Shown here: positions 1-64,000 of the stretch, piece by piece | Layout: each line of letters opens with the position of its first letter | Position numbering within the stretch: position 1 is the first letter of the stretch | DNA from: a virus | Direction: 5' to 3' (one strand) | Length of the DNA: 64,000 nt | Virus record (IMG/VR): IMGVR_UViG_3300036945_000814 | Location: 32,001 to 96,000 of that record | The notes under the pieces: model-generated | What the model saw: the letters and a program-made list of their open reading frames with translations, nothing else | Databases searched by the model: none | Told to the model about the DNA's origin: nothing | Program-made: the position numbers and the translations under genes

Positions 1-2
1 CA

Positions 3-650
3 TCGACAGCCATCAAGCACATGCGGGCGCATGGGTTCGAGCCTGTTGGTCGAAGTGGCGTCTCTTTTCTTTGGAAGCGCGCCGACGTCGATACCGTCGC
101 GGACGAGCGCCGCCGATGGCAGGAGCAGGATGGTGCGTCTCATCCGGCCGTGGCAGCTTGGATGGATCGCGACGAGCACGGCGCGGCCGAAGAGGCGCAG
201 GATCGCGACATCGTCGCGGAGCGGTGGGGGAAGCCGCTCGATGCCGCCAAGCTCGCCGAGCACCGCGCAGCGGCAGACAGGCGCAAGGTGGGCGCCGATG
301 CTGTCGTCACACGAGAAACCATCGTGGCGCTCACCAACGCGACCAACACCGGGCGACTTCGATCCAAGTCGATGAGGGACGCGGCGGAAGACGAACGGCG
401 CTACCGCGCGCAGCACCCCCGACCAGCCCGTGTGTTCCGTTTGCCGCAAGGCTCGCCGCAGACATGGCGCGCGTCCTTGTACGAGGTCGTTGTCACAGAC
501 GCCTTCGTCAAGGGAACCGACGCGCTGCGGGAGAAGCTGCTCATTGACGCGGGCTGCCGATTCCGCTTGTCGCCGCGTTTGACGTCGTGGGCGAAGAACG
601 AATACTACGCCCGCCTGCGCCGAGAAGTTTTTGCAGACGGTGAAGCATGA
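3..650 (+). CDS. Hypothetical protein, probably 5'-truncated, possible MerR/excisionase-like winged HTH at N-terminus
   Basis: Frame is open from base 3 (STAIKH then MRAHGFEPVGRSGVSFLWKRADVD), which resembles the wing of MerR-type HTHs. Stop overlaps next ATG. Confidence 0.55.
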   Translation, partial: STAIKHMRAHGFEPVGRSGVSFLWKRADVDTVADERRRWQEQDGASHPAVAAWMDRDEHGAAEEAQDRDIVAERWGKPLDAAKLAEHRAAADRRKVGADAVVTRETIVALTNATNTGRLRSKSMRDAAEDERRYRAQHPRPARVFRLPQGSPQTWRASLYEVVVTDAFVKGTDALREKLLIDAGCRFRLSPRLTSWAKNEYYARLRREVFADGEA

Positions 651-1018
651 GGCCGCCGCTCATCTACATTGCCGGCCCGTTCACTGGCCCGACCGCGTGG
701 GACATCGCTGAGAACGTGCGCGAGGCTGAACGCTACGGGCTCTTGGTGGCGAAGGCCGGCGGGATGCCCGTTATCCCGCACGCCAACACGCATCTTTTTC
801 ACGGGCAGCTCACCGCCGAGTTCTGGTACGCCGGGACGCTCGCTCTCATGCGCGCGTGCGACGGCGTGTTTCTCTGTCGACGTTGGCGCGACAGCGTGGG
901 GGCAAAGAAAGAGGCTGCGGAGGCAGGGCGGCTCGGGCTGCCGACCTTCGACTACCAAGGGCCGCACAACGATCCTGCGATCGCTGACTTCGTGGCGGAC
1001 TGCGTCGGTGGGCCGTGA
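647..1018 (+). CDS. DUF4406-like / nucleoside 2-deoxyribosyltransferase-fold protein
   Basis: [10 protein letters not shown]...NVREAE...G.PVIPH...[23 protein letters not shown] pattern; ATGA coupling. Confidence 0.75.
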
Positions 1019-1584
1019 AGGTTCTAGTGTGTGGCGGCCGCGCGTTCGACGACTACGCGATGGTGATCCGCGTCTTGGATCGCGTCCATGAGTCGACGCC
1101 CGCCGGGATCTCCCTCGTGATCCACGGCGACGCCAACGGCGCGGACCGGCTCGGCGGCGCGTGGGCCGTGCTCCGCCGCCTGCCCGTGCAGGCGTTCCCC
1201 GCACGCTGGCAAGCGGAGGGCAAGGCCGCCGGCCCGCTCCGCAATCAACGGATGCTCGACGAGGGCAAGCCCGACCTCGTCGTCGGCTTCCCCGGCGGCA
1301 CCGGCACGCGCGACATGCTCACCCGCGCCGAGAAGGCCGGTGTGCTGCGCTACGAGCTGCCCACGCGCTTCATCCTCGACCCCGGCCCCGTCACATCCCG
1401 TTTCGACGGCCAGCGCCATCACATTCCCGCGCAGCGACTCGCCTACCTGTACGGCGTGCCGCTCAATCGCACCGTGAGCGCCGCAGAGACGCGCGGTCGG
1501 GGCAACTGGCCCGCCAACTGGCCCGTGCTCGCCCCGAGCTTTGACGGCACCTACGGCCCCGCAAGGGCCATCGAGGATCCATGA
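1015..1584 (+). CDS. SLOG-family (DUF2493/YspA-like) protein with extra C-terminal domain
   Basis: KVLVCGGR...[10 protein letters not shown]...[13 protein letters not shown]...[10 protein letters not shown] signature; about 70 aa C-terminal extension ([27 protein letters not shown]). Confidence 0.85.
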
Positions 1585-1883
1585 ACGACCGCGAGCGTTT
1601 CTACAGTCTCATGCGCGAGCTGCACACGGTCACCGAGCACAGCCGGCGCTCGGTGATCGCGGCGATGGACGACATCATCCGCAGGAACCAGAACGGCCCC
1701 CCGCACGGTCACGCCGACGGGTCGTTCTCCCCGGCGCAATGGACGATCGCCCGCGACCTCATCTACGCGATCGAAAACTTCAACACCGCGTGGCGCAAGG
1801 CCCTCGCCCTCGCGGCCCCCGACCTCATGGCCGCCGCGCCCCCGGATCGCGACGGCTTCATCGACGACGATCTTCCCTTCTGA
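1581..1883 (+). CDS. Hypothetical protein ending in an SSB-like acidic tip (DDDLPF)
   Basis: GAGG RBS, ATGA overlap, C-terminus GFIDDDLPF. Confidence 0.75.
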
Positions 1884-1897
1884 CGACGAGGTGATTC

Positions 1898-2137
1898 ATG
1901 GCAAGAGGCATCAACGACGAGACGACGCGCCGCACCGGCGACGGCGACGACAAGCACGAGATCGAGGACTGCACGGCCGTCGGCAGCACTGAGAAGGCGC
2001 TGCGCGTGATCGTGCATGGCACGGCAATGTGGATCCCGCTGTCGCAGATCCATGACGACAGCGAGGTCTTCGAGAAGAACCACACCGGGACGCTCGCGGT
2101 CAAAGGTTGGTTCGCGCGCAAAAACGGCTGGGCGTAA
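1898..2137 (+). CDS. Small conserved-type phage hypothetical protein
   Basis: GAGGTG RBS; TEKAL...WIPLSQI pattern typical of small phage beta-barrel proteins. Confidence 0.75.
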   Translation: MARGINDETTRRTGDGDDKHEIEDCTAVGSTEKALRVIVHGTAMWIPLSQIHDDSEVFEKNHTGTLAVKGWFARKNGWA

Positions 2138-2142
2138 CCGCT

Positions 2143-2355
2143 GTGGACTGTGAGACGTGCGGCGACCTTGGCTATGCTTGGATCCCGTGCGTCCGCTACA
2201 GCAGCTCGCATGTGCATCGGAAGGGCGAGGCGGCCCGCGCCATCGTCGCCCACCGTGAGCGGTTCCGCGCCCCGTGCGACTGTGAGCGCGGCGCCGAATG
2301 GATCGAGGCCCGGAGGAGCGGCGAGGAGCTGACCGACGCCGCCGATGACGACTAG
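2143..2355 (+). CDS. Small zinc-finger protein (CxxC...CxC)
   Basis: GTG start 6 nt after the upstream stop; DCETCGDLGY...PCDCERG. Confidence 0.6.
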   Translation: MDCETCGDLGYAWIPCVRYSSSHVHRKGEAARAIVAHRERFRAPCDCERGAEWIEARRSGEELTDAADDD

Positions 2356-2393
2356 GCCGCCCACCAGCGATAGATTCACTCGGAGGTTCTACA

Positions 2394-2864
2394 ATGACCG
2401 CACACGCAGCCCTGCCCCCTCTCCCTCACAACGTGGTCGCCATGAAGCCCACCAAAGCCACCGTCACGATCACCGGCCCCGACGGCAAGACGTCAGGCGC
2501 CATCGACCTCAAGAAGCTCGAAAAGGCCGCCGACATGCTCGCCGAGGCCACCGGGCGCAAGCCCGGCAAGCGCCCCGTCGTCGACGTCGACCCCGAAGAG
2601 GTCGCCAAGCTGGAGAAGCTGCTCGGCGAAGAAGCCGTGGCCGCCCTCCGCGACTGCGACCACGCCGAGCTGCGCGAGCGCATCGTCACCCTGTCCGAGC
2701 ATGAGGTCGAGACGGAACAGGCGATGAAAAAAGACGACGGCATGGCCGCCTTGAAGGAACAGCTCAAGAACGCCGCGGCCACCTACAAAGAGACGATCAA
2801 GTTTCTCAAGGCCCGCCGCCGCTTCGCCGTCCTGCTCATGGCCGAGCGCGGGCGCCCGGTGTGA
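2394..2864 (+). CDS. Hypothetical coiled-coil protein
   Basis: GGAGG RBS; good GC3 codon bias; helical C-terminal half. Confidence 0.75.
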   Translation: MTAHAALPPLPHNVVAMKPTKATVTITGPDGKTSGAIDLKKLEKAADMLAEATGRKPGKRPVVDVDPEEVAKLEKLLGEEAVAALRDCDHAELRERIVTLSEHEVETEQAMKKDDGMAALKEQLKNAAATYKETIKFLKARRRFAVLLMAERGRPV

Positions 2865-3091
2865 GCGACCCCAACCCCTTCGACGATGAGGCCGACACCG
2901 ACCCGCAGGGCGCACCCGTCCTGCACGTCGAGGGGAATGTCGTGCGCTACCGCGGCGAAGCGTTCGACCTCACCGGCATCGTCTTCGCCGACGACGTCGC
3001 GAGGATCAAGCGCCTCGCCGCGTGGCTCGACGAAGTCAACGAGCGCCAGCGGCTTGCACAGCACGCCCGCACCCACCCCGGAAAGTTCTGA
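2861..3091 (+). CDS. Hypothetical protein
   Basis: GTGA overlap; 76 aa with coding-like bias. Confidence 0.65.
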   Translation: MSDPNPFDDEADTDPQGAPVLHVEGNVVRYRGEAFDLTGIVFADDVARIKRLAAWLDEVNERQRLAQHARTHPGKF

Positions 3092-3309
3092 TGCCCGACG
3101 AAACCAAGACCATCACCGAGAACCTTGCCGCCCTCGCCGACACGCTCGGGACGTGGGCGGCTTTCGCCTCTCGATGCGCCGCCGCCGTCCACAAGGACAT
3201 CCCCGGCGGCCGCACGCTGCACATGAGCCTCGGTGTCCTCGCCGGTTCGCTCAACTATGCCCGCAACGAGGCCCGCCGGGCCTCCGACTGGAAACCCGAT
3301 GAGCGATGA
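3091..3309 (+). CDS. Hypothetical protein
   Basis: TGATG coupling; start MPDETK inside track ORF 3022-3309. Confidence 0.6.
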   Translation: MPDETKTITENLAALADTLGTWAAFASRCAAAVHKDIPGGRTLHMSLGVLAGSLNYARNEARRASDWKPDER

Positions 3310-3541
3310 AGCCCACGACGAGATCCAAGCACTCCGCACGGCGCTCAAACAGGCCACGGCCGAGCGCGACGCCGCGCGCGTGCTCGTGATCGAGGCCGAG
3401 CGGTTCCTGCGGGACGCGGGCGCCCTCGACCTCCCCACGGGATGCACCGACCACGTCAACGTCGTGGCGCTCGCCTTCCGCGCTTCCTGCACCCTCGAAC
3501 GTATGCGGCGCGAGCTGGCCGCCGCCAAAGGAGCCCCGTGA
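3299..3541 (+). CDS. Hypothetical protein
   Basis: Start MSDEAH inside track ORF 3233-3541; coiled-coil-like. Confidence 0.6.
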   Translation: MSDEAHDEIQALRTALKQATAERDAARVLVIEAERFLRDAGALDLPTGCTDHVNVVALAFRASCTLERMRRELAAAKGAP

Positions 3542-3822
3542 CCACGATCCGAATCATCGCGCAGATCCAGTACACCGGCGTCGAGCCCCGCATGGTCAGC
3601 AAGTCTTTCGACATTGCCCGCGACCTCGTCGCCGACCCCATCGAGGTCAACGACGTGCTCGTCCTCGGGACCGACTTCCTTTCGACCCGCGTGCTCATTT
3701 CCGCGGCGCAGGGCGGCGACCCGCCGACCTTCCGTCGCGAGATCCTTGCCGTCGGCACCGCGGTTGACGTCGACGTGGCCGTCAACCTCGCCGAAGTCGC
3801 AGGGTGGACGGTCGACCGATGA
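3538..3822 (+). CDS. Hypothetical protein
   Basis: AGGAG RBS and GTGA coupling (start VTTIRII). Confidence 0.65.
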   Translation: MTTIRIIAQIQYTGVEPRMVSKSFDIARDLVADPIEVNDVLVLGTDFLSTRVLISAAQGGDPPTFRREILAVGTAVDVDVAVNLAEVAGWTVDR

Positions 3823-4139
3823 TCGGCACACCGCAACTGCACCAACGAGCGAGCGGCACCTATCGCGTCGACGGAATGAACCTCGCCGACACCCGCGTGC
3901 GCCTCACGTTCCCCGCGTCGTTCGACGTCGAGGCCATGCGCGGCGTCACTGTCGACGCCACCGTGTTCGCCGAGCGGCCCGACAGCACGCACCCGCTGTG
4001 GTGCGACTTCAAGCACCCCGGCGACGGCCACTGGCGCTCCGTGTTCGCGCAACGTGCTTGGATCGAAGCCTCGACCGAGCCCGCCACCCCTGCCGAGCCC
4101 GCCATCAAGCGCGGGCCATTCAAGAGGCCCCCACGATGA
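3819..4139 (+). CDS. Hypothetical protein
   Basis: ATGA coupling (start MIGTPQ). Confidence 0.6.
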   Translation: MIGTPQLHQRASGTYRVDGMNLADTRVRLTFPASFDVEAMRGVTVDATVFAERPDSTHPLWCDFKHPGDGHWRSVFAQRAWIEASTEPATPAEPAIKRGPFKRPPR

Positions 4140-4294
4140 CGCCGCTCTTCGCCGCCCTCATCACCCCCGTGCTCATGGCCTCCGGCGACGGCGTCGCCCA
4201 CGGATGGCCGGGACCGCCGAAGCGCAAACGCGCCCCGAAAGCCAAGCGCAAGAAGCGCAAGGCCGTGAAGGCCGCACGAAAGGAGCAACGATGA
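4136..4294 (+). CDS. Small protein, hydrophobic N-terminus and very basic C-terminus
   Basis: GAGG RBS, ATGA coupling at both ends; MTPLFAALITPVLM...KRKRAPKAKRKKRK. Confidence 0.55.
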   Translation: MTPLFAALITPVLMASGDGVAHGWPGPPKRKRAPKAKRKKRKAVKAARKEQR

Positions 4295-4545
4295 TCCAAA
4301 CCCTGCACTACCGCCCCGACGACGACTGCCTCGTCGTCGTCAACGAAGACGGCACCATCGCCGCCGCAACCAACGCCAGCGACTTGCTCGCCCGCAAGAC
4401 GCAAGACCCCGAGGCCGCCAAGGTCGGGCTCCTGCGGTTCCTCGACTTCAAGGACTGGCAGGCCAAGGTCGCTGGCCGCGTCCTGTGGACGGGCTCCGTC
4501 GAAAGCGCGATGGCGACGGCACCGCGCCTGCGGCCGCGCCTGTGA
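4291..4545 (+). CDS. Hypothetical protein
   Basis: AAGGAG RBS, ATGA coupling (start MIQTLHY). Confidence 0.7.
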   Translation: MIQTLHYRPDDDCLVVVNEDGTIAAATNASDLLARKTQDPEAAKVGLLRFLDFKDWQAKVAGRVLWTGSVESAMATAPRLRPRL

Positions 4546-4781
4546 GCTTCGCGGCGTTCTCTCGGCGCTCGTGGTGGCACGAGCGGCTTCCCGCCGCTCC
4601 GCCTCCGCCTGTGCTTCCGCTCGTCGCTGGCACGCCCTACGACGATCTTTTGATCGCCACGGATCAGGCGCTACGGGTCGCCAACGAAGCACACCGGCGC
4701 GTGCTTCGGGCCATAGGGCCGCGCCACATCGACCCGCTCACCCTCGCGAACGAGAACCCCGAGCACATCCCGCGGCTGTGA
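4542..4781 (+). CDS. Hypothetical protein
   Basis: GTGA coupling (start VSFAAF). Confidence 0.5.
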   Translation: MSFAAFSRRSWWHERLPAAPPPPVLPLVAGTPYDDLLIATDQALRVANEAHRRVLRAIGPRHIDPLTLANENPEHIPRL

Positions 4782-4805
4782 GACTGTGAACGTCCGGGCT
4801 ATGCT
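4778..4805 (+). promoter_or_regulatory. Possible sigma70-type promoter giving a leaderless endolysin mRNA
   Basis: GTGAGA-N16-TATGCT, then 6 nt to ATG 4812; no Shine-Dalgarno upstream. Confidence 0.35.
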
Positions 4806-4811
4806 GCCCGG

Positions 4812-5912
4812 ATGACGCTCCCCTCCAAAGCCGAAGCCGAAGACTTTTTCTCGCAGCTCCGTCGCTTTTCCAAGCGGCTCGTGAACAAGGCGCTCCCCGG
4901 CACCGCCGACAGCAGCCCGAACATGAAGCCGTACAGCAAGGGCAAGCCCAAGGGCGCGATCCTGCACTACACGGCGTCGGGCAACTGGCAGAGCCCGGTC
5001 AAGTGGTTCAACGACTTCAAGGTGTGCAGCGCCCACGTCGTCGTCGCCCACAACCTCGACCCCATCGCCGCCGGCCTCGCCGATGACCTTCCGCTCGTGA
5101 AGGCGCTCCCCGTCACCGTGATCCAATGCATCGACCCGCGGCAGGCCGCATGGCACGCGACGTGGGCCAACGGCCTCTGCTACGGCATCGAGAACCGAAA
5201 CGCCGGGCTCGTGAAGCGCGACAACCCGAGCGCCCCATGGCGACACTGGCCGCCAGCGAAGGGCAACCCCGACGAATGGACCTCGCTTGCCCCCAAGACC
5301 GGCCAAGGCTACGTCGCGACCTCCGACACCCTCGGCTACGAGCCCTACAGCAAGGCGCAGCTCGCCGCGAACGTCATCCTGCTCCGCTACGTCGGCGCCC
5401 TCGGCGGCGCCGCCCTTGAGCCCCATTGGGTGCTTCCTCACAGCGCCGTGCAGGGCAACAAGTACGACACCGGCCCGCTCTTTCCGATCCATGAGATCCG
5501 CCGTCTCGCGTGCATCGACACGGCCGCCGATCCCATGACCGCCCTCGAAACCATCGAGCCCGACGAGGCCACGTCCGGCGACGACCTCGACATCCCGCCG
5601 ACGGGTGAGCACCTTGAGCAAGCACCCTTGCAGGAGCGCGAGGCCATCGAAGCCGCCATCGCAGGGCTCGCCGTCGTCGAGGCCCACATCCCGAACAAGC
5701 CGCACGCCTTCGCCCACCTCGTGCGGCCGAGCCTCGACAAGCTCGGGTTCTTCGTCCCCTCACCGCCCGATCCCCGCGTCGTCGACGTGTGGCTGCGTCG
5801 CGCGCTTTGGATCTTTCAGACCGGCATCAAGATCGAAGCGACGTGCGTGCCCGATGACGTCACACGCGCCAAGCTCGCCGAGCGGCTGGCGACGCTTGGC
5901 CTCCCCGCGTGA
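4812..5912 (+). CDS. Endolysin, N-acetylmuramoyl-L-alanine amidase (Amidase_2) with C-terminal peptidoglycan-binding-like domain
   Basis: ILHYTA, SAHVVV, AWHA, YGIEN, PHS...KYDTG zinc-amidase motifs; C-terminal LDKLGF...ALWIFQ...DDVTRAKL. Confidence 0.85.
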   Translation: MTLPSKAEAEDFFSQLRRFSKRLVNKALPGTADSSPNMKPYSKGKPKGAILHYTASGNWQSPVKWFNDFKVCSAHVVVAHNLDPIAAGLADDLPLVKALPVTVIQCIDPRQAAWHATWANGLCYGIENRNAGLVKRDNPSAPWRHWPPAKGNPDEWTSLAPKTGQGYVATSDTLGYEPYSKAQLAANVILLRYVGALGGAALEPHWVLPHSAVQGNKYDTGPLFPIHEIRRLACIDTAADPMTALETIEPDEATSGDDLDIPPTGEHLEQAPLQEREAIEAAIAGLAVVEAHIPNKPHAFAHLVRPSLDKLGFFVPSPPDPRVVDVWLRRALWIFQTGIKIEATCVPDDVTRAKLAERLATLGLPA

Positions 5913-7600
5913 GCGCCCCCGTCGACCTCGAAGCGATGTCACCGGCCGACGCCAACGCCGTCGAGCTGGCGATGCAGCGCGCGAGCGTTGCCTACTTCGC
6001 TTCCCGCAACCTCTCGGGTCCGCCGGAGGCGCCCTACAACGGGCGTTTCATCGTCGGCGACCACCACCTTGAATGGGATGAGCTTGCGACTTCGGATCGC
6101 GTCTGCGTGCTTGCCCCGCGCGATCACGGCAAGTCGTTTTTCTGGAACAAGGCTTTCCCGATCTGGAAAGCAGCCTTCGGACTGCCGGGGCAGATCGGCT
6201 ACATTTTCTCGGTCAATCAGGACAAAGCCAACGAAATGCTCCAGATTCTCGTCGAGGAGCTGACAGGCAATCCGCGGCTCGCGTGGCTCACCCCCGTCGA
6301 TTGGGAACGACGGTGGAGCAAGCGCCGCATCCGCCTCACCACCGGCGTCGAGATCCGTGCAAGAGGCTTCGGCGTCAAGGTCCGCGGCGGCCATCCACAT
6401 TGGATCGTCAACGACGACATCCTGAGCGACGAGAACATTTACAGCGAGACGATCCGCAACAAGGCGATCGACTACTACCTGTCCGCCATCACGAACATGG
6501 TCGTGCCCGGCGGCCAGATCGCGACCATCGGCACGCCGATGCACCAAGCCGACCTCTACGCGCACCTCCGCGACAGCGGCCGATACAAAATGTGGGAGAA
6601 GCCCGCGCTCGATCGCGTGACGGGCAAGGCGCTGTGGCCCGCCCGCTACAACGAGGCCCTGCTCGCCGACCGCAAGCAGGAGATCGGCTCCGTCCGGTTC
6701 ACGCGCGAGTTCCTTGTGCGGCCCATGTCCGACGACATGAGCTTGTTCCCGTCGTACCTCTTCGACGGCGAGCCCTTCCGCCAGCGCAACGTGAAGATGG
6801 GGATGCCCCTCGGGTTCTGGCAGGCCCTTGGGATCCGCTGCTACATCGGCGTCGACATCGCACTGAGCGCCGAGACGGGCGCCGACTATCTCGTGATCTT
6901 CGTCCTCGGGATCGACGGCGACGGCAACCGCTGGGTCGTGGACATCCACCGCGACAAGGGCGTGCCCTACGCCCGGCAGCTCGACCTCATCGTCGAATAC
7001 AGCCGCCGCTACGACGCCGCCCTCGTGTTCGTCGAGGCCAACCAAGCGCAGCGCGTGTGGGGCGACGAGCTGATCCGCACGACCGACATCCCGATCAAGA
7101 AGTTCACCACGATCGGCAAGGGCGTCGGCGCCGGCAAAACGATGTCGCAGACCGCGAACAAGAACGACCTCGCCAAAGGCGTGCCGTCGTTGCGTCCGCT
7201 GCTCGAAAACAAGAAGTGGCGATGCCCGCAAGGCGACACGCAGTCCGTCGAGAAGGCGCGTATCTGGATCGGCGAAATGAACGCCTTTTCTTGGATCAAC
7301 GGCAAGGTGCAGGGCGTCGGCTCCCACGACGACACCGTCATGGCAGCATGGATCGCAGAGCAGGCCGTGCGCCGCGGCGGGTTCTCGGCGAGCTTCGGAG
7401 ACGGTGAGGGGGAGATCGATCCCCGTGCGCTGGCGAAGCACGCCGAGCGCATCGCCGCTCTTGCCGAGGGCCGCGGGCCAGCGGACAATGGGGCCGCGGC
7501 TTCCGTCAATCCAAGCGGGAGCAGCGGCAACCTCGGCGCGTCTGATATGACTTCGGATCAACAGCTTTGGGCCGCGGTCCCGTTCTACCAGCAAGGGTGA
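5909..7600 (+). CDS. terL: Terminase large subunit
   Basis: Walker A APRDHGKS, Walker B IVNDD, coupling motif IGTP, RNase H-like GVDIA / VEANQAQ / HDDTVMA. Confidence 0.95.
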   Translation: MSAPVDLEAMSPADANAVELAMQRASVAYFASRNLSGPPEAPYNGRFIVGDHHLEWDELATSDRVCVLAPRDHGKSFFWNKAFPIWKAAFGLPGQIGYIFSVNQDKANEMLQILVEELTGNPRLAWLTPVDWERRWSKRRIRLTTGVEIRARGFGVKVRGGHPHWIVNDDILSDENIYSETIRNKAIDYYLSAITNMVVPGGQIATIGTPMHQADLYAHLRDSGRYKMWEKPALDRVTGKALWPARYNEALLADRKQEIGSVRFTREFLVRPMSDDMSLFPSYLFDGEPFRQRNVKMGMPLGFWQALGIRCYIGVDIALSAETGADYLVIFVLGIDGDGNRWVVDIHRDKGVPYARQLDLIVEYSRRYDAALVFVEANQAQRVWGDELIRTTDIPIKKFTTIGKGVGAGKTMSQTANKNDLAKGVPSLRPLLENKKWRCPQGDTQSVEKARIWIGEMNAFSWINGKVQGVGSHDDTVMAAWIAEQAVRRGGFSASFGDGEGEIDPRALAKHAERIAALAEGRGPADNGAAASVNPSGSSGNLGASDMTSDQQLWAAVPFYQQG

Positions 7601-7604
7601 CTCC

Positions 7605-10600
7605 ATGAGCCTGATCCTCGACCTCAAGAAAAGCGCCGCCATCCTGAACGCAGGCGGCGAGGGGCAAGAGAAGCGGTGGACGCGCTATCCGGGCGCCGCC
7701 AGCATGTTCAACGCCCGCGACGCCGAGCACCGCGAGACGCAGCGGCTCATGACGCAGATGCCCACGCCGAAGCTCGCCATCAGCGACGGCAACTTCACGA
7801 GCCCCGACGACGTGGTGAAGGGCCTCGGCTTTGGCGCCACCGACGAGACGTTGTGGGCGCACCGCGTGGCCCGCATGGTCGCCCGCGCGCCGAGCGAAAT
7901 GGCGCTGCGCAAGGCTGTCGTCGGCGACCTCCGCGGCGAGGCCCTTGAGCCCCCGCTGCGCGCCGAGCTTGGCCGCCGCATCCTCTCGCTGTACCGGCAG
8001 AGCGCCGGCGGCAAGCCGCTTGAGAAGGGCTTTCCGCCGAAGAAGGGCGCTCCGCCCGCCGGCGGCCGCCCGCCCATGATGGGCGCCCCCGACGAAGACG
8101 AGGGCAACAGCGCCGGCGGCGACGGCGCCGCCGGTCCCGCCCCGATGCCGAAGCCCGCGATGAAGCCGGGCGGCCCGATGGGCAAGCCCGCCTCTCTCGG
8201 CGGCAAGCCCGGCGAGGCCCCCGGCGGCGTCGGCCGCAACCCCGCCGTCGACGCCGCGGAGCTGACCGAGCTGCCCGACGACAAGAGCCTGTTGCAGAAC
8301 AAGATCCATGCGCTGCACGAAGACCTCAAGAGCTGCCAAGGCCCGATCACCGGCAACGCCGCGCTGATCCACATGCACAACGACATCAAGGCGCAGATGC
8401 GCGCCGCCTACCGCGATCCGAACCCCGAGATCGTGAGCGACATCGATCACAAGATCCATCACTTCAAGAAGATGCTCGAAGGCCCGCCCCCGCCCGAGGT
8501 CGACCCCAACGACCCCAACGCGCAGGGCGACCCCGGCGCCGGTGGCTACGGCGACCGTGGCGGCCCGCCCAAGCCCGGAGCGATGGCCGGATCCCCGCCC
8601 TCCGGCCGGCAGCCCGGCAAGCGCCCTCCGCCGCCGCCCATGATGGGCAAGAGCGAGCGCGCCAAGGGCGCCCGAAAAGGAGGGCCACCCCGCCCTTTTG
8701 ACCTTGGCCGCCGCGCGATTGCCGCGGCGGCCTTCGACGACTTCTGCAAGGGCGCCGGACACAAGTACCTGCGGCGCCTGCCGACGGGGAAGGCGAAGCC
8801 GCGCTATCGCTACATCTACAACGCCGCCAAGGCCGTCGACACCAAGGCGCGCCCGAGCGTCGGCGAGAAGATCAAGGTCGATCACAACGGACAGGCCGGT
8901 CACTACGAGGTGAAGCGCGTCATGCGCTCCGGGCAGGTCGAGATCCATCACGACGAGACGGGTCACCGCATGGTGATCCACCGATCCAAGCTGCACGACC
9001 TCGTGCGCGACGTCCACGCACCCGCCAAGCTCGACCGCCAGCTCGAAAACCAACGCCTCGACGAAGCGCACCGCAAGGTCGACATGCTTCCCCGATCCAA
9101 GCAGGGCGTGCTCGACAGTATCAAGGCCGCGAGCGGCATCGACGACCACGACCTCGCACAAGCCGACGCGGCCTACGCCGCGTGGAAGGGCCGCGGCCGC
9201 AAAGGCCCGAAGCCGACGCGCGCTGGCAAGGGCGGCGAGCTTGACTCGTTCTCCGGCGACCTCAAGCGCGGCAAGCACTACTCGTCGCTGCTCGAAGCGT
9301 TCGAGGTCGCCACCAAGGGCGCAAAGACGTGGCGCGACATCGCGCCCGTGATCCAACAGCTCCGCGAGGTGCCGGGATTCGAGAACGCGCACCTTCCCGA
9401 AGACGCCTTGCTGCGGCACGCGATGCAGGACCGGGAGCGCGAAGACGCCCCCGACACGCGCCGCGTGGACCCCGAGACGTATGGATCGACGCTGTCGAAC
9501 ACCGTCGATGACGGCGGCTTTGACTGGACGAGCGGCGAGCAGCACCCGGCCCTGTCCACGCCCTCGCAGCTCAAGGCGGCGAAGAAGCGCGCCGCAGCAG
9601 CGAAGAAGGCCGGCAAGGCCGCCGAGCCCGTCGCCCCGCCGCGCGAGGCCCCCGCCGTCGCCGACGACGAGCCCTACACGCCGTCGGACCCCGACGCCCC
9701 CGGCGCGGACAGTGGCGAGCCCGAGCCCGCCGGCGATGTTTCTTTCGACTTCGGCGCCAGCGCGCCCGACGAGCCCGATGAGTGGGGAACCGATATGTGG
9801 CGATCCGACGTGAACCTTGTCCTCGATCTGCGCAAGGCCGCGGACATTTTCGACGGCGTCTCCAAAGAGGAAGCGCGTGGCCTCGCCCGTGCGCTCAACG
9901 TCGACATGGGGAAGATCGATCTCGCACAGTGGAAGCGGGGCATCGCGCATGAGCGCGAGCACTCCGACCTCACCCGCGACCCCGTCAAGATCGCGCGCAT
10001 CGCTCTCGCCCACCTCAAAGAAGATCCATCGTACTACGTCAAGCTCGGCAAGATGGAGAAGGCCGACGGCGGCACCGTGACGATGAAGGCCCCCAAGGCG
10101 CCCGCGCCGCCAGCGCCAAAGGCCCCCGCTCCCGCCCCCAAGGCCCCGAGCGCGTCTCCCGCTCCCGCCGCCGCCCCCAAGCCCCCGAGCGCCCCCGCGC
10201 CGTCCGCAGGGGCATCCACGGCCGTCGGCCGGGCACCGAAGCCCCCGAGCGCCAGCGCGCCCCCGCCGCCGTCGGCGAAGCCGACGGCGCCCCCGCCGTC
10301 GAGCGCAGCAGCTCCGACCAAGGCCGGCCCGGCCCCGAGCGAGCCCGCGCACGCCAAGTTCCAAGAGCTGCAAGCCAAGCACGCCGAGGCCCTGTCGTCG
10401 CTCCAAAGCGCGCACGCCGCCATGACCGCGCACGCCGAGAAGCACGGCATCGCCATGCCCTCGTCGAGCGCGCCGCCGACGACGTCGAACGCACCGACGG
10501 CGATCTCGGGCAGCGGCCCGCGCGTCGACCACAGCGTCGCCCGCGGTCCAAGCTCGGCAGCGCCCGCCGCCCCGGCGGCGCACGATGACGACGTGTTCGC

Positions 10601-13600
10601 CCCCATCGGTTCCGGCGGAGGTGCCACCGGCGTCGCCCGCAAGACGCCCGCCCCCGGCAAGCCTGCCGCTGGCAGCGACGGCAGCGAGTTCAAGCACCTT
10701 TCCGGCCCCGTCTCCGGCGAGACGCCCGAGGAGTCGGTGCCCAAGGCCGACGGCATCCTCGCCCACGGCGTCGTCGGTCACACGTCGAGCGGCAAGCAGG
10801 TGTCGCTCGGCATGAACACCGACAAGCTCACGCCGCAGGAGGCGCACGAGGCGTCGTTGCTGCACCGTGACGCGCAGGAGCACTTGCTCAACGCGGCACG
10901 GCACACGGGCAACGCCGAGTACAAGACCGCCGCGCGTGCGCACCTCGACGCCGAGTTTTCGCACGCATCGAGCAGCGTGAGCGCGACCGCTCAAGCCACC
11001 GATCCGACTGAGCAGAAGCCGTGGGCCGGTCCCGGCGGAGGCGGGCCGGGCGCGCGCACCGCGGACGAGCACAAGCAGCAGGCGGCGGCCACGGACGCTG
11101 TCGCCGACAAGCACGAGGCGGCCGGAAACACCAAGCTGGCGACGGTGTACCGCACCGCCGCTGACGCATCACGCAAGGCAGCGGCCTCGGCCCCGGCGAA
11201 GCCCGGCGCGGCGCCTGCGGCGCACGATGACGACGTGTTCGCACCGATGGGATCGGCCACGAAGTCTCTGTCGGCGGTGTGGGATCGGTTGTCCGCGTGG
11301 CACCCGTCGCCCATGTGGGCGGGCGAGGACATCGGCATGAGCTTCGGCCACCTTCTGAGCAAGGCGATGGGCGTCGAGCAGGCCGGGCACAAGTACATCA
11401 AGCGCACAGCCAAGGCCGGCGGCGGGTACGACTACGTCTACGCCGACGAGCCCCACAGCAAGGAAACGCTCAAGGGTGCGCCCATCGGGTCGACCTTGAC
11501 GGCGCTGCACAATGGATCGTCGGCGACGTACACGAAGAAGGGCAAGGACGACTGGCACGGCGCCACCGGCGGCCCGATCTCGTCGGGATGGTTCGTGGGC
11601 AAGCCCGGAATGCTCACGCACGGCCCCGCACACCCCGAGCCCGTCCACGCGCCGGCGCCGGCGCCCGTCGCAGCTCCGCCGGCACCGAAGCCCACGGCCT
11701 CGAAGCCTGCCGGCAAGCCCGTGCAGGGCAGCCTGTTTGACATGCTGACGGCGCCCGCCCCGGCGGCCGAGCGCCCCAACAACTTCGAGACGATGCCCGA
11801 CAAGCCGGCGGCGTCACCGATGGCGGAGGCCGTGAAGGAAGCCGAGAAGCAGCCGGCGACGTTCGAGGTGCAGGCCGCTGCGGCCATCGACGACGCGAAC
11901 GCCGCCGACGACCGCGGCGACGAGGCCGCCCACCGCGAAGCAAGCAAGCGCCTCGCCGAGATCCGATCTGCGGCCGCCGAGGCCGAAAAGCCCGCAGCGC
12001 CCGAGCGCGACCGCCCCAACAACTTCGTCACCATGCCGGATCCCGAGCCCGGCGAGGCCAAGCCGAAGGCGCCGTCGGCCGCCGAGAAGACGAAGCGCGA
12101 GAAGTTCGAGGAAGCCAAGGCCAAGGCCGGCGCAGCCTCACCGATGGCCGAAGCGACGAAGGAAGCCACCAAGCAGCCCGCCGACGTGAGCGGCGCGTGG
12201 AAGCTCACCTACGACGCGGAGGCGGAAGACGCGGAAGAGGCCAAGATCAGCGAGCGCCACGCGAAGTTTCTGGAGGACAAGAAGAAGGCCCTCGCCGTCG
12301 CCGAACGCGCTCAAAAGAGCGCGCAGCACAGCATCGACTACGACAAAGAGCACTTCAAGATGAAGCGCGACGGCGTGCCGTGGGCCGCGAAGCCGACGCA
12401 GCTCAAGTCGCTGCAACTGCGCACCGCAGAGCTGGCGCACGCCAAGATGGATCTTGAGTACTCCACGCAGCGTTTTGCAGGCGCCGCCAAAGAGCGAGCG
12501 GAGCAGCGCGCCACCCGCAAGGCCGCCGCGGAGCGCCATGTGCGTGAAGCCCCGGAGCGCACGAAGGTCGCAGCCGCGGCCCGCGAGCGCATCGCCGCCG
12601 AAGAGGCACGCCAGAAGGCGGCCCGGCTCGTGATGACCGAGTCGACGAAGACCTCCCGCCAGCGCGAGCGCGAGACGGGTGAGCACATCGCCGCTTCGGC
12701 AAAGGACCGCTCAGACGAACGTCGCATGATCACGACGGGCGACCTTGGATCGATGACGTTCTCCGACGCGCACCGTCTCGTGAACAAGCGGAACGCGATG
12801 CCGGTCTACGGCGCCGACGAGTTCCAAGCCAAGGGCGCGAGCCCCGGCGCGGCCCACATGGGCCTCGCGCTGGCGAACCTCATCGCGCCGTCGCCGCCCG
12901 AGGACAGTGACGACGCCCGCCGCCGGTACCTTGAGGGCATCCGCCTCGTGCATGGCGTGCTGGACAGCGCGAACACCGTCGCCGACTACGCCGAGGCGCG
13001 CAAAGAGCTTGCGGCCATGCACAGCGGCGACAACGTCCCGAAGACGGAGATCCATTCAGCCGTCAAAAAGACGGCTGACGAAAAGGCGGCTGACGTCAGA
13101 AAATACCAAGCGGACTACCGCGCTTGGCAGTCCTCCCACAGCGGCACTCGCCCCGAGTCGCCGCAGGACTATCACGGCATCACCACCTACCCCGGAAACT
13201 ACATCCGCGAGGTGTTGACGCCCCGTGTGAAGGCGCAAGATCCAGACCTTGAGGTCGGCTACGAGTACGTCGATTCTGGCGGCGCCGGTGAGCGTCTGTC
13301 GTTCTTCACCTATTCCAAGTCGAGGAAAGAGGCGATGCGCAAGACCATCGACGCCCTCGGCAAGAGGTTCGTCGATCATGTGGTCGGCGACGGGAAGGTC
13401 TGGAACGACGCGAAGGCCAAGGCGCAGGAAGCCGAAGACATGGGCCTTGCCGGGTGGGATCACCTCGACAAGACCGACGAGGAAAAGGCACGAGCGCGGG
13501 AAGCCACCAAAGCCGAGAAGGCGAAGCTGGCGGAGAACGAGAGTGGCAGCGGCAAGGAAACCAAGCTCCGCTGGCGCCGGTCGATCTCGAAAAAGCCCGC

Positions 13601-14618
13601 CGTGATCGGCGCCAAGGTCACGATCACAGACTCGGACCCCGAGCGGTTCCGCAAGACCTTCAACTTCCGTGGCGAGCAGCCCGGCGAGGCCATCCCCGAC
13701 GCCGAGCTGAATCACCACCGCAAGTACGCCGAAATGGCGTTCCACGACCTCGCCGACGTGCTCGGCATCGAGCCCCGGCAGGTGTCGATGAACGGTCGGC
13801 TCGCGATGGCGTTTGCCGCGCGCGGCAAGGGCGGAGCGATGGCCCACTATGAGCCGGCGGAAAAGGTCATCAACGTCACCCGGTTCGCAGGTGCCGGTAC
13901 CGTCGCCCACGAGTGGGGGCACTTCATGGACAACATCGTCGCCGAGCTGCACCGAGGTGGGTCCACCAAGAGCGCCGTGTACGCATCCGCGGGTGAGGGC
14001 GAGGGGATGCCGGCGGAGCTTGCCGCGGCCTACGCGAAGTTCAACGCCGCGCTGAAAGAGCCGAACCCCAAGACGATCGAACGCTTGAAGAAGGATCACG
14101 CCGACCTCGACAAAGAGTACGAGGACACGCGGAAAATGCTGAGAGAACACCCCGCGAACACGAGGGCCGACAAGACACCCGAGCAGCGCAAGGCCGACGT
14201 GGACAGCTACAACGTGATCGTCAAGAACCTTGGGCACATTTCCACGCAGCAAAAGCTCATCCAAAACTTCCTGCGCAACCCGACGTCGGACTACATGCAC
14301 GACGCCATCGGCCGCGACGGCGGAAGGCGCGGCAAGTATTGGTCGAACCCGCAGGAGCTTTTCGCCCGCGCCTTTGAGAGTCATGTGCAGCACAAGCTCG
14401 AAAGCCAAGGCCGGCGCAACAGCTACCTCGTCGACGGCGCTGTCGGCCCCGGCAGCCCCTACCCGCAGGACGATGAGCTGTCGAAGATCCACGGCGCGAT
14501 CGGTGGCATCATCACGGCCATTCACGGCGCCAAGCTCTTCGAGAAGGCCCTCAAGGCGCTATCGTCTGTCCCGCTGACGGCGCGGCGGCGCGGCCCCAAG
14601 CTCGTGATCGCCGCTTAG
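7605..14618 (+). CDS. Giant polyvalent head-associated protein (2337 aa): Pro/Ala linkers, two GHKY modules, DUF5661-like domain, C-terminal zincin (HEWGH) plus LPD1-like domain
   Basis: GIAHEREH...IALAHLKEDPSYYVKL (DUF5661-like); LAMAFAARGKGGAMAHYEP...AGTVAHEWGHFMD and YWSNPQELFARAFE (LPD1-associated metallopeptidase fold); lies between terL and portal. Confidence 0.85.
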   Translation: MSLILDLKKSAAILNAGGEGQEKRWTRYPGAASMFNARDAEHRETQRLMTQMPTPKLAISDGNFTSPDDVVKGLGFGATDETLWAHRVARMVARAPSEMALRKAVVGDLRGEALEPPLRAELGRRILSLYRQSAGGKPLEKGFPPKKGAPPAGGRPPMMGAPDEDEGNSAGGDGAAGPAPMPKPAMKPGGPMGKPASLGGKPGEAPGGVGRNPAVDAAELTELPDDKSLLQNKIHALHEDLKSCQGPITGNAALIHMHNDIKAQMRAAYRDPNPEIVSDIDHKIHHFKKMLEGPPPPEVDPNDPNAQGDPGAGGYGDRGGPPKPGAMAGSPPSGRQPGKRPPPPPMMGKSERAKGARKGGPPRPFDLGRRAIAAAAFDDFCKGAGHKYLRRLPTGKAKPRYRYIYNAAKAVDTKARPSVGEKIKVDHNGQAGHYEVKRVMRSGQVEIHHDETGHRMVIHRSKLHDLVRDVHAPAKLDRQLENQRLDEAHRKVDMLPRSKQGVLDSIKAASGIDDHDLAQADAAYAAWKGRGRKGPKPTRAGKGGELDSFSGDLKRGKHYSSLLEAFEVATKGAKTWRDIAPVIQQLREVPGFENAHLPEDALLRHAMQDREREDAPDTRRVDPETYGSTLSNTVDDGGFDWTSGEQHPALSTPSQLKAAKKRAAAAKKAGKAAEPVAPPREAPAVADDEPYTPSDPDAPGADSGEPEPAGDVSFDFGASAPDEPDEWGTDMWRSDVNLVLDLRKAADIFDGVSKEEARGLARALNVDMGKIDLAQWKRGIAHEREHSDLTRDPVKIARIALAHLKEDPSYYVKLGKMEKADGGTVTMKAPKAPAPPAPKAPAPAPKAPSASPAPAAAPKPPSAPAPSAGASTAVGRAPKPPSASAPPPPSAKPTAPPPSSAAAPTKAGPAPSEPAHAKFQELQAKHAEALSSLQSAHAAMTAHAEKHGIAMPSSSAPPTTSNAPTAISGSGPRVDHSVARGPSSAAPAAPAAHDDDVFAPIGSGGGATGVARKTPAPGKPAAGSDGSEFKHLSGPVSGETPEESVPKADGILAHGVVGHTSSGKQVSLGMNTDKLTPQEAHEASLLHRDAQEHLLNAARHTGNAEYKTAARAHLDAEFSHASSSVSATAQATDPTEQKPWAGPGGGGPGARTADEHKQQAAATDAVADKHEAAGNTKLATVYRTAADASRKAAASAPAKPGAAPAAHDDDVFAPMGSATKSLSAVWDRLSAWHPSPMWAGEDIGMSFGHLLSKAMGVEQAGHKYIKRTAKAGGGYDYVYADEPHSKETLKGAPIGSTLTALHNGSSATYTKKGKDDWHGATGGPISSGWFVGKPGMLTHGPAHPEPVHAPAPAPVAAPPAPKPTASKPAGKPVQGSLFDMLTAPAPAAERPNNFETMPDKPAASPMAEAVKEAEKQPATFEVQAAAAIDDANAADDRGDEAAHREASKRLAEIRSAAAEAEKPAAPERDRPNNFVTMPDPEPGEAKPKAPSAAEKTKREKFEEAKAKAGAASPMAEATKEATKQPADVSGAWKLTYDAEAEDAEEAKISERHAKFLEDKKKALAVAERAQKSAQHSIDYDKEHFKMKRDGVPWAAKPTQLKSLQLRTAELAHAKMDLEYSTQRFAGAAKERAEQRATRKAAAERHVREAPERTKVAAAARERIAAEEARQKAARLVMTESTKTSRQRERETGEHIAASAKDRSDERRMITTGDLGSMTFSDAHRLVNKRNAMPVYGADEFQAKGASPGAAHMGLALANLIAPSPPEDSDDARRRYLEGIRLVHGVLDSANTVADYAEARKELAAMHSGDNVPKTEIHSAVKKTADEKAADVRKYQADYRAWQSSHSGTRPESPQDYHGITTYPGNYIREVLTPRVKAQDPDLEVGYEYVDSGGAGERLSFFTYSKSRKEAMRKTIDALGKRFVDHVVGDGKVWNDAKAKAQEAEDMGLAGWDHLDKTDEEKARAREATKAEKAKLAENESGSGKETKLRWRRSISKKPAVIGAKVTITDSDPERFRKTFNFRGEQPGEAIPDAELNHHRKYAEMAFHDLADVLGIEPRQVSMNGRLAMAFAARGKGGAMAHYEPAEKVINVTRFAGAGTVAHEWGHFMDNIVAELHRGGSTKSAVYASAGEGEGMPAELAAAYAKFNAALKEPNPKTIERLKKDHADLDKEYEDTRKMLREHPANTRADKTPEQRKADVDSYNVIVKNLGHISTQQKLIQNFLRNPTSDYMHDAIGRDGGRRGKYWSNPQELFARAFESHVQHKLESQGRRNSYLVDGAVGPGSPYPQDDELSKIHGAIGGIITAIHGAKLFEKALKALSSVPLTARRRGPKLVIAA
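10575..11242 (+). repeat. Direct repeat pair encoding AAHDDDVFAP
   Basis: 26 identical nt (gcggcgcacgatgacgacgtgttcgc) at 10575-10600 and 11217-11242. Confidence 0.85.
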
Positions 14619-14629
14619 GCGTCTCACGG

Positions 14630-14657
14630 TTGACACTACGAATGGAGCGCCTACAAT
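14630..14657 (+). promoter_or_regulatory. Near-consensus sigma70 promoter
   Basis: TTGACA (14630-14635)-N16-TACAAT (14652-14657); predicted +1 falls at about the ATG at 14665. Confidence 0.7.
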
Positions 14658-17600
14658 GGTTCGCATGACCACACACGACACCATCGAAGACGCTTCCTTC
14701 GGTTTGCTGCTCAAGGCCGACATCGACGACGCCCTCGACGATCTCGAAAAGGCTTTCGGGTCGGAGCGGGCCGGCCACAAGTACAGCTCCCGCCGACGCA
14801 ACGCGAAAGGCGAGTGGGAGTACGAGTACGCCACCGACAAGACGAAGGCGCACGCGCAAATGGCGTTCACCTTCGCCGCGGCGCACGGCACCCCCGAGCA
14901 GCAGGATCGCGCCCTCGACGTGCTCAAGCGCGTCGAGCCGGACAGGTGGCCCGACCACGTCCACGCGGCCAACGTCGCGCACGAGGCCGCGGTCATCCAC
15001 GCGGCGAACGTCGCCCACGAAGCGGCCGCCCGACCCCTGCCACCATCGCCAGCGCACGAGCACAGCCCCCCGGCCGCCGCCGCGCCCCCTGCCGTCGTGA
15101 GGTTCACGCAGGGCGAGCCCAAGCCCGCCGTCGCCGCGGCCCGTGCGCTGGATGCCTCCCGTGCGAGCCTGATCCGCGCTGGCATCGGCCTGCGCGCCAA
15201 CGCAGAAGAGAAGACCCCTATCGAGGCCGTGGCCGGCCGCGCGGCCGCGCTTCGCAGCTCCGCCTCGTCGCTTTTCAATGAGTCGATCCGCATGGGCATC
15301 GTGAACGACGACCCGCGCACCGCGCGGAAGTTCACGGCCGAGGAACATCGGGCGCTGGCCGCCGCGCACACCGCCCTCTTCGACGAGTTCCGCGAGCTGT
15401 ACGCGCGCTCGATGACGATGCGCATTCGCCCGCCCTCCGGCATGACCGCCGCCGACGCCGATGCGCTCCGCTCCCAGCTCGAACGCGACTTCAAGGGGCA
15501 CGCCAAGCTCGCTCAAGCCCACAACGACGCCGCCAACGCGGCGTCGGGCAAGCCCGCACCCGCGGCCGCTGTGCCGCTCGTGGTCGCGCCTGTGGCGACT
15601 TCGGTCGCTCCGGCGCTGGACGCCGGCCCGGTGCAGCTCATGGACGCCGCCGCCCGCCTCATCGCCGAGCGTGCGAGCGGCGCGCCGCCGGCGTTCAAGG
15701 CCGTCGACAACAACCGCGTCACCATCGGTGGCGTCAAGATGATCGTGCAGGGTGGCTTCCTCGGCGACGCTCCCGCGCACCGCGCGTGGGCGGAGACGGC
15801 CGGCACGTTCTCGGCCGACGCGCAGCACTTCGACGGCGGCCGGGCCTACCGCGTCGCCACCGAGGCGGAGCGTGTGGCCGCCGTGGCGATGATCCCGCGT
15901 CTCCGCGGCTCCGTGAACGTCAACGCGCCCGCACCGGCCCCTGCCCCGGCGCCCGTCGTCGCCGAGCCCGTGCGCCCCGTCGACGACTTCACCGGCGCGT
16001 TCAGGGCGCTGAGTGACGGCAGCGGCGCCGAAGAGATCGTGACGCTCCCGTCGGGATCCAAGATCGGGCTGTCCTACGTCAGCGGACAGGCCAAGGCGCG
16101 CCCCGTCGGAGGCGGCATCGGCCGCAAATGGGATGCGACCGCGACGAAGCGCGCCCTCGCCGCCTTCGAGGCCAAGGTCGCCGCCCTCGGCCCCGCGTGG
16201 CACGCCGCCCACAACGCCATGTACGGCGTCGCCGCCGCCCCGACGCCGCTCGTGGTGGCGCCCGTGGAGACGGCCGCGCCGAAGCGCAAGCGCGCCAACA
16301 ACTTCGAGACGATGCCCGACGGCGACAGGCCCAACAACTTCGACACGATGCCCGAGGAGATCAAAGACCCGTCGCCGCGCGCCACAAAGATCCGAGAAAA
16401 CCGCGAAGCTCGCGAAGCCGAAGCCGCGTTGGAAGCCGGAGCCGAGCGACTGACGGGCGAAGAACGCCACGCCGCCCTGACCCGCATGGGCCAACACTTG
16501 CACGAGGTGCAGGACTTCCGGGCCGGCAAAGACGACACGGGCATGAGCGGCGCCGACATGCTGACGTGGCGCCGATCGACCACCGCACCCCGCAAGGCCA
16601 GCGTCCTCCGCAAGTACCGCCGCCAGCTCGTCGAGAGTTTCGGCGACCTCTACTTCAAGGCCGGGCTGCACGAGAAGGAGCCGATCCCCAAGGGGCACGT
16701 TCCTGCCGTCGGCGAATGGACCGAGCGCGGCGGGCTCGTCATCAAGGCCGACGGCTACCTCGGGACGAAGTTCAACGCATGGAAGAACCTGCTCAAAGAG
16801 CACGGCTTTCGCTGGAATGGATCACGCGGCGACGAAAGCGCCGACGGGATGCACGCAGAGAAGGCGGCGCTGCTCGACATCCCCGGCTTCATCGAGGCGG
16901 CGAACAAGATCGGGATCCATGTCGAGATCCCCGAGAAGCCCGAGGTCGCCCTCGATGCGCCAGCGGCGGCCAACGAGCCCGAGGCGCCCCTGCCCACGCC
17001 CGAGCGGCCGTCGGCGGATCGCCCGACGACCACCGAGGACACGCAGCGGGTCATCAACGCCATTCGCGCCAAGCAGGGCCAGCGCGGCACCGTCGCCGTC
17101 ACCGTGAAGCCCGACGGCAAGTTTGCTTTCTACGCCGTCGACTACCGCAAGACCGAGGTGCCCGGCTCGTTCAACCACATCATGTCGAACAAGAACGGGC
17201 AGATCACCGGGCTCATGGAGGTCGACTCCAAGGACGCTTTCTCGCGCACCACCTACGACGCCGCCCTCGTGACCGAGGCGCTTGGCAAGCTCCGCGACGC
17301 CAACCCGACCTTCCATTTCTACATCGACCCGAAGGCCGCCGCCGCCATCGACAAGGCCGGCGCCGACAAGGCCGCAGCCGAGAAGCCGATCCCAGAAGTC
17401 GAGGCCCTGCTTGCCGACGGCTTCGCGCTCAAGCCCTACCAGAACGCGATGGTGCGGTTCCTCGACAGCAACGACGGCAACGCCATCGTCGGCGACGAAA
17501 TGGGCCTTGGCAAGACGCTGCAATCGCTCGCGTGGGTGGCGAAGAACAACAAGAAGGCCATCGTCGTCGTCCCCAAGGTCGTGCGCCGCACTTGGATCGA

Positions 17601-18987
17601 AGAGGCGCACAAGTTTTTCCCCGGACACTTCAACGCGAAAGAGCTGCGATCCAAGGATCTGCTCACGAAGAAGAAGGCCAAGGCCGGCAAGGCCGACGCC
17701 GGCGGCCTCTCGTTCATCGACGAGCTGATGGCAACCGACAGCCCGATGGATCTCACGGGCAAGAACCTCGTGACGGTCAACTACGAGTCGCTTGAGAAGT
17801 TCATGCCCTACCTCAAGGCCGCCGGGTTCGACACGATCATCGTCGACGAATCGCACCGCGCGAAGAACCCGAAGGCGAAGACGACGCAGGTGATCCAAGC
17901 CATCGCGAAGACGATGAAGCATCGCATCCTCATGTCCGGCACCGCGGTCAAGAACGGCAAGGATGAGCTTTTCACGCAGCTCGAAATGGTGAAGCCCGGC
18001 CTGTGGGGCTCGGCGAAGGAGATCAAGTTTTCCACGCATGGCGCTGCGTGGAACAAGATGCGGGACCACTACCTCGCGCGATCCAAGAAGAACGTGCTCA
18101 AGGATCTCCCCGAGAAGACGACCACGATCAGCCTGCTCTACGCCCCCGGCGCGCCGGACATCGGCAAGATGAAAGAGCCGACGCCGCCACCGGCGAACGC
18201 CACCGCGAAGCAGATTGCGGCCTACGAAAAGGCCGCCGAAGAGTGGGAATCGTGGATGGAAGGGGCCGCCGACGGCGACGGCATCAACGAGGACATCGGC
18301 GATCTCATGGACGGCGGGTCGTCGATCGGCGAGTACAGCCGCGTCCGCGGCCAGCTCGCGCTGGCGAAGGTCGACGGCACCGTCGACATGGTGCAGGAGA
18401 TCCTTGATAGCTCCGACAGCAAGGTGCTCGTGTTCACCGAGTCGGTTGCCGCGGCGAAAGCCATCGCCGAAAAGCTCGGCAGCGAGGCGATCCTGCACTA
18501 CGGGCAGCAGAGCGACGACAAGCGCGAAGACGCGAAGAAGGAGTTTCAGCGCGAGGGATCCCCCAAGCGCGTGTTCGTCTCGACCCGCCCGTCGCTGGCC
18601 GTCGGCGCCACGCTCACGGCCGCCGACAAGGTCGTGTTCAACGACCTCCCGTGGACGGCCGCCGACGTGCGCCAAGCCGAGGACCGCGCGCACCGCGTGG
18701 GCCAGAAGAACGCCGTCAACGTCTACTGGAACGTCGCCGAGGACAACAAGTTCGACGAGAACGTCTCCGCCATCCTCCGCCGGAAGTACGACCTCTCGAA
18801 GAAGATCAACGAGGGGCAGCAGCTTTCGCCCGAAGAAAAGGCGTGGATGAGCAAGCCCGTCACCATGCGCGAAGTCATGGATCGCATCAAGGGCAAGCCC
18901 TCCGGCCCGCCCGAGCCCAAGATCGAAAAGAGCGCCAAGGCGCAGCTCCGCGACATGACCCGCGCGCTGATCAAAGCGGCAAGCTAG
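14656..18987 (+). CDS. Large SNF2-family (SMARCAL1-like) helicase/translocase with long N-terminal cargo region; alternative start 14665
   Basis: LKPYQ, GDEMGLGKT, IIVDESH, LMSGT, KVLVFT, QAEDRAHRVGQ motifs; N-terminal LEKA...GHKY module. Confidence 0.92.
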   Translation: MVRMTTHDTIEDASFGLLLKADIDDALDDLEKAFGSERAGHKYSSRRRNAKGEWEYEYATDKTKAHAQMAFTFAAAHGTPEQQDRALDVLKRVEPDRWPDHVHAANVAHEAAVIHAANVAHEAAARPLPPSPAHEHSPPAAAAPPAVVRFTQGEPKPAVAAARALDASRASLIRAGIGLRANAEEKTPIEAVAGRAAALRSSASSLFNESIRMGIVNDDPRTARKFTAEEHRALAAAHTALFDEFRELYARSMTMRIRPPSGMTAADADALRSQLERDFKGHAKLAQAHNDAANAASGKPAPAAAVPLVVAPVATSVAPALDAGPVQLMDAAARLIAERASGAPPAFKAVDNNRVTIGGVKMIVQGGFLGDAPAHRAWAETAGTFSADAQHFDGGRAYRVATEAERVAAVAMIPRLRGSVNVNAPAPAPAPAPVVAEPVRPVDDFTGAFRALSDGSGAEEIVTLPSGSKIGLSYVSGQAKARPVGGGIGRKWDATATKRALAAFEAKVAALGPAWHAAHNAMYGVAAAPTPLVVAPVETAAPKRKRANNFETMPDGDRPNNFDTMPEEIKDPSPRATKIRENREAREAEAALEAGAERLTGEERHAALTRMGQHLHEVQDFRAGKDDTGMSGADMLTWRRSTTAPRKASVLRKYRRQLVESFGDLYFKAGLHEKEPIPKGHVPAVGEWTERGGLVIKADGYLGTKFNAWKNLLKEHGFRWNGSRGDESADGMHAEKAALLDIPGFIEAANKIGIHVEIPEKPEVALDAPAAANEPEAPLPTPERPSADRPTTTEDTQRVINAIRAKQGQRGTVAVTVKPDGKFAFYAVDYRKTEVPGSFNHIMSNKNGQITGLMEVDSKDAFSRTTYDAALVTEALGKLRDANPTFHFYIDPKAAAAIDKAGADKAAAEKPIPEVEALLADGFALKPYQNAMVRFLDSNDGNAIVGDEMGLGKTLQSLAWVAKNNKKAIVVVPKVVRRTWIEEAHKFFPGHFNAKELRSKDLLTKKKAKAGKADAGGLSFIDELMATDSPMDLTGKNLVTVNYESLEKFMPYLKAAGFDTIIVDESHRAKNPKAKTTQVIQAIAKTMKHRILMSGTAVKNGKDELFTQLEMVKPGLWGSAKEIKFSTHGAAWNKMRDHYLARSKKNVLKDLPEKTTTISLLYAPGAPDIGKMKEPTPPPANATAKQIAAYEKAAEEWESWMEGAADGDGINEDIGDLMDGGSSIGEYSRVRGQLALAKVDGTVDMVQEILDSSDSKVLVFTESVAAAKAIAEKLGSEAILHYGQQSDDKREDAKKEFQREGSPKRVFVSTRPSLAVGATLTAADKVVFNDLPWTAADVRQAEDRAHRVGQKNAVNVYWNVAEDNKFDENVSAILRRKYDLSKKINEGQQLSPEEKAWMSKPVTMREVMDRIKGKPSGPPEPKIEKSAKAQLRDMTRALIKAAS
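14962..15030 (+). repeat. 36-bp-period tandem coding repeat (HAANVAHEAA x2)
   Basis: Copies start at 14962 and 14998. Confidence 0.7.
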
Positions 18988-19017
18988 AGTAGATCCGTTC
19001 ACCCCCGAGGACCGCCC

Positions 19018-21276
19018 ATGAGCACCAACGAAGCCACCGCCCTCTTGAACGACTCGCCGCTGCTCAAGTCGGACGACGGCCACAAGTACGTCAAGCGTGA
19101 GGGGATGCCCGGCGCCTACAAGTACACCTACGCCGACGGCAGCACCGGCCACACCGAGCACAAGCCCACGTTTCAGCTCGGCGCCGCGGCGCATCAACAG
19201 GGCCTCTTCGGCGCCAGCTCCTACGAGAAGAAGCCGGCGAAGCCGAAGGCCCCCGATCCCTTGGCGCACCGGCAGGTCGATATGTTCGCGCCGAAGCCGG
19301 CAGCCGCCACAGCGCCCGCGCCCGCGCCCGCGCCCGAGCCCGCGTCGAAGTTTGACGAGGTCGTTTCAGCCGCCTACACGCAGCGCGCCCGCGAGGCCGG
19401 CGCTGCCTCGGCCCATGCTCGCGAAATGGATCAAGCCGGCTACCACGGAGGCATCAGCAACGCCCACAGGCACGCCGCTTCCGCGCATCGTCGAGCCGGC
19501 GAGGCCGCCATCGCCCTTGGTCACGGCGCCAACACCGCCATGCACGGCAAGCAGATGGCGCACCACGAGAAGCAGGCGGATCTCGACGACGACATCGCCG
19601 CACGCCACGCCGCAACGCGCAGCGGTGCCGCAAAGGAGGCTTCCGACCGCGTCATGGCTATCGCCGACAAGGCGAAGAAGACGACGATGGTCGACACGCC
19701 CGCGGGGCCGCGTGAGTCCACGCCGGGCGGGCTCAAATGGTACGGCGACAAGCCCCACAACCCGGAGGCGCTGGCCGCGGCGCGTGAGGCTTACGGCAGC
19801 GCCAAGTCCGAAGGCCGCAGCGACAAGCTGGCCCACAGCAAGGCGTCGAAGGCCGCGCAGAAGCACCTCGGCGGCGTCACCGGCGCGTGGGATCACGCGA
19901 CGCACGCTCAAGAGCTGCACGATCACGCGAACGGGAACCGGCACGAGATCCCCGGCGGCGCCGACCGCGCAGGGCCACCGCCCCGTGCGCCCGCGAAGAA
20001 GAAGTCCCCGAAGGCGCAGGCCACGCACGCGGCCAAGGTCGCCGACGCCGCTTCGGCGAAAGAAAACGCCGCCGATCACGCGCACGACATGGGATCCAAG
20101 GCGACCACCCTTTCCACGGCCGCCCACCGCCTTTCCAACGCCGGCGGCGACATGGGAAGCGCGAACCACCAAGCCGCGCACGAGGCGCACAAGGCCGCCG
20201 CCGCTGCCAACCGCGAGGCCGCCTCGGCGTTCCAGCAGCCGGGCGCCAGCGTGAGCATTGCAGGCAAGTCGTTCTCGTCGCTGCACGAGGAGCGCGCGAA
20301 GGCGCACGACGAGAAGGCCGGCGATCACTGGCGCGAGGCGGTCAAGGCGCGCTCCGACGAAGAGGGTGAGCCATTCAGCCAAGCCGCGACGCACAAGGTC
20401 GACGGCACGAAGAAGACGGATCTCGACAAGCTGCACGAAGGTGTGGCGGACCTCAAGCCATCCGCCATGCGCAGCGACGGGCACTTCACGCGGGCTGCCG
20501 ACAAGTTCAAGGCGCTGCGCGACCACATCCACGAGAAGGTCGGCGCCCATCCCGCGCACGCGCACGCGAGCAAGGCGTTCACCCTCGCCAACACCGCGGC
20601 GCAGTCGTCCGGCAGCTACGACGTCAAGACGCGCCGCGAGCACATGGAAGGCGCGCAGCAGCACGCGCAGAAAGCGATCGACGCGATGAAGGGCATGGGC
20701 AAGAGCATGGATCACGAGGTCGGAATCTCCCGCTTCCAAGACCGCTCCGCCGGCCGTCCCGCCGCCGGCGGCGTGTACGACGGGCTCGGCTCCGGCATGG
20801 TCGATCCCACCGTGGATCGCCCGCGCTACGCCGGCCGCGCCCCCAATCAGGTGATCGCCGTCGGCGTCGCTGGCGACAGCAACGACCGCAACACCTTCGC
20901 CTACCAGAAGGGCCGGCAGTCCGGCGCCACGTTGGATCTGGCGAAGTCGGCGATGATCGGCGCCGTCAAGGACGGCTACCGGATGCAGCTCATCGCCGTC
21001 GCCGACGCCAACCCCGTTGCCTCGCTCATCATGCGCGGCCGCGTGGAAGGCGAGCGCCCGATGGTGCCCGCCGAGCTGCGCAAGAGTGTGCAGCTTTCCG
21101 CGCCCGACCCCGACGCCGTCGTCGCCTTCGCCGCGGCTGCCCTCAAGGCTGCCAGCGACCGCAACCCGCAGCTTCGGGAAGGGCTCTCGCGCCTCGGCGT
21201 CTCCCGTGCCACCCTGTACGCGACCCTTGAGGCGCTGGCCCTCACACCGGCAGGGATGACCGCCGGCAACCGATAG
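19018..21276 (+). CDS. His/Ala-rich putative internal head protein (752 aa) with N-terminal GHKY module
   Basis: GAGG RBS; LLKS-DDGHKYVKR...YKYTY; helical AHxxAAxAH-type repeats. Confidence 0.8.
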   Translation: MSTNEATALLNDSPLLKSDDGHKYVKREGMPGAYKYTYADGSTGHTEHKPTFQLGAAAHQQGLFGASSYEKKPAKPKAPDPLAHRQVDMFAPKPAAATAPAPAPAPEPASKFDEVVSAAYTQRAREAGAASAHAREMDQAGYHGGISNAHRHAASAHRRAGEAAIALGHGANTAMHGKQMAHHEKQADLDDDIAARHAATRSGAAKEASDRVMAIADKAKKTTMVDTPAGPRESTPGGLKWYGDKPHNPEALAAAREAYGSAKSEGRSDKLAHSKASKAAQKHLGGVTGAWDHATHAQELHDHANGNRHEIPGGADRAGPPPRAPAKKKSPKAQATHAAKVADAASAKENAADHAHDMGSKATTLSTAAHRLSNAGGDMGSANHQAAHEAHKAAAAANREAASAFQQPGASVSIAGKSFSSLHEERAKAHDEKAGDHWREAVKARSDEEGEPFSQAATHKVDGTKKTDLDKLHEGVADLKPSAMRSDGHFTRAADKFKALRDHIHEKVGAHPAHAHASKAFTLANTAAQSSGSYDVKTRREHMEGAQQHAQKAIDAMKGMGKSMDHEVGISRFQDRSAGRPAAGGVYDGLGSGMVDPTVDRPRYAGRAPNQVIAVGVAGDSNDRNTFAYQKGRQSGATLDLAKSAMIGAVKDGYRMQLIAVADANPVASLIMRGRVEGERPMVPAELRKSVQLSAPDPDAVVAFAAAALKAASDRNPQLREGLSRLGVSRATLYATLEALALTPAGMTAGNR

Positions 21277-21284
21277 GAGCCCGC

Positions 21285-23045
21285 GTGGACCTCATCAAGC
21301 CCGAGCAGATCCGCGCCATGATGGCGACGGCCATCGAGTCAAAGCTCTCGCAGGCCGTGCATGACGCGACCGGCGAGGCCATCGAGCGGCTTGTCGAGGC
21401 GCAGATCCAAGATCAGCTCGCCCCGATGATGGGCGGGCTGCTCGCCAAGGGCAACGGCGGCGACCCCGGCCCGCGCCCCGGCCAGCTCTCGCAGACGACG
21501 GCCGCCGACCCCAAGGGCCTGCTCTACGATCCGTTCACGGCCCTCGACCAGATGGGCTTTCGCGAGCGCCCGAGCGCCATCACGTTCCGCACGCTCGGCG
21601 AAATGGCCCGGCGGGTGCCGCCGTTCTCGGCGTACCTGCAAACGCGGTTGAACCAGATGGCCGCCTTCTGCGAGCCGCAACCCGACGAGCACAGCGTCGG
21701 GTTCAAGTTTGTCCTCAAGGACAAGCAGGCGAACCTGTCGAAGAAGATGCAGCGCCGCAACGACGAGCTGACCCGGTGGCTCTCGGCGATGGGCGACCCC
21801 GAGCTGAACATCAAGCGCGACAAGTTTGGCGCGTGGATGCGCAAAAGCATGTGGGATTCCCTCGTCTACGATCAGATGACGACGGAGATCGTGCCCCGCA
21901 AAGATGGATCGGCGCCGTCGTACATCCGCGCGCTCGACGCCGCCACGATCCGTGTTTCCGACACGCTCGACGAGGTCGACTACATCGACGAGACGATCCA
22001 ATACGTTCAGATTTACGACGACACGATCATCGCGGAGTTCAAGGAACACGAAATGATCTTCGGGATCCGAAACCCGCGCAGCGACATTCGCTACAGCGGC
22101 TACGGAATGCCCGAGCTGGAAATGCTGATCAGCATCGTCACCGCGCTCCTTTGGGGCATCGACTACAATGCCAAGTTTTTCTCGCAGGGCTCGGTCGCGA
22201 AGGGCCTGCTCAACTTCAAGGGCGCCATCCCCGAGAAGGAGCTGATCGCGTTCCGCCGTCAGTGGTACTCGATGATCACCGGCGTGCAGAACGCTTGGCG
22301 CACTCCCGTCGTCAACGCGGAAGACGTGCAATGGCTCAACATGCAGTCGAGCAACCGCGACATGGAGTTTGCGGCTTGGATCGACTGGCTGCTCAAGGTG
22401 ACGTGCGCCGTCTGCCAGATCGCCCCCGAAGAGATCGGGTTTCAGTTTGGCAACGCGGGCCAGACCTCGACGATGTCGGAGGGCTCGCAGGCCGACAAGC
22501 TGGCGCAGAGCAGGGACAAGGGCCTCATCCCTCTCGCCAAGTTTGTCTGCGAACAGCTCAACGACAAGGTGATCGACAAGCTCGACAACCGCTTCCGGTT
22601 GGAGTTTGCCGGCGTGAACGCACGCACCGCCGAGGCGTTGATCGACTTGCAGACCAAAGAGGTCAAGACCGTCAAGACCGTCGACGAGGTCCGCAAAGAG
22701 CGCGGCGAAGATCCATTGCCCGACGGGCTCGGCGCCGTCATCCTCGACTCGGTGTGGTTGCAGTTCATGCAGGCGAAGAACGCCGAGAAGCAGCAACAGC
22801 AGCAGGCCGGAGGCGGCGACGGCTACGGCGCCCCGCCCGGCTCCCCGCAGATGGACGGCGCGCCCCCGTGGGAAGGCGACGGCACCGATCAGCAGGAGCA
22901 ACCGGACGATGCCGGCCAAGGCGGCGACGTTGACGCGGGAGGCGCACCGCCCGACGATGTGCAGAAGAGCGGACGCAGCGGCTTCGGCCTTTCGCCGGCC
23001 CAACAGCGCGCGCTCCGCACGTTGGATCTTGAGGTCGATCTGTGA
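21285..23045 (+). CDS. Portal protein
   Basis: AGGAG RBS plus GTG; NPRSD...GYGMPELE, YNAKFFSQG, NRDMEFAAW, IAPEEIGF, TVDEVRKERGEDPLP motifs of HK97/herellevirus-like portals. Confidence 0.92.
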   Translation: MDLIKPEQIRAMMATAIESKLSQAVHDATGEAIERLVEAQIQDQLAPMMGGLLAKGNGGDPGPRPGQLSQTTAADPKGLLYDPFTALDQMGFRERPSAITFRTLGEMARRVPPFSAYLQTRLNQMAAFCEPQPDEHSVGFKFVLKDKQANLSKKMQRRNDELTRWLSAMGDPELNIKRDKFGAWMRKSMWDSLVYDQMTTEIVPRKDGSAPSYIRALDAATIRVSDTLDEVDYIDETIQYVQIYDDTIIAEFKEHEMIFGIRNPRSDIRYSGYGMPELEMLISIVTALLWGIDYNAKFFSQGSVAKGLLNFKGAIPEKELIAFRRQWYSMITGVQNAWRTPVVNAEDVQWLNMQSSNRDMEFAAWIDWLLKVTCAVCQIAPEEIGFQFGNAGQTSTMSEGSQADKLAQSRDKGLIPLAKFVCEQLNDKVIDKLDNRFRLEFAGVNARTAEALIDLQTKEVKTVKTVDEVRKERGEDPLPDGLGAVILDSVWLQFMQAKNAEKQQQQQAGGGDGYGAPPGSPQMDGAPPWEGDGTDQQEQPDDAGQGGDVDAGGAPPDDVQKSGRSGFGLSPAQQRALRTLDLEVDL

Positions 23046-23416
23046 AAGCTCTCCGCTCGCTCAAGCTCACCCTCACCGGCGACACCGACGCCGCCAAGCT
23101 CTTTGAGCAGGTCTTTGACCGGCAGGAGGACGTGGCGACGGTCGTCGCGTGGGAGAACAGCGGGATCCGCCGCGTAGCGGCCGCGGCCATCGGCGCCGCC
23201 ATCCCCTTCGGCGGCATCACCACCGCGTCGATGCTGCTCATCGCCAGCGACAAGGACATCGTCGTGCGCATCAACGGCGGCGCCGAGAACATCGCCGTGA
23301 AGAAGGCGACCGCTGGCCGCGGCGTCTTCTACCTTGAGGGCGCTGTCACCTCGGTCGTGATAGACAATCCCGGCACCGAAGACGCGACCATCGTGTACGC
23401 CCTCGCGGGCGTGTAG
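23042..23416 (+). CDS. Hypothetical beta-rich virion protein
   Basis: GTGA coupling to portal; beta-strand composition. Confidence 0.7.
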   Translation: MKALRSLKLTLTGDTDAAKLFEQVFDRQEDVATVVAWENSGIRRVAAAAIGAAIPFGGITTASMLLIASDKDIVVRINGGAENIAVKKATAGRGVFYLEGAVTSVVIDNPGTEDATIVYALAGV

Positions 23417-23461
23417 CATCGGATCTCAACACTACGGGCGTGCCCCGAAGGAGAAGCAGCA

Positions 23462-23866
23462 ATGGCCTTGAAGACCACCCTCACCCCTGCCGAGCACGCC
23501 AACGTCGTGCAGGGGCTCACCCTCCCTCTCACCCTCTCCGGCAACGTCGCCGGCGCGATGTCGACCGGCACCAAGGGCCAGATGCTCTTGGATGGCCCCT
23601 CGGCCATCCGCAACATCCGCGCGCGTCTCGGCGTGTGCGGCACCGTCGGCGCCACCGTCGTCGAGGTCAAGAAGAACGGCGCCGTCGTCGCTTCCGTCTC
23701 GATCGACAACACGGCCGCCGACCCGACGCAGCTCGTGGGCCTCCCCACGTCCGATGCGCTGGCGAAGTGTGACGCGGGCGACCTCATCGAGATCGCCGTG
23801 TCGGCCATCGGCACCGGCTCGACGGACCTCGTCGCGACGGCCCACATCGACCGCCGCTTCGAGTGA
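23462..23866 (+). CDS. Putative head decoration / virion protein
   Basis: AAGGAG RBS; small beta-sandwich-like sequence. Confidence 0.7.
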   Translation: MALKTTLTPAEHANVVQGLTLPLTLSGNVAGAMSTGTKGQMLLDGPSAIRNIRARLGVCGTVGATVVEVKKNGAVVASVSIDNTAADPTQLVGLPTSDALAKCDAGDLIEIAVSAIGTGSTDLVATAHIDRRFE

Positions 23867-24141
23867 GCGACCGCGGCGCCCCAAAGGCCCGCATTCGCGT
23901 CGAGCTTTCGCCCGGCGTCGTGGCAACGCACGATGTCCGGGCGAAGCTCGTTTCACAGGTGGCCGCACAGCTCGGCGTCGACCCGCACGCGGACTGCACG
24001 CACGGCGACCTCGAAAAGAGCGACAAGCCGGCGCCAAAGCTCCGGCACCGCGCCCCGCAAGAGGGCATCGAGCAGGCAGTCAGGCTCTATGAGGCCATGC
24101 TGCGCGCCATGATCGACGACATCGCCGCGGCCTTGAAGTAG
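23863..24141 (+). CDS. Hypothetical protein (contains LEKS motif)
   Basis: GTGA coupling; 92 aa. Confidence 0.65.
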   Translation: MSDRGAPKARIRVELSPGVVATHDVRAKLVSQVAAQLGVDPHADCTHGDLEKSDKPAPKLRHRAPQEGIEQAVRLYEAMLRAMIDDIAAALK

Positions 24142-24162
24142 CGTCGCGGAGGAGATTCCCCC

Positions 24163-27100
24163 GTGGCGCTGTGGACTGCCGATCAGCTTGCGAAAGTCCG
24201 CGCCGTCATCGCGCGGCACCATGCGGCGATCACCATCGCCATCTTCGGACACAAGGCCCTGCCCGACGACCTCGTCAAAGACCTCCGGGCCTCCGGCATC
24301 CCCGTGCCCACCGGCCCGCAGCTCATCGACGACGCCTTCACCTACGGGCAGCTCGTTGCCCTCCTTCGCGATCCGAAGCTCGCCACCAAGAGCCCCGCCG
24401 AGATCGCCGAGCTTGTGGCCGCCCGCAAGATCCCGTTGCAGCTCACGCCGTCTGAGAAGGCCGCCGTCGAAGTCGCGCGCACGCACGCCGGGCAGTACGT
24501 CGTCGGCCTCGGCACCCGCGTCGCGGGGCAGGTCATGGCCGCCGTCACCGGCGCCGAGGCCAACCTCACCCCCGAGCGCATGGTCGAGATCATTCAGGAC
24601 AAGACCGCCGGCAACCTCGCCCGGCGCGAGACGATCGACAGCCTGAGATCCGACCTCGGGCACGCGATGGGCAACTGGACCCGCGACTGGCAGCGCATCG
24701 CGATGACCGAGTCGAACAACGCGATCCAAGAAGGCACCGCGGCCACCATCGAGAAAGAGCACGGCGTCGACGAGCTTGTGTCGAAGATGCCGCGCCCCGA
24801 CGCCTGCCCGGACTGCAAGCGCCTGTACCTCCGCGGCGGCGAGCCCATCATTTTCAAGCTCTCCGAGCTGCGTGCCAACGGCAGCAACGTCGGCCGAAAG
24901 AAGCGCGACTGGAAGCCGACCATCGAGGCCGTCCACCCGTGGTGCGGATGCGTGCTCGTGCGAATCCCCGCGGGCATGGTCTGGGAGGACGGCGAGCTTG
25001 TCGTCGACAAGGCGGAGAAAAGCCAAGCGGGTATTGAAATGCCCGCCCGGCCCGCATTTCAATACCCGCTGCGGAAAGCCGCCCGCAAGCTCCACGGTCG
25101 CCTCACGTTTGCCGGGATGCCGATCAGCATCGAGAACCGCCGGGGCTCGTTCCGCCATTGGTTCGACCCGGTCGCCAAAGAGCACGGCAAGACCAAGGTG
25201 CTTTTCCCCTACGGCTACATCCGGCTCACCGAGGCCGCCGACGGCGACCACGTCGACGTCTACGTCGGCCCGCTCAAGACGGCGCCCAACGTCTACGTCG
25301 TCCACCAACGCAAGAAGAAACCGGATGGATCTTTCGGCGGCTACGACGAGGACAAGGCCATGCTCGGTTTCCCGTCGGCCAGCGCGGCGAAGCGGGCCTA
25401 CCTCGCGCACTACAGCGACCCGAGATTCTTCGGGGCGATGACGACCATGACCGTCGCCGAGTTCAAGGTAAAGCTCGTGGAGAACCGGGGGCGAAAGATC
25501 ACGAAGGCATGGCGCGAGCCGACGGCGCTCGTGATCGACATGCTGGCGAAGAGCTATGCCCCGTGCGTGCGCTGTGGCGAAATGTCGAAGGAGTCGAGCA
25601 GCGACGGCGCCGAGCCGTGCTGGACGTGTCGCAAGGCGCTCGAAGCCGCCGGTACGCCCTACGTTCGCGCCGGGTGGAAAGACGGCGTGGAGCTGGCGAA
25701 AGCCGGCGGCCCGTACATCGGCCCCAAGGGCGGCAAATGGGCCGACCCCGAGCACACCGTTGCGTGGCAAGAGCCCGGCGGCGTCGAGAGCCTGCCCCAC
25801 CTTGAGGACGAAAAATGGGATGACGGCACCGTCGTTCGCTGGCGGCAAAGCCCGTTCGTTCACGCGCCGCCCCGGTCAAAGCCGCAGCTCCCGTCGTCAA
25901 CGCCAACCTCGATCGAGCACGTTCCCCTCGACAAGCTGCACGCAACGCAGAAGCGCGTCACCGAGGGGGGCGTGCAGAAGTACCTCGACAAGCCGTTGAA
26001 CGCGGCCGCCGACGACAAGCTCGATCTCCCGCTCGTCACCGTCGACAAAGACGGCAAGCACTTCATTCAGGACGGGCACCACCGTCTCACGGCCGCCAAG
26101 CTCCGCGGCGAGGCGTCCGTTCCCGTCCGGGTGCAGCGAGAAAAGGCCGAGGAGAAGAAAACGCACGAACCGCTGGCGCCCGACTACGAGCCGAAGGTCG
26201 GCGACGAGCACGCGATCCCCGGCCCGCACGGCATGGCCGCGTTCACGGCGCGCATCGAGCACGTCGGCGACGACCATGTGCGGATCTCGCAGAACCACGG
26301 CGACGAGCGTCGCGGCACAGGGGCTCACGGTACAAGGGTGCCGAAAGCGGCGGTGTCGCACTTCGTCAACGACCTCCGCGGCGTCGTTCACGGCCCGCCG
26401 TCGAGCGACCCGCGCGTGCAGGCGGTACTCGACGGCAAGGCCGAGCACCTTGGCAAAGGCGACGACGGCATCGCCTTCCGCGTCGGCGACACCGTCGTCA
26501 AGGCGTCGACGACGGTGCCCTACCAACCGTTCAACGAAAACTACTTGACGCCGGCGACGGCGGCCGAGCGCATGGTCGAGCAGGTGAACACGTCGAACGC
26601 GATGCACGCCGACGGCGTGCCCGGCATCATGCGTTCCGAGCTTGTCCACAACGGCGACAAGGCGTTTCAGATCAAGCCCTACGTCGAGATCCCCGACAAG
26701 CTCACCCGCGAACAACTCGACAGCGTCGCCGATTCAGTGCTCAAGGCGCACGCCGCCGGCTACACGTTCAACGACGAGATCCAAGTAGGCGTTCACGAGG
26801 GCAAGCTCGTTCACTTCGACACCGGCAAGGCGGCGAAGGCGCCCGACGAGAAGCGCCTCAAAGAAAGAGCCGAAGACGACGAGGAACGCCTCAAAGACCT
26901 CTTCGCCAAGCACGGCGAGAAGTTCCAGACGACGAAAGAGAAGCACAACCCGCTCATCGAGTGGGAGGAAATGGCGTCGCGAGATCCAAAGAAGATGACA
27001 GATGCCGAGCGCAGCAAGCACGCCTCGCTTCTGTGGATGCACAGCCTCAAGGTGAAGTCGTTTCGCGATCGGGCTGATCCCGTCGACAAAGACTTCTACG

Positions 27101-27621
27101 ACGTGGTCTACAACAACCAAGAGATCGAAGACGCCATCAATCGGTTCAAGTCGCCGATCCGAGAAGCCATCGACGTGCTCAAGTCTGCGTTCGATTCCAT
27201 GAGCGCCGGTGAATCCATCGAGCAGCTTGGCCGCTCGACGTCGCGACTCGGTATGATGAGCTGGCGTGGAAACGAAGACTCACCCCGGCCCGAGCGCCCC
27301 GCGGACATCGTCGGGATCACCGACGACATGGGGCTCACCGTCAAGGGGCGGAAGAAGCGAAAGAAGAAGCACGCCGAGGACAAAGCCGACGCGCGACGCA
27401 GCCGGTTGTCGCCCGCAGACCGCTTCGCCGCCGCCAAGCGGATGCCCAAAAAGGACGCCGTGAAGCCCCTCGCCCCCGACGCGCTCAAGGAAGCCCGTGA
27501 GCAGTCGCGAGACGCCGTGGAAGCCAAGCGCGAGCGCATCCGCGACGACCTCGCTCGGCGGCAGGCGAACAAGCCCCCGATGGATCCCATCCGCATTGCG
27601 CGAGCGAAGGGAGAATCGTGA
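24163..27621 (+). CDS. MuF (phage head morphogenesis) protein fused to inorganic pyrophosphatase-like, Zn-finger, ParB-like and protein-kinase-like domains
   Basis: MuF: RIAMTESNNA...CPDC...HPWCGC. PPase: ISIENRRGS...YGYI...DGDHVDVYVG...DEDKAMLGF. CVRC/CWTC. ParB-like: LHATQ...IQDGHHR. Kinase-like: LGKGDDG..VVK...FNDEIQV...HFDTG. Confidence 0.88.
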   Translation: MALWTADQLAKVRAVIARHHAAITIAIFGHKALPDDLVKDLRASGIPVPTGPQLIDDAFTYGQLVALLRDPKLATKSPAEIAELVAARKIPLQLTPSEKAAVEVARTHAGQYVVGLGTRVAGQVMAAVTGAEANLTPERMVEIIQDKTAGNLARRETIDSLRSDLGHAMGNWTRDWQRIAMTESNNAIQEGTAATIEKEHGVDELVSKMPRPDACPDCKRLYLRGGEPIIFKLSELRANGSNVGRKKRDWKPTIEAVHPWCGCVLVRIPAGMVWEDGELVVDKAEKSQAGIEMPARPAFQYPLRKAARKLHGRLTFAGMPISIENRRGSFRHWFDPVAKEHGKTKVLFPYGYIRLTEAADGDHVDVYVGPLKTAPNVYVVHQRKKKPDGSFGGYDEDKAMLGFPSASAAKRAYLAHYSDPRFFGAMTTMTVAEFKVKLVENRGRKITKAWREPTALVIDMLAKSYAPCVRCGEMSKESSSDGAEPCWTCRKALEAAGTPYVRAGWKDGVELAKAGGPYIGPKGGKWADPEHTVAWQEPGGVESLPHLEDEKWDDGTVVRWRQSPFVHAPPRSKPQLPSSTPTSIEHVPLDKLHATQKRVTEGGVQKYLDKPLNAAADDKLDLPLVTVDKDGKHFIQDGHHRLTAAKLRGEASVPVRVQREKAEEKKTHEPLAPDYEPKVGDEHAIPGPHGMAAFTARIEHVGDDHVRISQNHGDERRGTGAHGTRVPKAAVSHFVNDLRGVVHGPPSSDPRVQAVLDGKAEHLGKGDDGIAFRVGDTVVKASTTVPYQPFNENYLTPATAAERMVEQVNTSNAMHADGVPGIMRSELVHNGDKAFQIKPYVEIPDKLTREQLDSVADSVLKAHAAGYTFNDEIQVGVHEGKLVHFDTGKAAKAPDEKRLKERAEDDEERLKDLFAKHGEKFQTTKEKHNPLIEWEEMASRDPKKMTDAERSKHASLLWMHSLKVKSFRDRADPVDKDFYDVVYNNQEIEDAINRFKSPIREAIDVLKSAFDSMSAGESIEQLGRSTSRLGMMSWRGNEDSPRPERPADIVGITDDMGLTVKGRKKRKKKHAEDKADARRSRLSPADRFAAAKRMPKKDAVKPLAPDALKEAREQSRDAVEAKRERIRDDLARRQANKPPMDPIRIARAKGES
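25026..25070. repeat. Perfect 17-bp inverted repeat with 11-nt loop inside the MuF fusion CDS
   Basis: agcgggtattgaaatgc (25026-25042) is the exact reverse complement of gcatttcaatacccgct (25054-25070). Confidence 0.95.
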
Positions 27622-27839
27622 GGTGCCCCGAGTGCAACGCGCAGCTCATGCAAAAGAGCGAGGGCAAGCTCAAGCTGCGCGTGCCGATCCTCGTCTTTTC
27701 CGCCGACGGCGAGTCGTGCGTCACCAACTGCCAGCGATGCAAGGCAGAGATCCCCCTGCCCCTCACGCTCGCAAAAAGCGCGGTGCCCGCGGATGAACCG
27801 CCACCGCGGCTCGTCACCACGCGCTTGACGCGGTCGTGA
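27618..27839 (+). CDS. Small zinc-ribbon protein, Mu Com-like
   Basis: RCPECNAQL...CQRCK, similar in layout to Com-family CxxC...CxxC ribbons; GGGAG RBS and GTGA coupling. Confidence 0.7.
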   Translation: MRCPECNAQLMQKSEGKLKLRVPILVFSADGESCVTNCQRCKAEIPLPLTLAKSAVPADEPPPRLVTTRLTRS

Positions 27840-27854
27840 TCCAGACCCTAGCCT
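27825..27854 (+). promoter_or_regulatory. Possible sigma70-type promoter upstream of the prohead protease
   Basis: TTGACG-N18-TAGCCT. Confidence 0.4.
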
Positions 27855-27899
27855 GACCATCGACACCCAATGGCCTTGACCACGAACGGTCAAAAGAGG

Positions 27900-27939
27900 C
27901 GGGCGGTACAGCGAAAGCTGCGCCGCCCGTTTTCGTTTC
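27900..27939 (+). terminator. Terminator/attenuator-like hairpin with GAAA tetraloop and U-rich tail
   Basis: cgggcggtacagc-GAAA-gctgcgccgcccg followed by TTTTCGTTTC, immediately before AGGAG RBS; a second hairpin ttgacc/ggtcaa lies at 27876-27893. Confidence 0.65.
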
Positions 27940-27951
27940 AGGAGATCCATT

Positions 27952-28794
27952 TTGCAGGAATCAGACGCTCCGGCATTCAACTTCGACTTCGACATCGAAG
28001 TGTTCGAGAAGGCCGGCGTCGCTCCTGAGAAGGCGCGCCGCATCGGCGGCTTCGTGTCCACGAGCGCCCTCGACAAGCAGGGCGAGCGCGTCTTGCAGGA
28101 AGGGCTCGACTTTTCCCCGTTCCTGCAAGACGGGTGGTTCAACGACAACCACAGCAAGGCCACCGCCGACATCGTCGGCTTCCCCGAGACGGCCAAGCTC
28201 ATCCGCAAGGGCGAGCGCCTGCCGAGCGGCACGTCGGCCGACAAGACCGGATGGTTCGTCGAGGGCTACCTCCTGCAAGGGCACCCGCCGAGCGACCGTA
28301 TCTGGGAGCTGGCGAAGGCGTTGCAGAAGACGCCGCGGCGTCTCGGGTTCTCCGTCGAGGGCCGCGTCACGCAGCGGATGAACAAGGCCGGCGAGCCCAT
28401 CGTCGCCCGCGCCGTCGTCAAAAACGTCGCGGTCACCAACTGCCCCGTCAACAATCAGACGTCGCTCGAAGTGCTCGCCAAGAGCCTGAGCGCCATCGAA
28501 ATGAGCAAGGCGCTTGAGGTCGGGCCGCCGCCCGGTCCCGCGAGCGACCCCGGCTCCATCCCCGCCGGCGTGCCCCTGTCGGGCATGGGCGCGGGCCGCG
28601 TGCTCATGCCTGAGTCGATCGGCGGCTACGCCGGCGCCTTCGGCAACCCCAACGGTGCGCAGCCCCGGAAGAAGAAGAAGAAGAAGCTCACCAAGAGCGC
28701 CGCGTTGGATCTCATTCACAGCCGCTATCCGGGCATCACCAACCACACGGCGGCGCGGATCTTCCGCTTCGCTGTCGCACACGCCTCTCACTGA
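27952..28794 (+). CDS. Prohead maturation protease (HK97/herpes-fold serine protease)
   Basis: AGGAG RBS plus TTG start; GFVST..LDKQGE, FNDNH (His), LGFSVEG (Ser), VAVTNCPVN; lies upstream of scaffold and MCP. Confidence 0.9.
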   Translation: MQESDAPAFNFDFDIEVFEKAGVAPEKARRIGGFVSTSALDKQGERVLQEGLDFSPFLQDGWFNDNHSKATADIVGFPETAKLIRKGERLPSGTSADKTGWFVEGYLLQGHPPSDRIWELAKALQKTPRRLGFSVEGRVTQRMNKAGEPIVARAVVKNVAVTNCPVNNQTSLEVLAKSLSAIEMSKALEVGPPPGPASDPGSIPAGVPLSGMGAGRVLMPESIGGYAGAFGNPNGAQPRKKKKKKLTKSAALDLIHSRYPGITNHTAARIFRFAVAHASH

Positions 28795-28814
28795 GAGAGC
28801 AGGAGAAGAACCAC

Positions 28815-29723
28815 ATGGCGAAGAAGCACCCCACCCTCGACACCGAGCCCCTTTTCAAGAGCGACGACGGCGACCTCGACGACGAGCCCGGTATGCCCGA
28901 AGCCGAGGACGCCGACGAGGACGACGAGGACGAGGACGGCGACGGCGTCGACGACGAGGAAGAGGAGCAGATGAAGTCGGATCTCACCGAGGACACGCTC
29001 ATCAAGGCGCTCGACGAGATGGACAGCATCGCCGTCGCCGCGTCCAACGGAATCTCGCCGCGGGAGCAGGCCCTCGCCTCCAAGCTCGCGTCTGGCACCC
29101 CCCTCACCAAGTCGGAGCGTGCCGAGCTGGCCGCGGCCGGCGAACCGATGGCCAAAAGCCACAAGGAGTCTTTCGTGGAGAATCCGCAGATCGCGCAGGG
29201 TTTCGAGGTTTCCGAGTTCCTCGACGCCGCGCTCACCAAGGTCGCCGAAGCCCTCGACACCAACCGCGAGGAAATGACCAAGTCCTTCGGCGAGGTCGGC
29301 GAGTTCAACCGCGCCCTCGCCAAGTCGCTCAACGCCCTCGGCGCCGTCGTCATCGCGCAGGACAAGAAGATCCGGCAGCTCGAAAAGAGCCTCGCCGGTG
29401 AAGCTCCCCGGCGCGTGGTCGAAGCGGCCCCCGCCAAGGGCGTCACCTCCTCGCGCAGCTCCGTCGGCCAGCGGGTCAACGACAGCGGCGGGATGCGCAA
29501 GTCGCAGGCCGCCGGCGGCGCCACGCTCACCAAGGGCATGATCCTCGACACCCTCGACGATCAGATCGCCAAGAGCGACGGCCAGCGCGGCGTGGTCGAC
29601 GGCGTCGACCTCGTGCTCGAAAGCTCGCGCTACGAGACGACGCAGCTCCTCTCCCCCGACGCCATGCGCCTCGTCTGCAAGGCGCGCGGGATCGACCCCT
29701 CCACCCTCGGGCTGAACGGCTGA
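28815..29723 (+). CDS. Capsid scaffold protein
   Basis: Acidic N-terminus, coiled-coil, between protease and MCP; about 10 hydrophobic-x-K-[SAG] motifs. Confidence 0.8.
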   Translation: MAKKHPTLDTEPLFKSDDGDLDDEPGMPEAEDADEDDEDEDGDGVDDEEEEQMKSDLTEDTLIKALDEMDSIAVAASNGISPREQALASKLASGTPLTKSERAELAAAGEPMAKSHKESFVENPQIAQGFEVSEFLDAALTKVAEALDTNREEMTKSFGEVGEFNRALAKSLNALGAVVIAQDKKIRQLEKSLAGEAPRRVVEAAPAKGVTSSRSSVGQRVNDSGGMRKSQAAGGATLTKGMILDTLDDQIAKSDGQRGVVDGVDLVLESSRYETTQLLSPDAMRLVCKARGIDPSTLGLNG

Positions 29724-29785
29724 TCGCCGGCTGAATCCCGTTCACGACCACCGTTCACTTCACAGAAGATCCAAGGAGAATCACC

Positions 29786-31225
29786 ATGAGCTACGGTACT
29801 TTTGTCGGCGCTTCCGACTACGACGGCATCGAAGGCTTCGGCTCGGCGAGCGCCGAGGAAATGCAGAACCTCAACAAAGCCTTGCGCTCCGGTCAGGACC
29901 GCAACGCCCCCGGCACCGTCGTCGCTGGCGACGGCTTCACCCTCAAGCCTGAGAGCTTGGATCGCACGTTGAAGAACGTGACGTACCGGATGGAGCACAT
30001 CCAGTTCTGGAAGTTCCTCGACAAGACCCCGGCCTACAACACGGTCGAGGAGTACAGCCGGCTCCGTGAGTACGGCAACGGCGTCGCGGCCTTCATCGAG
30101 GAAGGCGAGCTGCCCGCCGAGGACGACGCGACCTACTCGCGTGAGTTCAACATCGTGAAGTACATGGGCACGACCCGGCGCATCACGCATGTGATGCAGA
30201 CCGTGCGCACCCACATCGGCTCCGCGGTCGCGCAGGAGACGGTCAACGGCACCATGTGGCTGCTCCGGCAGGTCGAGAAGGCGCTGTTCTACGCCGACTC
30301 GTCGATGGTCCCGGCCGAGTTCGACGGCCTCTTCACGCAGCTCGAAGCGCAGTCGCCGAACATCGTCGACATGCGCGGCAAGCCGCTCAACCAAGACGTG
30401 ATCGAGGAAGCCGCGCACGTCATCCGGGCTTCGCCCAACTACGGCATCCCGACGGATCTGTGGATGGCCGACGGCGTCTACAGCGACCTCGCGCGCCTGT
30501 TCTACCCCACGCAGCGCAGCGAGATCCCGACCCCGGCCAGCGCCGGTGACGGGTACGTCGGCTTCGCGGTGAAGGGGATGCGCACGCAGGCCGGCCCGAT
30601 CCGGTTCCAGCCCGACGTGTTCATCGAGCCCGGTCGCGCCCCCGCGGCCGCTGGCATCGGCGACATCGCCAAGCGCCCCGGCCTCCCCACCATCGGCGTC
30701 GCCGCCGCTGGCGCCCCCGGTGGCGGTGAGGTGTCCCTGTTCGTCGGCGCCAGCGAGGACTTCCGCTACCGCGTGGTCGCGAAGAACCGCTACGGCCTGA
30801 GCGTCCCCGTGGACGTGAACGGCGGCGCCGCGATCACCGTGGCCGCCGGCCAGAAGGTGTCGTTCACGATCACCGACGGTTCGCCGTTGGCCTCGTGCTA
30901 CGTCATCTACCGCACCAAGGCGAACGGCCTGCTCGTCGACGCCGTCGAAATGATCACCGTGCGTCGCACCGGCGCCGTCACGGCTTTCGGCGATCTCAAC
31001 AAGGATCTGCCCGGCACCACGAAGGCCGCGCTGTTGCAGGGCAACCGCGAGAACATCATGGTCAAGCAGCTCGCGCCGTTCACGCGCATCCCGCTCGCCA
31101 CCGTCGACACGTCGATGCGTTGGTCGCAGGTGCTCTACCTGACGCTCACCCTGCACAGCCCGAACAAGAACGTGCTGTTCAAGAACGTCGGCCGCATCGA
31201 GGGCACCAAGAACCTCGCCGTCTGA
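29786..31225 (+). CDS. Major capsid protein (Twort/A511-like)
   Basis: AAGGAG RBS; LKPESLDRTLK, TVEEY, FIEEG, AEFDGL, NIVDMRGKPL, YGIPTDLWM, YRVVAKNRYGLS patterns; N-terminal propeptide ending LNK|A (K31). Confidence 0.92.
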   Translation: MSYGTFVGASDYDGIEGFGSASAEEMQNLNKALRSGQDRNAPGTVVAGDGFTLKPESLDRTLKNVTYRMEHIQFWKFLDKTPAYNTVEEYSRLREYGNGVAAFIEEGELPAEDDATYSREFNIVKYMGTTRRITHVMQTVRTHIGSAVAQETVNGTMWLLRQVEKALFYADSSMVPAEFDGLFTQLEAQSPNIVDMRGKPLNQDVIEEAAHVIRASPNYGIPTDLWMADGVYSDLARLFYPTQRSEIPTPASAGDGYVGFAVKGMRTQAGPIRFQPDVFIEPGRAPAAAGIGDIAKRPGLPTIGVAAAGAPGGGEVSLFVGASEDFRYRVVAKNRYGLSVPVDVNGGAAITVAAGQKVSFTITDGSPLASCYVIYRTKANGLLVDAVEMITVRRTGAVTAFGDLNKDLPGTTKAALLQGNRENIMVKQLAPFTRIPLATVDTSMRWSQVLYLTLTLHSPNKNVLFKNVGRIEGTKNLAV

Positions 31226-31257
31226 TGGTGACGCCGGGGTGAACCCCGGCTAGGATG

Positions 31258-31297
31258 AGGGCCGTTGCGCGATCCGTGCAACGGCCCTTTCCCTTTT
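31258..31297 (+). terminator. Rho-independent terminator after MCP
   Basis: 13-bp stem agggccgttgcgc / gtgcaacggccct followed by TTCCCTTTT; preceded by hairpin gccgggg-tgaa-ccccggc (31233-31250). Confidence 0.8.
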
Positions 31298-31309
31298 CGC
31301 GGAGACAAC

Positions 31310-31837
31310 GTGGCGAAGAAACTGTTTTGCAAGTTCACCCACGAGCGCGGCGAAAAAGTGTTCGTCGGCGGCAAGCTCTACGTCATCGGCGCTGACGGGT
31401 TCCTTGAGGTGGACGACGCGCACGCGCCGCTGCTCCTGCTCAACGACGCGAAGTGGGCCGACCCCGCGGTGACGTCCCCCTACAAGCGCCCCACCGGGCC
31501 GCCGGCGCTCATCCTCGCCGACGCCCAAGGCCGCGAGCTTCCCCCGGCCGAGGCGGCCAAGATTCAGCAGGCAGCCGCCCTCAAGGCCGTGGAGCTTGCC
31601 ACCAAGGCGCCCGAGCCCGAGCCCGCCCCGGTCCCGCCCGAGCCCGAGGTCGTCGAGCCTGAGCCCGCCCCGGCGGAATGGCCGACCATGAGCACCGACA
31701 GCTCGAAGCGCGACATGCTGGCGAACCTCGAAAAGCTCAAGGCCGCGGGTCATGTGGCCGCCGCCGACTTCCACGACAAGATGAGCAAGATGGATCTGCT
31801 TGAGGTCATCGAGCGCGCCTACGACTCGATGGCCTGA
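31310..31837 (+). CDS. Hypothetical head-region protein with C-terminal helix-extension-helix (Rho-N-like) motif
   Basis: GGAG RBS plus GTG at 31310; Pro/Glu linker; SSKRDML...MSKMDLLEVI. Confidence 0.7.
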   Translation: MAKKLFCKFTHERGEKVFVGGKLYVIGADGFLEVDDAHAPLLLLNDAKWADPAVTSPYKRPTGPPALILADAQGRELPPAEAAKIQQAAALKAVELATKAPEPEPAPVPPEPEVVEPEPAPAEWPTMSTDSSKRDMLANLEKLKAAGHVAAADFHDKMSKMDLLEVIERAYDSMA

Positions 31838-31842
31838 TCGCG

Positions 31843-31871
31843 TTGCGCTCACGCGCACGCACCGTGATACT
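31843..31871 (+). promoter_or_regulatory. Possible sigma70-type promoter
   Basis: TTGCGC-N17-GATACT in the intergenic gap. Confidence 0.4.
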
Positions 31872-31898
31872 TGAACCACCACCCCACCGGAGGCACCC

Positions 31899-32135
31899 AT
31901 GTCCAACCTTTCCGCCGAGCAGAAGGCCGCGCTCAACAAGCTCGGTGATCACTTCCCCGGCCTCGGTCGCACCGACGGCATCGTCCCCGCGCAGCTCGGC
32001 AGCTTCCTCGGTGCCCTCGGCCCGGTGACGAGCCCCGATGCGGTCGACCTCCCCACGGCGCTCGTCCTGCTCAACGAGATCAAGACGAAGATCAACGCCG
32101 CTTGCGCCGCCTCTGCCGTCATCGCGGCGAGCTGA
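31899..32135 (+). CDS. Small virion (head fibre/decoration-like) protein
   Basis: GGAGG RBS; LLNEIKTKINA helical C-terminus. Confidence 0.7.
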   Translation: MSNLSAEQKAALNKLGDHFPGLGRTDGIVPAQLGSFLGALGPVTSPDAVDLPTALVLLNEIKTKINAACAASAVIAAS

Positions 32136-32138
32136 TCC

Positions 32139-32468
32139 ATGATCATCCGAAGCGGGATTCCCAAGCCGCTCCGCGGCACGGCTCCGGCCGTGCCCGGAGC
32201 GCCCCTCGCCGACGTGAACGCGCTGGCGCCGTTTCAGTTTCTGTCGGAGTGCAAGACGTTCTCGGTCTTGCTCGTGAACACCGGGGCCGTCCCGCTGCGC
32301 GTGTTCCCGCAGAACCCCGGCCTCGATCCGGCACGTTGGATCGAATACTACGAGCTGGCGGTTGGCGAGCGGTTCGATGGGCTGCTTTTCGAGTTCACCG
32401 ACATGTGGCTCGCCGGCGTCGGTGGTCCCTGCACGTTCAAGGCCCTGCTTGGCTTGCGCGTGCTGTAG
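32139..32468 (+). CDS. Hypothetical virion protein
   Basis: Contiguous ORF in the structural operon. Confidence 0.7.
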   Translation: MIIRSGIPKPLRGTAPAVPGAPLADVNALAPFQFLSECKTFSVLLVNTGAVPLRVFPQNPGLDPARWIEYYELAVGERFDGLLFEFTDMWLAGVGGPCTFKALLGLRVL

Positions 32469-32486
32469 CGCGCCGAGAGGTGCGCT

Positions 32487-32774
32487 GTGCCGCTTGTTCG
32501 ACGTAGAGCCATCCCCGCAGCCGACGCCCGAGAGGGCGTCGTGCTTTCGGGCGTCGTGAACGGCGTCAACGTCACCTTCACGACGCCCGAGAAGTTTCTG
32601 CACGCGGTGCCCGGACTGTCAGTGCGCGTCCACCTCAACGGCCAGCGGTTGCTTCGCGTCGACGACTACACGATCGCTGAATCAGGCGGACCCGGCACCG
32701 GCTTTGATACCGTGGTGCTGCTTCACGCGCCGGTGAGCGGCGACAAGGTTTTCGCGGACTACTATTCCGCTTAG
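32487..32774 (+). CDS. Small beta-sandwich virion protein
   Basis: GAGGTG RBS plus GTG; GVVNGVNVTFT...VHLNG...DDYT...GDKVFADY module. Confidence 0.7.
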   Translation: MPLVRRRAIPAADAREGVVLSGVVNGVNVTFTTPEKFLHAVPGLSVRVHLNGQRLLRVDDYTIAESGGPGTGFDTVVLLHAPVSGDKVFADYYSA

Positions 32775-32785
32775 GAGGTTGGATC

Positions 32786-34696
32786 ATGGCTCGCACGTTC
32801 ATCCGGCAGGAATCGCAGATTCGCCCGTCGTTCACCTACGTCGACAACGTCGCCCCCTCCGCGACGATGGAGTCGGGCGCCGCCTCGATCGAGGACGACC
32901 TCAACAACCTGCGGTCCATCGCGTCGCTGCTTCGCGACGTGCAGACGGGCAACTGGTACGACGACCTCGCCGCCCCGGTGACGTTCGAGGGCGGCATCAA
33001 GCGCGGCGTGCAGAACCTCAACCAAGAGCTGCACGACCTTGAGCGCAAGCGCGTGCTCGTCGAAGTGTTCGACCTCGCCGACATCCGCGTCGGCGTCAGC
33101 GCGATCGGCACGCTCACGGCCACAGCCGACTTCGCCAACGGCGAGACGGTGACGATCGGGACCAAGACCTACACGTTCCAGACGGTTCTGACCAACGTCG
33201 ACGGCAACGTGCTCATCGGCGGAAGCGCCAGCGCCAGCCTCGACAACCTGATCGCCGCCATCGTTCTCGGAGCTGGCAGCGGCACGCTGTACGCCGCCGC
33301 CACCACCTTGCACCCGACGGTGCGTGCGGAAGCCGGCGCTGGCGACACGATGCTTGCCATCGCCAAGGCGGGCGGCACGGGCGGCAACGCCATCGCCACG
33401 ACCGACGTCGCGACGAATGCGTCGTGGGGCGGCGCCACGCTGGCGGGCGGCCTCGACAACACGGTGCTCATCCTCGACACCGCGGCCAAGCTCCCCGCCA
33501 ACACGACCGCGGCCATCGGCTCGGTCACGACCCGCGGCACGGTCGCCGCGGCTCATGGTGGCGTCTTCGGTGCGCACAGCCTGTCGCTCGTGAGCGGCAG
33601 CAACCCGCTGAATCCGAAGAACCTCGTGCCCCTCGTGGACAGCGTCACGCACGATCCCGTCCTGAGCGGTCAGCGGCGCGTGTGGGGCTTGTTCCAGACG
33701 GAATCGAGCACCGACGGCAGCACGATCACGACGGCGACCCCCAACCGGGCGCAGGTGAGCCTCGTGCGCCAGAACGGCGCGGGCACGGCGTTGGAAGCCG
33801 TGCCGTTCGCCGATGTCTCGTCGATGACGCTGCACTACAGCGCCATCGAGCGGAAGGCGCTCGAAGACCTCAACGAGCAGGACTTTCTCAAGGGCAGCAC
33901 GGTCGACGTCGCCGCCGGCAGCACGGTCACGCGCCAGATCGGCTACGACAACCAAGGCACCGTTCCCGTCGAGCAGACGACGGACGCTTTCTTGGATCTG
34001 GCCGCCGGATTCAAGTGGTCGCTGCGCGACCTCTTGAACGCCGAGCTTTTCACCGTCCGCGAAGGCAGCGGCGGCGCCACAAGCGAAGTGCAGATCCGAG
34101 GTGACGTCGACGTGTTCCGCGCCGAAGCCCTCGTAAACGACTTCAACGCCGGCATCAACGTCCGCACAGGGGGCACTCGGCCTATCAGGGTCGGCGTCAA
34201 CGACGGCCTCATCGAGACGACGGCCGGCGATCTCGGCGTCTCGGCGTTCGCCGAGCTGCTTCTCGACGACGGCAATCAGGCCGGCTCGTCGTGGGCGCAG
34301 ACCACGGGCGTCAAGCTGTCGGACACCTCGGCGGAGTGGAGCGACGTCGAAACCGCCTTCGGCGGCGAGTTCTCGATCCTGCGGATGCTGTATCTCGCGA
34401 AGACGACGGGCACCGAGACGAAGACGTACCACAACGTCACCGCCAACGTGAACGAAGACCTCGACATCAGCCTCGCCGCCGGCAACATCGACGTCGCGTT
34501 CCCCGACATGAGCGCGGGCTCGTTCCTGAACGACTACGACGTGTTCCTGAACGGCGAGCTGCTTCGCCCCGGCGCCAACAGCGGCGCGAACAACGACTAC
34601 TACCCCGGCTCGACTCTCACGCCCGCGGCGGCGTTGCGCTTCGAGTTCAAGCTCAAGAGCGGCGACGTGATCTGCGTCGTCAAGAAGACCGCGTAG
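32786..34696 (+). CDS. Large virion structural protein (decoration/fibre-like, 636 aa)
   Basis: AGGAGG RBS; T/A/G-rich beta domains; internal NGETVTIG...LAGG module; C-terminal VFLNG...NDYY module. Confidence 0.8.
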   Translation: MARTFIRQESQIRPSFTYVDNVAPSATMESGAASIEDDLNNLRSIASLLRDVQTGNWYDDLAAPVTFEGGIKRGVQNLNQELHDLERKRVLVEVFDLADIRVGVSAIGTLTATADFANGETVTIGTKTYTFQTVLTNVDGNVLIGGSASASLDNLIAAIVLGAGSGTLYAAATTLHPTVRAEAGAGDTMLAIAKAGGTGGNAIATTDVATNASWGGATLAGGLDNTVLILDTAAKLPANTTAAIGSVTTRGTVAAAHGGVFGAHSLSLVSGSNPLNPKNLVPLVDSVTHDPVLSGQRRVWGLFQTESSTDGSTITTATPNRAQVSLVRQNGAGTALEAVPFADVSSMTLHYSAIERKALEDLNEQDFLKGSTVDVAAGSTVTRQIGYDNQGTVPVEQTTDAFLDLAAGFKWSLRDLLNAELFTVREGSGGATSEVQIRGDVDVFRAEALVNDFNAGINVRTGGTRPIRVGVNDGLIETTAGDLGVSAFAELLLDDGNQAGSSWAQTTGVKLSDTSAEWSDVETAFGGEFSILRMLYLAKTTGTETKTYHNVTANVNEDLDISLAAGNIDVAFPDMSAGSFLNDYDVFLNGELLRPGANSGANNDYYPGSTLTPAAALRFEFKLKSGDVICVVKKTA

Positions 34697-34712
34697 TCGG
34701 TGAGGTGATCCC

Positions 34713-35213
34713 GTGAGCGTCGACAAGACAAGAGCGAGAATGGAAATGGCGCACGCCGTGGGCGCGCGCATTGACGACGCTGTCGAAGCGACTGAACGGG
34801 AAGCCCTGCGGGCAGAGGGGGGCATGGAGTGGCTTTTGCGCGCCATGCCCCTCATCGTCGCTGCGCAGAAGCGCGTCGAAGACGACGTCGAGGCGGGCAA
34901 GATCGACCTCGACACATCCAAGCTCATGAAGGACGCGCTTGGGCGCGTGTCCGCCGATCTGGCGAAGGTCGTGACCGCCGCGCAAGGCGACATGCAAGTC
35001 GCGCGCGGCAAGACCGTCGGCCTTCGCGTCGCCGTCGCCATCGCCAAGCAGGCGTTCGACGTCGAGGCCGCCAAAGCCGCTGCCGTCGCGCAAGCCGAGG
35101 CGGAGGCCGCGGCCGTCCCCACCTCCGTCCCCGAAGCCACACCACCTCGCAAGGCCGGCCAGCGCCCGGACGCCACCGCCAAGTCGAAGCGAGCTGCGCG
35201 CGGAGGCAAGTAG
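34713..35213 (+). CDS. Hypothetical helical protein
   Basis: GAGGTG RBS plus GTG. Confidence 0.7.
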   Translation: MSVDKTRARMEMAHAVGARIDDAVEATEREALRAEGGMEWLLRAMPLIVAAQKRVEDDVEAGKIDLDTSKLMKDALGRVSADLAKVVTAAQGDMQVARGKTVGLRVAVAIAKQAFDVEAAKAAAVAQAEAEAAAVPTSVPEATPPRKAGQRPDATAKSKRAARGGK

Positions 35214-35686
35214 TGCCCCGCACACCCGATCGCAGGCCGGGGGCGCTTGAGGAGGATGAGGAGATCCGCCTCGGCGCAAACGCCGTGCCCCCGACAGTGC
35301 CCGGCGCCGTCAGCTTTGACGGCTCCGCCTTCCAGTTTCGCGACGCCGCCGGCATCTTCGACCCGCGATCGAGCGCAGGCGTCTCCGAGGCCGCGCACAA
35401 GGCGCTGCTCCAGCTCATTCACTTCATCGACGAAGGCCCCGCCGAAGGCTTTGCCTCCGGTGCTACGCGCACGACGACGGGCACCGTGTTCCCGTCGCAG
35501 GTTCTTTGGCGCCGCGCCGACAACACCAAGCTCGTCGAGCAGAACGTCACATGGACGGGCGCGAAAGCGACGACGGTGGAATGGAAGGTCTACGCCGCCG
35601 ACGGCACCACCGTTCTCGCCACGGTGACAGACACGATCACCTACAGCGGCGCGTTTGAGACGAGTAGAACGCGGGCAATCGCATGA
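35213..35686 (+). CDS. Hypothetical virion protein
   Basis: GGAGG RBS and TAGTG coupling (start VPRTPD) inside track ORF 34829-35686. Confidence 0.7.
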   Translation: MPRTPDRRPGALEEDEEIRLGANAVPPTVPGAVSFDGSAFQFRDAAGIFDPRSSAGVSEAAHKALLQLIHFIDEGPAEGFASGATRTTTGTVFPSQVLWRRADNTKLVEQNVTWTGAKATTVEWKVYAADGTTVLATVTDTITYSGAFETSRTRAIA

Positions 35687-36567
35687 GCAACCTGTCGCCC
35701 GCCTCGATCCTGTACGACTCCGCTGGCGTCGAGAAGGGCACGGGCGCGAACCCCGTGCGCACCGACCCCACGGGCACCACGACGCAGCCCGTGAGCGCGG
35801 CCAGCCTCCCGTTGCCCGTGGGCGCTGCCACCGAAGCCACGGCGCTCACGCTGCTCACGCAGGCCGACTTCGCCGCGCGTACGGGCGCCGTCACGGCAAG
35901 CCCCGCCGCAAACACGGTGCTCGCCCGCCTCAAGGACATCGTCGACACGCTCGTCGCGCGCCTCGGCACCCTCGGGCAGAAGGCGATGGGCGCGTCGACA
36001 CCCGTGGTGATCGCCAGCGATCAGACGCCGGTGCTTGTGCGCGGGTTTGACGAGCCGACGTTTGTTGTCGTTGCTGCCGGAGTCGTGATCGGCAACGGCA
36101 AGTCGATGCTCTCGCTATTCAGCACGGGCACCAACCCCATCCGCTTGCGCGAGCTGTGGCTGATCAACGCGCAGACGATCGCCGTCACCGGCGTCGTCGG
36201 CGAGTTCCAGATCCGTCGCATGACCGCGCACAGCGCGGGCACCGACCTCACGACGAGCCTGCGTACGCACGACACCACCGACACAATCCCCGCCACGCTG
36301 ACCGCGCGCACAGGCGCGACCCTCGTGGGAGAGGACACCGTGTCGCTCTTTCGGCGCCTGATTTCCACGGACGAGTACGGCACCGGATCCCTCGACGTCG
36401 AGGCGAGCGACCACGCACAGGCCAACCACCGCCCCGTGTACCGGGCGGCGACGCCCGCGAAACCGATCACCATCCGCAACGGGCAGGGGATCTCTGTGCG
36501 GTTCAACACCAACAGCACAGCGGGGGCGTTTGACGTCGTCGCCGTGCTGACAGAAGCGGTACCCTGA
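35683..36567 (+). CDS. Putative virion fibre/decoration protein
   Basis: ATGA coupling; LPLPVGAATEAT...LGQKAMGASTPVVIASDQ fibre-like motifs. Confidence 0.75.
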   Translation: MSNLSPASILYDSAGVEKGTGANPVRTDPTGTTTQPVSAASLPLPVGAATEATALTLLTQADFAARTGAVTASPAANTVLARLKDIVDTLVARLGTLGQKAMGASTPVVIASDQTPVLVRGFDEPTFVVVAAGVVIGNGKSMLSLFSTGTNPIRLRELWLINAQTIAVTGVVGEFQIRRMTAHSAGTDLTTSLRTHDTTDTIPATLTARTGATLVGEDTVSLFRRLISTDEYGTGSLDVEASDHAQANHRPVYRAATPAKPITIRNGQGISVRFNTNSTAGAFDVVAVLTEAVP

Positions 36568-37028
36568 TGGCTGCCCCAAAGAACACCGACGGTGTCCCGA
36601 TCACGGCGCCCACCTTCCTCTTCGCCAGCGAGCAGGCGCGCTTGGAGGGCTACAGCCTGACGTGCGAGCCGGCATCGACCACGATCCTCGACGTCGAGGT
36701 GACGTCGCAGATGCTCGTGCAGGGCGGGCAGTTTTGGATCATGGACGGCGTCGTCGGCGACAAGGCGCAGTTTGCCGTCGTCGACAAAAACGACGTGCTC
36801 GGGCTCCACACGCAGCTCGGTCTTCCCCTCGGCACGCCCATCGAGCTTGTGCGGTACGTCAAAAACTACGCCGTGCCGACGGCGGCGCTGTGGCGCGAAG
36901 AGATCATCATGCCGACGGTGGCGCCCGTCGCGCCCGGCCTCTTCCTCCGCGCCATCTATGAGGCCGTCGCAGGTGGCAGCACGCGGCGGCTCGGCACCCT
37001 CTACCGCTGGTACATCGGAGGCGCATGA
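36567..37028 (+). CDS. Hypothetical virion protein
   Basis: TGATG coupling. Confidence 0.7.
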   Translation: MAAPKNTDGVPITAPTFLFASEQARLEGYSLTCEPASTTILDVEVTSQMLVQGGQFWIMDGVVGDKAQFAVVDKNDVLGLHTQLGLPLGTPIELVRYVKNYAVPTAALWREEIIMPTVAPVAPGLFLRAIYEAVAGGSTRRLGTLYRWYIGGA

Positions 37029-37189
37029 TGGATCCCGTGATCAAGGTCATCGAGGTCGGCTCGAACGGCGTTGCATCCGACAAGTCGGGAGCTGCCATCC
37101 CCAAGGTGCGGGCCACCGACACACTCACACCGCAGGAGGTCGAAGCCCTCATCAAGCAGAGGCAGAAGCCCAAGCCCGGCGCGCCGTAG
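37025..37189 (+). CDS. Small hypothetical protein (54 aa, not in ORF track)
   Basis: GGAGG RBS, ATGA coupling; MMDPVIKVIEVG...KPKPGAP then TAG. Confidence 0.6.
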   Translation: MMDPVIKVIEVGSNGVASDKSGAAIPKVRATDTLTPQEVEALIKQRQKPKPGAP

Positions 37190-37224
37190 TACAACTGTGC
37201 AGGCGTCTCGCCGGAAAGGTTCGC

Positions 37225-37473
37225 ATGGCCGAGCTACTTGATCTTCTCATGCGCGGCGGCCCGTGGACCCTGCTTCTGGCGGCCGGGTTCACCATTCGCT
37301 TCCTCTTCATCGAAATGCGCCGACGCGACCTTGAGCACGCCGCGCAGACGCAGGCGCTCAACGACCGCATCGTCGCCAGCGTCGAAAAGCAGATCCCGCT
37401 CTTGCAGGCATCAAACGAGCAGAGCCGCAAGCTCGTCGACGCGCTCACGCGCATGGAGGAACAACACCGATGA
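37225..37473 (+). CDS. Putative holin-like single-TM coiled-coil protein
   Basis: AAAGG RBS; GGPWTLLLAAGFTIRFLFI hydrophobic helix then coiled coil, like BhlA/UviB-type holins. Confidence 0.55.
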   Translation: MAELLDLLMRGGPWTLLLAAGFTIRFLFIEMRRRDLEHAAQTQALNDRIVASVEKQIPLLQASNEQSRKLVDALTRMEEQHR

Positions 37474-37883
37474 TGAGCCTTTTCCGCAAGAAGCCGAAGA
37501 ACGTCGAGGCGAAGAAAAGCCCATTCGACGATTCTTCCACCTTGGGATCCATCCTGCTCCGCATGGGCAAGCTCACACGCGAGCAGCTTCACCGCGCCGT
37601 CGGGGTGCAGGCCCGCGCCGATGAGTTCCTGCTCGGCGCCCTCCTCGTCGATCAGGGCGCGGTGTCACAGGGCGACGTGGCGAAAGCCCTTGAGATCCAA
37701 CATCAACTTCGCACAGGCTCCGGCGCTGACGCCGAGCTGTCCCTGCTCGAAACGGCGATGGACGAGGCGACCGAGGCGAACATCGCCCTCGCCGCGGCCA
37801 TCGAACGTCGGAAGCAAGGGCAGCGCCGCCGGGGCGAGAACACGGGGCTCTTTCTCGTCCCCCCGAGACTGCGCACCGCATGA
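37470..37883 (+). CDS. MshEN-like domain protein
   Basis: Two tandem 24-aa motifs, TLGSILLRMGKLTREQLHRAVGVQ and LLGALLVDQGAVSQGDVAKALEIQ, fit the MshEN pattern RLGxxLLxxGLIxxxxLxxxLxxQ except for the Arg. Confidence 0.8.
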   Translation: MMSLFRKKPKNVEAKKSPFDDSSTLGSILLRMGKLTREQLHRAVGVQARADEFLLGALLVDQGAVSQGDVAKALEIQHQLRTGSGADAELSLLETAMDEATEANIALAAAIERRKQGQRRRGENTGLFLVPPRLRTA

Positions 37884-38392
37884 TCCTCGGCACCGTCGGC
37901 AAGCCCTTGCTGCTTGAGCTTGTGCTCGCCGACCGTGCCGGCGGGAAGTTCCCGCGCGCCCGCATCATCGACACCGTCGGCGCGCAGATCGGAAGCCCCA
38001 TCGACCTCGTCGGCGCTCCGGCATGGACGGGGCTCTATCAGGGCTCGTGGGCGCTCCCTGCGGCCGGGCACTACTCGGTGGTCTTCGAGACGTACAACGA
38101 CGCGCTGCACACGCTCCCGACCGACCACGAGCCCGGCGTCGAGCACGTCCGCATCGTCTCCGACTTCGAGCTGTCGCTGCTCAAGCTGCTCGCCCACCAA
38201 GGCGAGAACGTGCGCGACACCATGATCACCCCCGACCCGGCCACAGGCCGCCCGATCACAGCTCGGCGCAAGCTCTACGCCACCAAGGCCGACGCGCTGG
38301 CCGACGTGAACGTGGTCGCCACCATCGACGTAGCCGCCAGCTACCCCGGCCCCCTGACGTGGACCGAGCTTGTGCGGGTGCTCACGCCATGA
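37880..38392 (+). CDS. Hypothetical virion protein (Ig-like)
   Basis: ATGA coupling; GLYQGSW...GHYSVVF strand pattern. Confidence 0.7.
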   Translation: MILGTVGKPLLLELVLADRAGGKFPRARIIDTVGAQIGSPIDLVGAPAWTGLYQGSWALPAAGHYSVVFETYNDALHTLPTDHEPGVEHVRIVSDFELSLLKLLAHQGENVRDTMITPDPATGRPITARRKLYATKADALADVNVVATIDVAASYPGPLTWTELVRVLTP

Positions 38393-38673
38393 GCACAGGC
38401 CCGAGCCCCCTCATGACCGGCGGGTGGATTCCCGACCAAGACGCGGGATCCGTGGTCACCCTGCTCGTTTCCGAGCGCGTGACCGGCGCCGTGGGTGGGG
38501 ATACGCTCATCGGGGCGGCGCTTGTCGCCCCTCGCCTGTCGGGTGCCGTGTCGTCTGACACTTCGCTCGGCGGCGTGGTATCCGAGGGCCGGGTGTCGGG
38601 CGCTGTGCGCGACGACCGGCTCACCGCGCGGATCGTGAGCCTGCGGGCCACCGCGCGGATCAAGGAGTGCTGA
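38389..38673 (+). CDS. Hypothetical protein with short beta repeats
   Basis: ATGA coupling (start MSTGPS); repeated R[VL][ST]GAV. Confidence 0.6.
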   Translation: MSTGPSPLMTGGWIPDQDAGSVVTLLVSERVTGAVGGDTLIGAALVAPRLSGAVSSDTSLGGVVSEGRVSGAVRDDRLTARIVSLRATARIKEC

Positions 38674-38676
38674 CGA

Positions 38677-39333
38677 ATGGCAACGAAGGCGCCTGCGATC
38701 GTGGACATCGAGCTTGTTCGAGGCGACTCGGACGACATCCTCGTCACGATCACTGACGACGCCTCGCCCACGCCGAACCTCATCGATCTGTCCCTCGCCA
38801 CCGACGGCACCGCCGGCCGGCCGGCCATCGTCCGCTTCGCGGTCAAAAAAGATCCGAGCAAAGAGCTGAATCTCAAGGCCGCGGTGCTCAAGCTGTCCTA
38901 CGACGCGAGCGAGATCGAGATCCTTTCCCAAGCCACGCCGTCGACGCGCGGCCAATGCAGGGTGAAGCTCGACAAGCCCGACACGTCCGACAACAAGGCC
39001 GGCGCCTACTCGTGGGATCTGGAGGTCACGCGACAAGACGTGCTCCGACCCGGTGCCAGCGTGGGCACGTTGGCCCTTGCGGCAGGAAACGCCGTGCCAA
39101 TCGGCACAGGCACGTCGATCACCAAGGCCAAGGTCGGCGACGTCGTGCAGATCACGAGCGGAGCCAACCTCGGCCTCGCGTCGCTGATCACAAAGATCAC
39201 CTCGGCGACGTCGTTCGAGACGGAGCGTGTGTGGGAAAACACAGACCCGAGCGCGACGTTTGAGATCCGAAGAGGCAAGAGCAAGACCGCCGTGCGCGGC
39301 GTCTTCACGCTCGTGCAGGACGTGGTGCTGTAG
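38677..39333 (+). CDS. BppU-N-like Ig-fold virion protein
   Basis: AAGGAG RBS; DIELVRGDS...AYSWDLEV...GVFTLVQDV pattern. Confidence 0.7.
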   Translation: MATKAPAIVDIELVRGDSDDILVTITDDASPTPNLIDLSLATDGTAGRPAIVRFAVKKDPSKELNLKAAVLKLSYDASEIEILSQATPSTRGQCRVKLDKPDTSDNKAGAYSWDLEVTRQDVLRPGASVGTLALAAGNAVPIGTGTSITKAKVGDVVQITSGANLGLASLITKITSATSFETERVWENTDPSATFEIRRGKSKTAVRGVFTLVQDVVL

Positions 39334-40370
39334 TGGCTTTCCAGCAGACGATGAGGGTCTATTTCTACTCGAACACGCCCGCGGCGCTGCTCACGAGCGG
39401 CTTCAACCGCATCCGCGTGCAGAGAAGCACCGACCGCGGCACGACGTGGGAAGACCTCACCGACGACACAACGGATCTCGTCATCGAGGCCACGCGGTTC
39501 AACTATTGGTTCAACGTCGACGGCGTGGTCGACTCGACCGACTACTTCCGCCCCGTGCTTCATGCCGTCTCGGGCATTCCCGCCGACTCGCCGCAAGCGC
39601 CGACCCAAGCCATCGACACGACGTTCGAGGCTGTGCTCACGATCGAATCGCTCAAGGCGGTCTACCTCTACGGCATCAACCTCACCGAAGACACGGGCGC
39701 CCCCTATCCCGACGAGCTTTACGCCCACTACATCCGGCAGGCGATCGACCTCACCGAACGCGAGCTGGACATCAAGCTCACGCCCACGAAGATTGTCGGC
39801 GAGCGGTACGACTTCTATCGCCGCGACTACTCCAACTTCGCCTTCTTGCAGCTCCGCGAGTACCCGGTGCTTTCCGTCGAGAGGTACGCGCTTCAATACC
39901 CCGGAGCGCAGAACACGATCATCGAGTTCGACAAGGATTGGATCCAAGTCGACAAGAGCGCAGGACACTTGCAGGTGTACCCATCGACGGGCATCTACAC
40001 CAACGCCTTCATCGCCAGCGGGGGCGGGTTCCTGCCCCTCATCTACGGCGGCGCCGACTACCTGCCGAACCTCATCGTCGTCGACTACACGGCTGGGTTC
40101 GAGCTTGGGAAGCTCCCGCCGGGCATCCTTGAGATCGTGGGCAAGAAGGCGAGCACAGGCCCGCTCAACACCGCAGGCGACCTCATCGCCGGTGCCGGCA
40201 TCGCGACCAAGAGCTTGTCGATCGACGGCCTTTCACAGTCCGTCGGCACCACCTCGTCGGCGACGAACGCCGGTTACGGCGCTCGCCTGATCCAATATGA
40301 GAAGGAAGTCAAAACGCAGATGAAGCTCATGCGCGCCTATCTCAAGGGGAACCGCCTCACGGCGGTCTGA
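39333..40370 (+). CDS. Head-tail adaptor (neck) protein
   Basis: IRQAIDLTERELDI, VDYTAGF, IAGAGIATKSLSIDGLSQS motifs typical of Twort-like neck proteins. Confidence 0.8.
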   Translation: MAFQQTMRVYFYSNTPAALLTSGFNRIRVQRSTDRGTTWEDLTDDTTDLVIEATRFNYWFNVDGVVDSTDYFRPVLHAVSGIPADSPQAPTQAIDTTFEAVLTIESLKAVYLYGINLTEDTGAPYPDELYAHYIRQAIDLTERELDIKLTPTKIVGERYDFYRRDYSNFAFLQLREYPVLSVERYALQYPGAQNTIIEFDKDWIQVDKSAGHLQVYPSTGIYTNAFIASGGGFLPLIYGGADYLPNLIVVDYTAGFELGKLPPGILEIVGKKASTGPLNTAGDLIAGAGIATKSLSIDGLSQSVGTTSSATNAGYGARLIQYEKEVKTQMKLMRAYLKGNRLTAV

Positions 40371-40373
40371 GCG

Positions 40374-41171
40374 ATGGCAACGCGCTTTCTCGGGCCACAG
40401 AAACCGCGTGTCGACTTCGAGCGAAGCGACTTCGATCGGCTCATCCGCGAGAAGGGCTATCGCATCATGTGGCAGGCCGCCGAGCTGTGCCCCTGCCGTC
40501 TCAACAGCGACACCGATCAGCCCGATCCAAGCTGCCCGATCTGTGACGCCTCCGGCTACGTCTACACGTTCCCTGACCCCGCCGAGAAAGAGCTTGAGGA
40601 CTACACGCGCGAGGTGCCGCCGTTCCAGTCGACGCCGACGGAGCGCGCGACGCAAGGGATCATGACGTCGATGACGCATGACCCGCAGATTTTCGAGAAG
40701 TTTGGCGAGTGGCTGCTCGGCACCGCGGCGCTGACGACGTTCTCGTGGAACAAGGTCGGGTTCCGAGATCGATTCAAGGTGTTGGACCACACGCAGGTCT
40801 ACCGGCAGGTTCTCGTCGTCCCGCCGTCGCAGATTGTGCCCGTGAAGCGCGCCGCGCGAGCTTCGCTGCGCTACCCCGTCGTCCGTCTCCGCCGCGTCTT
40901 CGCCGTGACGGCGGCCGGCGTGTCCGTCGACTACACGGAATCGACGACGATCCAAGACGACGGGTCGCTGCTCGTGACGGCGCCGCCGGGCACCCGCCTG
41001 TCGATCAGCTACGAAATGAACCCGGTGTGGATCGTCGTCGACTATCCGCACATCCTGCGGGGCACGCTCATCCGCTTCAAGACCACGAAGATCCTCGGCG
41101 ACAACGAAGTGCTGCCGATTCAGGCGATGGTCAAGCTCGACTACCTCTTGTCGGAAGGCAAAGAGCTGTGA
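40374..41171 (+). CDS. Neck/head-closure protein with Cys cluster
   Basis: WQAAELCPC...PDPSCPICDASG, as in Twort-like neck proteins. Confidence 0.75.
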   Translation: MATRFLGPQKPRVDFERSDFDRLIREKGYRIMWQAAELCPCRLNSDTDQPDPSCPICDASGYVYTFPDPAEKELEDYTREVPPFQSTPTERATQGIMTSMTHDPQIFEKFGEWLLGTAALTTFSWNKVGFRDRFKVLDHTQVYRQVLVVPPSQIVPVKRAARASLRYPVVRLRRVFAVTAAGVSVDYTESTTIQDDGSLLVTAPPGTRLSISYEMNPVWIVVDYPHILRGTLIRFKTTKILGDNEVLPIQAMVKLDYLLSEGKEL

Positions 41172-42058
41172 TCACCGAGATCAGCGTCGACGCCTTTGTG
41201 CCCCCCGGACTTGTCGCGCAGCTCGACGAGGGCGCCGCACGCGCCGTGGTCCGCGACATCGCCGCGGCTGCGCGCGCGAAATGGATCTCGCTGGCAGGCG
41301 AGCACCTTCGGCGGACGGAGCAGGACTACACGCGCGGGATTCAGCCGGTCGTCTTCGGCCAAGGCGGCATCATCGTCGCCAGCATCACGCTGCTCGGCGC
41401 GTGGCCGAACATGCTTGAGGCGGGGTTTCCCCCCTTCGACATGCGCACCACCCTCCTCGGCTCCAGCGTCCCCATCGTGCCGCGCGGCCAACGGGGCAAG
41501 CACGCGGCCAAGGGCGGCGGCTTCTACCGCACCATCGCCTTTCGCATGACGGGTCCGTCGTCGACCGGCCGGAACGCCCAACGGGTCACCGACGTCTACG
41601 CCAAGCAGCTCGGCGCCGAGCGCGCGAAGAAGCTCGGGCGGGTCGCGTGGAAGGCGATGGGGGATCTCAACAAGAACCCGAGCACGTCGAACCCCGGCGA
41701 GAAGACGCGCCACGGCGCGCGGCTCAAGACGGAGGGCACCGTGCTCGACGTGCGCGGCCACAGCCACAAGCTCATCACGGCCGCGGACGGCTCGACGAGC
41801 ATCATCCGCCACGGCGGGAGGCAGCACGCGGTGCCGCTCTTTGAGGGCGCGATGAAGCACGCGCAGACCTACGCGCGGGCGACGCAGGCGTTCACCGGGA
41901 CCATGCGCACGATCTCGACGAACCAACCCGAGGGATGGATCCACCCCGGCTTCCACGGCGCCCACCTCGTTCCCGAGGTCACGCACTACATCAACCGCGT
42001 CGGGCCAGATATGGTCGCGGCGACGATGGAACGAATCTCGGAGAAGCCCCGTGTTTGA
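41168..42058 (+). CDS. Neck/tail completion protein
   Basis: GTGA coupling (start VITEIS); NMLEAG.PPFDMR...RTIS...WIHPG pattern. Confidence 0.7.
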   Translation: MITEISVDAFVPPGLVAQLDEGAARAVVRDIAAAARAKWISLAGEHLRRTEQDYTRGIQPVVFGQGGIIVASITLLGAWPNMLEAGFPPFDMRTTLLGSSVPIVPRGQRGKHAAKGGGFYRTIAFRMTGPSSTGRNAQRVTDVYAKQLGAERAKKLGRVAWKAMGDLNKNPSTSNPGEKTRHGARLKTEGTVLDVRGHSHKLITAADGSTSIIRHGGRQHAVPLFEGAMKHAQTYARATQAFTGTMRTISTNQPEGWIHPGFHGAHLVPEVTHYINRVGPDMVAATMERISEKPRV

Positions 42059-42746
42059 GCGTGCGCTGCACCGCGTGATCGAGGAAGGGCTCGCCGTGCT
42101 CGACGCGACGCCGCCCCTGCTCGCGCGCTTCCTGCGCGCCCCCGGATGGACCGACGACGAGGTCGCCCGCATCGTCGCCTTCTGGCAGACCGAAGGCGGC
42201 CACCCGAGCATCGTCCACAACTACGCGCGGGCGGCCGCGTCGCTCCCCTGCTACGCCATCGTGCTCATGAGCGAGACGGAGACGGATGACTACCTCGGGC
42301 ATTCCGAGGGCGCCGTCATGCTCGACGAGGTCACGCAGCTCATGGCGGAGATCGAGGCGGAGATCGGCCGCCGCGTCAACGTCAACATCCGCGGCTTGCA
42401 GTTCACCTTTCAGATTTTCGTCTACACCGAGAACCCCGACGTCACCGCGGCGTACTTCAACGTGCTGCGATCCATCTTCCTCGGCGCGAACAAGAAGCTG
42501 CTCGACTTCGGCCTTGAGCGCCCGACGTACAGCGGGATGGATCTTACGCAGATGCCGGCCTACCTGCCGGAGAACGTGTTTGCGCGCGTGCTGCAAGTCG
42601 TGGGCTATGCTCACATCCTGACGGCGACCGATCTGGATCTGACCCCTTGGGATCAGCTCTTTTCTCGGATCGAGGGCTTGCACGTCGCCAACGCCGTTGT
42701 CGGCGCCGACGCTCGGGTTCATCCGTTTGCAGAAGGGCAGGAGTGA
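42051..42746 (+). CDS. Putative tail terminator
   Basis: GGAG RBS plus GTG; position before sheath; LPCYAIVLMSETE motif. Confidence 0.65.
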   Translation: MFERALHRVIEEGLAVLDATPPLLARFLRAPGWTDDEVARIVAFWQTEGGHPSIVHNYARAAASLPCYAIVLMSETETDDYLGHSEGAVMLDEVTQLMAEIEAEIGRRVNVNIRGLQFTFQIFVYTENPDVTAAYFNVLRSIFLGANKKLLDFGLERPTYSGMDLTQMPAYLPENVFARVLQVVGYAHILTATDLDLTPWDQLFSRIEGLHVANAVVGADARVHPFAEGQE

Positions 42747-42748
42747 TC

Positions 42749-43042
42749 ATGGCGCGACGAGACAAGCCCGAAGAGAACGAGCCGGCCGCGGAGCCCGAAG
42801 CCGCTCCCGCGGCGCCCGTGTCGCATGTGCTCGTCGGAGCTGCCGCGCACGACCCTCTCGCCCACCGAGAGCAGGCCGGCCCGTCGCTCCTCACCGCGGC
42901 GACGTGGGCCGCGGCCAAGAAGCTGCGCGCGGTCGACATCGCCGGCTTCCTCATGTGGACGAAGGCGAACGCGCCCGATCTCCTCTCCGCCGATGAGTGG
43001 GCCACCACCCTCGCGACGTTCCAGCAGACCCCCATCAAGTAG
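42749..43042 (+). CDS. Small hypothetical protein preceding sheath
   Basis: AGGAG RBS (start MARRDK). Confidence 0.7.
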   Translation: MARRDKPEENEPAAEPEAAPAAPVSHVLVGAAAHDPLAHREQAGPSLLTAATWAAAKKLRAVDIAGFLMWTKANAPDLLSADEWATTLATFQQTPIK

Positions 43043-43050
43043 GAGCCCCC

Positions 43051-45324
43051 ATGCCGGCCACGCAGCTCTTTTTCAACGGTCGTCTCACCCCCCGTCCCGG
43101 CGCCTACAGCAAGGTCGACGCCTCGGGCTTCGACTCCGCTGGCCTCGGTGCCAGCGGCATCATCGCGCTGCTCGGCGAGAGCGTGGGCGGCAAGCCCTAC
43201 ACGGCCGTCGAGATCCCGCGCGACGACTTGCAGCGCGCATCGAACACGGGGCAGGTGAAGCGCCTGTTTCGCTCGGGCGATCTGCTCGAAATGTCGCTGC
43301 CCATGTTCACGCCGGCGAAAGACCCTGAGATCCAAGCCGGAGCGCAGCAGGTCGTCTTCGTCAAGGTGAATCCGGCCACGCAGTCGCAGGCCGACTTCAA
43401 CAACGCCGACGGCGCCGCCCTCCGCCTCAAGAGCGCCGACTTCGGCGCCTTCACCACGCAGATCAAGGCGACCATCGCGAACGCCACGAGCGGCGTCGGC
43501 AAGCTCGTCACCCTCAACTTCGAGGACACGACCGAGACGTTCGATCTGCTCGGGAACATCGCCAAGTTCTCGCTCACCTACAACGGCGGCGCCGACGGTG
43601 CGACGGCCGTGCGAGCCAACACGCTCGCCACCGGCATCACGATCGAGTTCGACCGATCCGACCTCGGCCAAGACACGGCCGTCGTGCAGGCGCCCGCGGC
43701 AAGCGCGCTTGAGCTTGTGTCGTCCTCCGCGGGCGACACCACGCAAACCGCGACCGTCTACGGCCTCAACGGCAGCAACGTGCCCACGATCGCCGTCGTG
43801 CCGCTCACGGGCACCGTCGCCGCGGCGCTCGCGGGAACGTGGAACCTCGTGACGGCCATCGTCCTGTCGGCCGTCGCCGTGGGAACGGTCACCCTCCGCA
43901 TCGGCGGCGCCGGCGCCACCGTTGTCACGCTGTCGCCCGGACAGGTGAACAAGGGCCGCGTCACGCTCGACATCCCGGCTGCCAGCAGCCTCACCGTCGA
44001 AGCGGATGGCGCGACCGTGCGCAAGATCGTCTACCGGGGCCTGACCGCCGCCGGTGCTTCGCTGGCGGAGGTGGCGACGCTCAACGGGACCACCCCGGTC
44101 GCGCTCGCCGGGGCTTTCGCCCGGCTGACCTCGGTCGAGGTGTTGAACGTCGAGACGGCGCGCACGGCGGCCGTCAAGGGGCTCACCATCGACGCCCCGG
44201 TCGCGACCTACCCCAACTTGCAGAAGGCGAAGGACTTGATCTCGGCCAACCCCGACTTCACGTTCACGTCGATCATCGGCAACGCCAAGGACTTCCTCGT
44301 CGCCGACCTCGACTACGTCAGCGACGTCAGCGTGCTCACGCCGACGACGGCGTCGTTCTTCGCCAAGCTCTTTGACATCGTGTCGGAGCTGAACAGCAAG
44401 TCGTCGCTCGTGATCGCGTCTCGTCTCTCGCCCGGCACAGGCGCGCCGACGAACACGGTCGGCGGGGTCTTCCTCGCCGGCGGCGCCGAGAACAGCCCGG
44501 CCAGCGCCGGCGACTGGCAGGCGGCCCTCGACAAGCTCAAGCAGGTGTTCGTCAACACGATCGTGCTCGGCACCGACGACGCCGCTACCCACGCCGCGGG
44601 CGTGGCGCACTGTGCGTTCATGGGCGGCGCGGGCAAGATGGAGCGGGACATCGTCGTCGGCGCCGCGGCCAACGAGACGAAGGCGCAGCTCAAGGCTCGC
44701 GCCCTCGCGCTCAACAGCCGGCACGTCCGTCTCGTCGGGCAAGAGGTGTCGATGTTCAACGCGGCTGGCGAGACGGCGTGGCAGCCGCCGAAGTTTCTCG
44801 CGGGCCTCGTGGCGGCCATGCAGGCGGGCACGTCCGTCGGCAACCCGCTCACGAACAAGTACGTCAACGTCCTCGGCTTCCGCCAGAACGCCACGATCAA
44901 CGGGTGGAACCCGATCGACACGGGCGACGAAATGCTGCTCGCGGGCCTGCACTTCGTGCAGCTCGAAGAGGGCAAGGGCTTCAAGATCGTGCGGAACATC
45001 ACCACGCACCTCGTCGACGACAACCTCGTCTTCGTCGAAGCGTCGATGAACCAAGCGGTCAACTTCGCGGTCTACAACCTGCGCACGCGCATGGAGACGA
45101 TCGTCGGCAAGAAGGGGTTTGCGCGCACCATCAACGCGGCCAAGGCCGCCGCCGACGGCGTGCTCGAAGCCCTCGTGCGCGAGGAGATCATCGCGGCGTA
45201 CAAGAAGCCGGCTTTCGAGCTGGCCCTCGACGTCCTGCGGATGGACGTCGCCCTCGCCGTCATCGCCCCCGTCAACTTCGTCCCGATCACCGTGAACCTC
45301 TACCCCCTGTCGATCACGGCGTAG
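43051..45324 (+). CDS. Contractile tail sheath protein
   Basis: AGGAG RBS; RPGAYSKVDASG, FRSGDLL, LAGG...DWQAALDKL, PLTNK, PVNFVPIT. Confidence 0.93.
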   Translation: MPATQLFFNGRLTPRPGAYSKVDASGFDSAGLGASGIIALLGESVGGKPYTAVEIPRDDLQRASNTGQVKRLFRSGDLLEMSLPMFTPAKDPEIQAGAQQVVFVKVNPATQSQADFNNADGAALRLKSADFGAFTTQIKATIANATSGVGKLVTLNFEDTTETFDLLGNIAKFSLTYNGGADGATAVRANTLATGITIEFDRSDLGQDTAVVQAPAASALELVSSSAGDTTQTATVYGLNGSNVPTIAVVPLTGTVAAALAGTWNLVTAIVLSAVAVGTVTLRIGGAGATVVTLSPGQVNKGRVTLDIPAASSLTVEADGATVRKIVYRGLTAAGASLAEVATLNGTTPVALAGAFARLTSVEVLNVETARTAAVKGLTIDAPVATYPNLQKAKDLISANPDFTFTSIIGNAKDFLVADLDYVSDVSVLTPTTASFFAKLFDIVSELNSKSSLVIASRLSPGTGAPTNTVGGVFLAGGAENSPASAGDWQAALDKLKQVFVNTIVLGTDDAATHAAGVAHCAFMGGAGKMERDIVVGAAANETKAQLKARALALNSRHVRLVGQEVSMFNAAGETAWQPPKFLAGLVAAMQAGTSVGNPLTNKYVNVLGFRQNATINGWNPIDTGDEMLLAGLHFVQLEEGKGFKIVRNITTHLVDDNLVFVEASMNQAVNFAVYNLRTRMETIVGKKGFARTINAAKAAADGVLEALVREEIIAAYKKPAFELALDVLRMDVALAVIAPVNFVPITVNLYPLSITA

Positions 45325-45359
45325 GCCGCCCGCCGACCTCCCGCTGAAAGGAAAGATCC

Positions 45360-45800
45360 ATGACCATCAATGTCTTCACAGGCCCGCGGTGTCGGTTCAC
45401 CCTGAACGGCACCGTCATCGCCCTCGGGCGATCCGTGCAGGTGCAGGATGAGCTTGTGTACGACGCGATCAAGGTGCTCGACAACCTTGAGGTGCTGGAG
45501 CACGAGCCCATCGACTACAACTGCTCGATGAGCGCGGCCGAAGTGCTCATCGTCGGCAAGACCCTTGAGGCGCTTGGCTTCACGGCGCTCAAGGGGCAGA
45601 CCCCCGCGGACCACCTCCGCAACGTGCTGGCGCTGCCGGACATCACGGCGCAGATCGAGGACAACCAAGGCGACACCATCGTCGCGCGCGTCTTCGGCTG
45701 CAAGATCAGCTCGCGGAGCTTCGCCGTCGACGCCCGCACGAGCGTCGCCCGCGACATTCAGTTTGTCGCCCGGCGCGTGGTTGAAGCGTCCGAGCTGTAG
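45360..45800 (+). CDS. Tail tube protein
   Basis: Follows sheath; 146 aa; VFTGPR...IKVLDNLEVLEH pattern. Confidence 0.85.
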   Translation: MTINVFTGPRCRFTLNGTVIALGRSVQVQDELVYDAIKVLDNLEVLEHEPIDYNCSMSAAEVLIVGKTLEALGFTALKGQTPADHLRNVLALPDITAQIEDNQGDTIVARVFGCKISSRSFAVDARTSVARDIQFVARRVVEASEL

Positions 45801-45860
45801 AAGCCGCGCCTTCCTTTTCAGTCTCTTGCGTGATACCTCCGACAGCGGAGGCATCACCCA

Positions 45861-46325
45861 ATGGCGAAGCAGAACGAAGCCCCGAGCACCCCGATCCTCG
45901 GAATGCCGGACCCCGAGCGCGCGCTCAAAGAGATCACGAGCGCCGACATCGTCGAGGCAAGCGCCTCGACGCCCTCGCCGATGGCGTCCGAAGAATACGC
46001 CTTCACCATCGATCACACCGACGGCGCCGGCGTGCGTCGCAAGGGCGAGTTCAAGAACCGCATCCTGACGATCGAGCAGCGGCTCAACATTTCCCTCCTG
46101 CAAGCCAAGCTCACGCGCAACACGCCGTGGGAAGCCTTGGATCCCGAGGGGCAGTACCTCACCACCGTCGTCGCGCACCTCACGTCGTCGCTCATCGAAA
46201 AGCCGGCATGGTTCAAGGTGAGCGAAATGCGCAACGTCGCCCTGCTCAACCTCGTCTATGCGGAGGTGGCGCGGCACGAGAGCTACTTTCGTGGCGAGCG
46301 CCCGATTGAAGGCGCTGGCGCGTAG
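45861..46325 (+). CDS. Tail assembly chaperone (G-like)
   Basis: Between tube and TMP; GEFKNRILT...KPAWF...SYFR. Confidence 0.8.
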   Translation: MAKQNEAPSTPILGMPDPERALKEITSADIVEASASTPSPMASEEYAFTIDHTDGAGVRRKGEFKNRILTIEQRLNISLLQAKLTRNTPWEALDPEGQYLTTVVAHLTSSLIEKPAWFKVSEMRNVALLNLVYAEVARHESYFRGERPIEGAGA

Positions 46326-46695
46326 CGAGGCCGTCAACGTCGTCGACCTTCTGCGCGAGTGGTGGACGACGACGCTTGGCCGCCCTGACGACGACCGTCC
46401 GTTTCTCAAGCAGCCGCCGGGCACTGTGCTGCTCCGGTTCTATCGGCACGCGGCCAACGACCTCCGCCAGCTCAAGCAAAAGAGCGGCAAGGACTTCGCC
46501 GAGCTGCGCGAAATGGATCGCCTTGAGGCCATGCTCGACCCGACCGAGGTGACCGAGACGTTCGTGCAGCGCCTTGAGGCCGCTTGGCGCGGTACGCTCA
46601 CCACCAGCGGCGACAAGATTTGGGACGGCTGGCTTGAGGCCGTGCGGCTCGGCGAGATCCCCGCCGCGTGGTACGGGCCGGTGCAGAAGGGCTGA
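46288..46695 (+). CDS. Tail assembly chaperone extension (T-like), probably reached by +1 frameshift
   Basis: Overlapping +1 frame ORF with no good own RBS/start; TTT_CGT at 46287-46292. Confidence 0.65.
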   Translation, partial: FVASARLKALARSEAVNVVDLLREWWTTTLGRPDDDRPFLKQPPGTVLLRFYRHAANDLRQLKQKSGKDFAELREMDRLEAMLDPTEVTETFVQRLEAAWRGTLTTSGDKIWDGWLEAVRLGEIPAAWYGPVQKG

Positions 46696-46700
46696 GAGCG

Positions 46701-49022
46701 ATGACGACGAACAAGGTCGAAACGACAATCGCCTACAAGCTCGATGCCCGCGGCCTTCGGGACGCGAAGCGCGAGCTTGAAAAGTCGTTCAAGCCCGACA
46801 GCATCACCGCCCTCAACAGCGCCCTCAAAGATGCCCGCACGCGGGTGAAGGATCTGAGCGCCGAGTACGCGAACGCGGCGAAGCAGACCGGGGCGATGGC
46901 GGAGTTTCCGAAGACGCTCCGCGAGGGCCTGCGCACGGCGCGCGAGGAGGTCCGGCGGCTGACCGACGACCTCGGCAAGCAGCTCGGCGCCGAGCAAAAG
47001 CTGCACGACCTCCGGGTGAAGTCGGCGATGCTCGCCAAGGTCACGCGCGCGCGGGAACAGCTCGCCGCCGCGGTGGCCGACGGCAAGTTCAAGAAGGGCG
47101 GCGCCGGCGTCGGCCGCATGACCGACAGCGAGGCCCTGCACGCCGCGTCGGCGATGAACCGGGGCACCGCTTTCCGACAGGGCATCTACCAAGGGCTCGG
47201 CGGCCCGATCTCGCAGTTCATGCAGCGCCGGGACGGCGCGACGACGGCCGAGCAGCGCGCGGAAATGCGCTCGCAGTTCACCGGGCAGATGATCGGCGGC
47301 GCGGTATCCACCATCGGCCGCGGGACGATGCAGGCCGGCCGCACGGCCCTCAACATGGGCTCGGCGATGGCCGGCGGCGCTGGCCCGATGAGCACCGTGC
47401 TCGGGAGCATCCCCTTTCTCGGCGGCGCGGCGGCGCTGGCCGAAGGCGCCGTCGGCTCTTTCGTCGACCGCCAGCGGGCCAACCTCGGTGCCCTCCCGTT
47501 CATGGGCGGGGCCATCGCCGAAAGCCAAGCTCGGGGCAATGCAGCCCGCGCAGCGGTCATGCGTAGCGGCGCCGCCGGGGATGCCGGCGTCACCGCCGGC
47601 GGCCGCGATGCCTTCCTCAACAACATGGTCGGCGCAGGCACGGGCGCTCGAAACCGCGCCGCGGCCATGCAGGAGGCCGTTGCGGGCGTCTATGGCAAGC
47701 GCCCGGATGCCGACTACGACGTTTTCAACGACATCCGGGCAGGCAAGGTCGGCGTCTCCCAGATTCCCGGCCTGAGCCCCGGCGAGCGCGCCGAGATCGC
47801 CAACGCCGCCCGGACCCGCATCGCCGACAAGGGCGTGGCCGCCCTCTCCGGGCAGAGCGCCGACCGGGCCGGGCAAGTCGCGCTCGAAGAACACCGCAAG
47901 GCCACAGTGAAGCGCGCCGACGAGGCATACGCCGAAGCCGCGGGCGATCCCTTTGCCGGCGCCAAGGCCGCGGTCCACGGGCTCATGACAGGAACCGAGG
48001 CGATCCAAGCAAGCACGGCGTTCACGCGGAAAGTCGGGGGCGGCGTCAACGACGATCAGTTCGCCCAAGCCTTCGCCGGCGAAACCCTGTCAGGTGTCGA
48101 TCAAGGCACGAGCGCGGCCTTGTTCAAGGCGCAGCGCGCTGGCCGCGGTGGCACATCGAAGAACGAGCGGGACATGCTCGCCAAGGCCATCGGCGCGGCG
48201 ACGGCGCAGGGCCTCGAAGGGTCCGAGATCGGCGAGTTTCTGGACGTCATCGCCAGCGCACAGGCGGAGTCTTCGCAGAAGGGCCTTTCCCTCGACACCG
48301 ACGCGCTCGGCGACATGGCCGTCGCGCTTTCGCGCGCAGGGCTCGCAGGGCCGCAGGCCGGGCGGGTCATGGCGGGCGTGTCGAGCTTCGCCGAGGACCA
48401 GCTCACGAGCGGCGTGAAGGGTCCGCTCGGCATCGCGCTCATGCGCTCGCAGGGCTTCGATCCAAGCAAAGGCAACTTCCTCGAAACGCGCGCCAAGCTC
48501 GCAGGGGGCATGGACGCCGGCGGCTTGTTCGACTTCCTCAAGCAGATCGCTCCGGGTGAAGGATCCGAGCTGCAAAGAGGGTTCAACATGGAATCCGCGC
48601 TGCGCTCGGGAGGCATCAACCTCGGCCAGCAGGGCGGCGTTTCACTGGCGAACATGGTGAGCGGCGGCAAAGACGCCTTCATGGCTTCCATCGGCGACCG
48701 CAAGGGCACGGCCGACGAGCTGCTTGCCTCAATGGCGATGAAGGATTCTGCGGGCAACGCGACCACGCTCGGGCAGATGACCGGAGGCATCCGGGGGCAG
48801 AACGCCGTGCAGGATGCGCTCGTCGGCGCCGGCGGCGCTGCCGCAGGCAATGTGCAGGCGCTTCAACAGCAGGCGGCGAGCTTGGCGTCGACGCTGGCAA
48901 CCAAGCTCGACGTTCCCCTGTCCGCGGTGACAAACGGCGTCATCACGATGTCGAAGAACATCGAGCGGATTCTAGGTTGGATCGACGCAGTCGCGGCCAC
49001 AGGAAAGAGCGGGATGCCATGA
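46701..49022 (+). CDS. Tape measure protein (773 aa)
   Basis: Long Ala/Gly-rich helical ORF after the chaperones; start MTTNKV. Confidence 0.85.
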   Translation: MTTNKVETTIAYKLDARGLRDAKRELEKSFKPDSITALNSALKDARTRVKDLSAEYANAAKQTGAMAEFPKTLREGLRTAREEVRRLTDDLGKQLGAEQKLHDLRVKSAMLAKVTRAREQLAAAVADGKFKKGGAGVGRMTDSEALHAASAMNRGTAFRQGIYQGLGGPISQFMQRRDGATTAEQRAEMRSQFTGQMIGGAVSTIGRGTMQAGRTALNMGSAMAGGAGPMSTVLGSIPFLGGAAALAEGAVGSFVDRQRANLGALPFMGGAIAESQARGNAARAAVMRSGAAGDAGVTAGGRDAFLNNMVGAGTGARNRAAAMQEAVAGVYGKRPDADYDVFNDIRAGKVGVSQIPGLSPGERAEIANAARTRIADKGVAALSGQSADRAGQVALEEHRKATVKRADEAYAEAAGDPFAGAKAAVHGLMTGTEAIQASTAFTRKVGGGVNDDQFAQAFAGETLSGVDQGTSAALFKAQRAGRGGTSKNERDMLAKAIGAATAQGLEGSEIGEFLDVIASAQAESSQKGLSLDTDALGDMAVALSRAGLAGPQAGRVMAGVSSFAEDQLTSGVKGPLGIALMRSQGFDPSKGNFLETRAKLAGGMDAGGLFDFLKQIAPGEGSELQRGFNMESALRSGGINLGQQGGVSLANMVSGGKDAFMASIGDRKGTADELLASMAMKDSAGNATTLGQMTGGIRGQNAVQDALVGAGGAAAGNVQALQQQAASLASTLATKLDVPLSAVTNGVITMSKNIERILGWIDAVAATGKSGMP

Positions 49023-50563
49023 CGCGAACCCCGATCACGCCAGCCCCTCGCTACCTCTCGTTCACGACGAGGTGCTTCGCGCGCGTCTACAGGCACGACG
49101 GCGAGCCGCTTGACCTCAAGGCCCACATCGAACACGGCAAGGTCGAAGGCGCGCCGACCATCATCGCCTGCACGACCAGCAAGACGCTCGCAGCGGCGAG
49201 CGGGACGTTCTCGCTCACCCTCCGCCTGCCGCACGACTACCCCATCCGCGACGAGATCCGCAACGCGGATTGGATCTCGATCTGGTGGCAGCGTGGCGAC
49301 CAGACCTTCCACGGGATGCTCGGGAACATCGACGGCGTGCGCCGCTCACGCGGCGTCTCGGAGGGAGCGACCACCGAAGATTGGATCGTGAACGGTCGCG
49401 ACGTCGGCAAGGTGTTCGAGACGGCCGAAGTCTGGTTCAACGAGTACGCGAAGTTCGAGACGAACGTCGGCGGCCAGATTTTCGGCGGCCGCCTCAACTA
49501 CATCCCCGGCGGCTCCCCTGACCGCGTCGTCGAGAATCTGATCTCCGCCTTCATCGGCGGAGACGGCAACGTCGGGGGCGCGTGGCGCTGGCCGCAGGGC
49601 TTGCGCGGCCGCTTCGGCACCTTCGTCGCCGACGGGCTCAAGCTCCGCATCCTCGGGACAAAGGAGCGGCGCGCGACCACGATCACCATCGGCGACTCGT
49701 TCGTGCTGGCAGGCGGCGCCGGCCTTCTCCGCGGCGAAATGATCGATCAGGTGAGCCTCTTTCAGCCCGAGGTCGGCACCAAGCTGCACGACATGGTCAC
49801 GCAATGGTCGAACCCGGTCCTCAACGAGCTGTACTACGACCTCTACACCGAGGACGACGCGGAGAGCCCGCCCGACCGACCGAAGCCGATGGTGTTCTTG
49901 CGCGAGCGCCCTTTCGTCAACAGCATCCAAGGCATCGACTCGCCGTGGTTCAAGATCCCCACCGTGCGCGTCGACCGGAGCGAATGCGGACCCGACGACC
50001 TTGGATCGAGCGACCAAGAGCGGGTCAACATGATCATGCTCTACGCGCGCTCGTCACAGAACACGCAGGCCGAGCAGTTTGCGGCCTACCCGCCAGCGAT
50101 CGACCAGCTCGACGCTCAAGTCGCAGGGCTCCGGCGGTGGGAGCGCACGATCGACTTCGCTGGCATCGGATCGACGGGCACGGGCGTCTCGTGGGGCGAG
50201 GAGATCAAGACGTGGGAAACGCTCTTGCAGTCGTGGTACGGGCTCAACCATGAGTGGTTGAATGGATCGGTCAACTTCAACTTCATTCTCGCCGAAGCGC
50301 GGATCGGATATCGCCTCATCATGCAAGGCAAGGCCGACGAGGACACAACGCAGGCGTACATCGAGGGCGTCTCGACGTCGTGGCGGTACCCGAGCGGCGG
50401 CACGACGTCGCTTTCGCTCACGCGCGGTTTCATCGGCTCCGACGCCGAGCTTGTGCGCGCTGTGAAGGCGAAGCAGGAACGCTTCGCCCGCCCTGTGCTC
50501 GTGGGCACGGGCGACTTTGTCGGGCCGTCGGCCGGGCCGGGCGCGCCGGAGGTCACGGTATGA
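49019..50563 (+). CDS. Baseplate hub protein
   Basis: ATGA coupling; TTSKTL..ASGTFSLTL, GRDVGK, NELYYD, AYIEGVSTSW...TSLSLTRG. Confidence 0.8.
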   Translation: MTRTPITPAPRYLSFTTRCFARVYRHDGEPLDLKAHIEHGKVEGAPTIIACTTSKTLAAASGTFSLTLRLPHDYPIRDEIRNADWISIWWQRGDQTFHGMLGNIDGVRRSRGVSEGATTEDWIVNGRDVGKVFETAEVWFNEYAKFETNVGGQIFGGRLNYIPGGSPDRVVENLISAFIGGDGNVGGAWRWPQGLRGRFGTFVADGLKLRILGTKERRATTITIGDSFVLAGGAGLLRGEMIDQVSLFQPEVGTKLHDMVTQWSNPVLNELYYDLYTEDDAESPPDRPKPMVFLRERPFVNSIQGIDSPWFKIPTVRVDRSECGPDDLGSSDQERVNMIMLYARSSQNTQAEQFAAYPPAIDQLDAQVAGLRRWERTIDFAGIGSTGTGVSWGEEIKTWETLLQSWYGLNHEWLNGSVNFNFILAEARIGYRLIMQGKADEDTTQAYIEGVSTSWRYPSGGTTSLSLTRGFIGSDAELVRAVKAKQERFARPVLVGTGDFVGPSAGPGAPEVTV

Positions 50564-51612
50564 AGGCGACGCAAGTCGGGCTCGGCAACCCGAAGTCGTT
50601 TTCGACTCCCGTGGTTCGCGGCGTCGTCGTCGCCGTCTATTTCTCCGACGGACAGCAAGAGCGCGTCGAAGCAGTCAGGCAGCAAGATCCAAAGTTCTAC
50701 GGGATGAAAAGCGTCGCGGTGGACGTGCTCACCTACGGCGGCCGCTTTCGTTCGTACTTGCAGAAGGTCGTCGTCGTCCCCCGGCGGCACGCGCTCAACG
50801 ACTACGACGGGCTTTGGATCCCGCGGGCCGCGACCATCGACTTGAGCACGGGCGACGCGCCGATCTACGACAACAAGGACGGCACGCCGTCGGACCCGCG
50901 CGACCTCGACGGTGACCACGTCCTCGTCGAGTTTCTGGAGAACGATCCAAGGCAGCCGTTCATCCGCGACGAGCTGCCCCACCCGCGAACCAACTACACG
51001 CAGGTCAAAGCCGCCGGCGACGCCGTCGAAAGCCGATTCCGCGGCGTCGTCACGCGCATCGACACCGACGGCAACGTCACGCTCGACACGACGAAGGCCA
51101 ACAGCGGCGCCGTGAATGCACAAGGCGCTGAAACGTCCGCCCTCGACGCGACGCACGGCAAGGTCACTGTGCGGATGGGCCGCCTCGCCACGTTCACGCT
51201 CATCGGCCTCGACGACGCCGGCGGCGCCGAGACGTTCAAGGTCGACATCGACCCGGCGGCCAAGAAGTTTCGCATCCGCCTCGACGCCGGCGCCGCCCTC
51301 GACCTCACCGACAAGGACGGCAACACCGTCACGCTGCTCGGGAACGCCACCGTCAAGGCCGTGCGTGAGGATCTGCTCAACACGCTGTGGGGGCAGCTCA
51401 AGGTCTACCTCGACGCCCACGTCCATCCCGAGGCGGCGCTCCGGGCCGCCTTGGGCGTGGCCGGCGTTGACCCGACCTTGGTCGGCCTCGCACCGCTGGC
51501 CGCCGCCGGGCTCGTCACCGCGAGCGCGAGCCCGCCAACCCCGCCGGCCGCTCCTGCGCCAGCGTGGGATCCCGCCATCGGCTCGAACAAGCTCAAGTTC
51601 CCCGCGGGATGA
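50560..51612 (+). CDS. Baseplate central spike (gpV/gp5 OB-fold-like)
   Basis: GGAGG RBS and ATGA coupling; GDHVLVEFL...PFI OB-fold; beta repeats; apex HVH. Confidence 0.8.
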   Translation: MKATQVGLGNPKSFSTPVVRGVVVAVYFSDGQQERVEAVRQQDPKFYGMKSVAVDVLTYGGRFRSYLQKVVVVPRRHALNDYDGLWIPRAATIDLSTGDAPIYDNKDGTPSDPRDLDGDHVLVEFLENDPRQPFIRDELPHPRTNYTQVKAAGDAVESRFRGVVTRIDTDGNVTLDTTKANSGAVNAQGAETSALDATHGKVTVRMGRLATFTLIGLDDAGGAETFKVDIDPAAKKFRIRLDAGAALDLTDKDGNTVTLLGNATVKAVREDLLNTLWGQLKVYLDAHVHPEAALRAALGVAGVDPTLVGLAPLAAAGLVTASASPPTPPAAPAPAWDPAIGSNKLKFPAG

Positions 51613-51647
51613 GGGCAGCGTAGGCTCGGGGCAGAAGGAGGTAGCGC

Positions 51648-53438
51648 ATGGGGCTCTTTGAGCAACTTCGGGAGGACGTGCGGGCCTCGGACGCGGCCGC
51701 GGTGCTGGCGGGCAAGGTGCCCCGCCTCGGCCCCGACGATCGCTACACGCAGCCCGGCAGCTACGCCTTCACCCTGCACACCGGCGAGGGCGAGACGGTC
51801 TTTCCGCTCGTCCTCAACCCAATGAACCTCCGCAAGACGCACCCGTTCGCTGTCGAGCTGACGCCGACGCAGGAAAGCGGCGTCATGGCCGAAGAGAACG
51901 GCGTGCTCATTTCCGAGCTGACGATCTCCGGCCACACCGGCGTGCGACCCAAGGAAAGCAAGCTCGACGGCGCGCCGCCCATCGCCCTCTCAGGGCAAGC
52001 GCATTTTCTGTGGCTGCAAGACGCTTGCTTTCTCGAATACTCGCGCCTGAAAAAAGATCCAAAGACTGCCGCGAAGACGTGGATGTCGTTCCACAACTTC
52101 AAGGATTCAGAGCATTGGGTTTGCGTCCCGCGAAGCCTCACCTTGGATCGCAATCAGGGCAAAAACTTCTACTACAACTACACGATCGCCGTCTCGCTCA
52201 TCGAGCAGATCGAGAACCAAAGCAAGGCGCCCTCCGAGGACAACGAGCTTTTCTCGGCGATGAAAGACGCGATCCGAAACATCGCCCTCGCCGTCGCCAC
52301 CATCCAAGGTGTCGTCACAGACATCGAGAAGATCGAGTCGGTGATCAGCGGGACCGTGACGGGCGTGCTCGCCAACGTCACGGCCATGCTCGGCTTCGTC
52401 AATGCGTTCGTCACGGGGCAGTCGACGTTCATCCGCTTCCCGCAACGCGCCATGCTCACCCTCGCGACCGACATCGACACGATCATGCAGCTCGCAGATC
52501 CGAACAAGGTTCTGTCGCTGCCTTACGACTACGTCTCGGCGTTCCTCGAAATGCAGGACGGGATCCTGCGGCTGGCCGCCTACCCCGAGAAGTTTTCCGA
52601 AGACTTCACCTCGGCAGGCGAGCGCCTTCGGCAACTGACGCTCGGCCCCGCAGCCTTCGACGCCGCAGACCTCGACGCCGCGGCCGCCAGCTCCATCACG
52701 CAGGCGACGCAGCTTGAGGACAGCGGGCTTCGCCCCGGTGACCGTGCGCGAGTCGATGCCGGCCTTTTCACCCTGCCTGTGACCTTCCCTCGCTACCTCG
52801 GCTTCCGCGAGATCAGCGTGGCCCACGGTGACAGCCTGCCGTCGATTGCAGCGCGTGAGCTGGGCGACGCCCGCCGGTGGCTCGACCTCGCCGTCGCGAA
52901 CGCGCTCAAGGCGCCCTATATCTCCGACGAGGGCCTGCCGTTCACGCTCCGCCCCGGAGCGCCCATCCTCATCCCCACAACCGAGGCCAACCAAGCCGCG
53001 GACACCGTGCGGACAGCCGGCGACCCCGAGGACGGCGCCTCGCAGCTCGACGCCCTCTTCGGCTCCGACTTCGCCCTCGCGCCGCAGGTGGACGGCACCT
53101 ACGACTTCGTCGTCGACCCCGGCACGTTGACGGATCTCGTCGTTGTGAGCGGCGTCTCGAACATCGAGCAGGCGATCAACACGATCTTGTCGACGGACAG
53201 GGGCAGCTACTTGCTGCACCTCAACGTCGGGATCGCACGCATCATCGGACGGCCCGGCACCGTCGAGCGCGTCATCGAGGCCCGAGCCCGCGTCATCGAG
53301 GCCGTGCAACGGGATCCGCGCGTCGCCAAGGTCAAGAACGCAAGTTTCAAGCTGGCGGGCGATGCGCTTGAGATTGGCCTCGAAGTCGACACCGTCGACT
53401 CAAGCCCGATCCGAGTCATCGGCCGCGTGATCAGCTAG
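51648..53438 (+). CDS. Tube-initiator-like + LysM + gp25-like baseplate fusion
   Basis: N-terminal LVLNP...LTISGHTG...YNYTI; LysM VAHGDSLPSIAARELGDARRW...LRPGAPILIP; gp25-like VSGVSNIEQAI...DPRV. Confidence 0.8.
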   Translation: MGLFEQLREDVRASDAAAVLAGKVPRLGPDDRYTQPGSYAFTLHTGEGETVFPLVLNPMNLRKTHPFAVELTPTQESGVMAEENGVLISELTISGHTGVRPKESKLDGAPPIALSGQAHFLWLQDACFLEYSRLKKDPKTAAKTWMSFHNFKDSEHWVCVPRSLTLDRNQGKNFYYNYTIAVSLIEQIENQSKAPSEDNELFSAMKDAIRNIALAVATIQGVVTDIEKIESVISGTVTGVLANVTAMLGFVNAFVTGQSTFIRFPQRAMLTLATDIDTIMQLADPNKVLSLPYDYVSAFLEMQDGILRLAAYPEKFSEDFTSAGERLRQLTLGPAAFDAADLDAAAASSITQATQLEDSGLRPGDRARVDAGLFTLPVTFPRYLGFREISVAHGDSLPSIAARELGDARRWLDLAVANALKAPYISDEGLPFTLRPGAPILIPTTEANQAADTVRTAGDPEDGASQLDALFGSDFALAPQVDGTYDFVVDPGTLTDLVVVSGVSNIEQAINTILSTDRGSYLLHLNVGIARIIGRPGTVERVIEARARVIEAVQRDPRVAKVKNASFKLAGDALEIGLEVDTVDSSPIRVIGRVIS

Positions 53439-53448
53439 AGGATCCAAC

Positions 53449-54849
53449 ATGGCGAAGTTCATCCCGAAGACCTACGAGCAGATTTTGCAGCGCGAGATTG
53501 ATCGCGCCGTCGCGCGATCCACCCTCTCGGATCTCACCGAGACGAGCGCGCTCAAGGCCGTGCTCGCCGCGACGGCGCGCGAGGTCGCCGACGCCTACTT
53601 CCAGATGAAGAACCTGATCGATCTGTTTTCGATCGACCGGGCCGCCGGCGCCGACCTCGACGAGCGCGCCAAGGACTACAACCCCGCCGTCATTTCCCGC
53701 ATCTTGGCGACCGTGGCGGTGGGCAACCTCGTCTTCACACGCGCCATCGCCGGCCCGATCGTCGTTCCCGCGGGCACGCGCGTCGAGGTGCCGGGATCCA
53801 ACCCCGCCATCGTCGCCGTGACGCAAGCCCCGGTGAACATCGTGTCGGGCACCACGAGCGGCAACGTGTCGAGCACGATGGAGCTGGCGGGCCTCCGGGG
53901 CAACGTGGCGGCCGCCACGCTCACCAAGTTCAAGGGCCTCCGACCGTCCGGCGTGGACGCTGTGACGAACCCCGCAGGCTTCGTGGGCGGCGCCGACAAG
54001 GAAACCGACGACAGCTTCCGCGCGCGCATCAAGGCGTTCGTCTCGACCCTGTCGCGCTGCACGCCGCAGGCCCTTGAGGTCGCGGCGAAGCTCGTGCAGA
54101 TGCCCTCCGGCCAGCGCATCGTCTTCGCCAAGACCGTCGAAGACCCGATCAAGCTCGGGCTCGTCTACCTGTTTGTCGACGACGGCACGGGCGCCGCTCA
54201 AACGACCGACAGCGGCACGGGTGAAGTGCTCACCGTCGGCGTGGAGTACCCCGGCGACGTCGCTCAAGGCGGCGAGCAGTACCTCTACACCGACAACTTC
54301 CCGATCCTCGAAAGCGCCACGATCAACGTCGTGCGCCTCGCCGGCCCGACCACGCTCACCCGCGACGATCCCGGCCCCGACGGCTACCGCCTCAACCCGG
54401 CGTCGGGGCAGATTTACCTCAACACGCCGCTCGTTGCCGGGCAGAGCGTGACGATCGACTACACATGGATCACGGGCATCGTGAAAGAAGTGCAGAAGGT
54501 CATCGACGGCGACGTGCTGGACCCGGTCAACTATCCCGGCTGGCGCGCCGCGGGCGTGCTCGTGGTGACGCGCGTGCCGACCGTGCTGTCGGTCGTCATC
54601 GTCGCGAACATCACCGTGCTCGACGGCTACAGCCAAGCCACCGTCGGCGCCAACGTCGAAACCGAGCTGGCGGCCTACGTCAACAGCCTCGGGATCGGCA
54701 ACGACGTCGTCTTCGCCGAAATGGTGCAGCGCGCGATGGGCGTTGAAGGCATGTACGACATCGCCATCACGGCACCTCTGAGCAACATCGTCGTTCTCGA
54801 CGATCAGCTTCCGCGCACCAACACCGTCACCGACATCACGATCACATGA
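53449..54849 (+). CDS. Baseplate J-like wedge protein
   Basis: AAGADLDERA, VPAGTRV, GGADKETDDSFRARI, RAAGV, YVNSLGIGNDV. Confidence 0.92.
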   Translation: MAKFIPKTYEQILQREIDRAVARSTLSDLTETSALKAVLAATAREVADAYFQMKNLIDLFSIDRAAGADLDERAKDYNPAVISRILATVAVGNLVFTRAIAGPIVVPAGTRVEVPGSNPAIVAVTQAPVNIVSGTTSGNVSSTMELAGLRGNVAAATLTKFKGLRPSGVDAVTNPAGFVGGADKETDDSFRARIKAFVSTLSRCTPQALEVAAKLVQMPSGQRIVFAKTVEDPIKLGLVYLFVDDGTGAAQTTDSGTGEVLTVGVEYPGDVAQGGEQYLYTDNFPILESATINVVRLAGPTTLTRDDPGPDGYRLNPASGQIYLNTPLVAGQSVTIDYTWITGIVKEVQKVIDGDVLDPVNYPGWRAAGVLVVTRVPTVLSVVIVANITVLDGYSQATVGANVETELAAYVNSLGIGNDVVFAEMVQRAMGVEGMYDIAITAPLSNIVVLDDQLPRTNTVTDITIT

Positions 54850-55799
54850 CGTTTAGCCGTACCAAGATCACCACGTCGAACGACACGGATCTTCCCCGTG
54901 TCGTCCACCTTGGATTGAACGTGATCTGGTACGTCTATCGCCGCGCCGATCGCAAGCTCTACCTGCAACGGGAAGCCGCCGGCGCGCGTGGCGCCGAAGT
55001 CGAGATCGCACAGTTTGTGTCGGCCGTCGACGTCGCCATCGACCCCGGCGGCCTCAAGGCTTGGATCTACTTCGTCACCGACGGCTCGTTGCGTCGCATC
55101 GAAGTGACGACGACGTCGGAAACGCCATCGACGCAGGCGGTGCAGCGCAATGACGGATGGTACGAGCGCGTCCTCGTGCGCCCGTCGATGGGCACCGACA
55201 GCGCCTTCACGCCGACAGAGATCGGAGCGCCGACCATCGCTCTTTTCGATTCAGGGTCGCCGCTGACGAGAACGCTCGTCGCTATCCCACCGTCGGTGAA
55301 CATCGGCCGCGTGAGCTTCCTGCGGATCTACCGCGCCCTGTCGATCGCTGGAGCCGGCTTCCAGCTCTACGCTACGCTGCCCCTCCTCGGGGCGCCCTAC
55401 GCCGTCGTCGACGTCCCCGCGGCGACGAGCCCCGCGGCGCCGGTGTCGTGGATTGCTGACGCTGTGCGCGACGAAAGTGGCCGATACCTCGTGTCGCGAT
55501 TCTCCAGCGTGGTTGTCGACAAGGCGCAAGCCGATGGCGACATTGTGCGGATGCGCTTGAGCATGGGATCGGAGTCTGGGTGGACTTCGGTCGATCGACC
55601 GCCGATCAAGTTTGCTGCACCGACGGACAGCTACCCCTTCGCAGGTCCGAGCATGGGATCGGAGTCTGGGTGGACTTCGGTCGATCGGCCGCCGATCAAG
55701 TTCGCTGCACCGACGGACAGCTACCTATTTGCAGGCGTTCCGAGCATGGGATCGGATTCGCGATGGACCTCAAACGGCATTGACGTGCTGAACCCGTAG
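54846..55799 (+). CDS. Baseplate/tail protein with C-terminal 30-aa tandem repeats
   Basis: ATGA coupling; SMGSESGWTSVDRPPIKFAAPTDSY repeats. Confidence 0.75.
   Translation: MTFSRTKITTSNDTDLPRVVHLGLNVIWYVYRRADRKLYLQREAAGARGAEVEIAQFVSAVDVAIDPGGLKAWIYFVTDGSLRRIEVTTTSETPSTQAVQRNDGWYERVLVRPSMGTDSAFTPTEIGAPTIALFDSGSPLTRTLVAIPPSVNIGRVSFLRIYRALSIAGAGFQLYATLPLLGAPYAVVDVPAATSPAAPVSWIADAVRDESGRYLVSRFSSVVVDKAQADGDIVRMRLSMGSESGWTSVDRPPIKFAAPTDSYPFAGPSMGSESGWTSVDRPPIKFAAPTDSYLFAGVPSMGSDSRWTSNGIDVLNP
55559..55768 (+). repeat. 90/93-bp tandem repeat (about 2.3 copies)
   Basis: Units start gagcatgggatcgga at 55559, 55649 and 55742. Confidence 0.92.
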
Positions 55800-55808
55800 G
55801 ATGGATCT

Positions 55809-58800
55809 ATGACAACGAAGATCAGCGTTCTCAACAACATCGTCGGGTGGTGCGAGTGGACGTTGCGGAACGAAGACGGTTCAATCGCGACGAAGGGGGA
55901 AGGCCCCAACTTGTTCACGCGCGTCGGCCGTCGCCAGATCCCCGGCTACATGGGACTTCCGACGTACATCGTCCTGCTCGACGACGAGAGGCCGGCCGGC
56001 ATCAAAGAAGGCCTGACCACATTCAAGGTCGATCAGCTCTCCCCGTCGCCGATCAATGCGGCCGCGGTTTCCGTTTCTGGATTCATCCGCACCCTCACCA
56101 CGTCATTCTCCTCGCCAAGCGGCGTGCGCACGATCCGAAAGATCGGCCTTCAAGGGATCGAGGGTTCGGTTTTCGGTCCCGAAGAGGGAGGACAGTCGCA
56201 AGTGAGTGCCTACCTTGAGCTGTCGCCGGCCATCGTGCAGCAGCCGGGGCAGTCTTTCGAGATCGTCTACCGGCTCGCCGTTGTGGTGAATCCGGCGAAG
56301 AATCTCAAGCGATGGCAGACGACGACGCCGATCGACGAATCGTACTTCGCCGCTGATCTCGTCAACGGCGGCATCCCCGCTGGAAACTTTTTCCATTTTC
56401 TGCACAACGTGGTCGGTTCTCATTTCTTCGTCGACCAAGGCGCCGAGTACCGCGGCGTCCACATCGCCAATGGCGCTCAAAACTTCAACACCGGCGGCGG
56501 TGCGACGTTCTCGGACGGCACCATCCAACGACGAGGACGCGACACGACGCACCTCACCACCTCCGGCGAAAACGATCAGGTGGTTGGCGCCTACGGCATG
56601 AGCGCGGCCTCGCGAGGCAGCGTCAACGGCAACAGCGACGCCGCATTGCTGGACGCCAGCAAGAGCTACGGTTTCTTCCCGCTCGTCGCCTACGAGGGCA
56701 CGCTCACCAGCGTGTTCAAGCACCCTGCCGGGGAGACTTACCCGTTCAACGTGATCGGGTCGGTGGCGCTCTCGCAAGGAGCGATGGAAGTGCGAGGCCC
56801 ATTCCGGCCTGACGACAGCAAGACCCCGTTCCATTGGGGCCACCACGTTGTCATTCAAGACAGTGGCGACACCGACCCCGGCACGGAGGGCACCTACACC
56901 GTGCTGCGCCACGGATGGGTCAGCTACCCGTACCCGAGCTACTACGCGAACCCAAGCGACGACACCAACAGCCCTTGCCTCGGCCACGGCGGTCTTGCGA
57001 TACCGGGCGACGTGGCCCTCGGGGCACCGCGGCCGCAGCTCGTGTTCGATGGCGTGGACACCTATTGGTACGCCGGGCAGTTTGGCGGCATCAACGCTCG
57101 CCTCGCGCGGCAGCGAGCAGGAACCAACGAGCAGCAGTTTCTCGACGTGGTGGGCGATCTCACGAGGTACTACGGGTTCGACGTGAGAAATGCGAACACG
57201 GCTGAGTACAGCCTCGCCACCGACGGCGCGGGCATCGTGTTCATGGTGGAGGCCAGCACCCTTCTGGCGCAGCAGAAGGTCTATCAGATCGACAATCGCA
57301 AACCGGGCCGCCACTACCAACGGCCGAGCGGAGTCGTGCTCACGGCCAGCCCGCAGACGTTCACCGTTGACGCTGCCGACGAGATCCACGCCATGTTCCC
57401 GTTCGTGATCGGCGATGTCGGACGGAAGATCCGAACAGTGTCGACGCTCAACAACGGCGCCGACGTCGTTCGCACGATCACCGCGTACAACGGACCCAAC
57501 AGCGTTGACGTTGACGGCGCGCCTTTCATCACCGAAAGCGCGATGCTTTGGCACTTCGTTACCGTCACGAAGGTTTCAACGGGCGCGCTCACGGGCATCG
57601 TGCGCCGAGGAAACTGCGAGTACGACGCCACGAACGGCCGCCTCTGGCAGCTCACCGCCGCGGGCCTTGAGTTTTCTCTCAACGGCGGCGTGACGTGGAC
57701 AAAGATCGACGAGACAAACGGGCTCACAACGGCGCTGGCGAAAACCGTGATCTTGCAGCAGGGCAATGAGACACCCCGCGCCTTCGTCATCGGCAACGGC
57801 GGCAAGCTCTATTGGATCGACACGAGCAATGCGATCAACAAGTACACGCCCGTCCCTGTGACCGTGGTGAGCGGGACGCATGAGCGCGTGCTCATCGCCT
57901 CCTTGCCGGGGTTCGCCAACGGGTTCACCAAGGGCACGCTCACGTCTCTCTGCTACGACGGCACGGCGCCCGACCAGACAACGCACACCGACGGCGTGCT
58001 GTGGCTCGGACAGGACCGTACCTATCAGCGCGGCCTGTGGCGCATGGCGTGCGGTCCGACGTTCATCGCCGGGGGCGCGACGCCCTACGACAACTGGACG
58101 ATTCGCGGCTCGAACGTGAACGACTACTTGGATCACAGTTTTCAAGAAGCTGTCGTGCTGTCCGATGGGCGCGTAATGCTATGCACCGCCGTGCGTAATC
58201 AGTGGGCGGTCGCCCGCGTGTCGGAAACGACGGGCCTTATCACATGGAGCTTCGAGGGTGCCGCCATATCGGCGACGACAAACGGCTTCTACGGCATGAT
58301 CCACAGTAGGCCGGACGGCCGCGTTGCCTTTTTTGGCGGCACTTCACGGGCCGACGGGGGAACCCTCTCGGGCAAGCCCATTCAATACAGGTACAACGAC
58401 CTCCTCGACGTCTGGGTGCCGTGGCATGGCACCGCCGCGCAGTTCGATGCCCGCTTCGGGACGACGAACGGAGGAAAGCGCAAGTGTCACGCCGCCTTCC
58501 AACCCATCCTCGGGGTCGGAAAGAGCCACGGCATTTCCATCCGGTTTGTGCAGCTCGGCGTCGCCCCCGCTGACGAGTTCAAGGCTGCGGAGCGGTTCAC
58601 CTTCATGGCGGCATGGGGCGTCGCCCGCACCAACGTGCAGGATGTGACGTGGCGCCACGACTGGAGCCAAGCTCTCACAGAGACGAAAGTCGAGGCAGAG
58701 GCAATCAAGATCGCGACCGGGAGGGGCGCGATTCAGGTGTTTTACCAACGCTACACCAGCGTCGGTCCCGGCCTGCCTCTCGCTCTTGGCGGCGGCGGTA

Positions 58801-59915
58801 TCCCGTCCCTCGACAACCTCGGCGTCAACTACGGATGGCTGCCGGTAAAGGGGGATCTTCGCCTCTTGGGGGGCGGGGATGCCCCGGACACGAGCGTCGT
58901 CGGCGGGGCTGTAAGCTACTCGATCGCAAGGATCGGCCTCGACCTCGGTGTAGGGCCGCCGCCGATTTCCCGTCTTCACACTCTTTGGAGGGACGGCCAG
59001 TGGTACATTGGCCAGCGGTTCCATCGCGCCAGCGCCGATCGAGCTGACTTCCGTGTTTTCTTTTCCGACGACAACAGCATCTGGACCGAAGCGACCGCGG
59101 TTCGCTTCAAGTTCAACGGTGCTTCACAGCCGGACGCTGGCTACAGATACGCCTACTTCGCAGAATACCCATATGGCGGTGCCATCGCCGAAAATGTCGG
59201 CGGCGCGCGGTCGATGATCTTCGACCTTGAGTCGGCGGGATTGTCCGTCGGCGCACGCACACACCGCTACTGGCAGATCCATCTTGGCGTATCCGGCGCA
59301 GGCAACAACTTCGGCACCCCGTCTTTCGGTGGTGTGTGGGCGGAGGACGCCTCGTCGAATCCCATCGGGTTCACATCGAATCACAGGACCGACGAAGCCC
59401 ACGACGTCGACCACGGTGGTAGCTGGATTCGTGAAGTCGACTTCATCCAGACGCGCACCGGCCTTTCGGGGCAGGGCGGGATCAACACCGTCGACGACGG
59501 TGACGGCAACGGCTACACCGACACGGTCACAATCGCCGCCGGCTCCTTCGATACCGGGGTCATTTCCACCGTGACTGACCTCCTTGCGTGGAAAGAATCG
59601 CCCGGCAGCGGCAACGGCTTTGTGCGCAGCGGGCCAGCAGCGGCAGCGAGTCGAGGTATGCCGTGGAGTCTCGGCCACCAAGCGAGATCACGGATCATCG
59701 CGGTGAGCCCTACGACGATCCAAGTCGCGAGCCCCATCATCCCCGACAATCTTGCGGCGGTGGACTTCGAGATCAGAAGGCCGGGAACCACAGCGTCGTT
59801 CGTCGCAGGTTGCTCTCCGCGGTACGACATCCAAAGTGGCTACGTTCAGTTTCACAACGCAGACTTTGGCCGTGAGTTTCGGATCACGCGGAAAGTGATC
59901 ATCCGCCTCCCATGA
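55809..59915 (+). CDS. Large tail/receptor-binding protein (beta-propeller and discoidin-like segments)
   Basis: 1368 aa; Asp-box FSLNGGVTW; SDDNSIWT / HRYWQI carbohydrate-binding-like motifs; more A/T-ending codons. Confidence 0.75.
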   Translation: MTTKISVLNNIVGWCEWTLRNEDGSIATKGEGPNLFTRVGRRQIPGYMGLPTYIVLLDDERPAGIKEGLTTFKVDQLSPSPINAAAVSVSGFIRTLTTSFSSPSGVRTIRKIGLQGIEGSVFGPEEGGQSQVSAYLELSPAIVQQPGQSFEIVYRLAVVVNPAKNLKRWQTTTPIDESYFAADLVNGGIPAGNFFHFLHNVVGSHFFVDQGAEYRGVHIANGAQNFNTGGGATFSDGTIQRRGRDTTHLTTSGENDQVVGAYGMSAASRGSVNGNSDAALLDASKSYGFFPLVAYEGTLTSVFKHPAGETYPFNVIGSVALSQGAMEVRGPFRPDDSKTPFHWGHHVVIQDSGDTDPGTEGTYTVLRHGWVSYPYPSYYANPSDDTNSPCLGHGGLAIPGDVALGAPRPQLVFDGVDTYWYAGQFGGINARLARQRAGTNEQQFLDVVGDLTRYYGFDVRNANTAEYSLATDGAGIVFMVEASTLLAQQKVYQIDNRKPGRHYQRPSGVVLTASPQTFTVDAADEIHAMFPFVIGDVGRKIRTVSTLNNGADVVRTITAYNGPNSVDVDGAPFITESAMLWHFVTVTKVSTGALTGIVRRGNCEYDATNGRLWQLTAAGLEFSLNGGVTWTKIDETNGLTTALAKTVILQQGNETPRAFVIGNGGKLYWIDTSNAINKYTPVPVTVVSGTHERVLIASLPGFANGFTKGTLTSLCYDGTAPDQTTHTDGVLWLGQDRTYQRGLWRMACGPTFIAGGATPYDNWTIRGSNVNDYLDHSFQEAVVLSDGRVMLCTAVRNQWAVARVSETTGLITWSFEGAAISATTNGFYGMIHSRPDGRVAFFGGTSRADGGTLSGKPIQYRYNDLLDVWVPWHGTAAQFDARFGTTNGGKRKCHAAFQPILGVGKSHGISIRFVQLGVAPADEFKAAERFTFMAAWGVARTNVQDVTWRHDWSQALTETKVEAEAIKIATGRGAIQVFYQRYTSVGPGLPLALGGGGIPSLDNLGVNYGWLPVKGDLRLLGGGDAPDTSVVGGAVSYSIARIGLDLGVGPPPISRLHTLWRDGQWYIGQRFHRASADRADFRVFFSDDNSIWTEATAVRFKFNGASQPDAGYRYAYFAEYPYGGAIAENVGGARSMIFDLESAGLSVGARTHRYWQIHLGVSGAGNNFGTPSFGGVWAEDASSNPIGFTSNHRTDEAHDVDHGGSWIREVDFIQTRTGLSGQGGINTVDDGDGNGYTDTVTIAAGSFDTGVISTVTDLLAWKESPGSGNGFVRSGPAAAASRGMPWSLGHQARSRIIAVSPTTIQVASPIIPDNLAAVDFEIRRPGTTASFVAGCSPRYDIQSGYVQFHNADFGREFRITRKVIIRLP

Positions 59916-60430
59916 GCACCATCGCCCCTGTCGTCGACGCCGTCGCGGACGTGAAAGCCTTTGGCCTCTTCGCGTACCGCGGCGCGTTGTGGTCGATCTA
60001 CGTCCGCGAGAGCGGCGAGCTTGAGCTGCACCGGACAGGCGATGCCGTGATGGCCCACACGTCCATCGACGTGCCTTTCCGCAAGAGGCAGCCGACGGCC
60101 ACGGCCATCGGCGACGAGCTGTGCATCGCATGGGCGGAGCCGACCTCTGGGGCGATCTTTTTCTCGCGGTGGGATCTCTCCGCGGGCAGGTACAGCGCGC
60201 AACCGTCGTCGATGGCGGTTGGATCTTCGCCGTCGATCAAGGTCTACAAGACGACGCGCTTGGTGCTCGGCTACCGTGACGGCGTCAACCGCTTCGTCTA
60301 TCGGATCTCGGCGAACCTCGGGCTCACATGGAGCGACGAGATCGTGGTTGATCCGCTGGCGATCACCGAGGTCGACATCGACGTGTTCCCGACGAGCGAC
60401 AACAGTGCTTTCTTCGCCGAGACAAACTGA
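59912..60430 (+). CDS. Tail-associated protein (Asp-box)
   Basis: ATGA coupling; SANLGLTW. Confidence 0.7.
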   Translation: MSTIAPVVDAVADVKAFGLFAYRGALWSIYVRESGELELHRTGDAVMAHTSIDVPFRKRQPTATAIGDELCIAWAEPTSGAIFFSRWDLSAGRYSAQPSSMAVGSSPSIKVYKTTRLVLGYRDGVNRFVYRISANLGLTWSDEIVVDPLAITEVDIDVFPTSDNSAFFAETN

Positions 60431-60441
60431 AAAGGTGATCC

Positions 60442-60867
60442 ATGTCTGACGTCATCGTTGGCGGGTTCTTCGTCGACACCCTTGAGCTGACGTCGGTGCT
60501 CCCCGGCGAGGTCGAGGACAACGGCGGAACCGTGCTTGAGTTTGTGGGCAAGTTTGCCAACGCGCCCATTCAGATTTTCGTCGTCGTCTCCGGCGTCGAG
60601 GTGCCGTGCTACTCCGGCGTCTCCGGCAACGGCTACTCGCCGCGGCCGGTCACGGGCACGCAGCTCTTTGCCGTTACGCCGCCGCTGCCCAAGGGAGGCC
60701 CCTACACGATCCGAGGAAAGCAGGGCATCTTCGAGGCCGAGATCCCCGCCGCCCTCACCGTGCGCAACCGCAACTTCCGATCGCGCACCAGCGCACTCCG
60801 GCAGCTCATGCCGCCGCTTCTCCGCGCCGGTCCCCGGCGGCTGGATGTGACCGACCCGCTCGCATAG
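60442..60867 (+). CDS. Ig/IPT-like baseplate protein
   Basis: AAAGGTG RBS; LTSVLP...GGTVLEFVGKF...AVTPP pattern. Confidence 0.7.
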   Translation: MSDVIVGGFFVDTLELTSVLPGEVEDNGGTVLEFVGKFANAPIQIFVVVSGVEVPCYSGVSGNGYSPRPVTGTQLFAVTPPLPKGGPYTIRGKQGIFEAEIPAALTVRNRNFRSRTSALRQLMPPLLRAGPRRLDVTDPLA

Positions 60868-60879
60868 GATCTGCCCGAC

Positions 60880-63240
60880 ATGCCTTCCAACGTCCTCACC
60901 TTCCCGCTCGGACCCGCCGAGGCCGTCCTCGACGGCATCGGCGACGAGCTGAATGAGCTGGCGGGCCTTCGGGTCACGCGGCTCGCGGCCCCGGCGTTGG
61001 CGTCGGCGACCTCGGTGACGACCGAAACGACGTTCACATGGCCGGACACGGGCGCGTTCTACATGGCGGGCGTGCTCTACGCCTACACCGGCAAGACCAC
61101 GTCGAGCTTCACAGGGCTTACGCCGCCGGTGGCCGAGGATCTGCGGGCCATGACCCCGCTCGTCGACTGGAGCCAATCGTACAGCGCCTACGACCTCGCT
61201 CGGCGCGCGCTCCTCGTCGACTTCGCCGAGGACGAGTACCTTGATGCCCTCGGGCGAAACTACGGCGTGTTCCGGTTCCCCGGCCTGACCGACGACAGCT
61301 TCCGCTCGGCGATCAAGGCGCTCGCCTTCGCCCCCAAGGGCACCCTCGCCACGATCACGACGGTGCTCAACTACCTCGTCGGGCCGGGCAACTTCGACGT
61401 CTTCGAGGACTTGGTCAACTTCCCCAACTGCGTCTTCATCACGCTCGACGCCACCGTCGGCGCCGGCTCACAGGCAGGCAAGACGTTTTTCGGCGCGCGC
61501 GAGACGCAGACGTCGCTCACCGCTGCGACAGTGCAGACGCAGTACGAGCCCGTCGGCCTCGACGTCGACAGCGTCGCGTCGATCTTCCTCGCCCCCTTCC
61601 TGCACCACGCCTACTTCGACGTCGGCCCCTCGGCCGAGCCTGAGACGCCGTGGACGTACACCGGGGCGCAAGCCGAAGCCTCCGTCGTCACGCCCAACAA
61701 CGACGGCTCTTTCCGCTTGCAGGACACGGGCGGCGCCCTCATCGGCGCGCAGTATCAGCGGACCCTGAACGCGACGACGACGACAGACGTCTTCGTGAAG
61801 GCCGCCGTGCGCCGTGTGTCGTCGACGGTCAACGACGCCCTACAGATCCGCTTCGCCGACGGCGCGCGCGAGATCGCAGTCGGGTGGAACGCAACGCAGC
61901 TCTTTTTCTACAACACGACGACGCTGGCGCAGCTCGGCACCCCGTTCCTGCTCGACGTCGCTTCGCACACCATCGAGGTGCGCAAGCTCGGCGGCATCGA
62001 CGGCCCCACCGCGGCCGTCGAGCTGTGGGTCGACGGCGTGCTGCGTGACAGCGCCCCCTACGCGAGCTTCCCCACCAGCGTCACGCGCCTTGTGCGGTTT
62101 GGATCGTTCTCGTCCGCGGGCCTGATGGATTCGTCGTGGGCGACGTTGGAGGTGTTCACGCGCGACGAGAACACAAACTACTGGAACCAACGCAGGGTCG
62201 CCGACGGCACGGTCGCAATCGCCAACCCTGCGCGCCTGACGAGCACAGGGTCGTTCTTCGATGCGATCTTCTCCGCCGGCCGGCCGGTGCAGGTTCGCGG
62301 CGGCACGGCGCTCCACGGGCGCCACAACGGCCGCTACAAGGTCACGGCCGTCGGGCCGGCAGGCGCTTACGTCGACGTGACGGGCCTTGAGCACGCGGGC
62401 CTTGAGATCCTTTCCGCCGACACGGTTCGCTGTCCCGTGAACCACTACAACGGCTTCACAGCCGAAGACGCGGGCGTCGTCGCCACGCGCACCACCGGCG
62501 CCGGGGCCGCGGGCCTGATCTGGAAGGCACGCTACGGCGGCGGCGACGGCAACCTCATCACAGTCACGATCGTCGACCCGCCGGGCAACCTCGTTCCGCT
62601 GACGGTGAACGTCGTCGGCCCTGCCATCACCGTCACGCTCGCCACAGACGGCGCGAGCACGCCGATCTCGACGGCAGCACAGGTGAAGGCGCTGATCGAC
62701 GGCAACGTCACCGCGGCCGCCCTCGTCGAGATTGACCTCGTGCAATCGCCCGGCGGCGGCGTGGTCGCGCCCATCGCCGTCGGCAACCTCGCAGGCGGCG
62801 AGGACGGAAAGATCCTCTCGATTGCCAGCGCCGGCGCGCCTGCGAACAACGGGCTCCGCAAGATCGCCACGCTCATCGACTCACGCACCGTGCGCCTCGG
62901 ATCTCACGTCACGCCAGCGGCCCTCTCCGTCCCTGACGTTGTGCAAGCGCGATGGAAGAAGAACCCCAACTTCGACACCGAGGCCGGGCTGACGTGGGAG
63001 GTCTTCGGGGCGGCCACCGTCGCCGCCGGCAACAACCTCACGATCCAACGTCAGCTCTATGCGGCGCTCGTTCCCGTCGAGGTCGTCTATCTCACGACGC
63101 GCACAGGCTCGGTGCTGCTCAACGAGTTTGACGTCAACACGGGCGCCCTTTTCCCGTTCTACTTGGCCGACCCGCTGGCGTTCGTTCGTGCGATCATCGA
63201 CGCGATCACAGTGGCCGGCGTGACCCCGAAGTACAGGTGA
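60880..63240 (+). CDS. Baseplate wedge (gpI/gp7-like) protein with inserted LamG-like and sheath-like domains
   Basis: EYLDALGRNYGVFR..GLTDDSFRSAIKA...KGT; C-terminal ITVAGVTP; internal VELWVDG and WKARYGGGDGN...STAAQV...LAGGED. Confidence 0.8.
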   Translation: MPSNVLTFPLGPAEAVLDGIGDELNELAGLRVTRLAAPALASATSVTTETTFTWPDTGAFYMAGVLYAYTGKTTSSFTGLTPPVAEDLRAMTPLVDWSQSYSAYDLARRALLVDFAEDEYLDALGRNYGVFRFPGLTDDSFRSAIKALAFAPKGTLATITTVLNYLVGPGNFDVFEDLVNFPNCVFITLDATVGAGSQAGKTFFGARETQTSLTAATVQTQYEPVGLDVDSVASIFLAPFLHHAYFDVGPSAEPETPWTYTGAQAEASVVTPNNDGSFRLQDTGGALIGAQYQRTLNATTTTDVFVKAAVRRVSSTVNDALQIRFADGAREIAVGWNATQLFFYNTTTLAQLGTPFLLDVASHTIEVRKLGGIDGPTAAVELWVDGVLRDSAPYASFPTSVTRLVRFGSFSSAGLMDSSWATLEVFTRDENTNYWNQRRVADGTVAIANPARLTSTGSFFDAIFSAGRPVQVRGGTALHGRHNGRYKVTAVGPAGAYVDVTGLEHAGLEILSADTVRCPVNHYNGFTAEDAGVVATRTTGAGAAGLIWKARYGGGDGNLITVTIVDPPGNLVPLTVNVVGPAITVTLATDGASTPISTAAQVKALIDGNVTAAALVEIDLVQSPGGGVVAPIAVGNLAGGEDGKILSIASAGAPANNGLRKIATLIDSRTVRLGSHVTPAALSVPDVVQARWKKNPNFDTEAGLTWEVFGAATVAAGNNLTIQRQLYAALVPVEVVYLTTRTGSVLLNEFDVNTGALFPFYLADPLAFVRAIIDAITVAGVTPKYR

Positions 63241-63249
63241 GGGTGATAC

Positions 63250-64000
63250 ATGGATCTACCTAAGTTTCATCCGAACGAGCGCGTCGACCTCGGCGACATC
63301 GAGTTCCTGTCCACCGGGCAGCTCGGCGAGTTTCAGCGGTTGCAGACGAACCTCATTGTCGGCGAGGCCGTCAAGCGCATCCTCGACGGATTCAGCTTCG
63401 CCATCTTCTCGCCCACGGTCATGACCATTTCCTTCGGCAAGGCGATCCTCGCCGAGAACCGACAGACCGCCGTGCGCTACGGGCAGCTCGTCGGCGGCGG
63501 GAGCCCCGTCGAGGGTGTGGCCTCGCAGAACGTCTCATTCTCGGGCATCGCCGCGGCCTACAGCGTCTTCGTCCGCTTCGTCTACGGCGACGGCGTGCAG
63601 TCCAACCGCGCCTTCTGGGACACGATCCTCGCTCAAGAGGAAGTGCAGGCCGTCAACACGCGCAAGGTCGCCGGATGGCAGGCCATCGTCGCGCTCACCG
63701 TGAACGACCCCGGCGCCGACTGGCTGCGCATCGTCGACATCGCGTGGGATGGATCTGCGCTCGGTTCTTCGGTGATCACCGACAAGCGCACGTTCTTGTT
63801 CGAGGGGCCGGCCGACTCGACGCCGCAGAGCTTCCGCCCGACGTGGGGTGGCGGCGCAGACCGCAACGCCGCCCGCGCCACCAACGGCGTCAAGACGCTC
63901 GAACGCTTCGCCTCGGCCGTGCTCAAAAAGATCGAGGAGATCCAAAGCGACACGCCGACGACGCGATGGTGGGATGCCCCCGTCGAGCCCTTGAGCAAGA
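63250..64000 (+). CDS. Probable tail fibre protein, 3'-truncated by window end
   Basis: GAGGGTG RBS; MDLPKFHPNERVDLGD... stays open to the window end (absent from the track because it has no stop). Confidence 0.7.
   Translation, partial: MDLPKFHPNERVDLGDIEFLSTGQLGEFQRLQTNLIVGEAVKRILDGFSFAIFSPTVMTISFGKAILAENRQTAVRYGQLVGGGSPVEGVASQNVSFSGIAAAYSVFVRFVYGDGVQSNRAFWDTILAQEEVQAVNTRKVAGWQAIVALTVNDPGADWLRIVDIAWDGSALGSSVITDKRTFLFEGPADSTPQSFRPTWGGGADRNAARATNGVKTLERFASAVLKKIEEIQSDTPTTRWWDAPVEPLSK

What the first reader, a model, noticed from the sequence alone, without database searches (positions are those of the whole stretch)
7605..31225. Candidate protease-processed capsid-cargo system: hydrophobic-x-K|[S/A/G] sites punctuate the whole head module
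Seen: the MCP N-terminus has LNK|A (K31). The scaffold has about 10 such motifs in 302 aa (LFKS, LIKA, LTKS, MAKS, MTKS, LAKS, LEKS, MRKS, LTKG, IAKS). The protease (FEKA, LAKS, MSKA, LTKS) and portal (LAKG, VQKS) have them near their termini. In the giant proteins they fall at domain edges: LKKS, LEKG, MGKS, FCKG, LRKA, MEKA, LSKA, FEKA (2337 aa); LLKA, LEKA, IEKS, LIKA (1443 aa); LLKS, MGKS, LAKS, LRKS (752 aa); LRKA, ITKA, LAKS, LAKA, VLKS (MuF fusion). Known: the A511/Twort-like MCP propeptide is removed at a Lys|Ser bond, and T4 gp21 and phiKZ gp175 process many internal head proteins at short motifs. Inference: about 17 kb of genes encode polyproteins that are packaged in the prohead, cut by the protease at 27952 into separate effectors, and probably ejected with the DNA. 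Caveat: K and A are common here and a few such motifs also occur in the TMP and sheath.
Basis: partly seen in the sequence, partly recalled or inferred. Interest (0 to 1): 0.93.

Follow-up and report, generated by a model that had tools for sequence, protein, structure and literature searches.

The report
Lysine-tagged phage head cargo proteins
An uncultured 107-kb phage encodes four giant multi-enzyme proteins among its head genes. Their starts and some internal joints carry the short lysine signal that fills its scaffold and protease, so the head protease probably trims and partly cuts them inside the capsid, but no cut has been measured.

Summary
However, the loose motif [LIMFV]-x-K-[SAG] is no more frequent than chance in the three giant proteins (observed/expected 11/9.6, 7/6.6, 4/3.0). 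It is strongly enriched only in the scaffold (11/1.3) and the protease (7/1.4).

A sharper signal does exist:
- L-D-L-x-K followed by S/A/G occurs 3 times in the cargo proteins (0.04 expected) and nowhere else in the genome.
- It forms the first 7-13 residues of the giants and of their relatives, and it lies at gene-split and module-shuffle points.
- 45 distant LPD1 polyvalent proteins carry it only at chance level.
- Motif lysines are kept in 83% of aligned relatives, against 54% for other lysines.
- Four sites are followed by a shared ~25-residue G-H-K-Y...Y-x-Y-x-Y tag.

The head genes are Herelleviridae-type (27-42% identity).

Best reading (0.55): these are packaged polyvalent proteins. 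The prohead protease cuts their N-terminal leaders and some, not all, of their inter-module linkers. Cleavage, packaging and ejection are unmeasured.

This scan has already reported the same principle in Mx1-like and LE1-like phages. This window is a separate, uncultured lineage.

The parts
7605..14618 (+). 2337-aa polyvalent cargo protein. Order of elements: leader; two helical domains; tag plus alpha/beta module; DUF5661 (residues 758-819); second tag module; HExxH zincin motif (residue 2102); LPD1 (2238-2306).
   Evidence: Pfam and PHROG hits. HExxH motif conserved in all close relatives and in 9 of the 45 distant ones. AF2 domain map of residues 1-900.
7605..7631 (+). N-terminal leader of the 2337-aa protein, ending L-D-L-K-K|S (K9).
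   Evidence: The same leader type starts relatives P0017, P0018, P0019, P0022, P0023 and two proteins of relative G001. Low pLDDT in the model.
8748..8819 (+). Junction K382|G followed by the G-H-K-Y tag (residues 383-405).
   Evidence: Aligns with the very N-terminus of separate genes in G001, P0018, P0019 and P0021. Lysine and motif kept in 9 of 9 relatives. Disordered in the model.
9834..9836 (+). Junction K744 (L-D-L-R-K|A), directly upstream of DUF5661.
   Evidence: Three alignments to relatives end exactly here. Kept in 4 of 4 relatives. Lies in the disordered stretch 673-752.
11361..11447 (+). Junction K1253|A followed by the second G-H-K-Y tag.
   Evidence: Matches K335 (L-D-L-R-K|G plus tag) of the G001 1189-aa protein. 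Kept in 5 of 5 relatives.
14656..18987 (+). 1443-aa cargo protein with an SNF2-type helicase (residues 886-1389).
   Evidence: Pfam SNF2-rel_dom and Helicase_C; phrog_62 at E 9e-85.
14656..14835 (+). Double leader site (K20, K32) followed by the G-H-K-Y tag (residues 33-60).
   Evidence: All five family relatives, at 48-74% identity, keep both sites and the tag.
18928..18975 (+). C-terminal pair of sites, K1425|S and K1440|A (K1440 is 3 residues from the end).
   Evidence: Kept in all five relatives. C-terminal sites of the loose motif are not unusual in other proteins (5 of 83).
19018..21276 (+). 752-aa cargo protein of no known family: leader, tag, variable His/Ala-rich helical bundles, conserved C-terminal domain.
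   Evidence: No Pfam or PHROG hit. 13 relatives found. AF2 model pLDDT 69. No fold match in PDB.
19018..19140 (+). Leader ending L-L-K|S-D-D-G (K17), like the scaffold's K15 site, followed by the G-H-K-Y tag (residues 18-41).
   Evidence: Leader and tag conserved in P0075-P0077, P0080 and others. In the model K17 lies in coil between helix 3-12 and a three-strand sheet at 24-45.
20701..21084 (+). Sites K562|S, K643|S (L-D-L-A-K|S) and K689|S around the conserved C-terminal domain of the 752-aa protein.
   Evidence: Kept in 4/6, 7/9 and 7/9 relatives. K562 sits right after the last bundle helix, at the start of a disordered stretch. K643 sits at the start of a helix.
21285..23045 (+). Portal, with conserved terminal sites K55 and K561.
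   Evidence: Pfam Phage_portal. Both sites are present in G001 and G002. Homology to Herelleviridae portals begins only at residue ~62-77.
24163..27621 (+). 1152-aa cargo protein: MuF-like N-terminal part (weak), InPase (residues 311-437), weak ParB-like match. Candidate sites K283/K305, K463 and K513.
   Evidence: Pfam InPase at E 4e-33. Residues 1-288 are a separate gene in G001, and there InPase sits in another protein right after an L-F-K|A site. phrog_115 at E 4e-4.
27952..28794 (+). Prohead protease. Candidate catalytic residues His67 and Ser133 (G-F-S-V-E-G). Candidate self-cut sites K177, K186, K248.
   Evidence: phrog_1028 at E 3e-41. 27-42% identity to Herelleviridae prohead proteases. 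His, Ser and K177|S are invariant in an alignment that includes Listeria phage WIL-1.
28815..29723 (+). Scaffold with 11 motif sites.
   Evidence: Enrichment z 8.6. Sites conserved across 14 relatives down to 37% identity.
29786..31225 (+). Major capsid protein with a candidate propeptide junction at K31|A32 (29876-29878).
   Evidence: phrog_752 at E 4e-81. N28, L29, K31 and A32 are invariant in 3 lineage members. The WIL-1 MCP has K23|S24 at a comparable place.

Best explanation
The four large proteins encoded among the head genes are phage polyvalent proteins that are loaded into the prohead. Each giant starts with a short leader of the form hydrophobic-x-hydrophobic-D/L-hydrophobic-x-K followed by S/A/G. 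This leader is often followed, after a flexible spacer, by a ~25-residue G-H-K-Y-x-x-R...G-x-Y-x-Y-x-Y tag, which the one model that covers it with some confidence (p752, pLDDT about 50) draws as a small beta sheet.

The Herelleviridae-type serine prohead protease cuts after Lys in hydrophobic-x-K|S/A/G. It is proposed to:
- chop the scaffold into about ten peptides;
- remove about 31 residues from the capsid protein;
- trim its own tail and the ends of the portal;
- remove the cargo leaders;
- cut a minority of inter-module linkers (2337-aa protein at K382, K744, K1253; 1152-aa protein near K305 and K463-K513; 752-aa protein at K562-K689).

Because modules carry their own signal, they can be moved between genes, fused or split without losing loading and processing.

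What is shown here: motif statistics, conservation, position and domain content. What is inferred: cutting, packaging and ejection with the DNA.
For: 1. The core motif is dense and conserved in the canonical protease substrates. Scaffold 11/1.3 and protease 7/1.4. Scaffold lysines are invariant or nearly so across 14 relatives, with P3 = L/I/M, P1' = S (75%)/A/G and acidic residues or Pro at P4-P6.
2. Cargo proteins carry a sharper form. LDLxK[SAG] is 3/0.037 in cargo and 0/0.1 in the other 22,780 residues; [LM]xKS is 7/2.06 in cargo and 3/4.7 elsewhere.
3. After hydrophobic-D-L-x-K, the next residue is S/A/G/T in 20 of 22 cases against a background of about 0.3. This is the same P1' rule as in the scaffold.
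4. Position. A loose site lies within the first 35 residues in 7 of 9 called head-module proteins, against 4 of 84 others (Fisher 1e-6). The same leaders recur in relatives.
5. Gene splits and module shuffles fall on sites. K382 equals the N-terminus of four relatives' genes, alignments end at K744, and K1253 matches G001 K335.
6. Motif lysines are kept in 83% of aligned relative cells against 54% for other lysines. Per site the figures are 12/19 against 69/246 (p 0.002).
7. Clade specificity. Close relatives show 12 sharp sites against about 0.9 expected. The 45 distant LPD1 proteins show 9 against about 6.5 and have no tag.
8. Models place K9, K349, K382, K744, K17 and K562 in disordered or edge regions.
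9. The protease is homologous to Herelleviridae prohead proteases, and the K177|S self-site is conserved even in Listeria phage WIL-1. The WIL-1 MCP has K23|S24.
10. Published precedents: the T4 capsid-targeting sequence and SPN3US gp245 propeptides (PMC10052503), and the P1 DarB N-terminal 30-residue capsid-targeting signal (PMC9024508).
Against: - No experimental datum exists for this uncultured lineage.
- The loose motif is not enriched in the giants.
- A position matrix trained only on scaffold sites gives weak enrichment in cargo (7/3.06, p 0.035) and misses the MCP and portal sites.
- Copies 2-5 residues from C-termini would gain little from cutting, which hints at a docking role.
- K643 is modelled at the start of a helix, and K72 and K103 inside a folded domain.
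- The share of sites in low-pLDDT regions (6 of 8) is not significant, because half of the modelled residues are low-pLDDT.
- The sharper motif and the 35-residue window were chosen after seeing the data.
- Many counts include homologous positions and so are not independent events.
- The 2337-aa protein carries its own zincin motif, which could do the cutting.
Confidence: 0.55

Rival explanations
1. The motif is a docking or structural tag, not a cut site. The leader and the G-H-K-Y tag bind a prohead component (scaffold, portal, protease exosite or DNA), or pair as strands, and they recruit the proteins uncut. The likeness to the scaffold sites reflects shared binding rather than proteolysis.
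For: - Copies sit 0-5 residues from C-termini, where cutting achieves little.
- The motif is coupled to a conserved tag and repeats up to five times with it in P0086.
- The alternating hydrophobic pattern suits strand or helix docking.
- N4 virion RNA polymerase and some polyvalent proteins are packaged unprocessed (PMC5512222).
Against: - The strict small P1' residue (20/22) and the Lys at P1 mirror the pattern in scaffold, protease tail and MCP propeptide, which are classical cleavage substrates.
- The spacer between Lys and tag varies from 2 to 20 residues and is Gly-rich, as expected of a linker.
- A seven-residue leader is unlikely to fold on its own.
Confidence: 0.2
2. The cuts are made by the zincin-like metallopeptidase embedded in the 2337-aa protein (H-E-W-G-H at residue 2102), as Iyer et al. 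proposed for polyvalent proteins in general, and not by the prohead protease.
For: - The HExxH motif is conserved in all close relatives and in nine of the distant ones.
- A published hypothesis says MPTase domains release the modules of polyvalent proteins (PMC5512222).
Against: - The same P3/P1/P1' pattern fills the scaffold, the protease tail and the MCP N-terminus. In Herelleviridae relatives, which lack such cargo, these are prohead-protease substrates.
- Distant relatives that carry the same zincin motif lack the Lys motif.
- No Pfam peptidase model matches the region.
Confidence: 0.12
3. Composition and chance: Lys-, Ala- and Leu-rich helical proteins produce such tetrapeptides, and the conserved ones are simply parts of folded domains.
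For: - The loose motif is at expectation in the giants.
- K72, K103 and K2314 look intrinsic to their domains.
- C-terminal loose sites occur in 5 of 83 other proteins.
Against: - The sharp motif occurs 3 times against 0.037 expected and is absent from the rest of the genome.
- N-terminal placement, P1' restriction, clade specificity and excess conservation all argue against chance.
Confidence: 0.05

Closest known systems
Polyvalent proteins of phages and conjugative elements (Iyer, Burroughs, Anand, de Souza, Aravind 2017, PMC5512222)
   Same: Giant multi-domain proteins carrying LPD1, InPase, an SNF2-type helicase and an HExxH peptidase-type motif. They are encoded next to portal and terminase genes and are predicted to be packaged and processed.
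   Different: That work assigns processing to embedded MPTase domains. Here the junction and leader signal matches the prohead protease's own substrates. A leader-plus-G-H-K-Y tag was not found in that paper by the term searches run here; its supplementary files were not read.
T4 internal proteins IPI-III and Alt, with a capsid-targeting sequence removed by gp21; phiKZ gp175 and SPN3US gp245 substrates (PMC10052503)
   Same: A short N-terminal propeptide that ends in the protease's motif. The same motif occurs in scaffold, capsid, portal and the protease's own tail. The proteins are carried in the head.
   Different: The protease family and code differ (Glu at P1 there, Lys here). The cargo here consists of very large shuffled multi-enzyme chains with internal copies of the signal. 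Nothing has been measured here.
Phage P1 Dar system: DarB (250 kDa helicase/methylase) with an N-terminal 30-residue capsid-targeting signal, encoded next to portal and protease (PMC9024508)
   Same: A giant helicase-bearing protein encoded beside portal and protease genes and loaded through an N-terminal signal.
   Different: The P1 capsid protein is cut after Glu. DarB is not known to be cut into modules.
Herelleviridae (SPO1/A511/K-like) head module
   Same: MCP, portal and protease are homologous at 27-42% identity. There is a Lys|Ser junction near the MCP N-terminus and at the end of the protease domain.
   Different: The window has 67% G+C and a 107-kb genome, and no cultured relative was found. 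The cultured relatives searched show no match to cargo module 383-744. In WIL-1 the scaffold motif density is much lower (3/1.5).
Lys-motif cargo polyproteins reported earlier in this scan (Mx1-like and LE1-like phages)
   Same: The same principle: hydrophobic-x-K|S/A at the MCP, scaffold, protease tail and cargo joints.
   Different: No look-alike stretch to those windows. Those notes are unchecked AI reports. The D at P4 and the G-H-K-Y tag may be specific to this lineage.

Membership tests
Phage polyvalent proteins (Iyer et al. 2017) | Two or more unrelated effector-type domains in one polypeptide | tested here: met
   DUF5661, HExxH motif and LPD1 in one protein; SNF2 helicase plus large unknown regions in another; InPase plus a weak ParB-like match in a third.
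Phage polyvalent proteins (Iyer et al. 2017) | Encoded in a phage with a portal-terminase system, next to head genes | tested here: met
   The genes lie between TerL and the portal, and between the portal and the protease. The same layout is seen in relatives G001 and G002.
Phage polyvalent proteins (Iyer et al. 2017) | Mosaic domain shuffling among relatives | tested here: met
   Modules sit in different genes in G001, G002 and P0017-P0023.
Phage polyvalent proteins (Iyer et al. 2017) | Zincin MPTase domain (common, not obligatory) | tested here: inconclusive
   A conserved H-E-W-G-H motif is present, but no Pfam peptidase model matches.
Prohead-protease-processed head cargo (T4 IP/Alt, phiKZ, SPN3US type) | Prohead protease gene in the head module | tested here: met
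   phrog_1028 at E 3e-41; homologs annotated as prohead protease; conserved His67 and Ser133.
Prohead-protease-processed head cargo (T4 IP/Alt, phiKZ, SPN3US type) | The same short motif occurs in capsid, scaffold and protease and at cargo N-termini | tested here: met
   This holds for the sharp motif and for N-terminal placement, not for overall density of the loose motif.
Prohead-protease-processed head cargo (T4 IP/Alt, phiKZ, SPN3US type) | Cargo is present in virions and cleaved at the motif | not testable with these tools
   Uncultured lineage; no proteome available.
Herelleviridae-type head module | Homologous MCP, portal and protease | tested here: met
   31-34% (MCP), 36-39% (portal) and 27-42% (protease) identity by tblastn.
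Herelleviridae-type head module | MCP propeptide removed at a Lys|Ser bond | tested here: inconclusive
   The WIL-1 MCP has K23|S24 and the window has K31|A32, invariant in 3 lineage members. The primary A511 papers were not available, so the cut itself rests on my recollection.
MuF (SPP1 gp7-like) minor head protein fusion | Match to the Phage_Mu_F domain | tested here: inconclusive
   No Pfam hit. phrog_115 'minor head protein' at E 4e-4 on residues 140-266. The position after the portal fits.

The most novel reading that the evidence does not exclude
A portable two-part signal both loads a protein into the prohead and tells the head protease where to cut. Its parts are a 7-20-residue leader ending hydrophobic-D-L-x-K|small and a ~25-residue G-H-K-Y tag. 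If this is so, phages of this lineage can swap, fuse or split enzyme modules freely. The tag could also be used to load foreign proteins into capsids with Herelleviridae-type heads.
Probability: 0.3. Interest if true: 0.75.

Novelty: new variant of a known kind. Interest (0 to 1): 0.6.

Why it matters
Polyvalent proteins are widespread in phages, yet how they reach the capsid and how their domains are released is unsettled. The published proposal is self-cutting by embedded zinc peptidases.

A leader and junction code that matches the head protease's own substrates gives a concrete, testable alternative: protease plus tagged fragments in E. coli. It would also explain why modules shuffle so freely between genes. 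If the leader-plus-tag unit is sufficient for loading, as the T4 capsid-targeting sequence and the P1 DarB N-terminus are, it would offer a handle for loading proteins into capsids of a large phage group.

The caveats are serious. The lineage is uncultured, every functional step is inferred, and this scan has already reported the same principle in other lineages.

Tried and rejected
- Loose motif density in the giants: at chance.
- Position matrix trained only on scaffold sites: weak in cargo (7/3.06) and blind to the MCP and portal sites, so not a useful detector.
- Sites in low-pLDDT regions: 6 of 8, but half of the modelled residues are low-pLDDT, so not significant.
- Extreme C-terminal sites as a special class: the loose motif occurs there in 5 of 83 other proteins. 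Only the conserved and sharp copies remain notable.
- Function of the 752-aa protein: no Pfam or PHROG family, and Foldseek against PDB found nothing at E <= 0.001.
- Protease against solved structures by sequence, and against Pfam at lenient cut-offs: nothing credible.
- Scaffold and cargo module 383-744 against deposited phages: no match.
- IMG/VR scans gave only four related contigs.
- Literature for a direct Lys|Ser cleavage record in A511- or K-like phages: the primary paper is not held, and the searches gave no usable statement.
- The LE3/LE4 proteome paper concerns unrelated 48-kb phages.

Full report
WHAT THE WINDOW IS. The window is bases 32001-96000 of a 107,025-base IMG/VR virus record rated complete. 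It has 67% G+C, and my calls put nearly all genes of the window on the + strand. The stretch 5909-31225 is a head module:
- large terminase, 5909-7600
- a 2337-aa protein, 7605-14618 (DUF5661 and LPD1)
- a 1443-aa protein, 14656-18987 (SNF2-type helicase)
- a 752-aa protein with no family, 19018-21276
- portal, 21285-23045
- three small genes
- an 1152-aa protein, 24163-27621 (InPase, weak ParB-like match)
- prohead protease, 27952-28794 (phrog_1028)
- scaffold, 28815-29723
- major capsid protein, 29786-31225 (phrog_752)
Downstream lie a sheath, baseplate proteins and other tail genes. MCP, portal and protease are 27-42% identical to those of SPO1/A511/K-like Herelleviridae. No deposited phage matches the scaffold or a cargo module.

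CHECK OF THE OBSERVATION. Against 1000 shuffles of each protein, the loose motif [LIMFV]xK[SAG] is strongly enriched in the scaffold (11 observed, 1.33 expected) and the protease (7, 1.4). It is marginal in the 1152-aa protein (10, 5.1). It is not enriched in the three giants (11/9.55, 7/6.64, 4/3.0), the portal or the MCP, and tail proteins are at expectation.

THE SCAFFOLD SITES ARE REAL. Fourteen scaffold relatives at 37-84% identity keep the lysines. K54, K64, K99 and K114 are invariant, and K156 and K229 nearly so. The pooled sites have L/I/M at P3, K at P1, S (75%), A or G at P1', and acidic residues or Pro at P4-P6. The MCP residues N28, L29, K31 and A32 are invariant in three lineage members. 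Portal K55 and K561 and protease K177, K186 and K248 recur in relatives G001 and G002. K177|S is conserved even in Listeria phage WIL-1, together with candidate catalytic residues His67 and Ser133. The WIL-1 capsid protein has K23|S24. This fits my recollection that A511-type capsid proteins lose 23 residues at a Lys|Ser bond, but I could not retrieve the primary paper.

A SHARPER SIGNAL IN THE CARGO PROTEINS. An 89-kb relative (G001; MCP 77% identical) showed a longer form: hydrophobic-D-L-x-K followed by S/A/G.
- In the window, LDLxK[SAG] occurs three times in the four cargo proteins (5684 residues, 0.037 expected). It occurs nowhere in the other 22,780 residues of the genome (0.1 expected) (Poisson 8e-6).
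- [LM]xKS is 7 against 2.06 in cargo, 9 against 0.32 in protease plus scaffold, and 3 against 4.7 elsewhere.
- After hydrophobic-D-L-x-K the next residue is S, A, G or T in 20 of 22 cases, against a background near 0.3. This is the same P1' rule as in the scaffold.
- Among 52 homologs of the 2337-aa protein, the seven close ones all carry the sharp motif (12 observed, about 0.9 expected). The 45 distant LPD1 proteins do not (9 against about 6.5). The signal therefore belongs to this phage lineage and not to the LPD1 fold.

WHERE THE SITES LIE.
- The motif forms the very start of the giants and of their relatives, in leaders of 7-13 residues that end in the lysine.
- The helicase protein and all five of its relatives keep a double leader (K20, K32) and a C-terminal pair (K1425, K1440).
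- The 752-aa family keeps a leader, a Gly-rich spacer and three K|S sites around its C-terminal domain.
- A loose site falls within the first 35 residues in 7 of 9 called head-module proteins, against 4 of 84 others (Fisher 1e-6). This becomes 7 of 12 if the three small ORFs that my gene caller missed are added. I chose the 35-residue window after seeing the data.

MODULE SHUFFLING. Modules are shuffled between genes among relatives.
- Residues 379-615 of the 2337-aa protein align with the N-terminus of separate genes in G001, P0018, P0019 and P0021. K382 therefore equals a gene start elsewhere.
- Three alignments end at K744.
- K1253 matches G001 K335.
- The first 288 residues of the 1152-aa protein are a gene of their own in G001. 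There the InPase module follows an L-F-K|A site in another protein.
- Other breakpoints (852-916, 1464, 1601-1684) have no site, so only some joints are marked.

CONSERVATION. Motif lysines are kept as Lys in 83% of aligned relative cells, against 54% for other lysines. Per site the figures are 12 of 19 against 69 of 246 (p 0.002).

A SHARED TAG. Four sites in three genes are followed, after 3-8 residues, by G-H-K-Y-x-x-R...G-x-Y-x-Y-x-Y. This pattern occurs nowhere else in the genome. Relatives have it too. One distant MuF-PBECR2 protein (P0086) repeats site plus tag five times. In the AF2 model of the 752-aa protein, the leader is a short helix, K17 is in coil and the tag forms a small three-strand sheet, all at low confidence. 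The 1152-aa protein has a second kind of post-site peptide (G-G-P-Y-I-G-P-K-G-G-K-W after K513). The same peptide follows the leader of P0079.

STRUCTURE MODELS.
- 752-aa protein (pLDDT 69): helical bundles span residues 110-558. K562 lies right after the last helix, at the start of a disordered stretch. K643 is at the start of a helix. K689 is in a low-confidence turn.
- Residues 1-900 of the 2337-aa protein (pLDDT 57): K9, K141, K349, K382, K744 and K819 lie in low-confidence or edge regions. K72 and K103 lie inside a confident helical domain and are probably not cut. Half of this model is low-confidence, so the placement is consistent with cutting but not significant.

INTERPRETATION. The best-supported reading is that these are polyvalent proteins in the sense of Iyer et al. 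(PMC5512222). They are loaded into the prohead, and the prohead protease removes their leaders and cuts some linkers at hydrophobic-x-K|S/A/G. Published precedents:
- the T4 capsid-targeting sequence and the SPN3US gp245 propeptides (PMC10052503);
- P1 DarB, a 250-kDa protein encoded next to the portal and protease genes, whose first 30 residues suffice for capsid loading (PMC9024508).

Iyer et al. assign the processing of polyvalent proteins to embedded zincin peptidases. The 2337-aa protein does carry a conserved H-E-W-G-H motif, so that enzyme is a live rival. Against it, distant relatives with the same zincin motif lack the lysine signal, and the signal matches classical prohead-protease substrates.

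A second rival is that the motif is a docking tag that is never cut. Copies 0-5 residues from C-termini point that way. The two roles may also coexist, as they do in the T4 targeting sequence.

RELATION TO EARLIER NOTES OF THIS SCAN. Other windows (Mx1-like and LE1-like phages) were reported with the same principle and a similar lysine motif. First readers of overlapping windows of this genome also noted the G-H-K-Y peptide. No look-alike stretch links this window to those genomes. These are unchecked notes and I did not count them as evidence.

VERDICT. The finding is a new variant of two known kinds joined together: polyvalent proteins, and protease-processed head cargo. Confidence in protease cutting of the leaders and of some linkers is 0.55. 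Nothing has been measured.

Noticed in passing
window 25702-25752: A second kind of post-site peptide (G-G-P-Y-I-G-P-K-G-G-K-W) follows K513 of the 1152-aa protein. It also follows the N-terminal leader of relative P0079 in place of the G-H-K-Y tag. It may be an alternative tag.
   Followed up: partly
window 9948-9962: DUF5661 (residues 758-819 of the 2337-aa protein) contains an H-E-R-E-H motif. This family of unknown function may bind a metal or be a small peptidase-like unit.
   Followed up: no
window 14316-14522: The LPD1 domain lies about 130 residues after the conserved H-E-W-G-H motif and contains E-x-F-A-x-x-F-E. LPD1 may be the C-terminal helix region of the same zincin-like domain.
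   Followed up: no
window 27618-27839: A 73-aa ORF with a C-x-x-C zinc-ribbon-like start lies between the 1152-aa gene and the protease gene. It has a motif site at K13.
   Followed up: no
window 46668-49022: A 784-aa Ala/Gly-rich protein after the sheath gene, possibly the tape measure, has a site at K39 that scores as high as scaffold sites in the position matrix.
   Followed up: no
G000:C1:29203-31323 (just upstream of the window): A 706-aa protein whose N-terminus looks like a deaminase starts with a leader-like P-M-N-K|S at K9, the top matrix score outside the head module.
   Followed up: no
L012:8712-11666 (- strand; relative G001): The large terminase of the relative is 984 aa against 563 aa here. 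The two homologous parts are separated by about 360 residues whose start (about residues 176-245) contains an L-L-V-G-D-G motif. This is probably an intein.
   Followed up: no
P0086 (distant relative of the 752-aa protein's tag): A 1202-aa MuF-PBECR2-MuF_C protein repeats 'hydrophobic-x-K|A, then H-K-Y-I-x-R-E-G-x-P-G-x-Y-x-Y-Y' five times, once before each module.
   Followed up: partly
window 19345-20690: The middle of the 752-aa protein consists of His/Ala-rich helical bundles whose length and sequence vary widely among relatives. No fold match was found.
   Followed up: partly

What the first reader, a model, noticed from the sequence alone, without database searches (positions are those of the whole stretch)
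8742..19131. Shared GHKY leader peptide follows a predicted cleavage site four times in three genes
Seen: FCK|GAGHKYLRRLPTGKAKPRYRYIY (8742-8819); LSK|AMGVEQAGHKYIKRTAKAGGGYDYVY (11352-11441); LEK|AFGSERAGHKYSSRRRNAKGEWEYEY (14743-14829); LLK|SDDGHKYVKREGMPGAYKYTY (19060-19131). Consensus is K|[GAS]-x(1-6)-GHKY-x-x-R-x(5-8)-[YW]-x-Y-x-Y. The downstream cargo is unrelated in each case, and apart from the GHKY codons the DNA copies are diverged, so selection appears to act on the peptide. Inference: a basic/aromatic beta-hairpin exposed at the new N-terminus that acts as an address tag for capsid loading, DNA tethering or ejection. It would be a modular tag to which new effectors can be fused. 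The MuF fusion has a different candidate tag, LAK|AGGPYIGPKGGKWAD (25693-25746).
Basis: partly seen in the sequence, partly recalled or inferred. Interest (0 to 1): 0.92.

Follow-up and report, generated by a model that had tools for sequence, protein, structure and literature searches.

The report
Cut-site plus HKY hairpin cargo cassette
Three giant genes between the terminase and portal genes of an uncultured 107-kb phage share a short basic/aromatic hairpin (GHKY..R..YxYxY) placed just after a probable head-protease cut site; the unit is uncatalogued, recurs in over a thousand protein clusters from uncultured phages, and probably marks where enzyme cargo carried in the phage head is cut apart and held.

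Summary
Exactly four GHKY..R..[YW]xYxY copies lie in the three genes named, against 0.003 expected, and the cargo downstream of each is unrelated.

The motif is a real module missing from Pfam, NCBIfam, PHROGs and the PDB.
- A codon-restricted DNA pattern hit at least 119 IMG/VR stretches.
- A 36-position profile found 1352 protein clusters, with up to 5 copies per protein.
- The proteins carry typical polyvalent-protein effectors: Zeta toxin, ddrB-ParB, RelA/SpoT, ART, SNF2, LPD1.
- The genes sit beside TerL, portal, protease and MCP homologues.

AlphaFold2 predicts a beta-hairpin. In about a third of copies, including window copy 1, it leads into a Tudor/SH3-like barrel.

The upstream L-x-K|[SAG] is probably the prohead-protease site (about 0.75).
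- It is enriched 7-fold in 11 scaffold proteins of this lineage, specifically for K at P1 and S/A/G at P1'.
- It is also enriched in the protease and conserved near the MCP N-terminus.
- It precedes 95% of hairpins, in a stretch AlphaFold2 models as flexible.

What the hairpin binds is not shown. My best guess is packaged DNA, for retention and co-ejection; a procapsid address tag is the main rival.

Earlier notes of this scan saw the same module in other genomes.

The parts
8742..8759 (+). Copy 1 junction: F-C-K382|G-A-G, putative prohead-protease site and short spacer in the 2337-aa polyvalent gene
   Evidence: Sequence. The K is invariant in alignment A3, yet residues 11-18 of the AF2 model have pLDDT <50.
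8760..8819 (+). Copy 1 HKY hairpin (HKYLRRLPTGKAKPRYRYIY, residues 386-405)
   Evidence: Strands E25-28/E36-39 with pLDDT >=90 in model mf15f3036f887.
8820..9083 (+). Tudor/SH3-like barrel plus long helix that continues copy 1 (subfamily A module)
   Evidence: A3 invariants G55 G67 H68 H84 D85 E86 G88. AF2 pLDDT 83. Weak Tudor/Agenet/PWWP matches: Foldseek E 0.013, VIA Z 5-5.8.
11352..11441 (+). Copy 2: L-S-K1253|AMGVEQAG + HKY hairpin (residues 1262-1279). It is preceded by a fossil leader, MWAGEDIGMSFGHLLSK, that resembles the N-terminus of gene 2.
   Evidence: The same internal unit occurs in P0005-P0007 and L072.
14695..14829 (+). Gene 2 (SNF2 helicase fusion) N-terminal leader with two L-x-K|A sites (SFGLLLK20|A and DDLEK32|A), followed by the copy 3 HKY hairpin (residues 41-58)
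   Evidence: AF2 of the isolated motif gives a hairpin, E19-22/E28-31.
19018..19131 (+). Gene 3 (752 aa, no known family): leader MSTNEATALLNDSPLLK17|SDDG + copy 4 HKY hairpin (residues 22-38)
   Evidence: The leader end PLLK|SDDG matches the scaffold N-terminus PLFK|SDDG.
7605..14618 (+). Polyvalent cargo gene 1 (2337 aa): DUF5661 at residues 758-819, CLCA_X-like at about 2013-2128, LPD1 at 2238-2306. It has extra leader-like junctions without HKY at 7611-7634 and 9816-9839.
14656..18987 (+). Cargo gene 2 (1443 aa): SNF2-type helicase in the C-terminal half
19018..21276 (+). Cargo gene 3 (752 aa): no family match. L-x-K-S occurs 4 times against 0.6 expected.
5909..7600 (+). Large terminase, immediately upstream of the three cargo genes
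   Evidence: phrog_38, E 1e-58.
21285..23045 (+). Portal protein, immediately downstream of the three cargo genes
   Evidence: PF04860 and phrog_12.
25693..25746 (+). A second kind of post-K module in the InPase/minor-head fusion: LAK|AGGPYIGPKGGKWAD
   Evidence: There are 19 unique copies in the related loci, each after hydrophobic-x-K.
27952..28794 (+). Prohead (head maturation) protease, the presumed enzyme that cuts L-x-K|[SAG]
   Evidence: phrog_1028, E 3e-41. It has 7 motif copies against 1.5 expected, p=0.0005.
28815..29723 (+). Scaffold protein carrying 11 hydrophobic-x-K-[GAS] sites, 8 of them K-S
   Evidence: 11 sites against 1.4 expected, p<0.0005. Replicated in 10 related scaffolds.
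29786..31225 (+). Major capsid protein with a conserved N-terminal NLNK|AL site (29867-29881)
   Evidence: phrog_752. L29 and A32 are nearly invariant in A6.

Best explanation
The four copies are instances of a widespread, uncatalogued junction cassette of head-packaged polyvalent cargo proteins.

Each cassette has three parts:
(i) a short leader, or the tail of the preceding module, ending in [DE]-x-L-x-K;
(ii) a cut by the phage's own prohead protease between K and S/A/G;
(iii) zero to about eight small residues, then an 18-residue basic/aromatic beta-hairpin (HKY-phi-[KR]-R, a G/P/K-rich loop, [WY]-x-Y-x-Y).

The hairpin therefore ends up at the new N-terminus of each mature fragment. In about a third of cases it continues into a Tudor/SH3-like barrel.

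The three genes between terL and portal would be loaded into the procapsid as precursors and trimmed there. Gene 1 would be cut into several pieces. Each hairpin-bearing piece would then be held in the head and delivered with the genome.

Shown: the module, its spread, its cargo diversity, its head-module context and the motif statistics. Inferred: the cleavage (about 0.75). More weakly inferred: that the hairpin's ligand is the packaged DNA, tethering the fragment for retention and co-ejection (about 0.4).
For: Module and spread:
- Four copies against 0.003 expected.
- At least 119 IMG/VR stretches matched a pattern limited to one codon choice, against a rough chance estimate of a few. The same pattern gave only 17 hits in a roughly six-fold larger bacterial collection.
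- 1352 clusters at E<=1e-3 with up to 5 copies per protein.
- H, K, Y, R, Y, Y are 96-100% conserved over 129 unique copies.

Cargo: a Pfam tally of 51 hit proteins gives Zeta_toxin 7, ddrB-ParB 5, LPD1 4, RelA_SpoT 4, ART-PolyVal 3, SNF2 3 and MuF only 1.

Context:
- 75 of 119 loci, and 56 of the 76 loci of at least 8 kb, hold a homologue of this phage's TerL, portal, protease, scaffold, MCP or minor-head domain.
- Several relatives keep the TerL-cargo-portal order.

Cleavage:
- Hydrophobic-x-K-[GAS] occurs 107 times against 15.4 expected in 11 scaffolds.
- P1 is specific for K (6.9x; R 0.8x). P1' is S 14x, A 4.8x, G 3.9x. P3 is L 11x.
- The protease has 7 sites against 1.5 expected.
- An L-x-K|A-L site is conserved near the MCP N-terminus.
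- Scaffold sites and HKY-upstream sites share an extended logo: P5 D/E, P3 L.
- 298 of 312 hairpins have the site within 14 residues upstream.
- The invariant K lies in a stretch with pLDDT <50.
- The same scan recovers the known L/I-x-E rule in the T4 core proteins (rule stated in PMC12991175).
- Cultured Bacillus phage SP8 has a related MCP and shows the same scaffold pattern, 10 sites against 1.2 expected.

Hairpin role:
- Predicted as a hairpin both within its domain and alone.
- Mean net charge +3.9; loop composition G 28%, P 16%, K 15%.
- It recurs at each junction.
- It also occurs in small proteins that are little more than hairpin plus barrel, or two hairpins.
- A second basic/aromatic module occupies the same post-K position.
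Against: - No experiment and no cultured carrier. tblastn of three module queries against 50,697 GenBank phage records found nothing, so there is no virion proteome or N-terminal sequence for any HKY protein.
- L-x-K-[SA] repeats in scaffolds could be a capsid-contact motif rather than cut sites.
- Overall site density in genes 1 and 2 is at expectation (11 vs 10.1 and 7 vs 7.0), so only particular sites would be used.
- Three of the 11 MCPs have N instead of K at the N-terminal site.
- DNA binding rests only on charge, composition and a weak fold resemblance (Z 5-5.8, within the range of common arrangements).
- Two junctions in gene 1 lack the hairpin, so it is not needed by every fragment.
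- The module could be one of the LPD1-40 domains of Iyer et al. 2017 that never reached Pfam. Their supplement was not available.
Confidence: 0.55

Rival explanations
1. The hairpin itself is the procapsid address tag. It docks on the scaffold, the inner face of the capsid protein, the portal or the minor-head protein during assembly, and the cut merely frees the cargo afterwards.
For: - It is the only strongly conserved element shared by otherwise unrelated cargo.
- Only 1 of 51 carriers has a MuF domain, which could load it by the known route.
- The leaders are short and variable, 9-70 residues.
- One protein (P0095) starts directly with the hairpin and has no leader.
- N-terminal capsid-targeting signals are established in T4 and for P1 DarB (PMC9024508).
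Against: - In T4 the signal lies before the cut and is removed. Here the conserved piece lies after it.
- One tag per polyprotein would suffice for loading, yet proteins carry up to five.
- Small proteins made of little but hairpins exist.
Confidence: 0.3
2. L-x-K-[SAG] is not a cut site but a scaffold-like helical contact motif. The leader plus hairpin stay uncut and co-assemble with the scaffold or capsid, so the giant proteins remain whole.
For: - The leaders resemble the scaffold's own repeats: LDDLEK-A against LDDLIK-A and LNDLLK-A.
- There is no experimental cleavage data for this lineage.
- Site density in genes 1 and 2 is not elevated.
Against: - Strict specificity for K at P1 (R not enriched) and for small residues at P1' is typical of a protease site, not of heptad periodicity.
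- The motif is also enriched in the protease and conserved about 30 residues from the MCP N-terminus.
- It lies in a predicted flexible stretch before a folded domain.
- The T4 positive control behaves the same way.
- From my own knowledge, HK97 gp5 is cut between Lys103 and Ser104.
Confidence: 0.15
3. The hairpin has no ligand of its own. It is a folding nucleus, domain cap or protease exosite that only ensures clean cutting at the neighbouring site.
For: - It is always within about 10 residues of the site.
- In a third of cases it forms the first two strands of a larger barrel.
Against: - The 105 scaffold sites analysed are followed by S/A/G and then mostly L/M, not by a hairpin.
- 64% of copies have no detectable barrel behind them.
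- Six positions conserved at 96-100% in an 18-residue element suggest a specific partner.
Confidence: 0.1

Closest known systems
Polyvalent proteins of phages and conjugative elements (Iyer, Burroughs, Anand, de Souza, Aravind 2017, PMC5512222)
   Same: Giant multi-domain proteins encoded beside virion genes. They carry LPD1, DUF5661, InPase, SNF2, ddrB-ParB, ART, Zeta-toxin and RelA/SpoT-type domains, and are predicted to be packaged and injected.
   Different: The main text of that paper describes neither an HKY hairpin nor junction sites for the prohead protease; it proposes autoprocessing by zincin peptidase domains. The module is absent from the Pfam LPD models. I could not check whether it is among the LPDs left out of Pfam.
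T4 internal proteins: capsid targeting sequence plus gp21 cleavage at L/I-x-E
   Same: A short N-terminal leader ends in the prohead protease's P3-hydrophobic/P1 motif, which also riddles the scaffold core. The mature cargo is basic and is injected with the DNA (own knowledge). The motif rule is from PMC12991175 and was recovered by my scan.
   Different: P1 is K here, not E. The conserved element lies after the cut and is retained. The cassette also works internally, turning fused genes into polyproteins.
P1 DarB N-terminal capsid-targeting signal (PMC9024508)
   Same: A giant methylase/helicase-type anti-restriction protein is sent into the head by its first 30 residues. Gene 2 here is also a large helicase fusion with an N-terminal signal-like region.
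   Different: According to that paper the Dar proteins share no consensus among their N-termini. Here one motif is shared by thousands of proteins. P1 MCP is cut at E|S.
HK97 gp5 delta-domain removal by the gp4 protease (own knowledge: cut between Lys103 and Ser104)
   Same: The P1 K / P1' S specificity of a prohead protease acting on scaffold-like sequence.
   Different: HK97 has no packaged effector cargo. The protease here has no detectable Pfam or PDB sequence match, so its family assignment rests on PHROG 1028 only.
phiKZ/SPN3US ejection (inner body) proteins processed by the prohead protease (PMC10052503, PMC7411985)
   Same: Many head-internal proteins are cut by the prohead protease during head assembly before ejection into the cell (abstracts). 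That the cuts fall at a shared short motif (A/S/G-x-E) is from my own knowledge.
   Different: A different motif and phage lineage. No conserved post-cleavage hairpin has been described there.

Membership tests
Polyvalent proteins (Iyer et al. 2017) | A large protein combining two or more effector/LPD-type domains | tested here: met
   Gene 1 has DUF5661, a CLCA_X-like region and LPD1. Gene 2 has an SNF2 helicase plus an unknown N-terminal half. Gene 3 has no recognisable domain.
Polyvalent proteins (Iyer et al. 2017) | Encoded by a phage or conjugative element among virion or transfer genes | tested here: met
   The window is an IMG/VR virus record. The genes lie between TerL and portal.
Protease-processed head-internal cargo (T4 CTS type) | The leader ends in the same motif that the prohead protease cuts in the scaffold and capsid protein | tested here: met
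   L-x-K-[SAG] is enriched 7x in 11 scaffolds and shares its P5/P3/P1 logo with the HKY-upstream sites. The motif is conserved at the MCP N-terminus. This is computational only.
Protease-processed head-internal cargo (T4 CTS type) | Actual cleavage and presence of the mature fragment in virions | not testable with these tools
   No cultured carrier was found and there are no proteomic data.
Protease-processed head-internal cargo (T4 CTS type) | The signal is sufficient to load a foreign protein into the head | not testable with these tools
   Needs reporter fusions.
MuF / SPP1 gp7-type portal-associated cargo carriers | Presence of a Phage_Mu_F domain in the cargo protein | tested here: not met
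   No MuF match in genes 1-3. Only 1 of 51 HKY proteins has one.
Tudor / SH3-like barrel | A five-stranded barrel superposable on solved members | tested here: inconclusive
   Copy 1 model: Foldseek E 0.013-0.09 over 46-62 columns, VIA Z 5.0-5.8. This is below the level that separates kinship from a common arrangement. Copies 2-4 have no detectable barrel.
Any curated family covering the hairpin (Pfam, NCBIfam, PHROGs, PDB sequences) | A significant profile or sequence match over the motif | tested here: not met
   No hit over the motif, even at E<=10 on 67-81-aa pieces. The PDB profile search gave E 0.97 at best.
Autoproteolytic junctions (intein, SEA, GPS, NPTH types) | An invariant Ser/Thr/Cys nucleophile at P1' | tested here: not met
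   At the position after the K that sits four residues before the His (about half the copies), G 25%, A 25% and S 8% are all found, so there is no fixed nucleophile.

The most novel reading that the evidence does not exclude
The L-x-K|[SAG] + HKY hairpin unit is a portable 'cut here and keep in the head' cassette. A large lineage of uncultured phages with SPO1-type head genes would use it to turn any enzyme gene into injected cargo and to fuse or split such genes freely. If the hairpin alone, or with its leader, suffices to load or tether a foreign protein, it would be the first sequence-defined, lineage-wide cargo tag for tailed-phage heads.
Probability: 0.3. Interest if true: 0.8.

Novelty: new variant of a known kind. 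Interest (0 to 1): 0.62.

Why it matters
How giant anti-defence proteins get into phage heads and out again is known for only a few model phages, and no shared signal has been found.

Here one short, easily recognised cassette marks the N-termini and internal junctions of cargo in more than a thousand protein clusters. This has three uses:
- It gives annotators a way to call head-packaged effectors and their mature boundaries.
- It predicts the specificity of a prohead-protease lineage (L-x-K|S/A/G). That can be tested in cultured SPO1-type phages, whose scaffold shows the same pattern.
- It offers a candidate tag for loading proteins into capsids.

It also explains how effector genes are fused into, and split out of, polyproteins.

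Tried and rejected
- The search for related loci failed on alignment A1 (no conserved 7-10 column stretch). It found no close relative of gene 3 in viral contigs.
- tblastn of three module queries against the GenBank phage collection gave no match.
- The genome contigs pattern scan gave 17 stretches. That is about the number I estimate for chance in a collection of that size. Only about 8 are true copies, all in metagenome-assembled genomes: Planctomycetota, Ignavibacteriota, Gemmatimonas, Lentisphaeria, Sedimentisphaerales, Deltaproteobacteria, Myxococcales and one unclassified.
- Complex prediction of the copy 1 module with MCP plus scaffold returned 'no answer'. It counts neither for nor against binding.
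- The ESM Atlas gave only unnamed viral clusters at score 0.76.
- PDB sequence searches for the protease and for the module gave nothing.
- Full-text searches for GHKY, HKYIRR and similar strings found no relevant paper.
- The Iyer et al. supplement listing LPD1-40 is not held.
- Searches for published N-terminal sequencing of SPO1/Twort-type capsid proteins found nothing usable.
- Rejected readings: a chance or compositional match, an autoproteolytic element (no fixed nucleophile) and a P-loop-like site (no S/T after the K).

Full report
**Setting.** The window is bases 32001-96000 of a 107-kb IMG/VR virus record with 67% G+C, estimated complete. Its head module reads on the + strand as follows:
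- large terminase, 5909-7600;
- a 2337-aa gene, 7605-14618;
- a 1443-aa gene, 14656-18987;
- a 752-aa gene, 19018-21276;
- portal, 21285-23045;
- three small genes;
- an 1152-aa InPase fusion, 24163-27621, whose N-terminus weakly matches a minor head protein;
- prohead protease, 27952-28794;
- scaffold, 28815-29723;
- major capsid protein (MCP), 29786-31225.

Gene 1 carries DUF5661, a CLCA_X-like region and LPD1. Gene 2 carries an SNF2 helicase. Gene 3 matches nothing. These are polyvalent proteins in the sense of Iyer et al. 2017 (PMC5512222).

The four peptides are exactly as quoted. They are the only matches in six frames, against 0.003 expected. The DNA shares little beyond GGN-CACAAGTAC and the Tyr codons. 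The four downstream regions are unrelated by BLASTP.

**The motif is a real and widespread module.**
- No Pfam, NCBIfam or PHROG model covers it, even at E<=10 on short pieces.
- A word-indexed profile search with the four copies returned 21 large phage proteins with 1-3 copies each.
I estimate a few by chance.
- The same pattern found only 17 stretches in a roughly six-fold larger set of bacterial genomes. About 8 are genuine, and all of those are in metagenome-assembled genomes.
- Over 129 unique copies, H, K, Y, R, Y, Y are 96-100% conserved.
- A 36-position profile of 126 copies found 1352 clusters at E<=1e-3 among 1.84 billion representatives. Of these, 135 are at <=1e-10, with up to five copies per protein and lengths up to 3135 aa.
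- None of 50,697 GenBank phage records has it at BLAST sensitivity.
- String searches of the literature found nothing.

**Cargo and context.** Among 51 hit proteins, Pfam finds Zeta_toxin (7), ddrB-ParB (5), LPD1 (4), RelA_SpoT (4), ART-PolyVal (3), SNF2 (3) and DUF5661 (2). It also finds single cases of a carbonic anhydrase, InPase, PBECR2 and MuF. This is the known polyvalent-protein repertoire.

Of the 119 loci, each about 10 kb:
- 48 hold a homologue of this phage's portal, 24 of its protease, 16 of its MCP and 14 of its TerL;
- 75 hold at least one of these, as do 56 of the 76 loci of at least 8 kb.

In L042, L054, L059, L064, L083 and L111 the HKY genes lie between TerL and portal, as they do here.

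**Structure.** About a third of copies (148 of 415 unique), including window copy 1, are followed by a conserved region of about 70 residues. Its invariant positions are G55, G67, H68, H84, D85, E86 and G88.

AlphaFold2 on 34 such sequences gives a confident model, with mean pLDDT 83 and at least 90 over residues 21-110. It shows the HKY hairpin (strands 25-28 and 36-39), a four-stranded barrel and a long helix. Fold searches return Tudor, Agenet, PWWP and SH3-like barrels, but only weakly: Foldseek E 0.013, VIA Z 5.0-5.8. I read this as a likeness of fold, not membership.

Window copies 2-4 have no detectable barrel. The isolated 36-residue motif is still predicted as a hairpin, with pLDDT about 88 in the hairpin block.

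An invariant residue in a flexible linker points to a linear recognition motif rather than a structural role.

**The upstream K as a protease site.** In this phage, hydrophobic-x-K-[GAS] occurs 11 times in the 302-aa scaffold against 1.4 expected (p<0.0005). It occurs 7 times in the protease against 1.5 expected. The scaffold N-terminus, TEPLFK|SDDG, nearly repeats the gene 3 leader, DSPLLK|SDDG.

The enrichment replicates in ten scaffold-position genes of HKY-bearing relatives, with 5-15 sites each. Pooled over the 11 scaffolds there are 107 sites against 15.4 expected, with sharp specificity:
- P1 is K at 6.9x; R is 0.8x and every other residue about 1x.
- P1' is S at 14x, A at 4.8x and G at 3.9x.
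- P3 is L at 11x.

Scaffold sites and the sites before HKY share D/E at P5 and L at P3. The MCPs of the lineage keep L-x-K-A-L about 30 residues from the start in 8 of 11 cases.

Applied to the T4 core proteins, the same scan puts the known P1 residue E first. The T4 rule, L/I-x-E, is stated in PMC12991175.

The MCP is 32-34% identical to those of SPO1-type Herelleviridae. Cultured Bacillus phage SP8 shows the same picture: 10 sites against 1.2 expected in its scaffold-position gene, 8 against 1.85 in its protease, and ALNK|ALEAG at the MCP N-terminus.

From my own knowledge, HK97 gp5 is cut between Lys103 and Ser104, so K|S specificity has precedent.

Across the proteins retrieved, 298 of 312 hairpins have the site within 14 residues upstream. 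Most of the rest have it slightly further away. Two spacings dominate: L-x-K-G-A-G-HKY and L-x-K-[AS]-x-G-G-E-R-[PA]-G-HKY.

I put the cleavage reading at about 0.75. The remaining doubt is that the scaffold repeats are contact motifs instead.

**Modularity.** 77 of 163 proteins carry their first copy within 70 residues of the start. In the viral loci, leaders run from 9 to about 70 residues and often begin M-[RK]-[FY]-phi-I-[PD].

Internal copies keep leader-like sequence. Upstream of window copy 2, MWAGEDIGMSFGHLLSK aligns with the start of gene 2, MTTHDTIEDASFGLLLK. The same internal unit is seen in P0005-P0007. Gene 1 therefore looks like a fusion of formerly separate cargo genes.

Gene 1 also has two leader-like junctions without a hairpin: MSLILDLKK|S at its start, and VNLVLDLRK|A just before DUF5661. 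The hairpin is therefore frequent at junctions but not obligatory.

**What the hairpin does.** This is not shown. The relevant facts are:
- it is retained after the predicted cut;
- it recurs at successive junctions;
- its mean net charge is +3.9 over 18 residues, and its loop is rich in G, P and K;
- it has one aromatic face;
- it is often fused to a Tudor/SH3-like barrel;
- it occurs in small proteins that are little more than leader, hairpin and barrel (P0144, P0153), or two hairpins joined by linkers (P0065, P0083, P0157);
- a second basic/aromatic Gly/Pro-rich module, GP[YF]IGP[RK]GGKW.D..HT..W, occupies the same post-K position in the InPase fusion and in many relatives.

I favour a docking element that acts after maturation. 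The most likely ligand is the packaged DNA, which would keep each fragment in the head and let it leave with the genome, as the basic internal proteins of T4 do.

The main rival is that the hairpin is the loading tag itself. That fits the near absence of MuF domains in carriers and the existence of a leaderless carrier. It is less easily squared with multiple copies per protein and with the signal lying after the cut.

A complex prediction of the copy 1 module with MCP and scaffold gave no verdict.

**Comparison and novelty.** The kind of system is known: head-packaged polyvalent or anti-defence cargo, prohead-protease processing, and N-terminal capsid-targeting signals as in T4 and P1 DarB (PMC9024508). 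The following appear to be new:
- the HKY hairpin module itself;
- its fixed pairing with an L-x-K|[SAG] site;
- its use at internal junctions, which turns fused effectors into polyproteins;
- the inferred K-specific motif of a protease lineage shared with SPO1-type phages.

One caveat is that the module might be one of the LPD domains of Iyer et al. that never reached Pfam; I could not check this.

Earlier notes of this scan recorded the same HKY module after putative cut sites in other genomes. I reached my reading before seeing them and tested it independently here.

Noticed in passing
window 25693-25746 (InPase fusion residues 511-528); also L018, L019, L027, L044, L050, L053, L059, L060, L073, L092, L095, L097, L112, L135, L136: A second recurrent post-K module, hydrophobic-x-K|[AS]-G-G-P-[YF]-I-G-P-[RK]-G-G-K-W-x-D-x-x-H-T-x-x-W. 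There are 19 unique copies in the loci and 15 in the retrieved proteins. It sits in the same position relative to the putative cut site as the HKY hairpin.
   Followed up: partly
window 11772-11801, 12012-12041 (gene 1) and 16291-16320, 16327-16356 (gene 2): The short linear motif R[PA]NNFxTMP[DE] occurs twice in each of two otherwise unrelated giant genes, inside low-complexity linkers. Its function is unknown.
   Followed up: partly
window 28815-29723; L007, L012, L017, L019, L024, L049, L055, L063, L094, L115 scaffold-position genes; L142:5189-5932 (Bacillus phage SP8): Scaffold proteins of this head lineage, including a cultured SPO1-type phage, carry many [DE]-x-L-x-K-[SAG] sites (107 against 15 expected in 11 proteins). 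This predicts the cleavage rule of their prohead protease.
   Followed up: yes
window 29786-31225: The capsid protein of this 67% G+C uncultured phage is 32-34% identical over about 95% of its length to those of SPO1/Twort-type Herelleviridae of Firmicutes. It weakly matches Pfam SU10_MCP.
   Followed up: partly
window 7611-7634 and 9816-9839: Two leader-like junctions in gene 1 (LILDLKK|S and LVLDLRK|A) have no HKY hairpin after them. The second lies directly before DUF5661, which suggests further cut points.
   Followed up: partly
window 27618-27839: A 73-aa gene between the InPase fusion and the protease has two CxxC pairs (zinc-ribbon-like) and two L-x-K-S sites (2 against 0.1 expected).
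   Followed up: no
proteins P0144, P0153, P0065, P0083, P0157: Small proteins (259-435 aa) consist of little more than leader + HKY hairpin + Tudor-like barrel, or of two hairpins joined by linkers. The module is therefore not only an appendage of enzymes.
   Followed up: partly
L113 (IMG/VR contig): A close relative of this phage: portal 84% identical and InPase fusion 78% identical over its first 505 residues. It has the same SNF2 cargo gene and leader.
   Followed up: no

Follow-up and report, generated by a model that had tools for sequence, protein, structure and literature searches.

A polyvalent head-module protein of an uncultured phage carries a new family of kinase-like modules

Phage T4 packages its internal proteins and Alt in the head, where gp21 cuts their capsid targeting sequences, and injects them with its DNA. 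Phage proteins that join several enzymes in one chain are an established type, described in 2017 as phage-type polyvalent proteins (Iyer, Burroughs, Anand, de Souza and Aravind; PMC5512222), and an embedded peptidase is common among them but not universal (PMC5512222). MuF polymorphic toxins come from temperate phages, and a small immunity ORF follows the toxin (PMC5576092). Phage kinases have recently been shown to be broad anti-defence weapons, one example being T7K, supplied from the injected genome (PMC13645617). This kinase, T7 gp0.7, has a divergent DFG-like motif, acts on host targets at the start of infection and disarms defence systems (PMC13645617).

The window analysed here, a stretch of 64,000 nucleotides from a 107-kb uncultured phage genome, contains a gene for a multi-module protein of 1152 residues (24163..27621, GTG start; all features are on the + strand and numbered from the first letter of the window). 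An identical entry is on record, and we found 94 relatives, which align with the protein from residue 1. The portal gene (21285..23045; PF04860 E 8e-19, phrog_15361 and phrog_12 E 1e-42) lies upstream of this gene, with 1.1 kb of small unassigned ORFs in between, and downstream follow the genes for the head maturation protease (27952..28794; phrog_1028 E 3e-41), the scaffold protein (28815..29723; phrog_15087) and the major capsid protein (MCP; 29786..31225; phrog_752 E 4e-81). In the relatives the MuF-like gene is likewise near the portal gene. The initial annotation had proposed this open frame and an order of modules within it, and both were borne out, with the gene lying between those for portal and protease. 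The protein shows two features of polyvalent proteins, a virion-gene setting and at least two unrelated enzyme domains. On balance we take it to be a polyvalent protein of the phage type: a carrier associated with the virion, bearing several enzymes in series as cargo that would be cut, ejected and act early in the host.

The N-terminal domain (aa 1-283; 24163..25011) is MuF-like. Using hhalign, we found that its alignment matches the PF04233-bearing region of a relative, P0063 (probability 95.4, E 1.9e-8, aa 94-268). Foldseek searches of the BFVD viral structure library returned minor capsid, head morphogenesis or MuF-like proteins, and phrog_115 matched at E 4e-4. Five residues, C215, C218, H258, P259 and C261, are invariant (alignment A2). 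The PF04233 model (Phage_Mu_F HMM) gave no match to the whole protein at E <= 1 or to aa 1-300 at E <= 10, and comparisons with the single sequences of SPP1 gp7 and Mu gpF yielded nothing. The earlier proposal of a MuF carrier therefore stands as MuF-like, by profile comparison and structure matches, with membership of the superfamily indirect, through the PF04233-bearing relative, and not by a direct match.

The candidate head-protease site LRKA (aa 303-306; 25069..25080) directly precedes a module resembling type I inorganic pyrophosphatase (InPase; aa 307-446; 25081..25500), whose match to PF18823 (aa 311-437, E 4.4e-33) scores 114.5 bits, above the cut-off of 26.8. An InPase domain also occurs at the C-terminus of a solved portal, 9b41. 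A linker with two candidate cut sites, from ITKA (aa 446) to LAKS (aa 461), occupies 25498..25554 and leads to a zinc-ribbon mini-cassette (aa 465-510; 25555..25692) with the pattern CxxC-x14-CxxC at aa 468-489. Its four cysteines are kept in P0004, and the cassette is absent from all other fetched relatives. The next element is a LAKA site with a header tag, GGPYIGPKGGKWADPEHT.. (aa 511-545; 25693..25797), present as a single copy in the window. The tag recurs in relatives, with 65 copies in 44 of the 235 fetched proteins, at most four per protein and some at the extreme N-terminus.

A ParB/sulfiredoxin-like (ParB/Srx-like) domain follows at about aa 581-668 (25903..26166). Its profile matches were below threshold: PF08857 reached E 4e-4 and 20.9 bits, under the cut-off of 23.6, and the matches to phrog_1033 (E 7e-4) and to the SerK and SbnI models (E 0.007-0.009) were weak. 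The homologous stretch of P0119 matches PF02195 at E 0.013. The weak matches all fall within one superfamily, and the DGxHR active-site motif is present as IQDGHHRLTAAKLRG, aligned with DGVHR of SbnI. Together, these several weak, concordant matches and the DGHHR motif give a weak assignment to the ParB/Srx group. When the segments were checked family by family, the InPase, the MuF-like N-terminus, the zinc ribbon and, by weak matches, the ParB/Srx-like domain fitted what had been predicted for them.

At its other end the protein has a basic tail (aa 1009-1152; 27187..27618), preceded by another candidate cut site, VLKS (aa 1005-1008; 27175..27186). The tail gave no family match in Pfam and NCBIfam scans, and shares 56-70% identity with the extreme C-termini of P0003, P0004 and P0005 and 32% with that of P0032. 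Similarity to the C-terminus of P0004 (its aa 1070-1218) starts at aa 1006, one residue into VLKS, and similarity to P0003 and P0005 starts 10-18 residues later. Scans of the whole protein against Pfam, PHROGs and NCBIfam found no family of embedded peptidase, and no HExxH was seen in the translation.

The initial annotation had drawn the module borders at five motifs, all of which are in place: LRKA at aa 303 (nt 25069), ITKA at aa 446 (nt 25498), LAKS at aa 461 (nt 25543), LAKA at aa 511 (nt 25693) and VLKS at aa 1005 (nt 27175). The general form, [LIVMF]xK[ASG], is present 10 times in the protein, where 4.9 copies would be expected (P about 0.02). Three of them (LGKG 763, VVKA 778 and VLKA 859) lie inside the folded kinase core, and therefore the motif alone is no border marker. 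The junction between the ParB-like domain and the kinase offers only REKA, outside the pattern. The modest excess, the copies in the kinase fold and the junction with no good site would all suit a protein that enters the capsid, or works, as a single uncut chain of several domains, with the border LxK[AS] motifs uncleaved or only the first one cut; the N4 vRNAP is a polyvalent protein packaged unprocessed (PMC5512222). Such an uncut chain is unlikely in our judgement, and two sets of observations speak against it. The motif sits exactly at module starts, and stand-alone homologues begin right after it: relatives have LxK[AS]-RKLHGR at the start of the InPase, whereas the stand-alone forms begin M(A)RKLHGR, and hxK[ASG] precedes 60 of the 65 header tags. 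Furthermore, the scaffold and protease are enriched 5-9-fold for the motif, both here and in relatives of this phage. We counted 11 motifs in the scaffold of the window (1.3 expected) and 7 in its head protease (1.45 expected). Homologous scaffolds have 11 (L016) and 12 (L024) against 1.4 expected, and six of the seven protease homologues examined have 5-7 against about 1-1.5, the seventh, in L018, having 2 against 0.9. The motif form LNKA is also present in the MCPs of the window (at aa 29), L024 and L021. Borders drawn by the motif are better backed by the borders of relatives, the scaffold and the protease than by the motif by itself, given its copies in the kinase core. There is thus circumstantial support for [LIVMF]xK[ASG] as a putative head-protease cut site. 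Because the phage is uncultured, we infer cleavage, packaging and ejection alike.

We then considered the kinase module (aa 676-1004; 26188..27174), to which 272 representative clusters match. It consists of a small N-terminal beta subdomain, a kinase core and a C-terminal helical bundle, and was modelled by AF2 with a pLDDT of 92.6 and a pTM of 0.85. The core (aa 724-928; 26332..26946) was identified as protein-kinase-like in Foldseek and VIA fold searches. Foldseek found 168 PDB matches at E <= 0.001, and all 50 among the matches listed were kinases; the same was true of all 50 among the matches listed by the VIA aligner over the full PDB. VIA Z scores were 12.0 for Rio2 and Rio1, 11.8 for RIOK3 and 10.2 for OspG, and Rio1 and Rio2 aligned with the model over 173-176 residues at an rmsd of 3.6-4.5. 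A protein-kinase-like (PKL) fold, which the initial annotation had named as a point to be checked, was found in this region (pLDDT 92.6, Z 12.0 to Rio2 and Rio1).

The key residues of the core are the G-loop LGKGDDG (763-769), the VVK lysine K780, H863, D871, Q874 and D886-x-G888, with D871 and Q874 supplied by FNDEIQ and D886-G888 forming DTG. The Gly loop, the VVK lysine, the Asp in FNDEIQ and DTG had been picked out at the start, and they prove to be invariant positions of a large family: G764, G766, K780, D871, Q874, G876, D886 and G888 do not vary in 151-153 sequences. Where canonical kinases have HRDxxxxN and DFG, the family carries H-x7-D-x-x-Q and D-[TVIL]-G, and it also has an invariant STTVPYxPxN loop. 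Its sequence signature is LGKGDDG, VVK, STTVPYxPxN, DxxQxG and FDxG. The strands of the model place the key residues in canonical order; the residue-by-residue structural equivalence is our reading.

Some of these features would also fit a small-molecule or nucleotide kinase, or another ATP-dependent enzyme. The DxxQ loop is atypical (7 residues separate its Asp from the conserved His), the STTVPYxPxN loop is invariant, and aminoglycoside, choline and Kdo kinases share the PKL fold. Within the family, one sequence weakly matches Kdo (E 0.027), APH is among the Atlas leads, and the frequent partner, the ParB/Srx-like domain, weakly matches the serine kinases SerK and SbnI. Protein kinases (Rio, YabT, PknB and OspG) make up all of the best 50 structural matches, with no APH or choline kinase among them, and we consider an enzyme other than a protein kinase improbable. 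A degenerate pseudokinase with only a scaffold role is very much less credible. Pseudokinases typically lose ATP-binding and phosphotransfer residues; here HRD, DFG, APE and a full C-lobe are missing, but the residues for ATP binding and phosphotransfer are all invariant in 151-153 sequences from 272 clusters. Because these key residues are invariant in the relatives, the kinase is probably active rather than degenerate; the DxxQ loop in place of HRDxxxxN makes both its activity and its substrate class less certain.

The kinase family comprises about 270 clusters (50% identity or less), nearly all from uncultured phages. It is absent from Pfam, NCBIfam, PHROGs and GenBank phages, and in bacteria we found it on 5 MAG contigs among 185,579 species. 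At 26 of the 35 IMG/VR kinase loci a portal, MuF, InPase, SNF2, protease, scaffold or MCP homologue is in the same locus or ORF, and the other 9 have no recognisable neighbour. The kinase appears as a MuF fusion, as a separate giant ORF beside the portal gene, as an SNF2 fusion or alone, and it often co-occurs with a ParB/Srx domain. Comparing cassette content among relatives had been suggested in the initial annotation, and the comparison revealed that the modules do reshuffle. The Kinase-PolyVal HMM (PF18762) found nothing in the genome at E <= 10 or in 35 family members at E <= 1. In hhalign comparisons of the kinase family, 13 bona fide Kinase-PolyVal members gave probabilities of 0.1-6% and T7 gp0.7 gave 0.07%. 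These profile comparisons reveal no recognisable relation of the family to Kinase-PolyVal or T7's kinase. The kinase family is new, while the multi-enzyme type of phage protein that carries it is already known.

The product is better framed as a polyvalent protein (Iyer et al. 2017, PMC5512222) than as a MuF toxin with an immunity protein. A polymorphic toxin that a temperate phage directs against competing bacteria, paired with an immunity protein, could account for the MuF-like N-terminus, the variable C-terminal modules and the small ORF (27618-27839) after the gene, but is scarcely tenable given several enzyme modules and not one toxin, a genome (CheckV 100% complete) with no tyrosine integrase in a search confined to that integrase type, a kinase family nearly absent from bacterial genomes, and a small ORF that encodes a 73-residue zinc ribbon, overlaps with the gene's stop codon and precedes the head protease gene. 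The observation that no obvious immunity gene follows was correct.

We propose that, as a polyvalent protein, the product would act as follows. Entry into the procapsid, probably at the portal, would be brought about by the MuF part, and exposed [LIVMF]-x-K|[A/S/G] linkers, a motif common to scaffold and protease, would then be cut by the prohead protease. Cleavage would free the MuF part, the InPase, the zinc ribbon, a header-ParB-kinase unit and the basic tail, and the freed modules would leave the capsid with the DNA and act ahead of all phage gene expression. The InPase may remove pyrophosphate or a nucleotide-like signal, and the ParB-like domain may bind or nick DNA or hydrolyse NTP. The kinase would most likely phosphorylate host proteins, disarming or redirecting them as T7 gp0.7 does (PMC13645617). 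It is conceivable, though we put it at somewhat less than an even chance, that the family as a whole consists of phage-restricted, active protein kinases that are carried in the capsid, released by the protease, co-injected with the DNA and phosphorylate host defence or transcription proteins before phage expression. If so, they would be the pre-loaded equivalent of what T7 does with its kinase, and that strategy would be broadened by another, unrelated kinase family, restricted to head modules of uncultured phages and delivered as protein. The module would be a defined, testable enzyme of about 330 residues with invariant K780, D871, Q874 and D886, and a clade-wide motif in scaffold, protease and cargo borders would provide a simple rule for predicting capsid cargo and cut positions.

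Like the polyvalent proteins, this product has several unrelated enzyme domains on one polypeptide, encoded among late virion genes (PMC5512222). MuF, InPase, ParB-superfamily and kinase domains are typical of the phage type, cassettes shuffle between relatives, and delivery with DNA has been proposed for it. Unlike many of them, the gene has no embedded zincin-like (MPTase) or other self-processing peptidase; its borders carry a motif abundant in scaffold and prohead protease, its kinase is not Kinase-PolyVal, and the ddrB-ParB model misses its ParB-like domain. Kinase-PolyVal (PF18762) is likewise a trimmed PKL domain with no full C-lobe, has extra residues inserted between its conserved His and Asp, and is also encoded either within phage polyvalent proteins or by genes of its own, but its motifs are GxEH, SQP, DxHxxN and ID, whereas LGKGDDG, VVK, DxxQxG and FDxG are found here. 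Rio1, Rio2, RIOK3 and OspG, the best structural matches, share the compact core and short C-lobe. They differ in sequence (8-17% identity, no Pfam match, DxxxxN where DxxQ stands here) and in context, which is ribosome biogenesis or a type III effector. T7 gp0.7 is a phage kinase and a functional precedent (PMC13645617) with no detectable sequence kinship, and is expressed early from the genome, not borne in the capsid. With the MuF superfamily, including MuF polymorphic toxins (Jamet et al. 2017, PMC5576092) and SPP1 gp7, the protein shares an N-terminus homologous to a PF04233-bearing protein, a gene downstream of the portal and variable C-terminal extensions. It differs in having a CxxC...HPxCxC variant instead of the usual motif, in escaping the PF04233 model, and in carrying several cargo modules where the toxins have one, with neither an immunity candidate nor, in the search for tyrosine integrases, any hint of a temperate life. 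As with the T4 internal proteins and Alt, cargo enzymes would be packed into the head, processed by the prohead protease at a short motif that recurs in the scaffold core proteins, and enter the host with the DNA. The cut would fall after Lys in this phage and falls after Glu in T4, and the cargo is strung on one MuF-like carrier here, whereas T4 uses separate small proteins.

The open reading frame at 24163-27621 (+), which encodes the polyvalent protein, has a GTG start and 1152 open codons. An identical 1152-aa protein is already on record, and the alignment of close relatives begins at residue 1. The source IMG/VR record is 107,025 bp long with a CheckV completeness of 100%, and the G+C content of this DNA is about 67%. 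We found that the gene lies among head genes. The portal (21285-23045) is upstream, and the 1.1 kb in between (23045-24163) is occupied by short unassigned ORFs that gave no family matches; the translation of one of these, 23592-24092, is rich in Arg, Pro and Ser and resembles an artefact of wrong-frame reading in DNA of high G+C. Downstream, a 73-aa zinc-ribbon ORF (CxxC...CxxC; 27618-27839, +) overlaps the polyvalent gene at its stop codon and directly precedes the head maturation protease gene (27952-28794), which has a TTG start. Next come the scaffold gene (28815-29723, +) and that of the major capsid protein (MCP; 29786-31225, +). A sequence search with the protease returned no match in the PDB.

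The N-terminus of the polyvalent protein (aa 1-283) is MuF-like. There was no direct match between the protein and PF04233, the match of this domain to phrog_115 reached only E 4e-4, and hhalign comparisons with SPP1 gp7 and Mu gpF, each as a single sequence, gave none. A profile of the N-terminus matched the PF04233-bearing part of the relative P0063 (probability 95.4, E 1.9e-8), and C215, C218, H258, P259 and C261 were invariant in an alignment of 27 relatives. SP-10-like Bacillus phages encode proteins 34-39% identical to it (tblastn), one of them annotated as a minor capsid protein. The BFVD viral structures that matched its AF2 model (pLDDT 83.9) were mostly labelled 'minor capsid protein', 'phage head morphogenesis domain' or 'MuF-like', with weak scores; a search of the model against the full PDB with the VIA structural aligner was uninformative, returning only generic helical hairpins (Z <= 6.3).

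Behind this domain lies an InPase module (aa 307-446; PF18823, E 4.4e-33), a domain in which the solved portal 9b41 also ends. It is followed by a zinc ribbon (aa 465-510; CxxC-x14-CxxC), shared among the fetched relatives by P0004 alone, and by a header tag (aa 511-545), LAKA and then GGPYIGPKGGKWADPEHT, for which the literature search found no paper. The next domain (aa 581-668) is ParB/Srx-like and contains a DGHHR motif. Its matches (PF08857, E 4e-4; phrog_1033, E 7e-4; SerK and SbnI, E 0.007-0.009) are all below threshold, yet all fall within one superfamily, and the homologous stretch of the relative P0119 matches PF02195, also below threshold. For the ParB region, a word-indexed search turned up no short homologues that stand alone. 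The kinase module (aa 676-1004) comes next, and the protein ends in a basic tail of 144 aa (aa 1009-1152; 27187-27618, +) that four relatives also carry at their very C-terminus. This tail has no family match and no similarity to the window's other proteins; one of the four relatives, the SNF2-InPase protein P0032, carries it although its sequence does not resemble the MuF-like N-terminus. A role of the tail in packaging or DNA binding is possible.

Next, we considered the fold of the kinase module. Its AF2 model, built with a 35-sequence alignment, had a pLDDT of 92.6 and a pTM of 0.85. Foldseek returned 168 PDB matches at E <= 0.001, and the best 50 listed were all protein kinases. PDB representatives were also searched exhaustively with VIA, which gave Rio2 (Z 12.0), Rio1 (Z 12.0), RIOK3 (11.8), YabT (11.2) and OspG (10.2) among its matches; the 50 listed were all kinases and span model residues 54-249, that is aa 733-928. 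In our own reading of the model, LGKGDDG lies between beta-1 and beta-2, K780 in beta-3, D871-x-x-Q874 just ahead of beta-7 and D886-x-G888 just past beta-8. Across 151-153 family members, G764, G766, K780, D871, Q874, G876, D886 and G888 are invariant, and H863 (149 of 151) and N791 (149 of 150) are nearly so. The catalytic loop is atypical, with D-x-x-Q and seven residues separating the conserved His from the Asp, and the position of the DFG Phe is taken by T, V, I or L. Because the key residues are conserved across the family, these alignments argue for an active enzyme rather than a degenerate kinase.

When 1.84 billion representatives were scanned in full with HMMER, the kinase module matched 272 clusters at E <= 1e-3, 164 of them at E <= 1e-30. 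Members either stand alone, at about 320-350 aa, or form modules of giant proteins that reach 5251 aa. A tblastn search of 50,697 GenBank phage records gave no match, and in 185,579 bacterial species genomes the family occurred on only five MAG contigs. The best of these five is on a Myxococcales MAG chromosome (L039; CP070713.1, 559262-569948); this locus, perhaps a prophage or else a phage contig caught up in the bin, is a possible host clue.

In pairwise maps with relatives, the two ends of the protein (MuF part, tail) are constant, and the middle modules vary in order and content. We surveyed the kinase in 35 IMG/VR loci. It is fused to MuF (L018, L020, L023-L025), encoded in a separate giant ORF in the portal-MuF interval (L006-L010), placed immediately after MuF (L011, L012, L014), fused to SNF2 (L013, L015) or found alone (L004, L005, L022). 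A portal, MuF, InPase, SNF2, protease, scaffold or MCP homologue stands beside it in 26 of the 35 loci; the other nine have no recognisable neighbour. Header, ParB and kinase recur as a unit in the relatives P0009 and P0012, and the kinase directly adjoins the header in P0005, P0006 and P0010. DUF5661 (PF18905) lies a few residues ahead of a module border in P0008, P0009, P0012, P0021 and P0089: at 316-353 in P0008, with a YIGPRGGKW header at 357, and at 315-354 in P0021, ahead of the LxKA-RKLH of the InPase. Possibly it belongs to a larger linker unit; no match to it exists in the window's polyvalent protein.

The initial annotation had proposed that candidate cleavage motifs delimit the modules, and all five that it quoted (LRKA 25069, ITKA 25498, LAKS 25543, LAKA 25693 and VLKS 27175) are present at those positions. 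The polyvalent protein has ten copies of the motif [LIVMF]xK[ASG] where 4.9 are expected (P about 0.02); three lie within the kinase fold. The excess is larger in the scaffold (11 against 1.3) and the protease (7 against 1.45), and recurs in the scaffold homologues of L016 and L024 (11 and 12 against 1.4) and in the protease homologues of six of the seven relatives examined (5-7 against about 1-1.5). The twelve ORFs downstream of the MCP, presumed tail or other late genes that were not annotated here, have 0-4 motifs each, none above chance. The 73-aa zinc-ribbon ORF has two (MQKS, LAKS). Furthermore, the header tag, in the polyvalent gene the variant YIGPxGGKW, was found in 65 copies in 44 proteins, 60 of them directly after a cut-site motif. 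InPase modules follow LxK[AS]-RKLHGR, and stand-alone InPase forms start with M(A)RKLHGR. Given the motif excess in scaffold and protease and the motif at header and InPase starts, the most economical reading of these sequences is that the prohead protease would cut after Lys. LNKA is present in three MCPs (window, L024 and L021; aa 29 in the window's), which suggests that a short N-terminal propeptide would be removed. The N-terminal third of the scaffold is extremely acidic, and the protein has about one Lys-motif site per 27 residues, consistent with its full degradation in head maturation. Two further proteins carry a different tag, of HKY rather than YIGP type, after the same kind of Lys motif: an Ala-rich protein of 752 aa encoded ahead of the portal (19018-21276, +; ..LLKS-DDGHKYVKRE..YKYTY near its start, tag at 19060) and a 2337-aa giant protein (7605-14618, +; FCKG-AGHKYLRR..YRYIY at 8742).

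A MuF polymorphic-toxin model fits poorly, because no tyrosine integrase was found and, as the initial annotation had noted, no candidate immunity gene follows the polyvalent gene. We consider it rather probable that the protein is polyvalent head cargo, running the whole chain from carrier through cleavage to ejection. Entry into the procapsid would depend on the MuF-like carrier; cleavage by the prohead protease would then free the modules, and these would be ejected together with the DNA. The kinase would then act on host proteins in the manner of the T7 gp0.7 kinase, which does so (PMC13645617).

A relationship of the module to T7 gp0.7 itself was rejected, no sequence relation being detected. 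A trimmed kinase, Kinase-PolyVal (PF18762), has been described in polyvalent proteins by Iyer et al. (PMC5512222). The PF18762 HMM had no match here, and 13 bona fide members, from a set fetched from 14 of 401 genomes, gave probabilities of 0.1-6% when profiles were compared, so identity with this family was also rejected. The kinase segment had no match in Pfam (E <= 10), NCBIfam or PHROGs, 35 members scanned one by one gave a single weak Kdo match (E 0.027), and the family profile met only spurious helical matches among PDB sequences. With no relation to either known kinase and its absence from the family databases, the module therefore forms its own family within the kinase-like fold, one that serves in proteins of the type in which Kinase-PolyVal was described.
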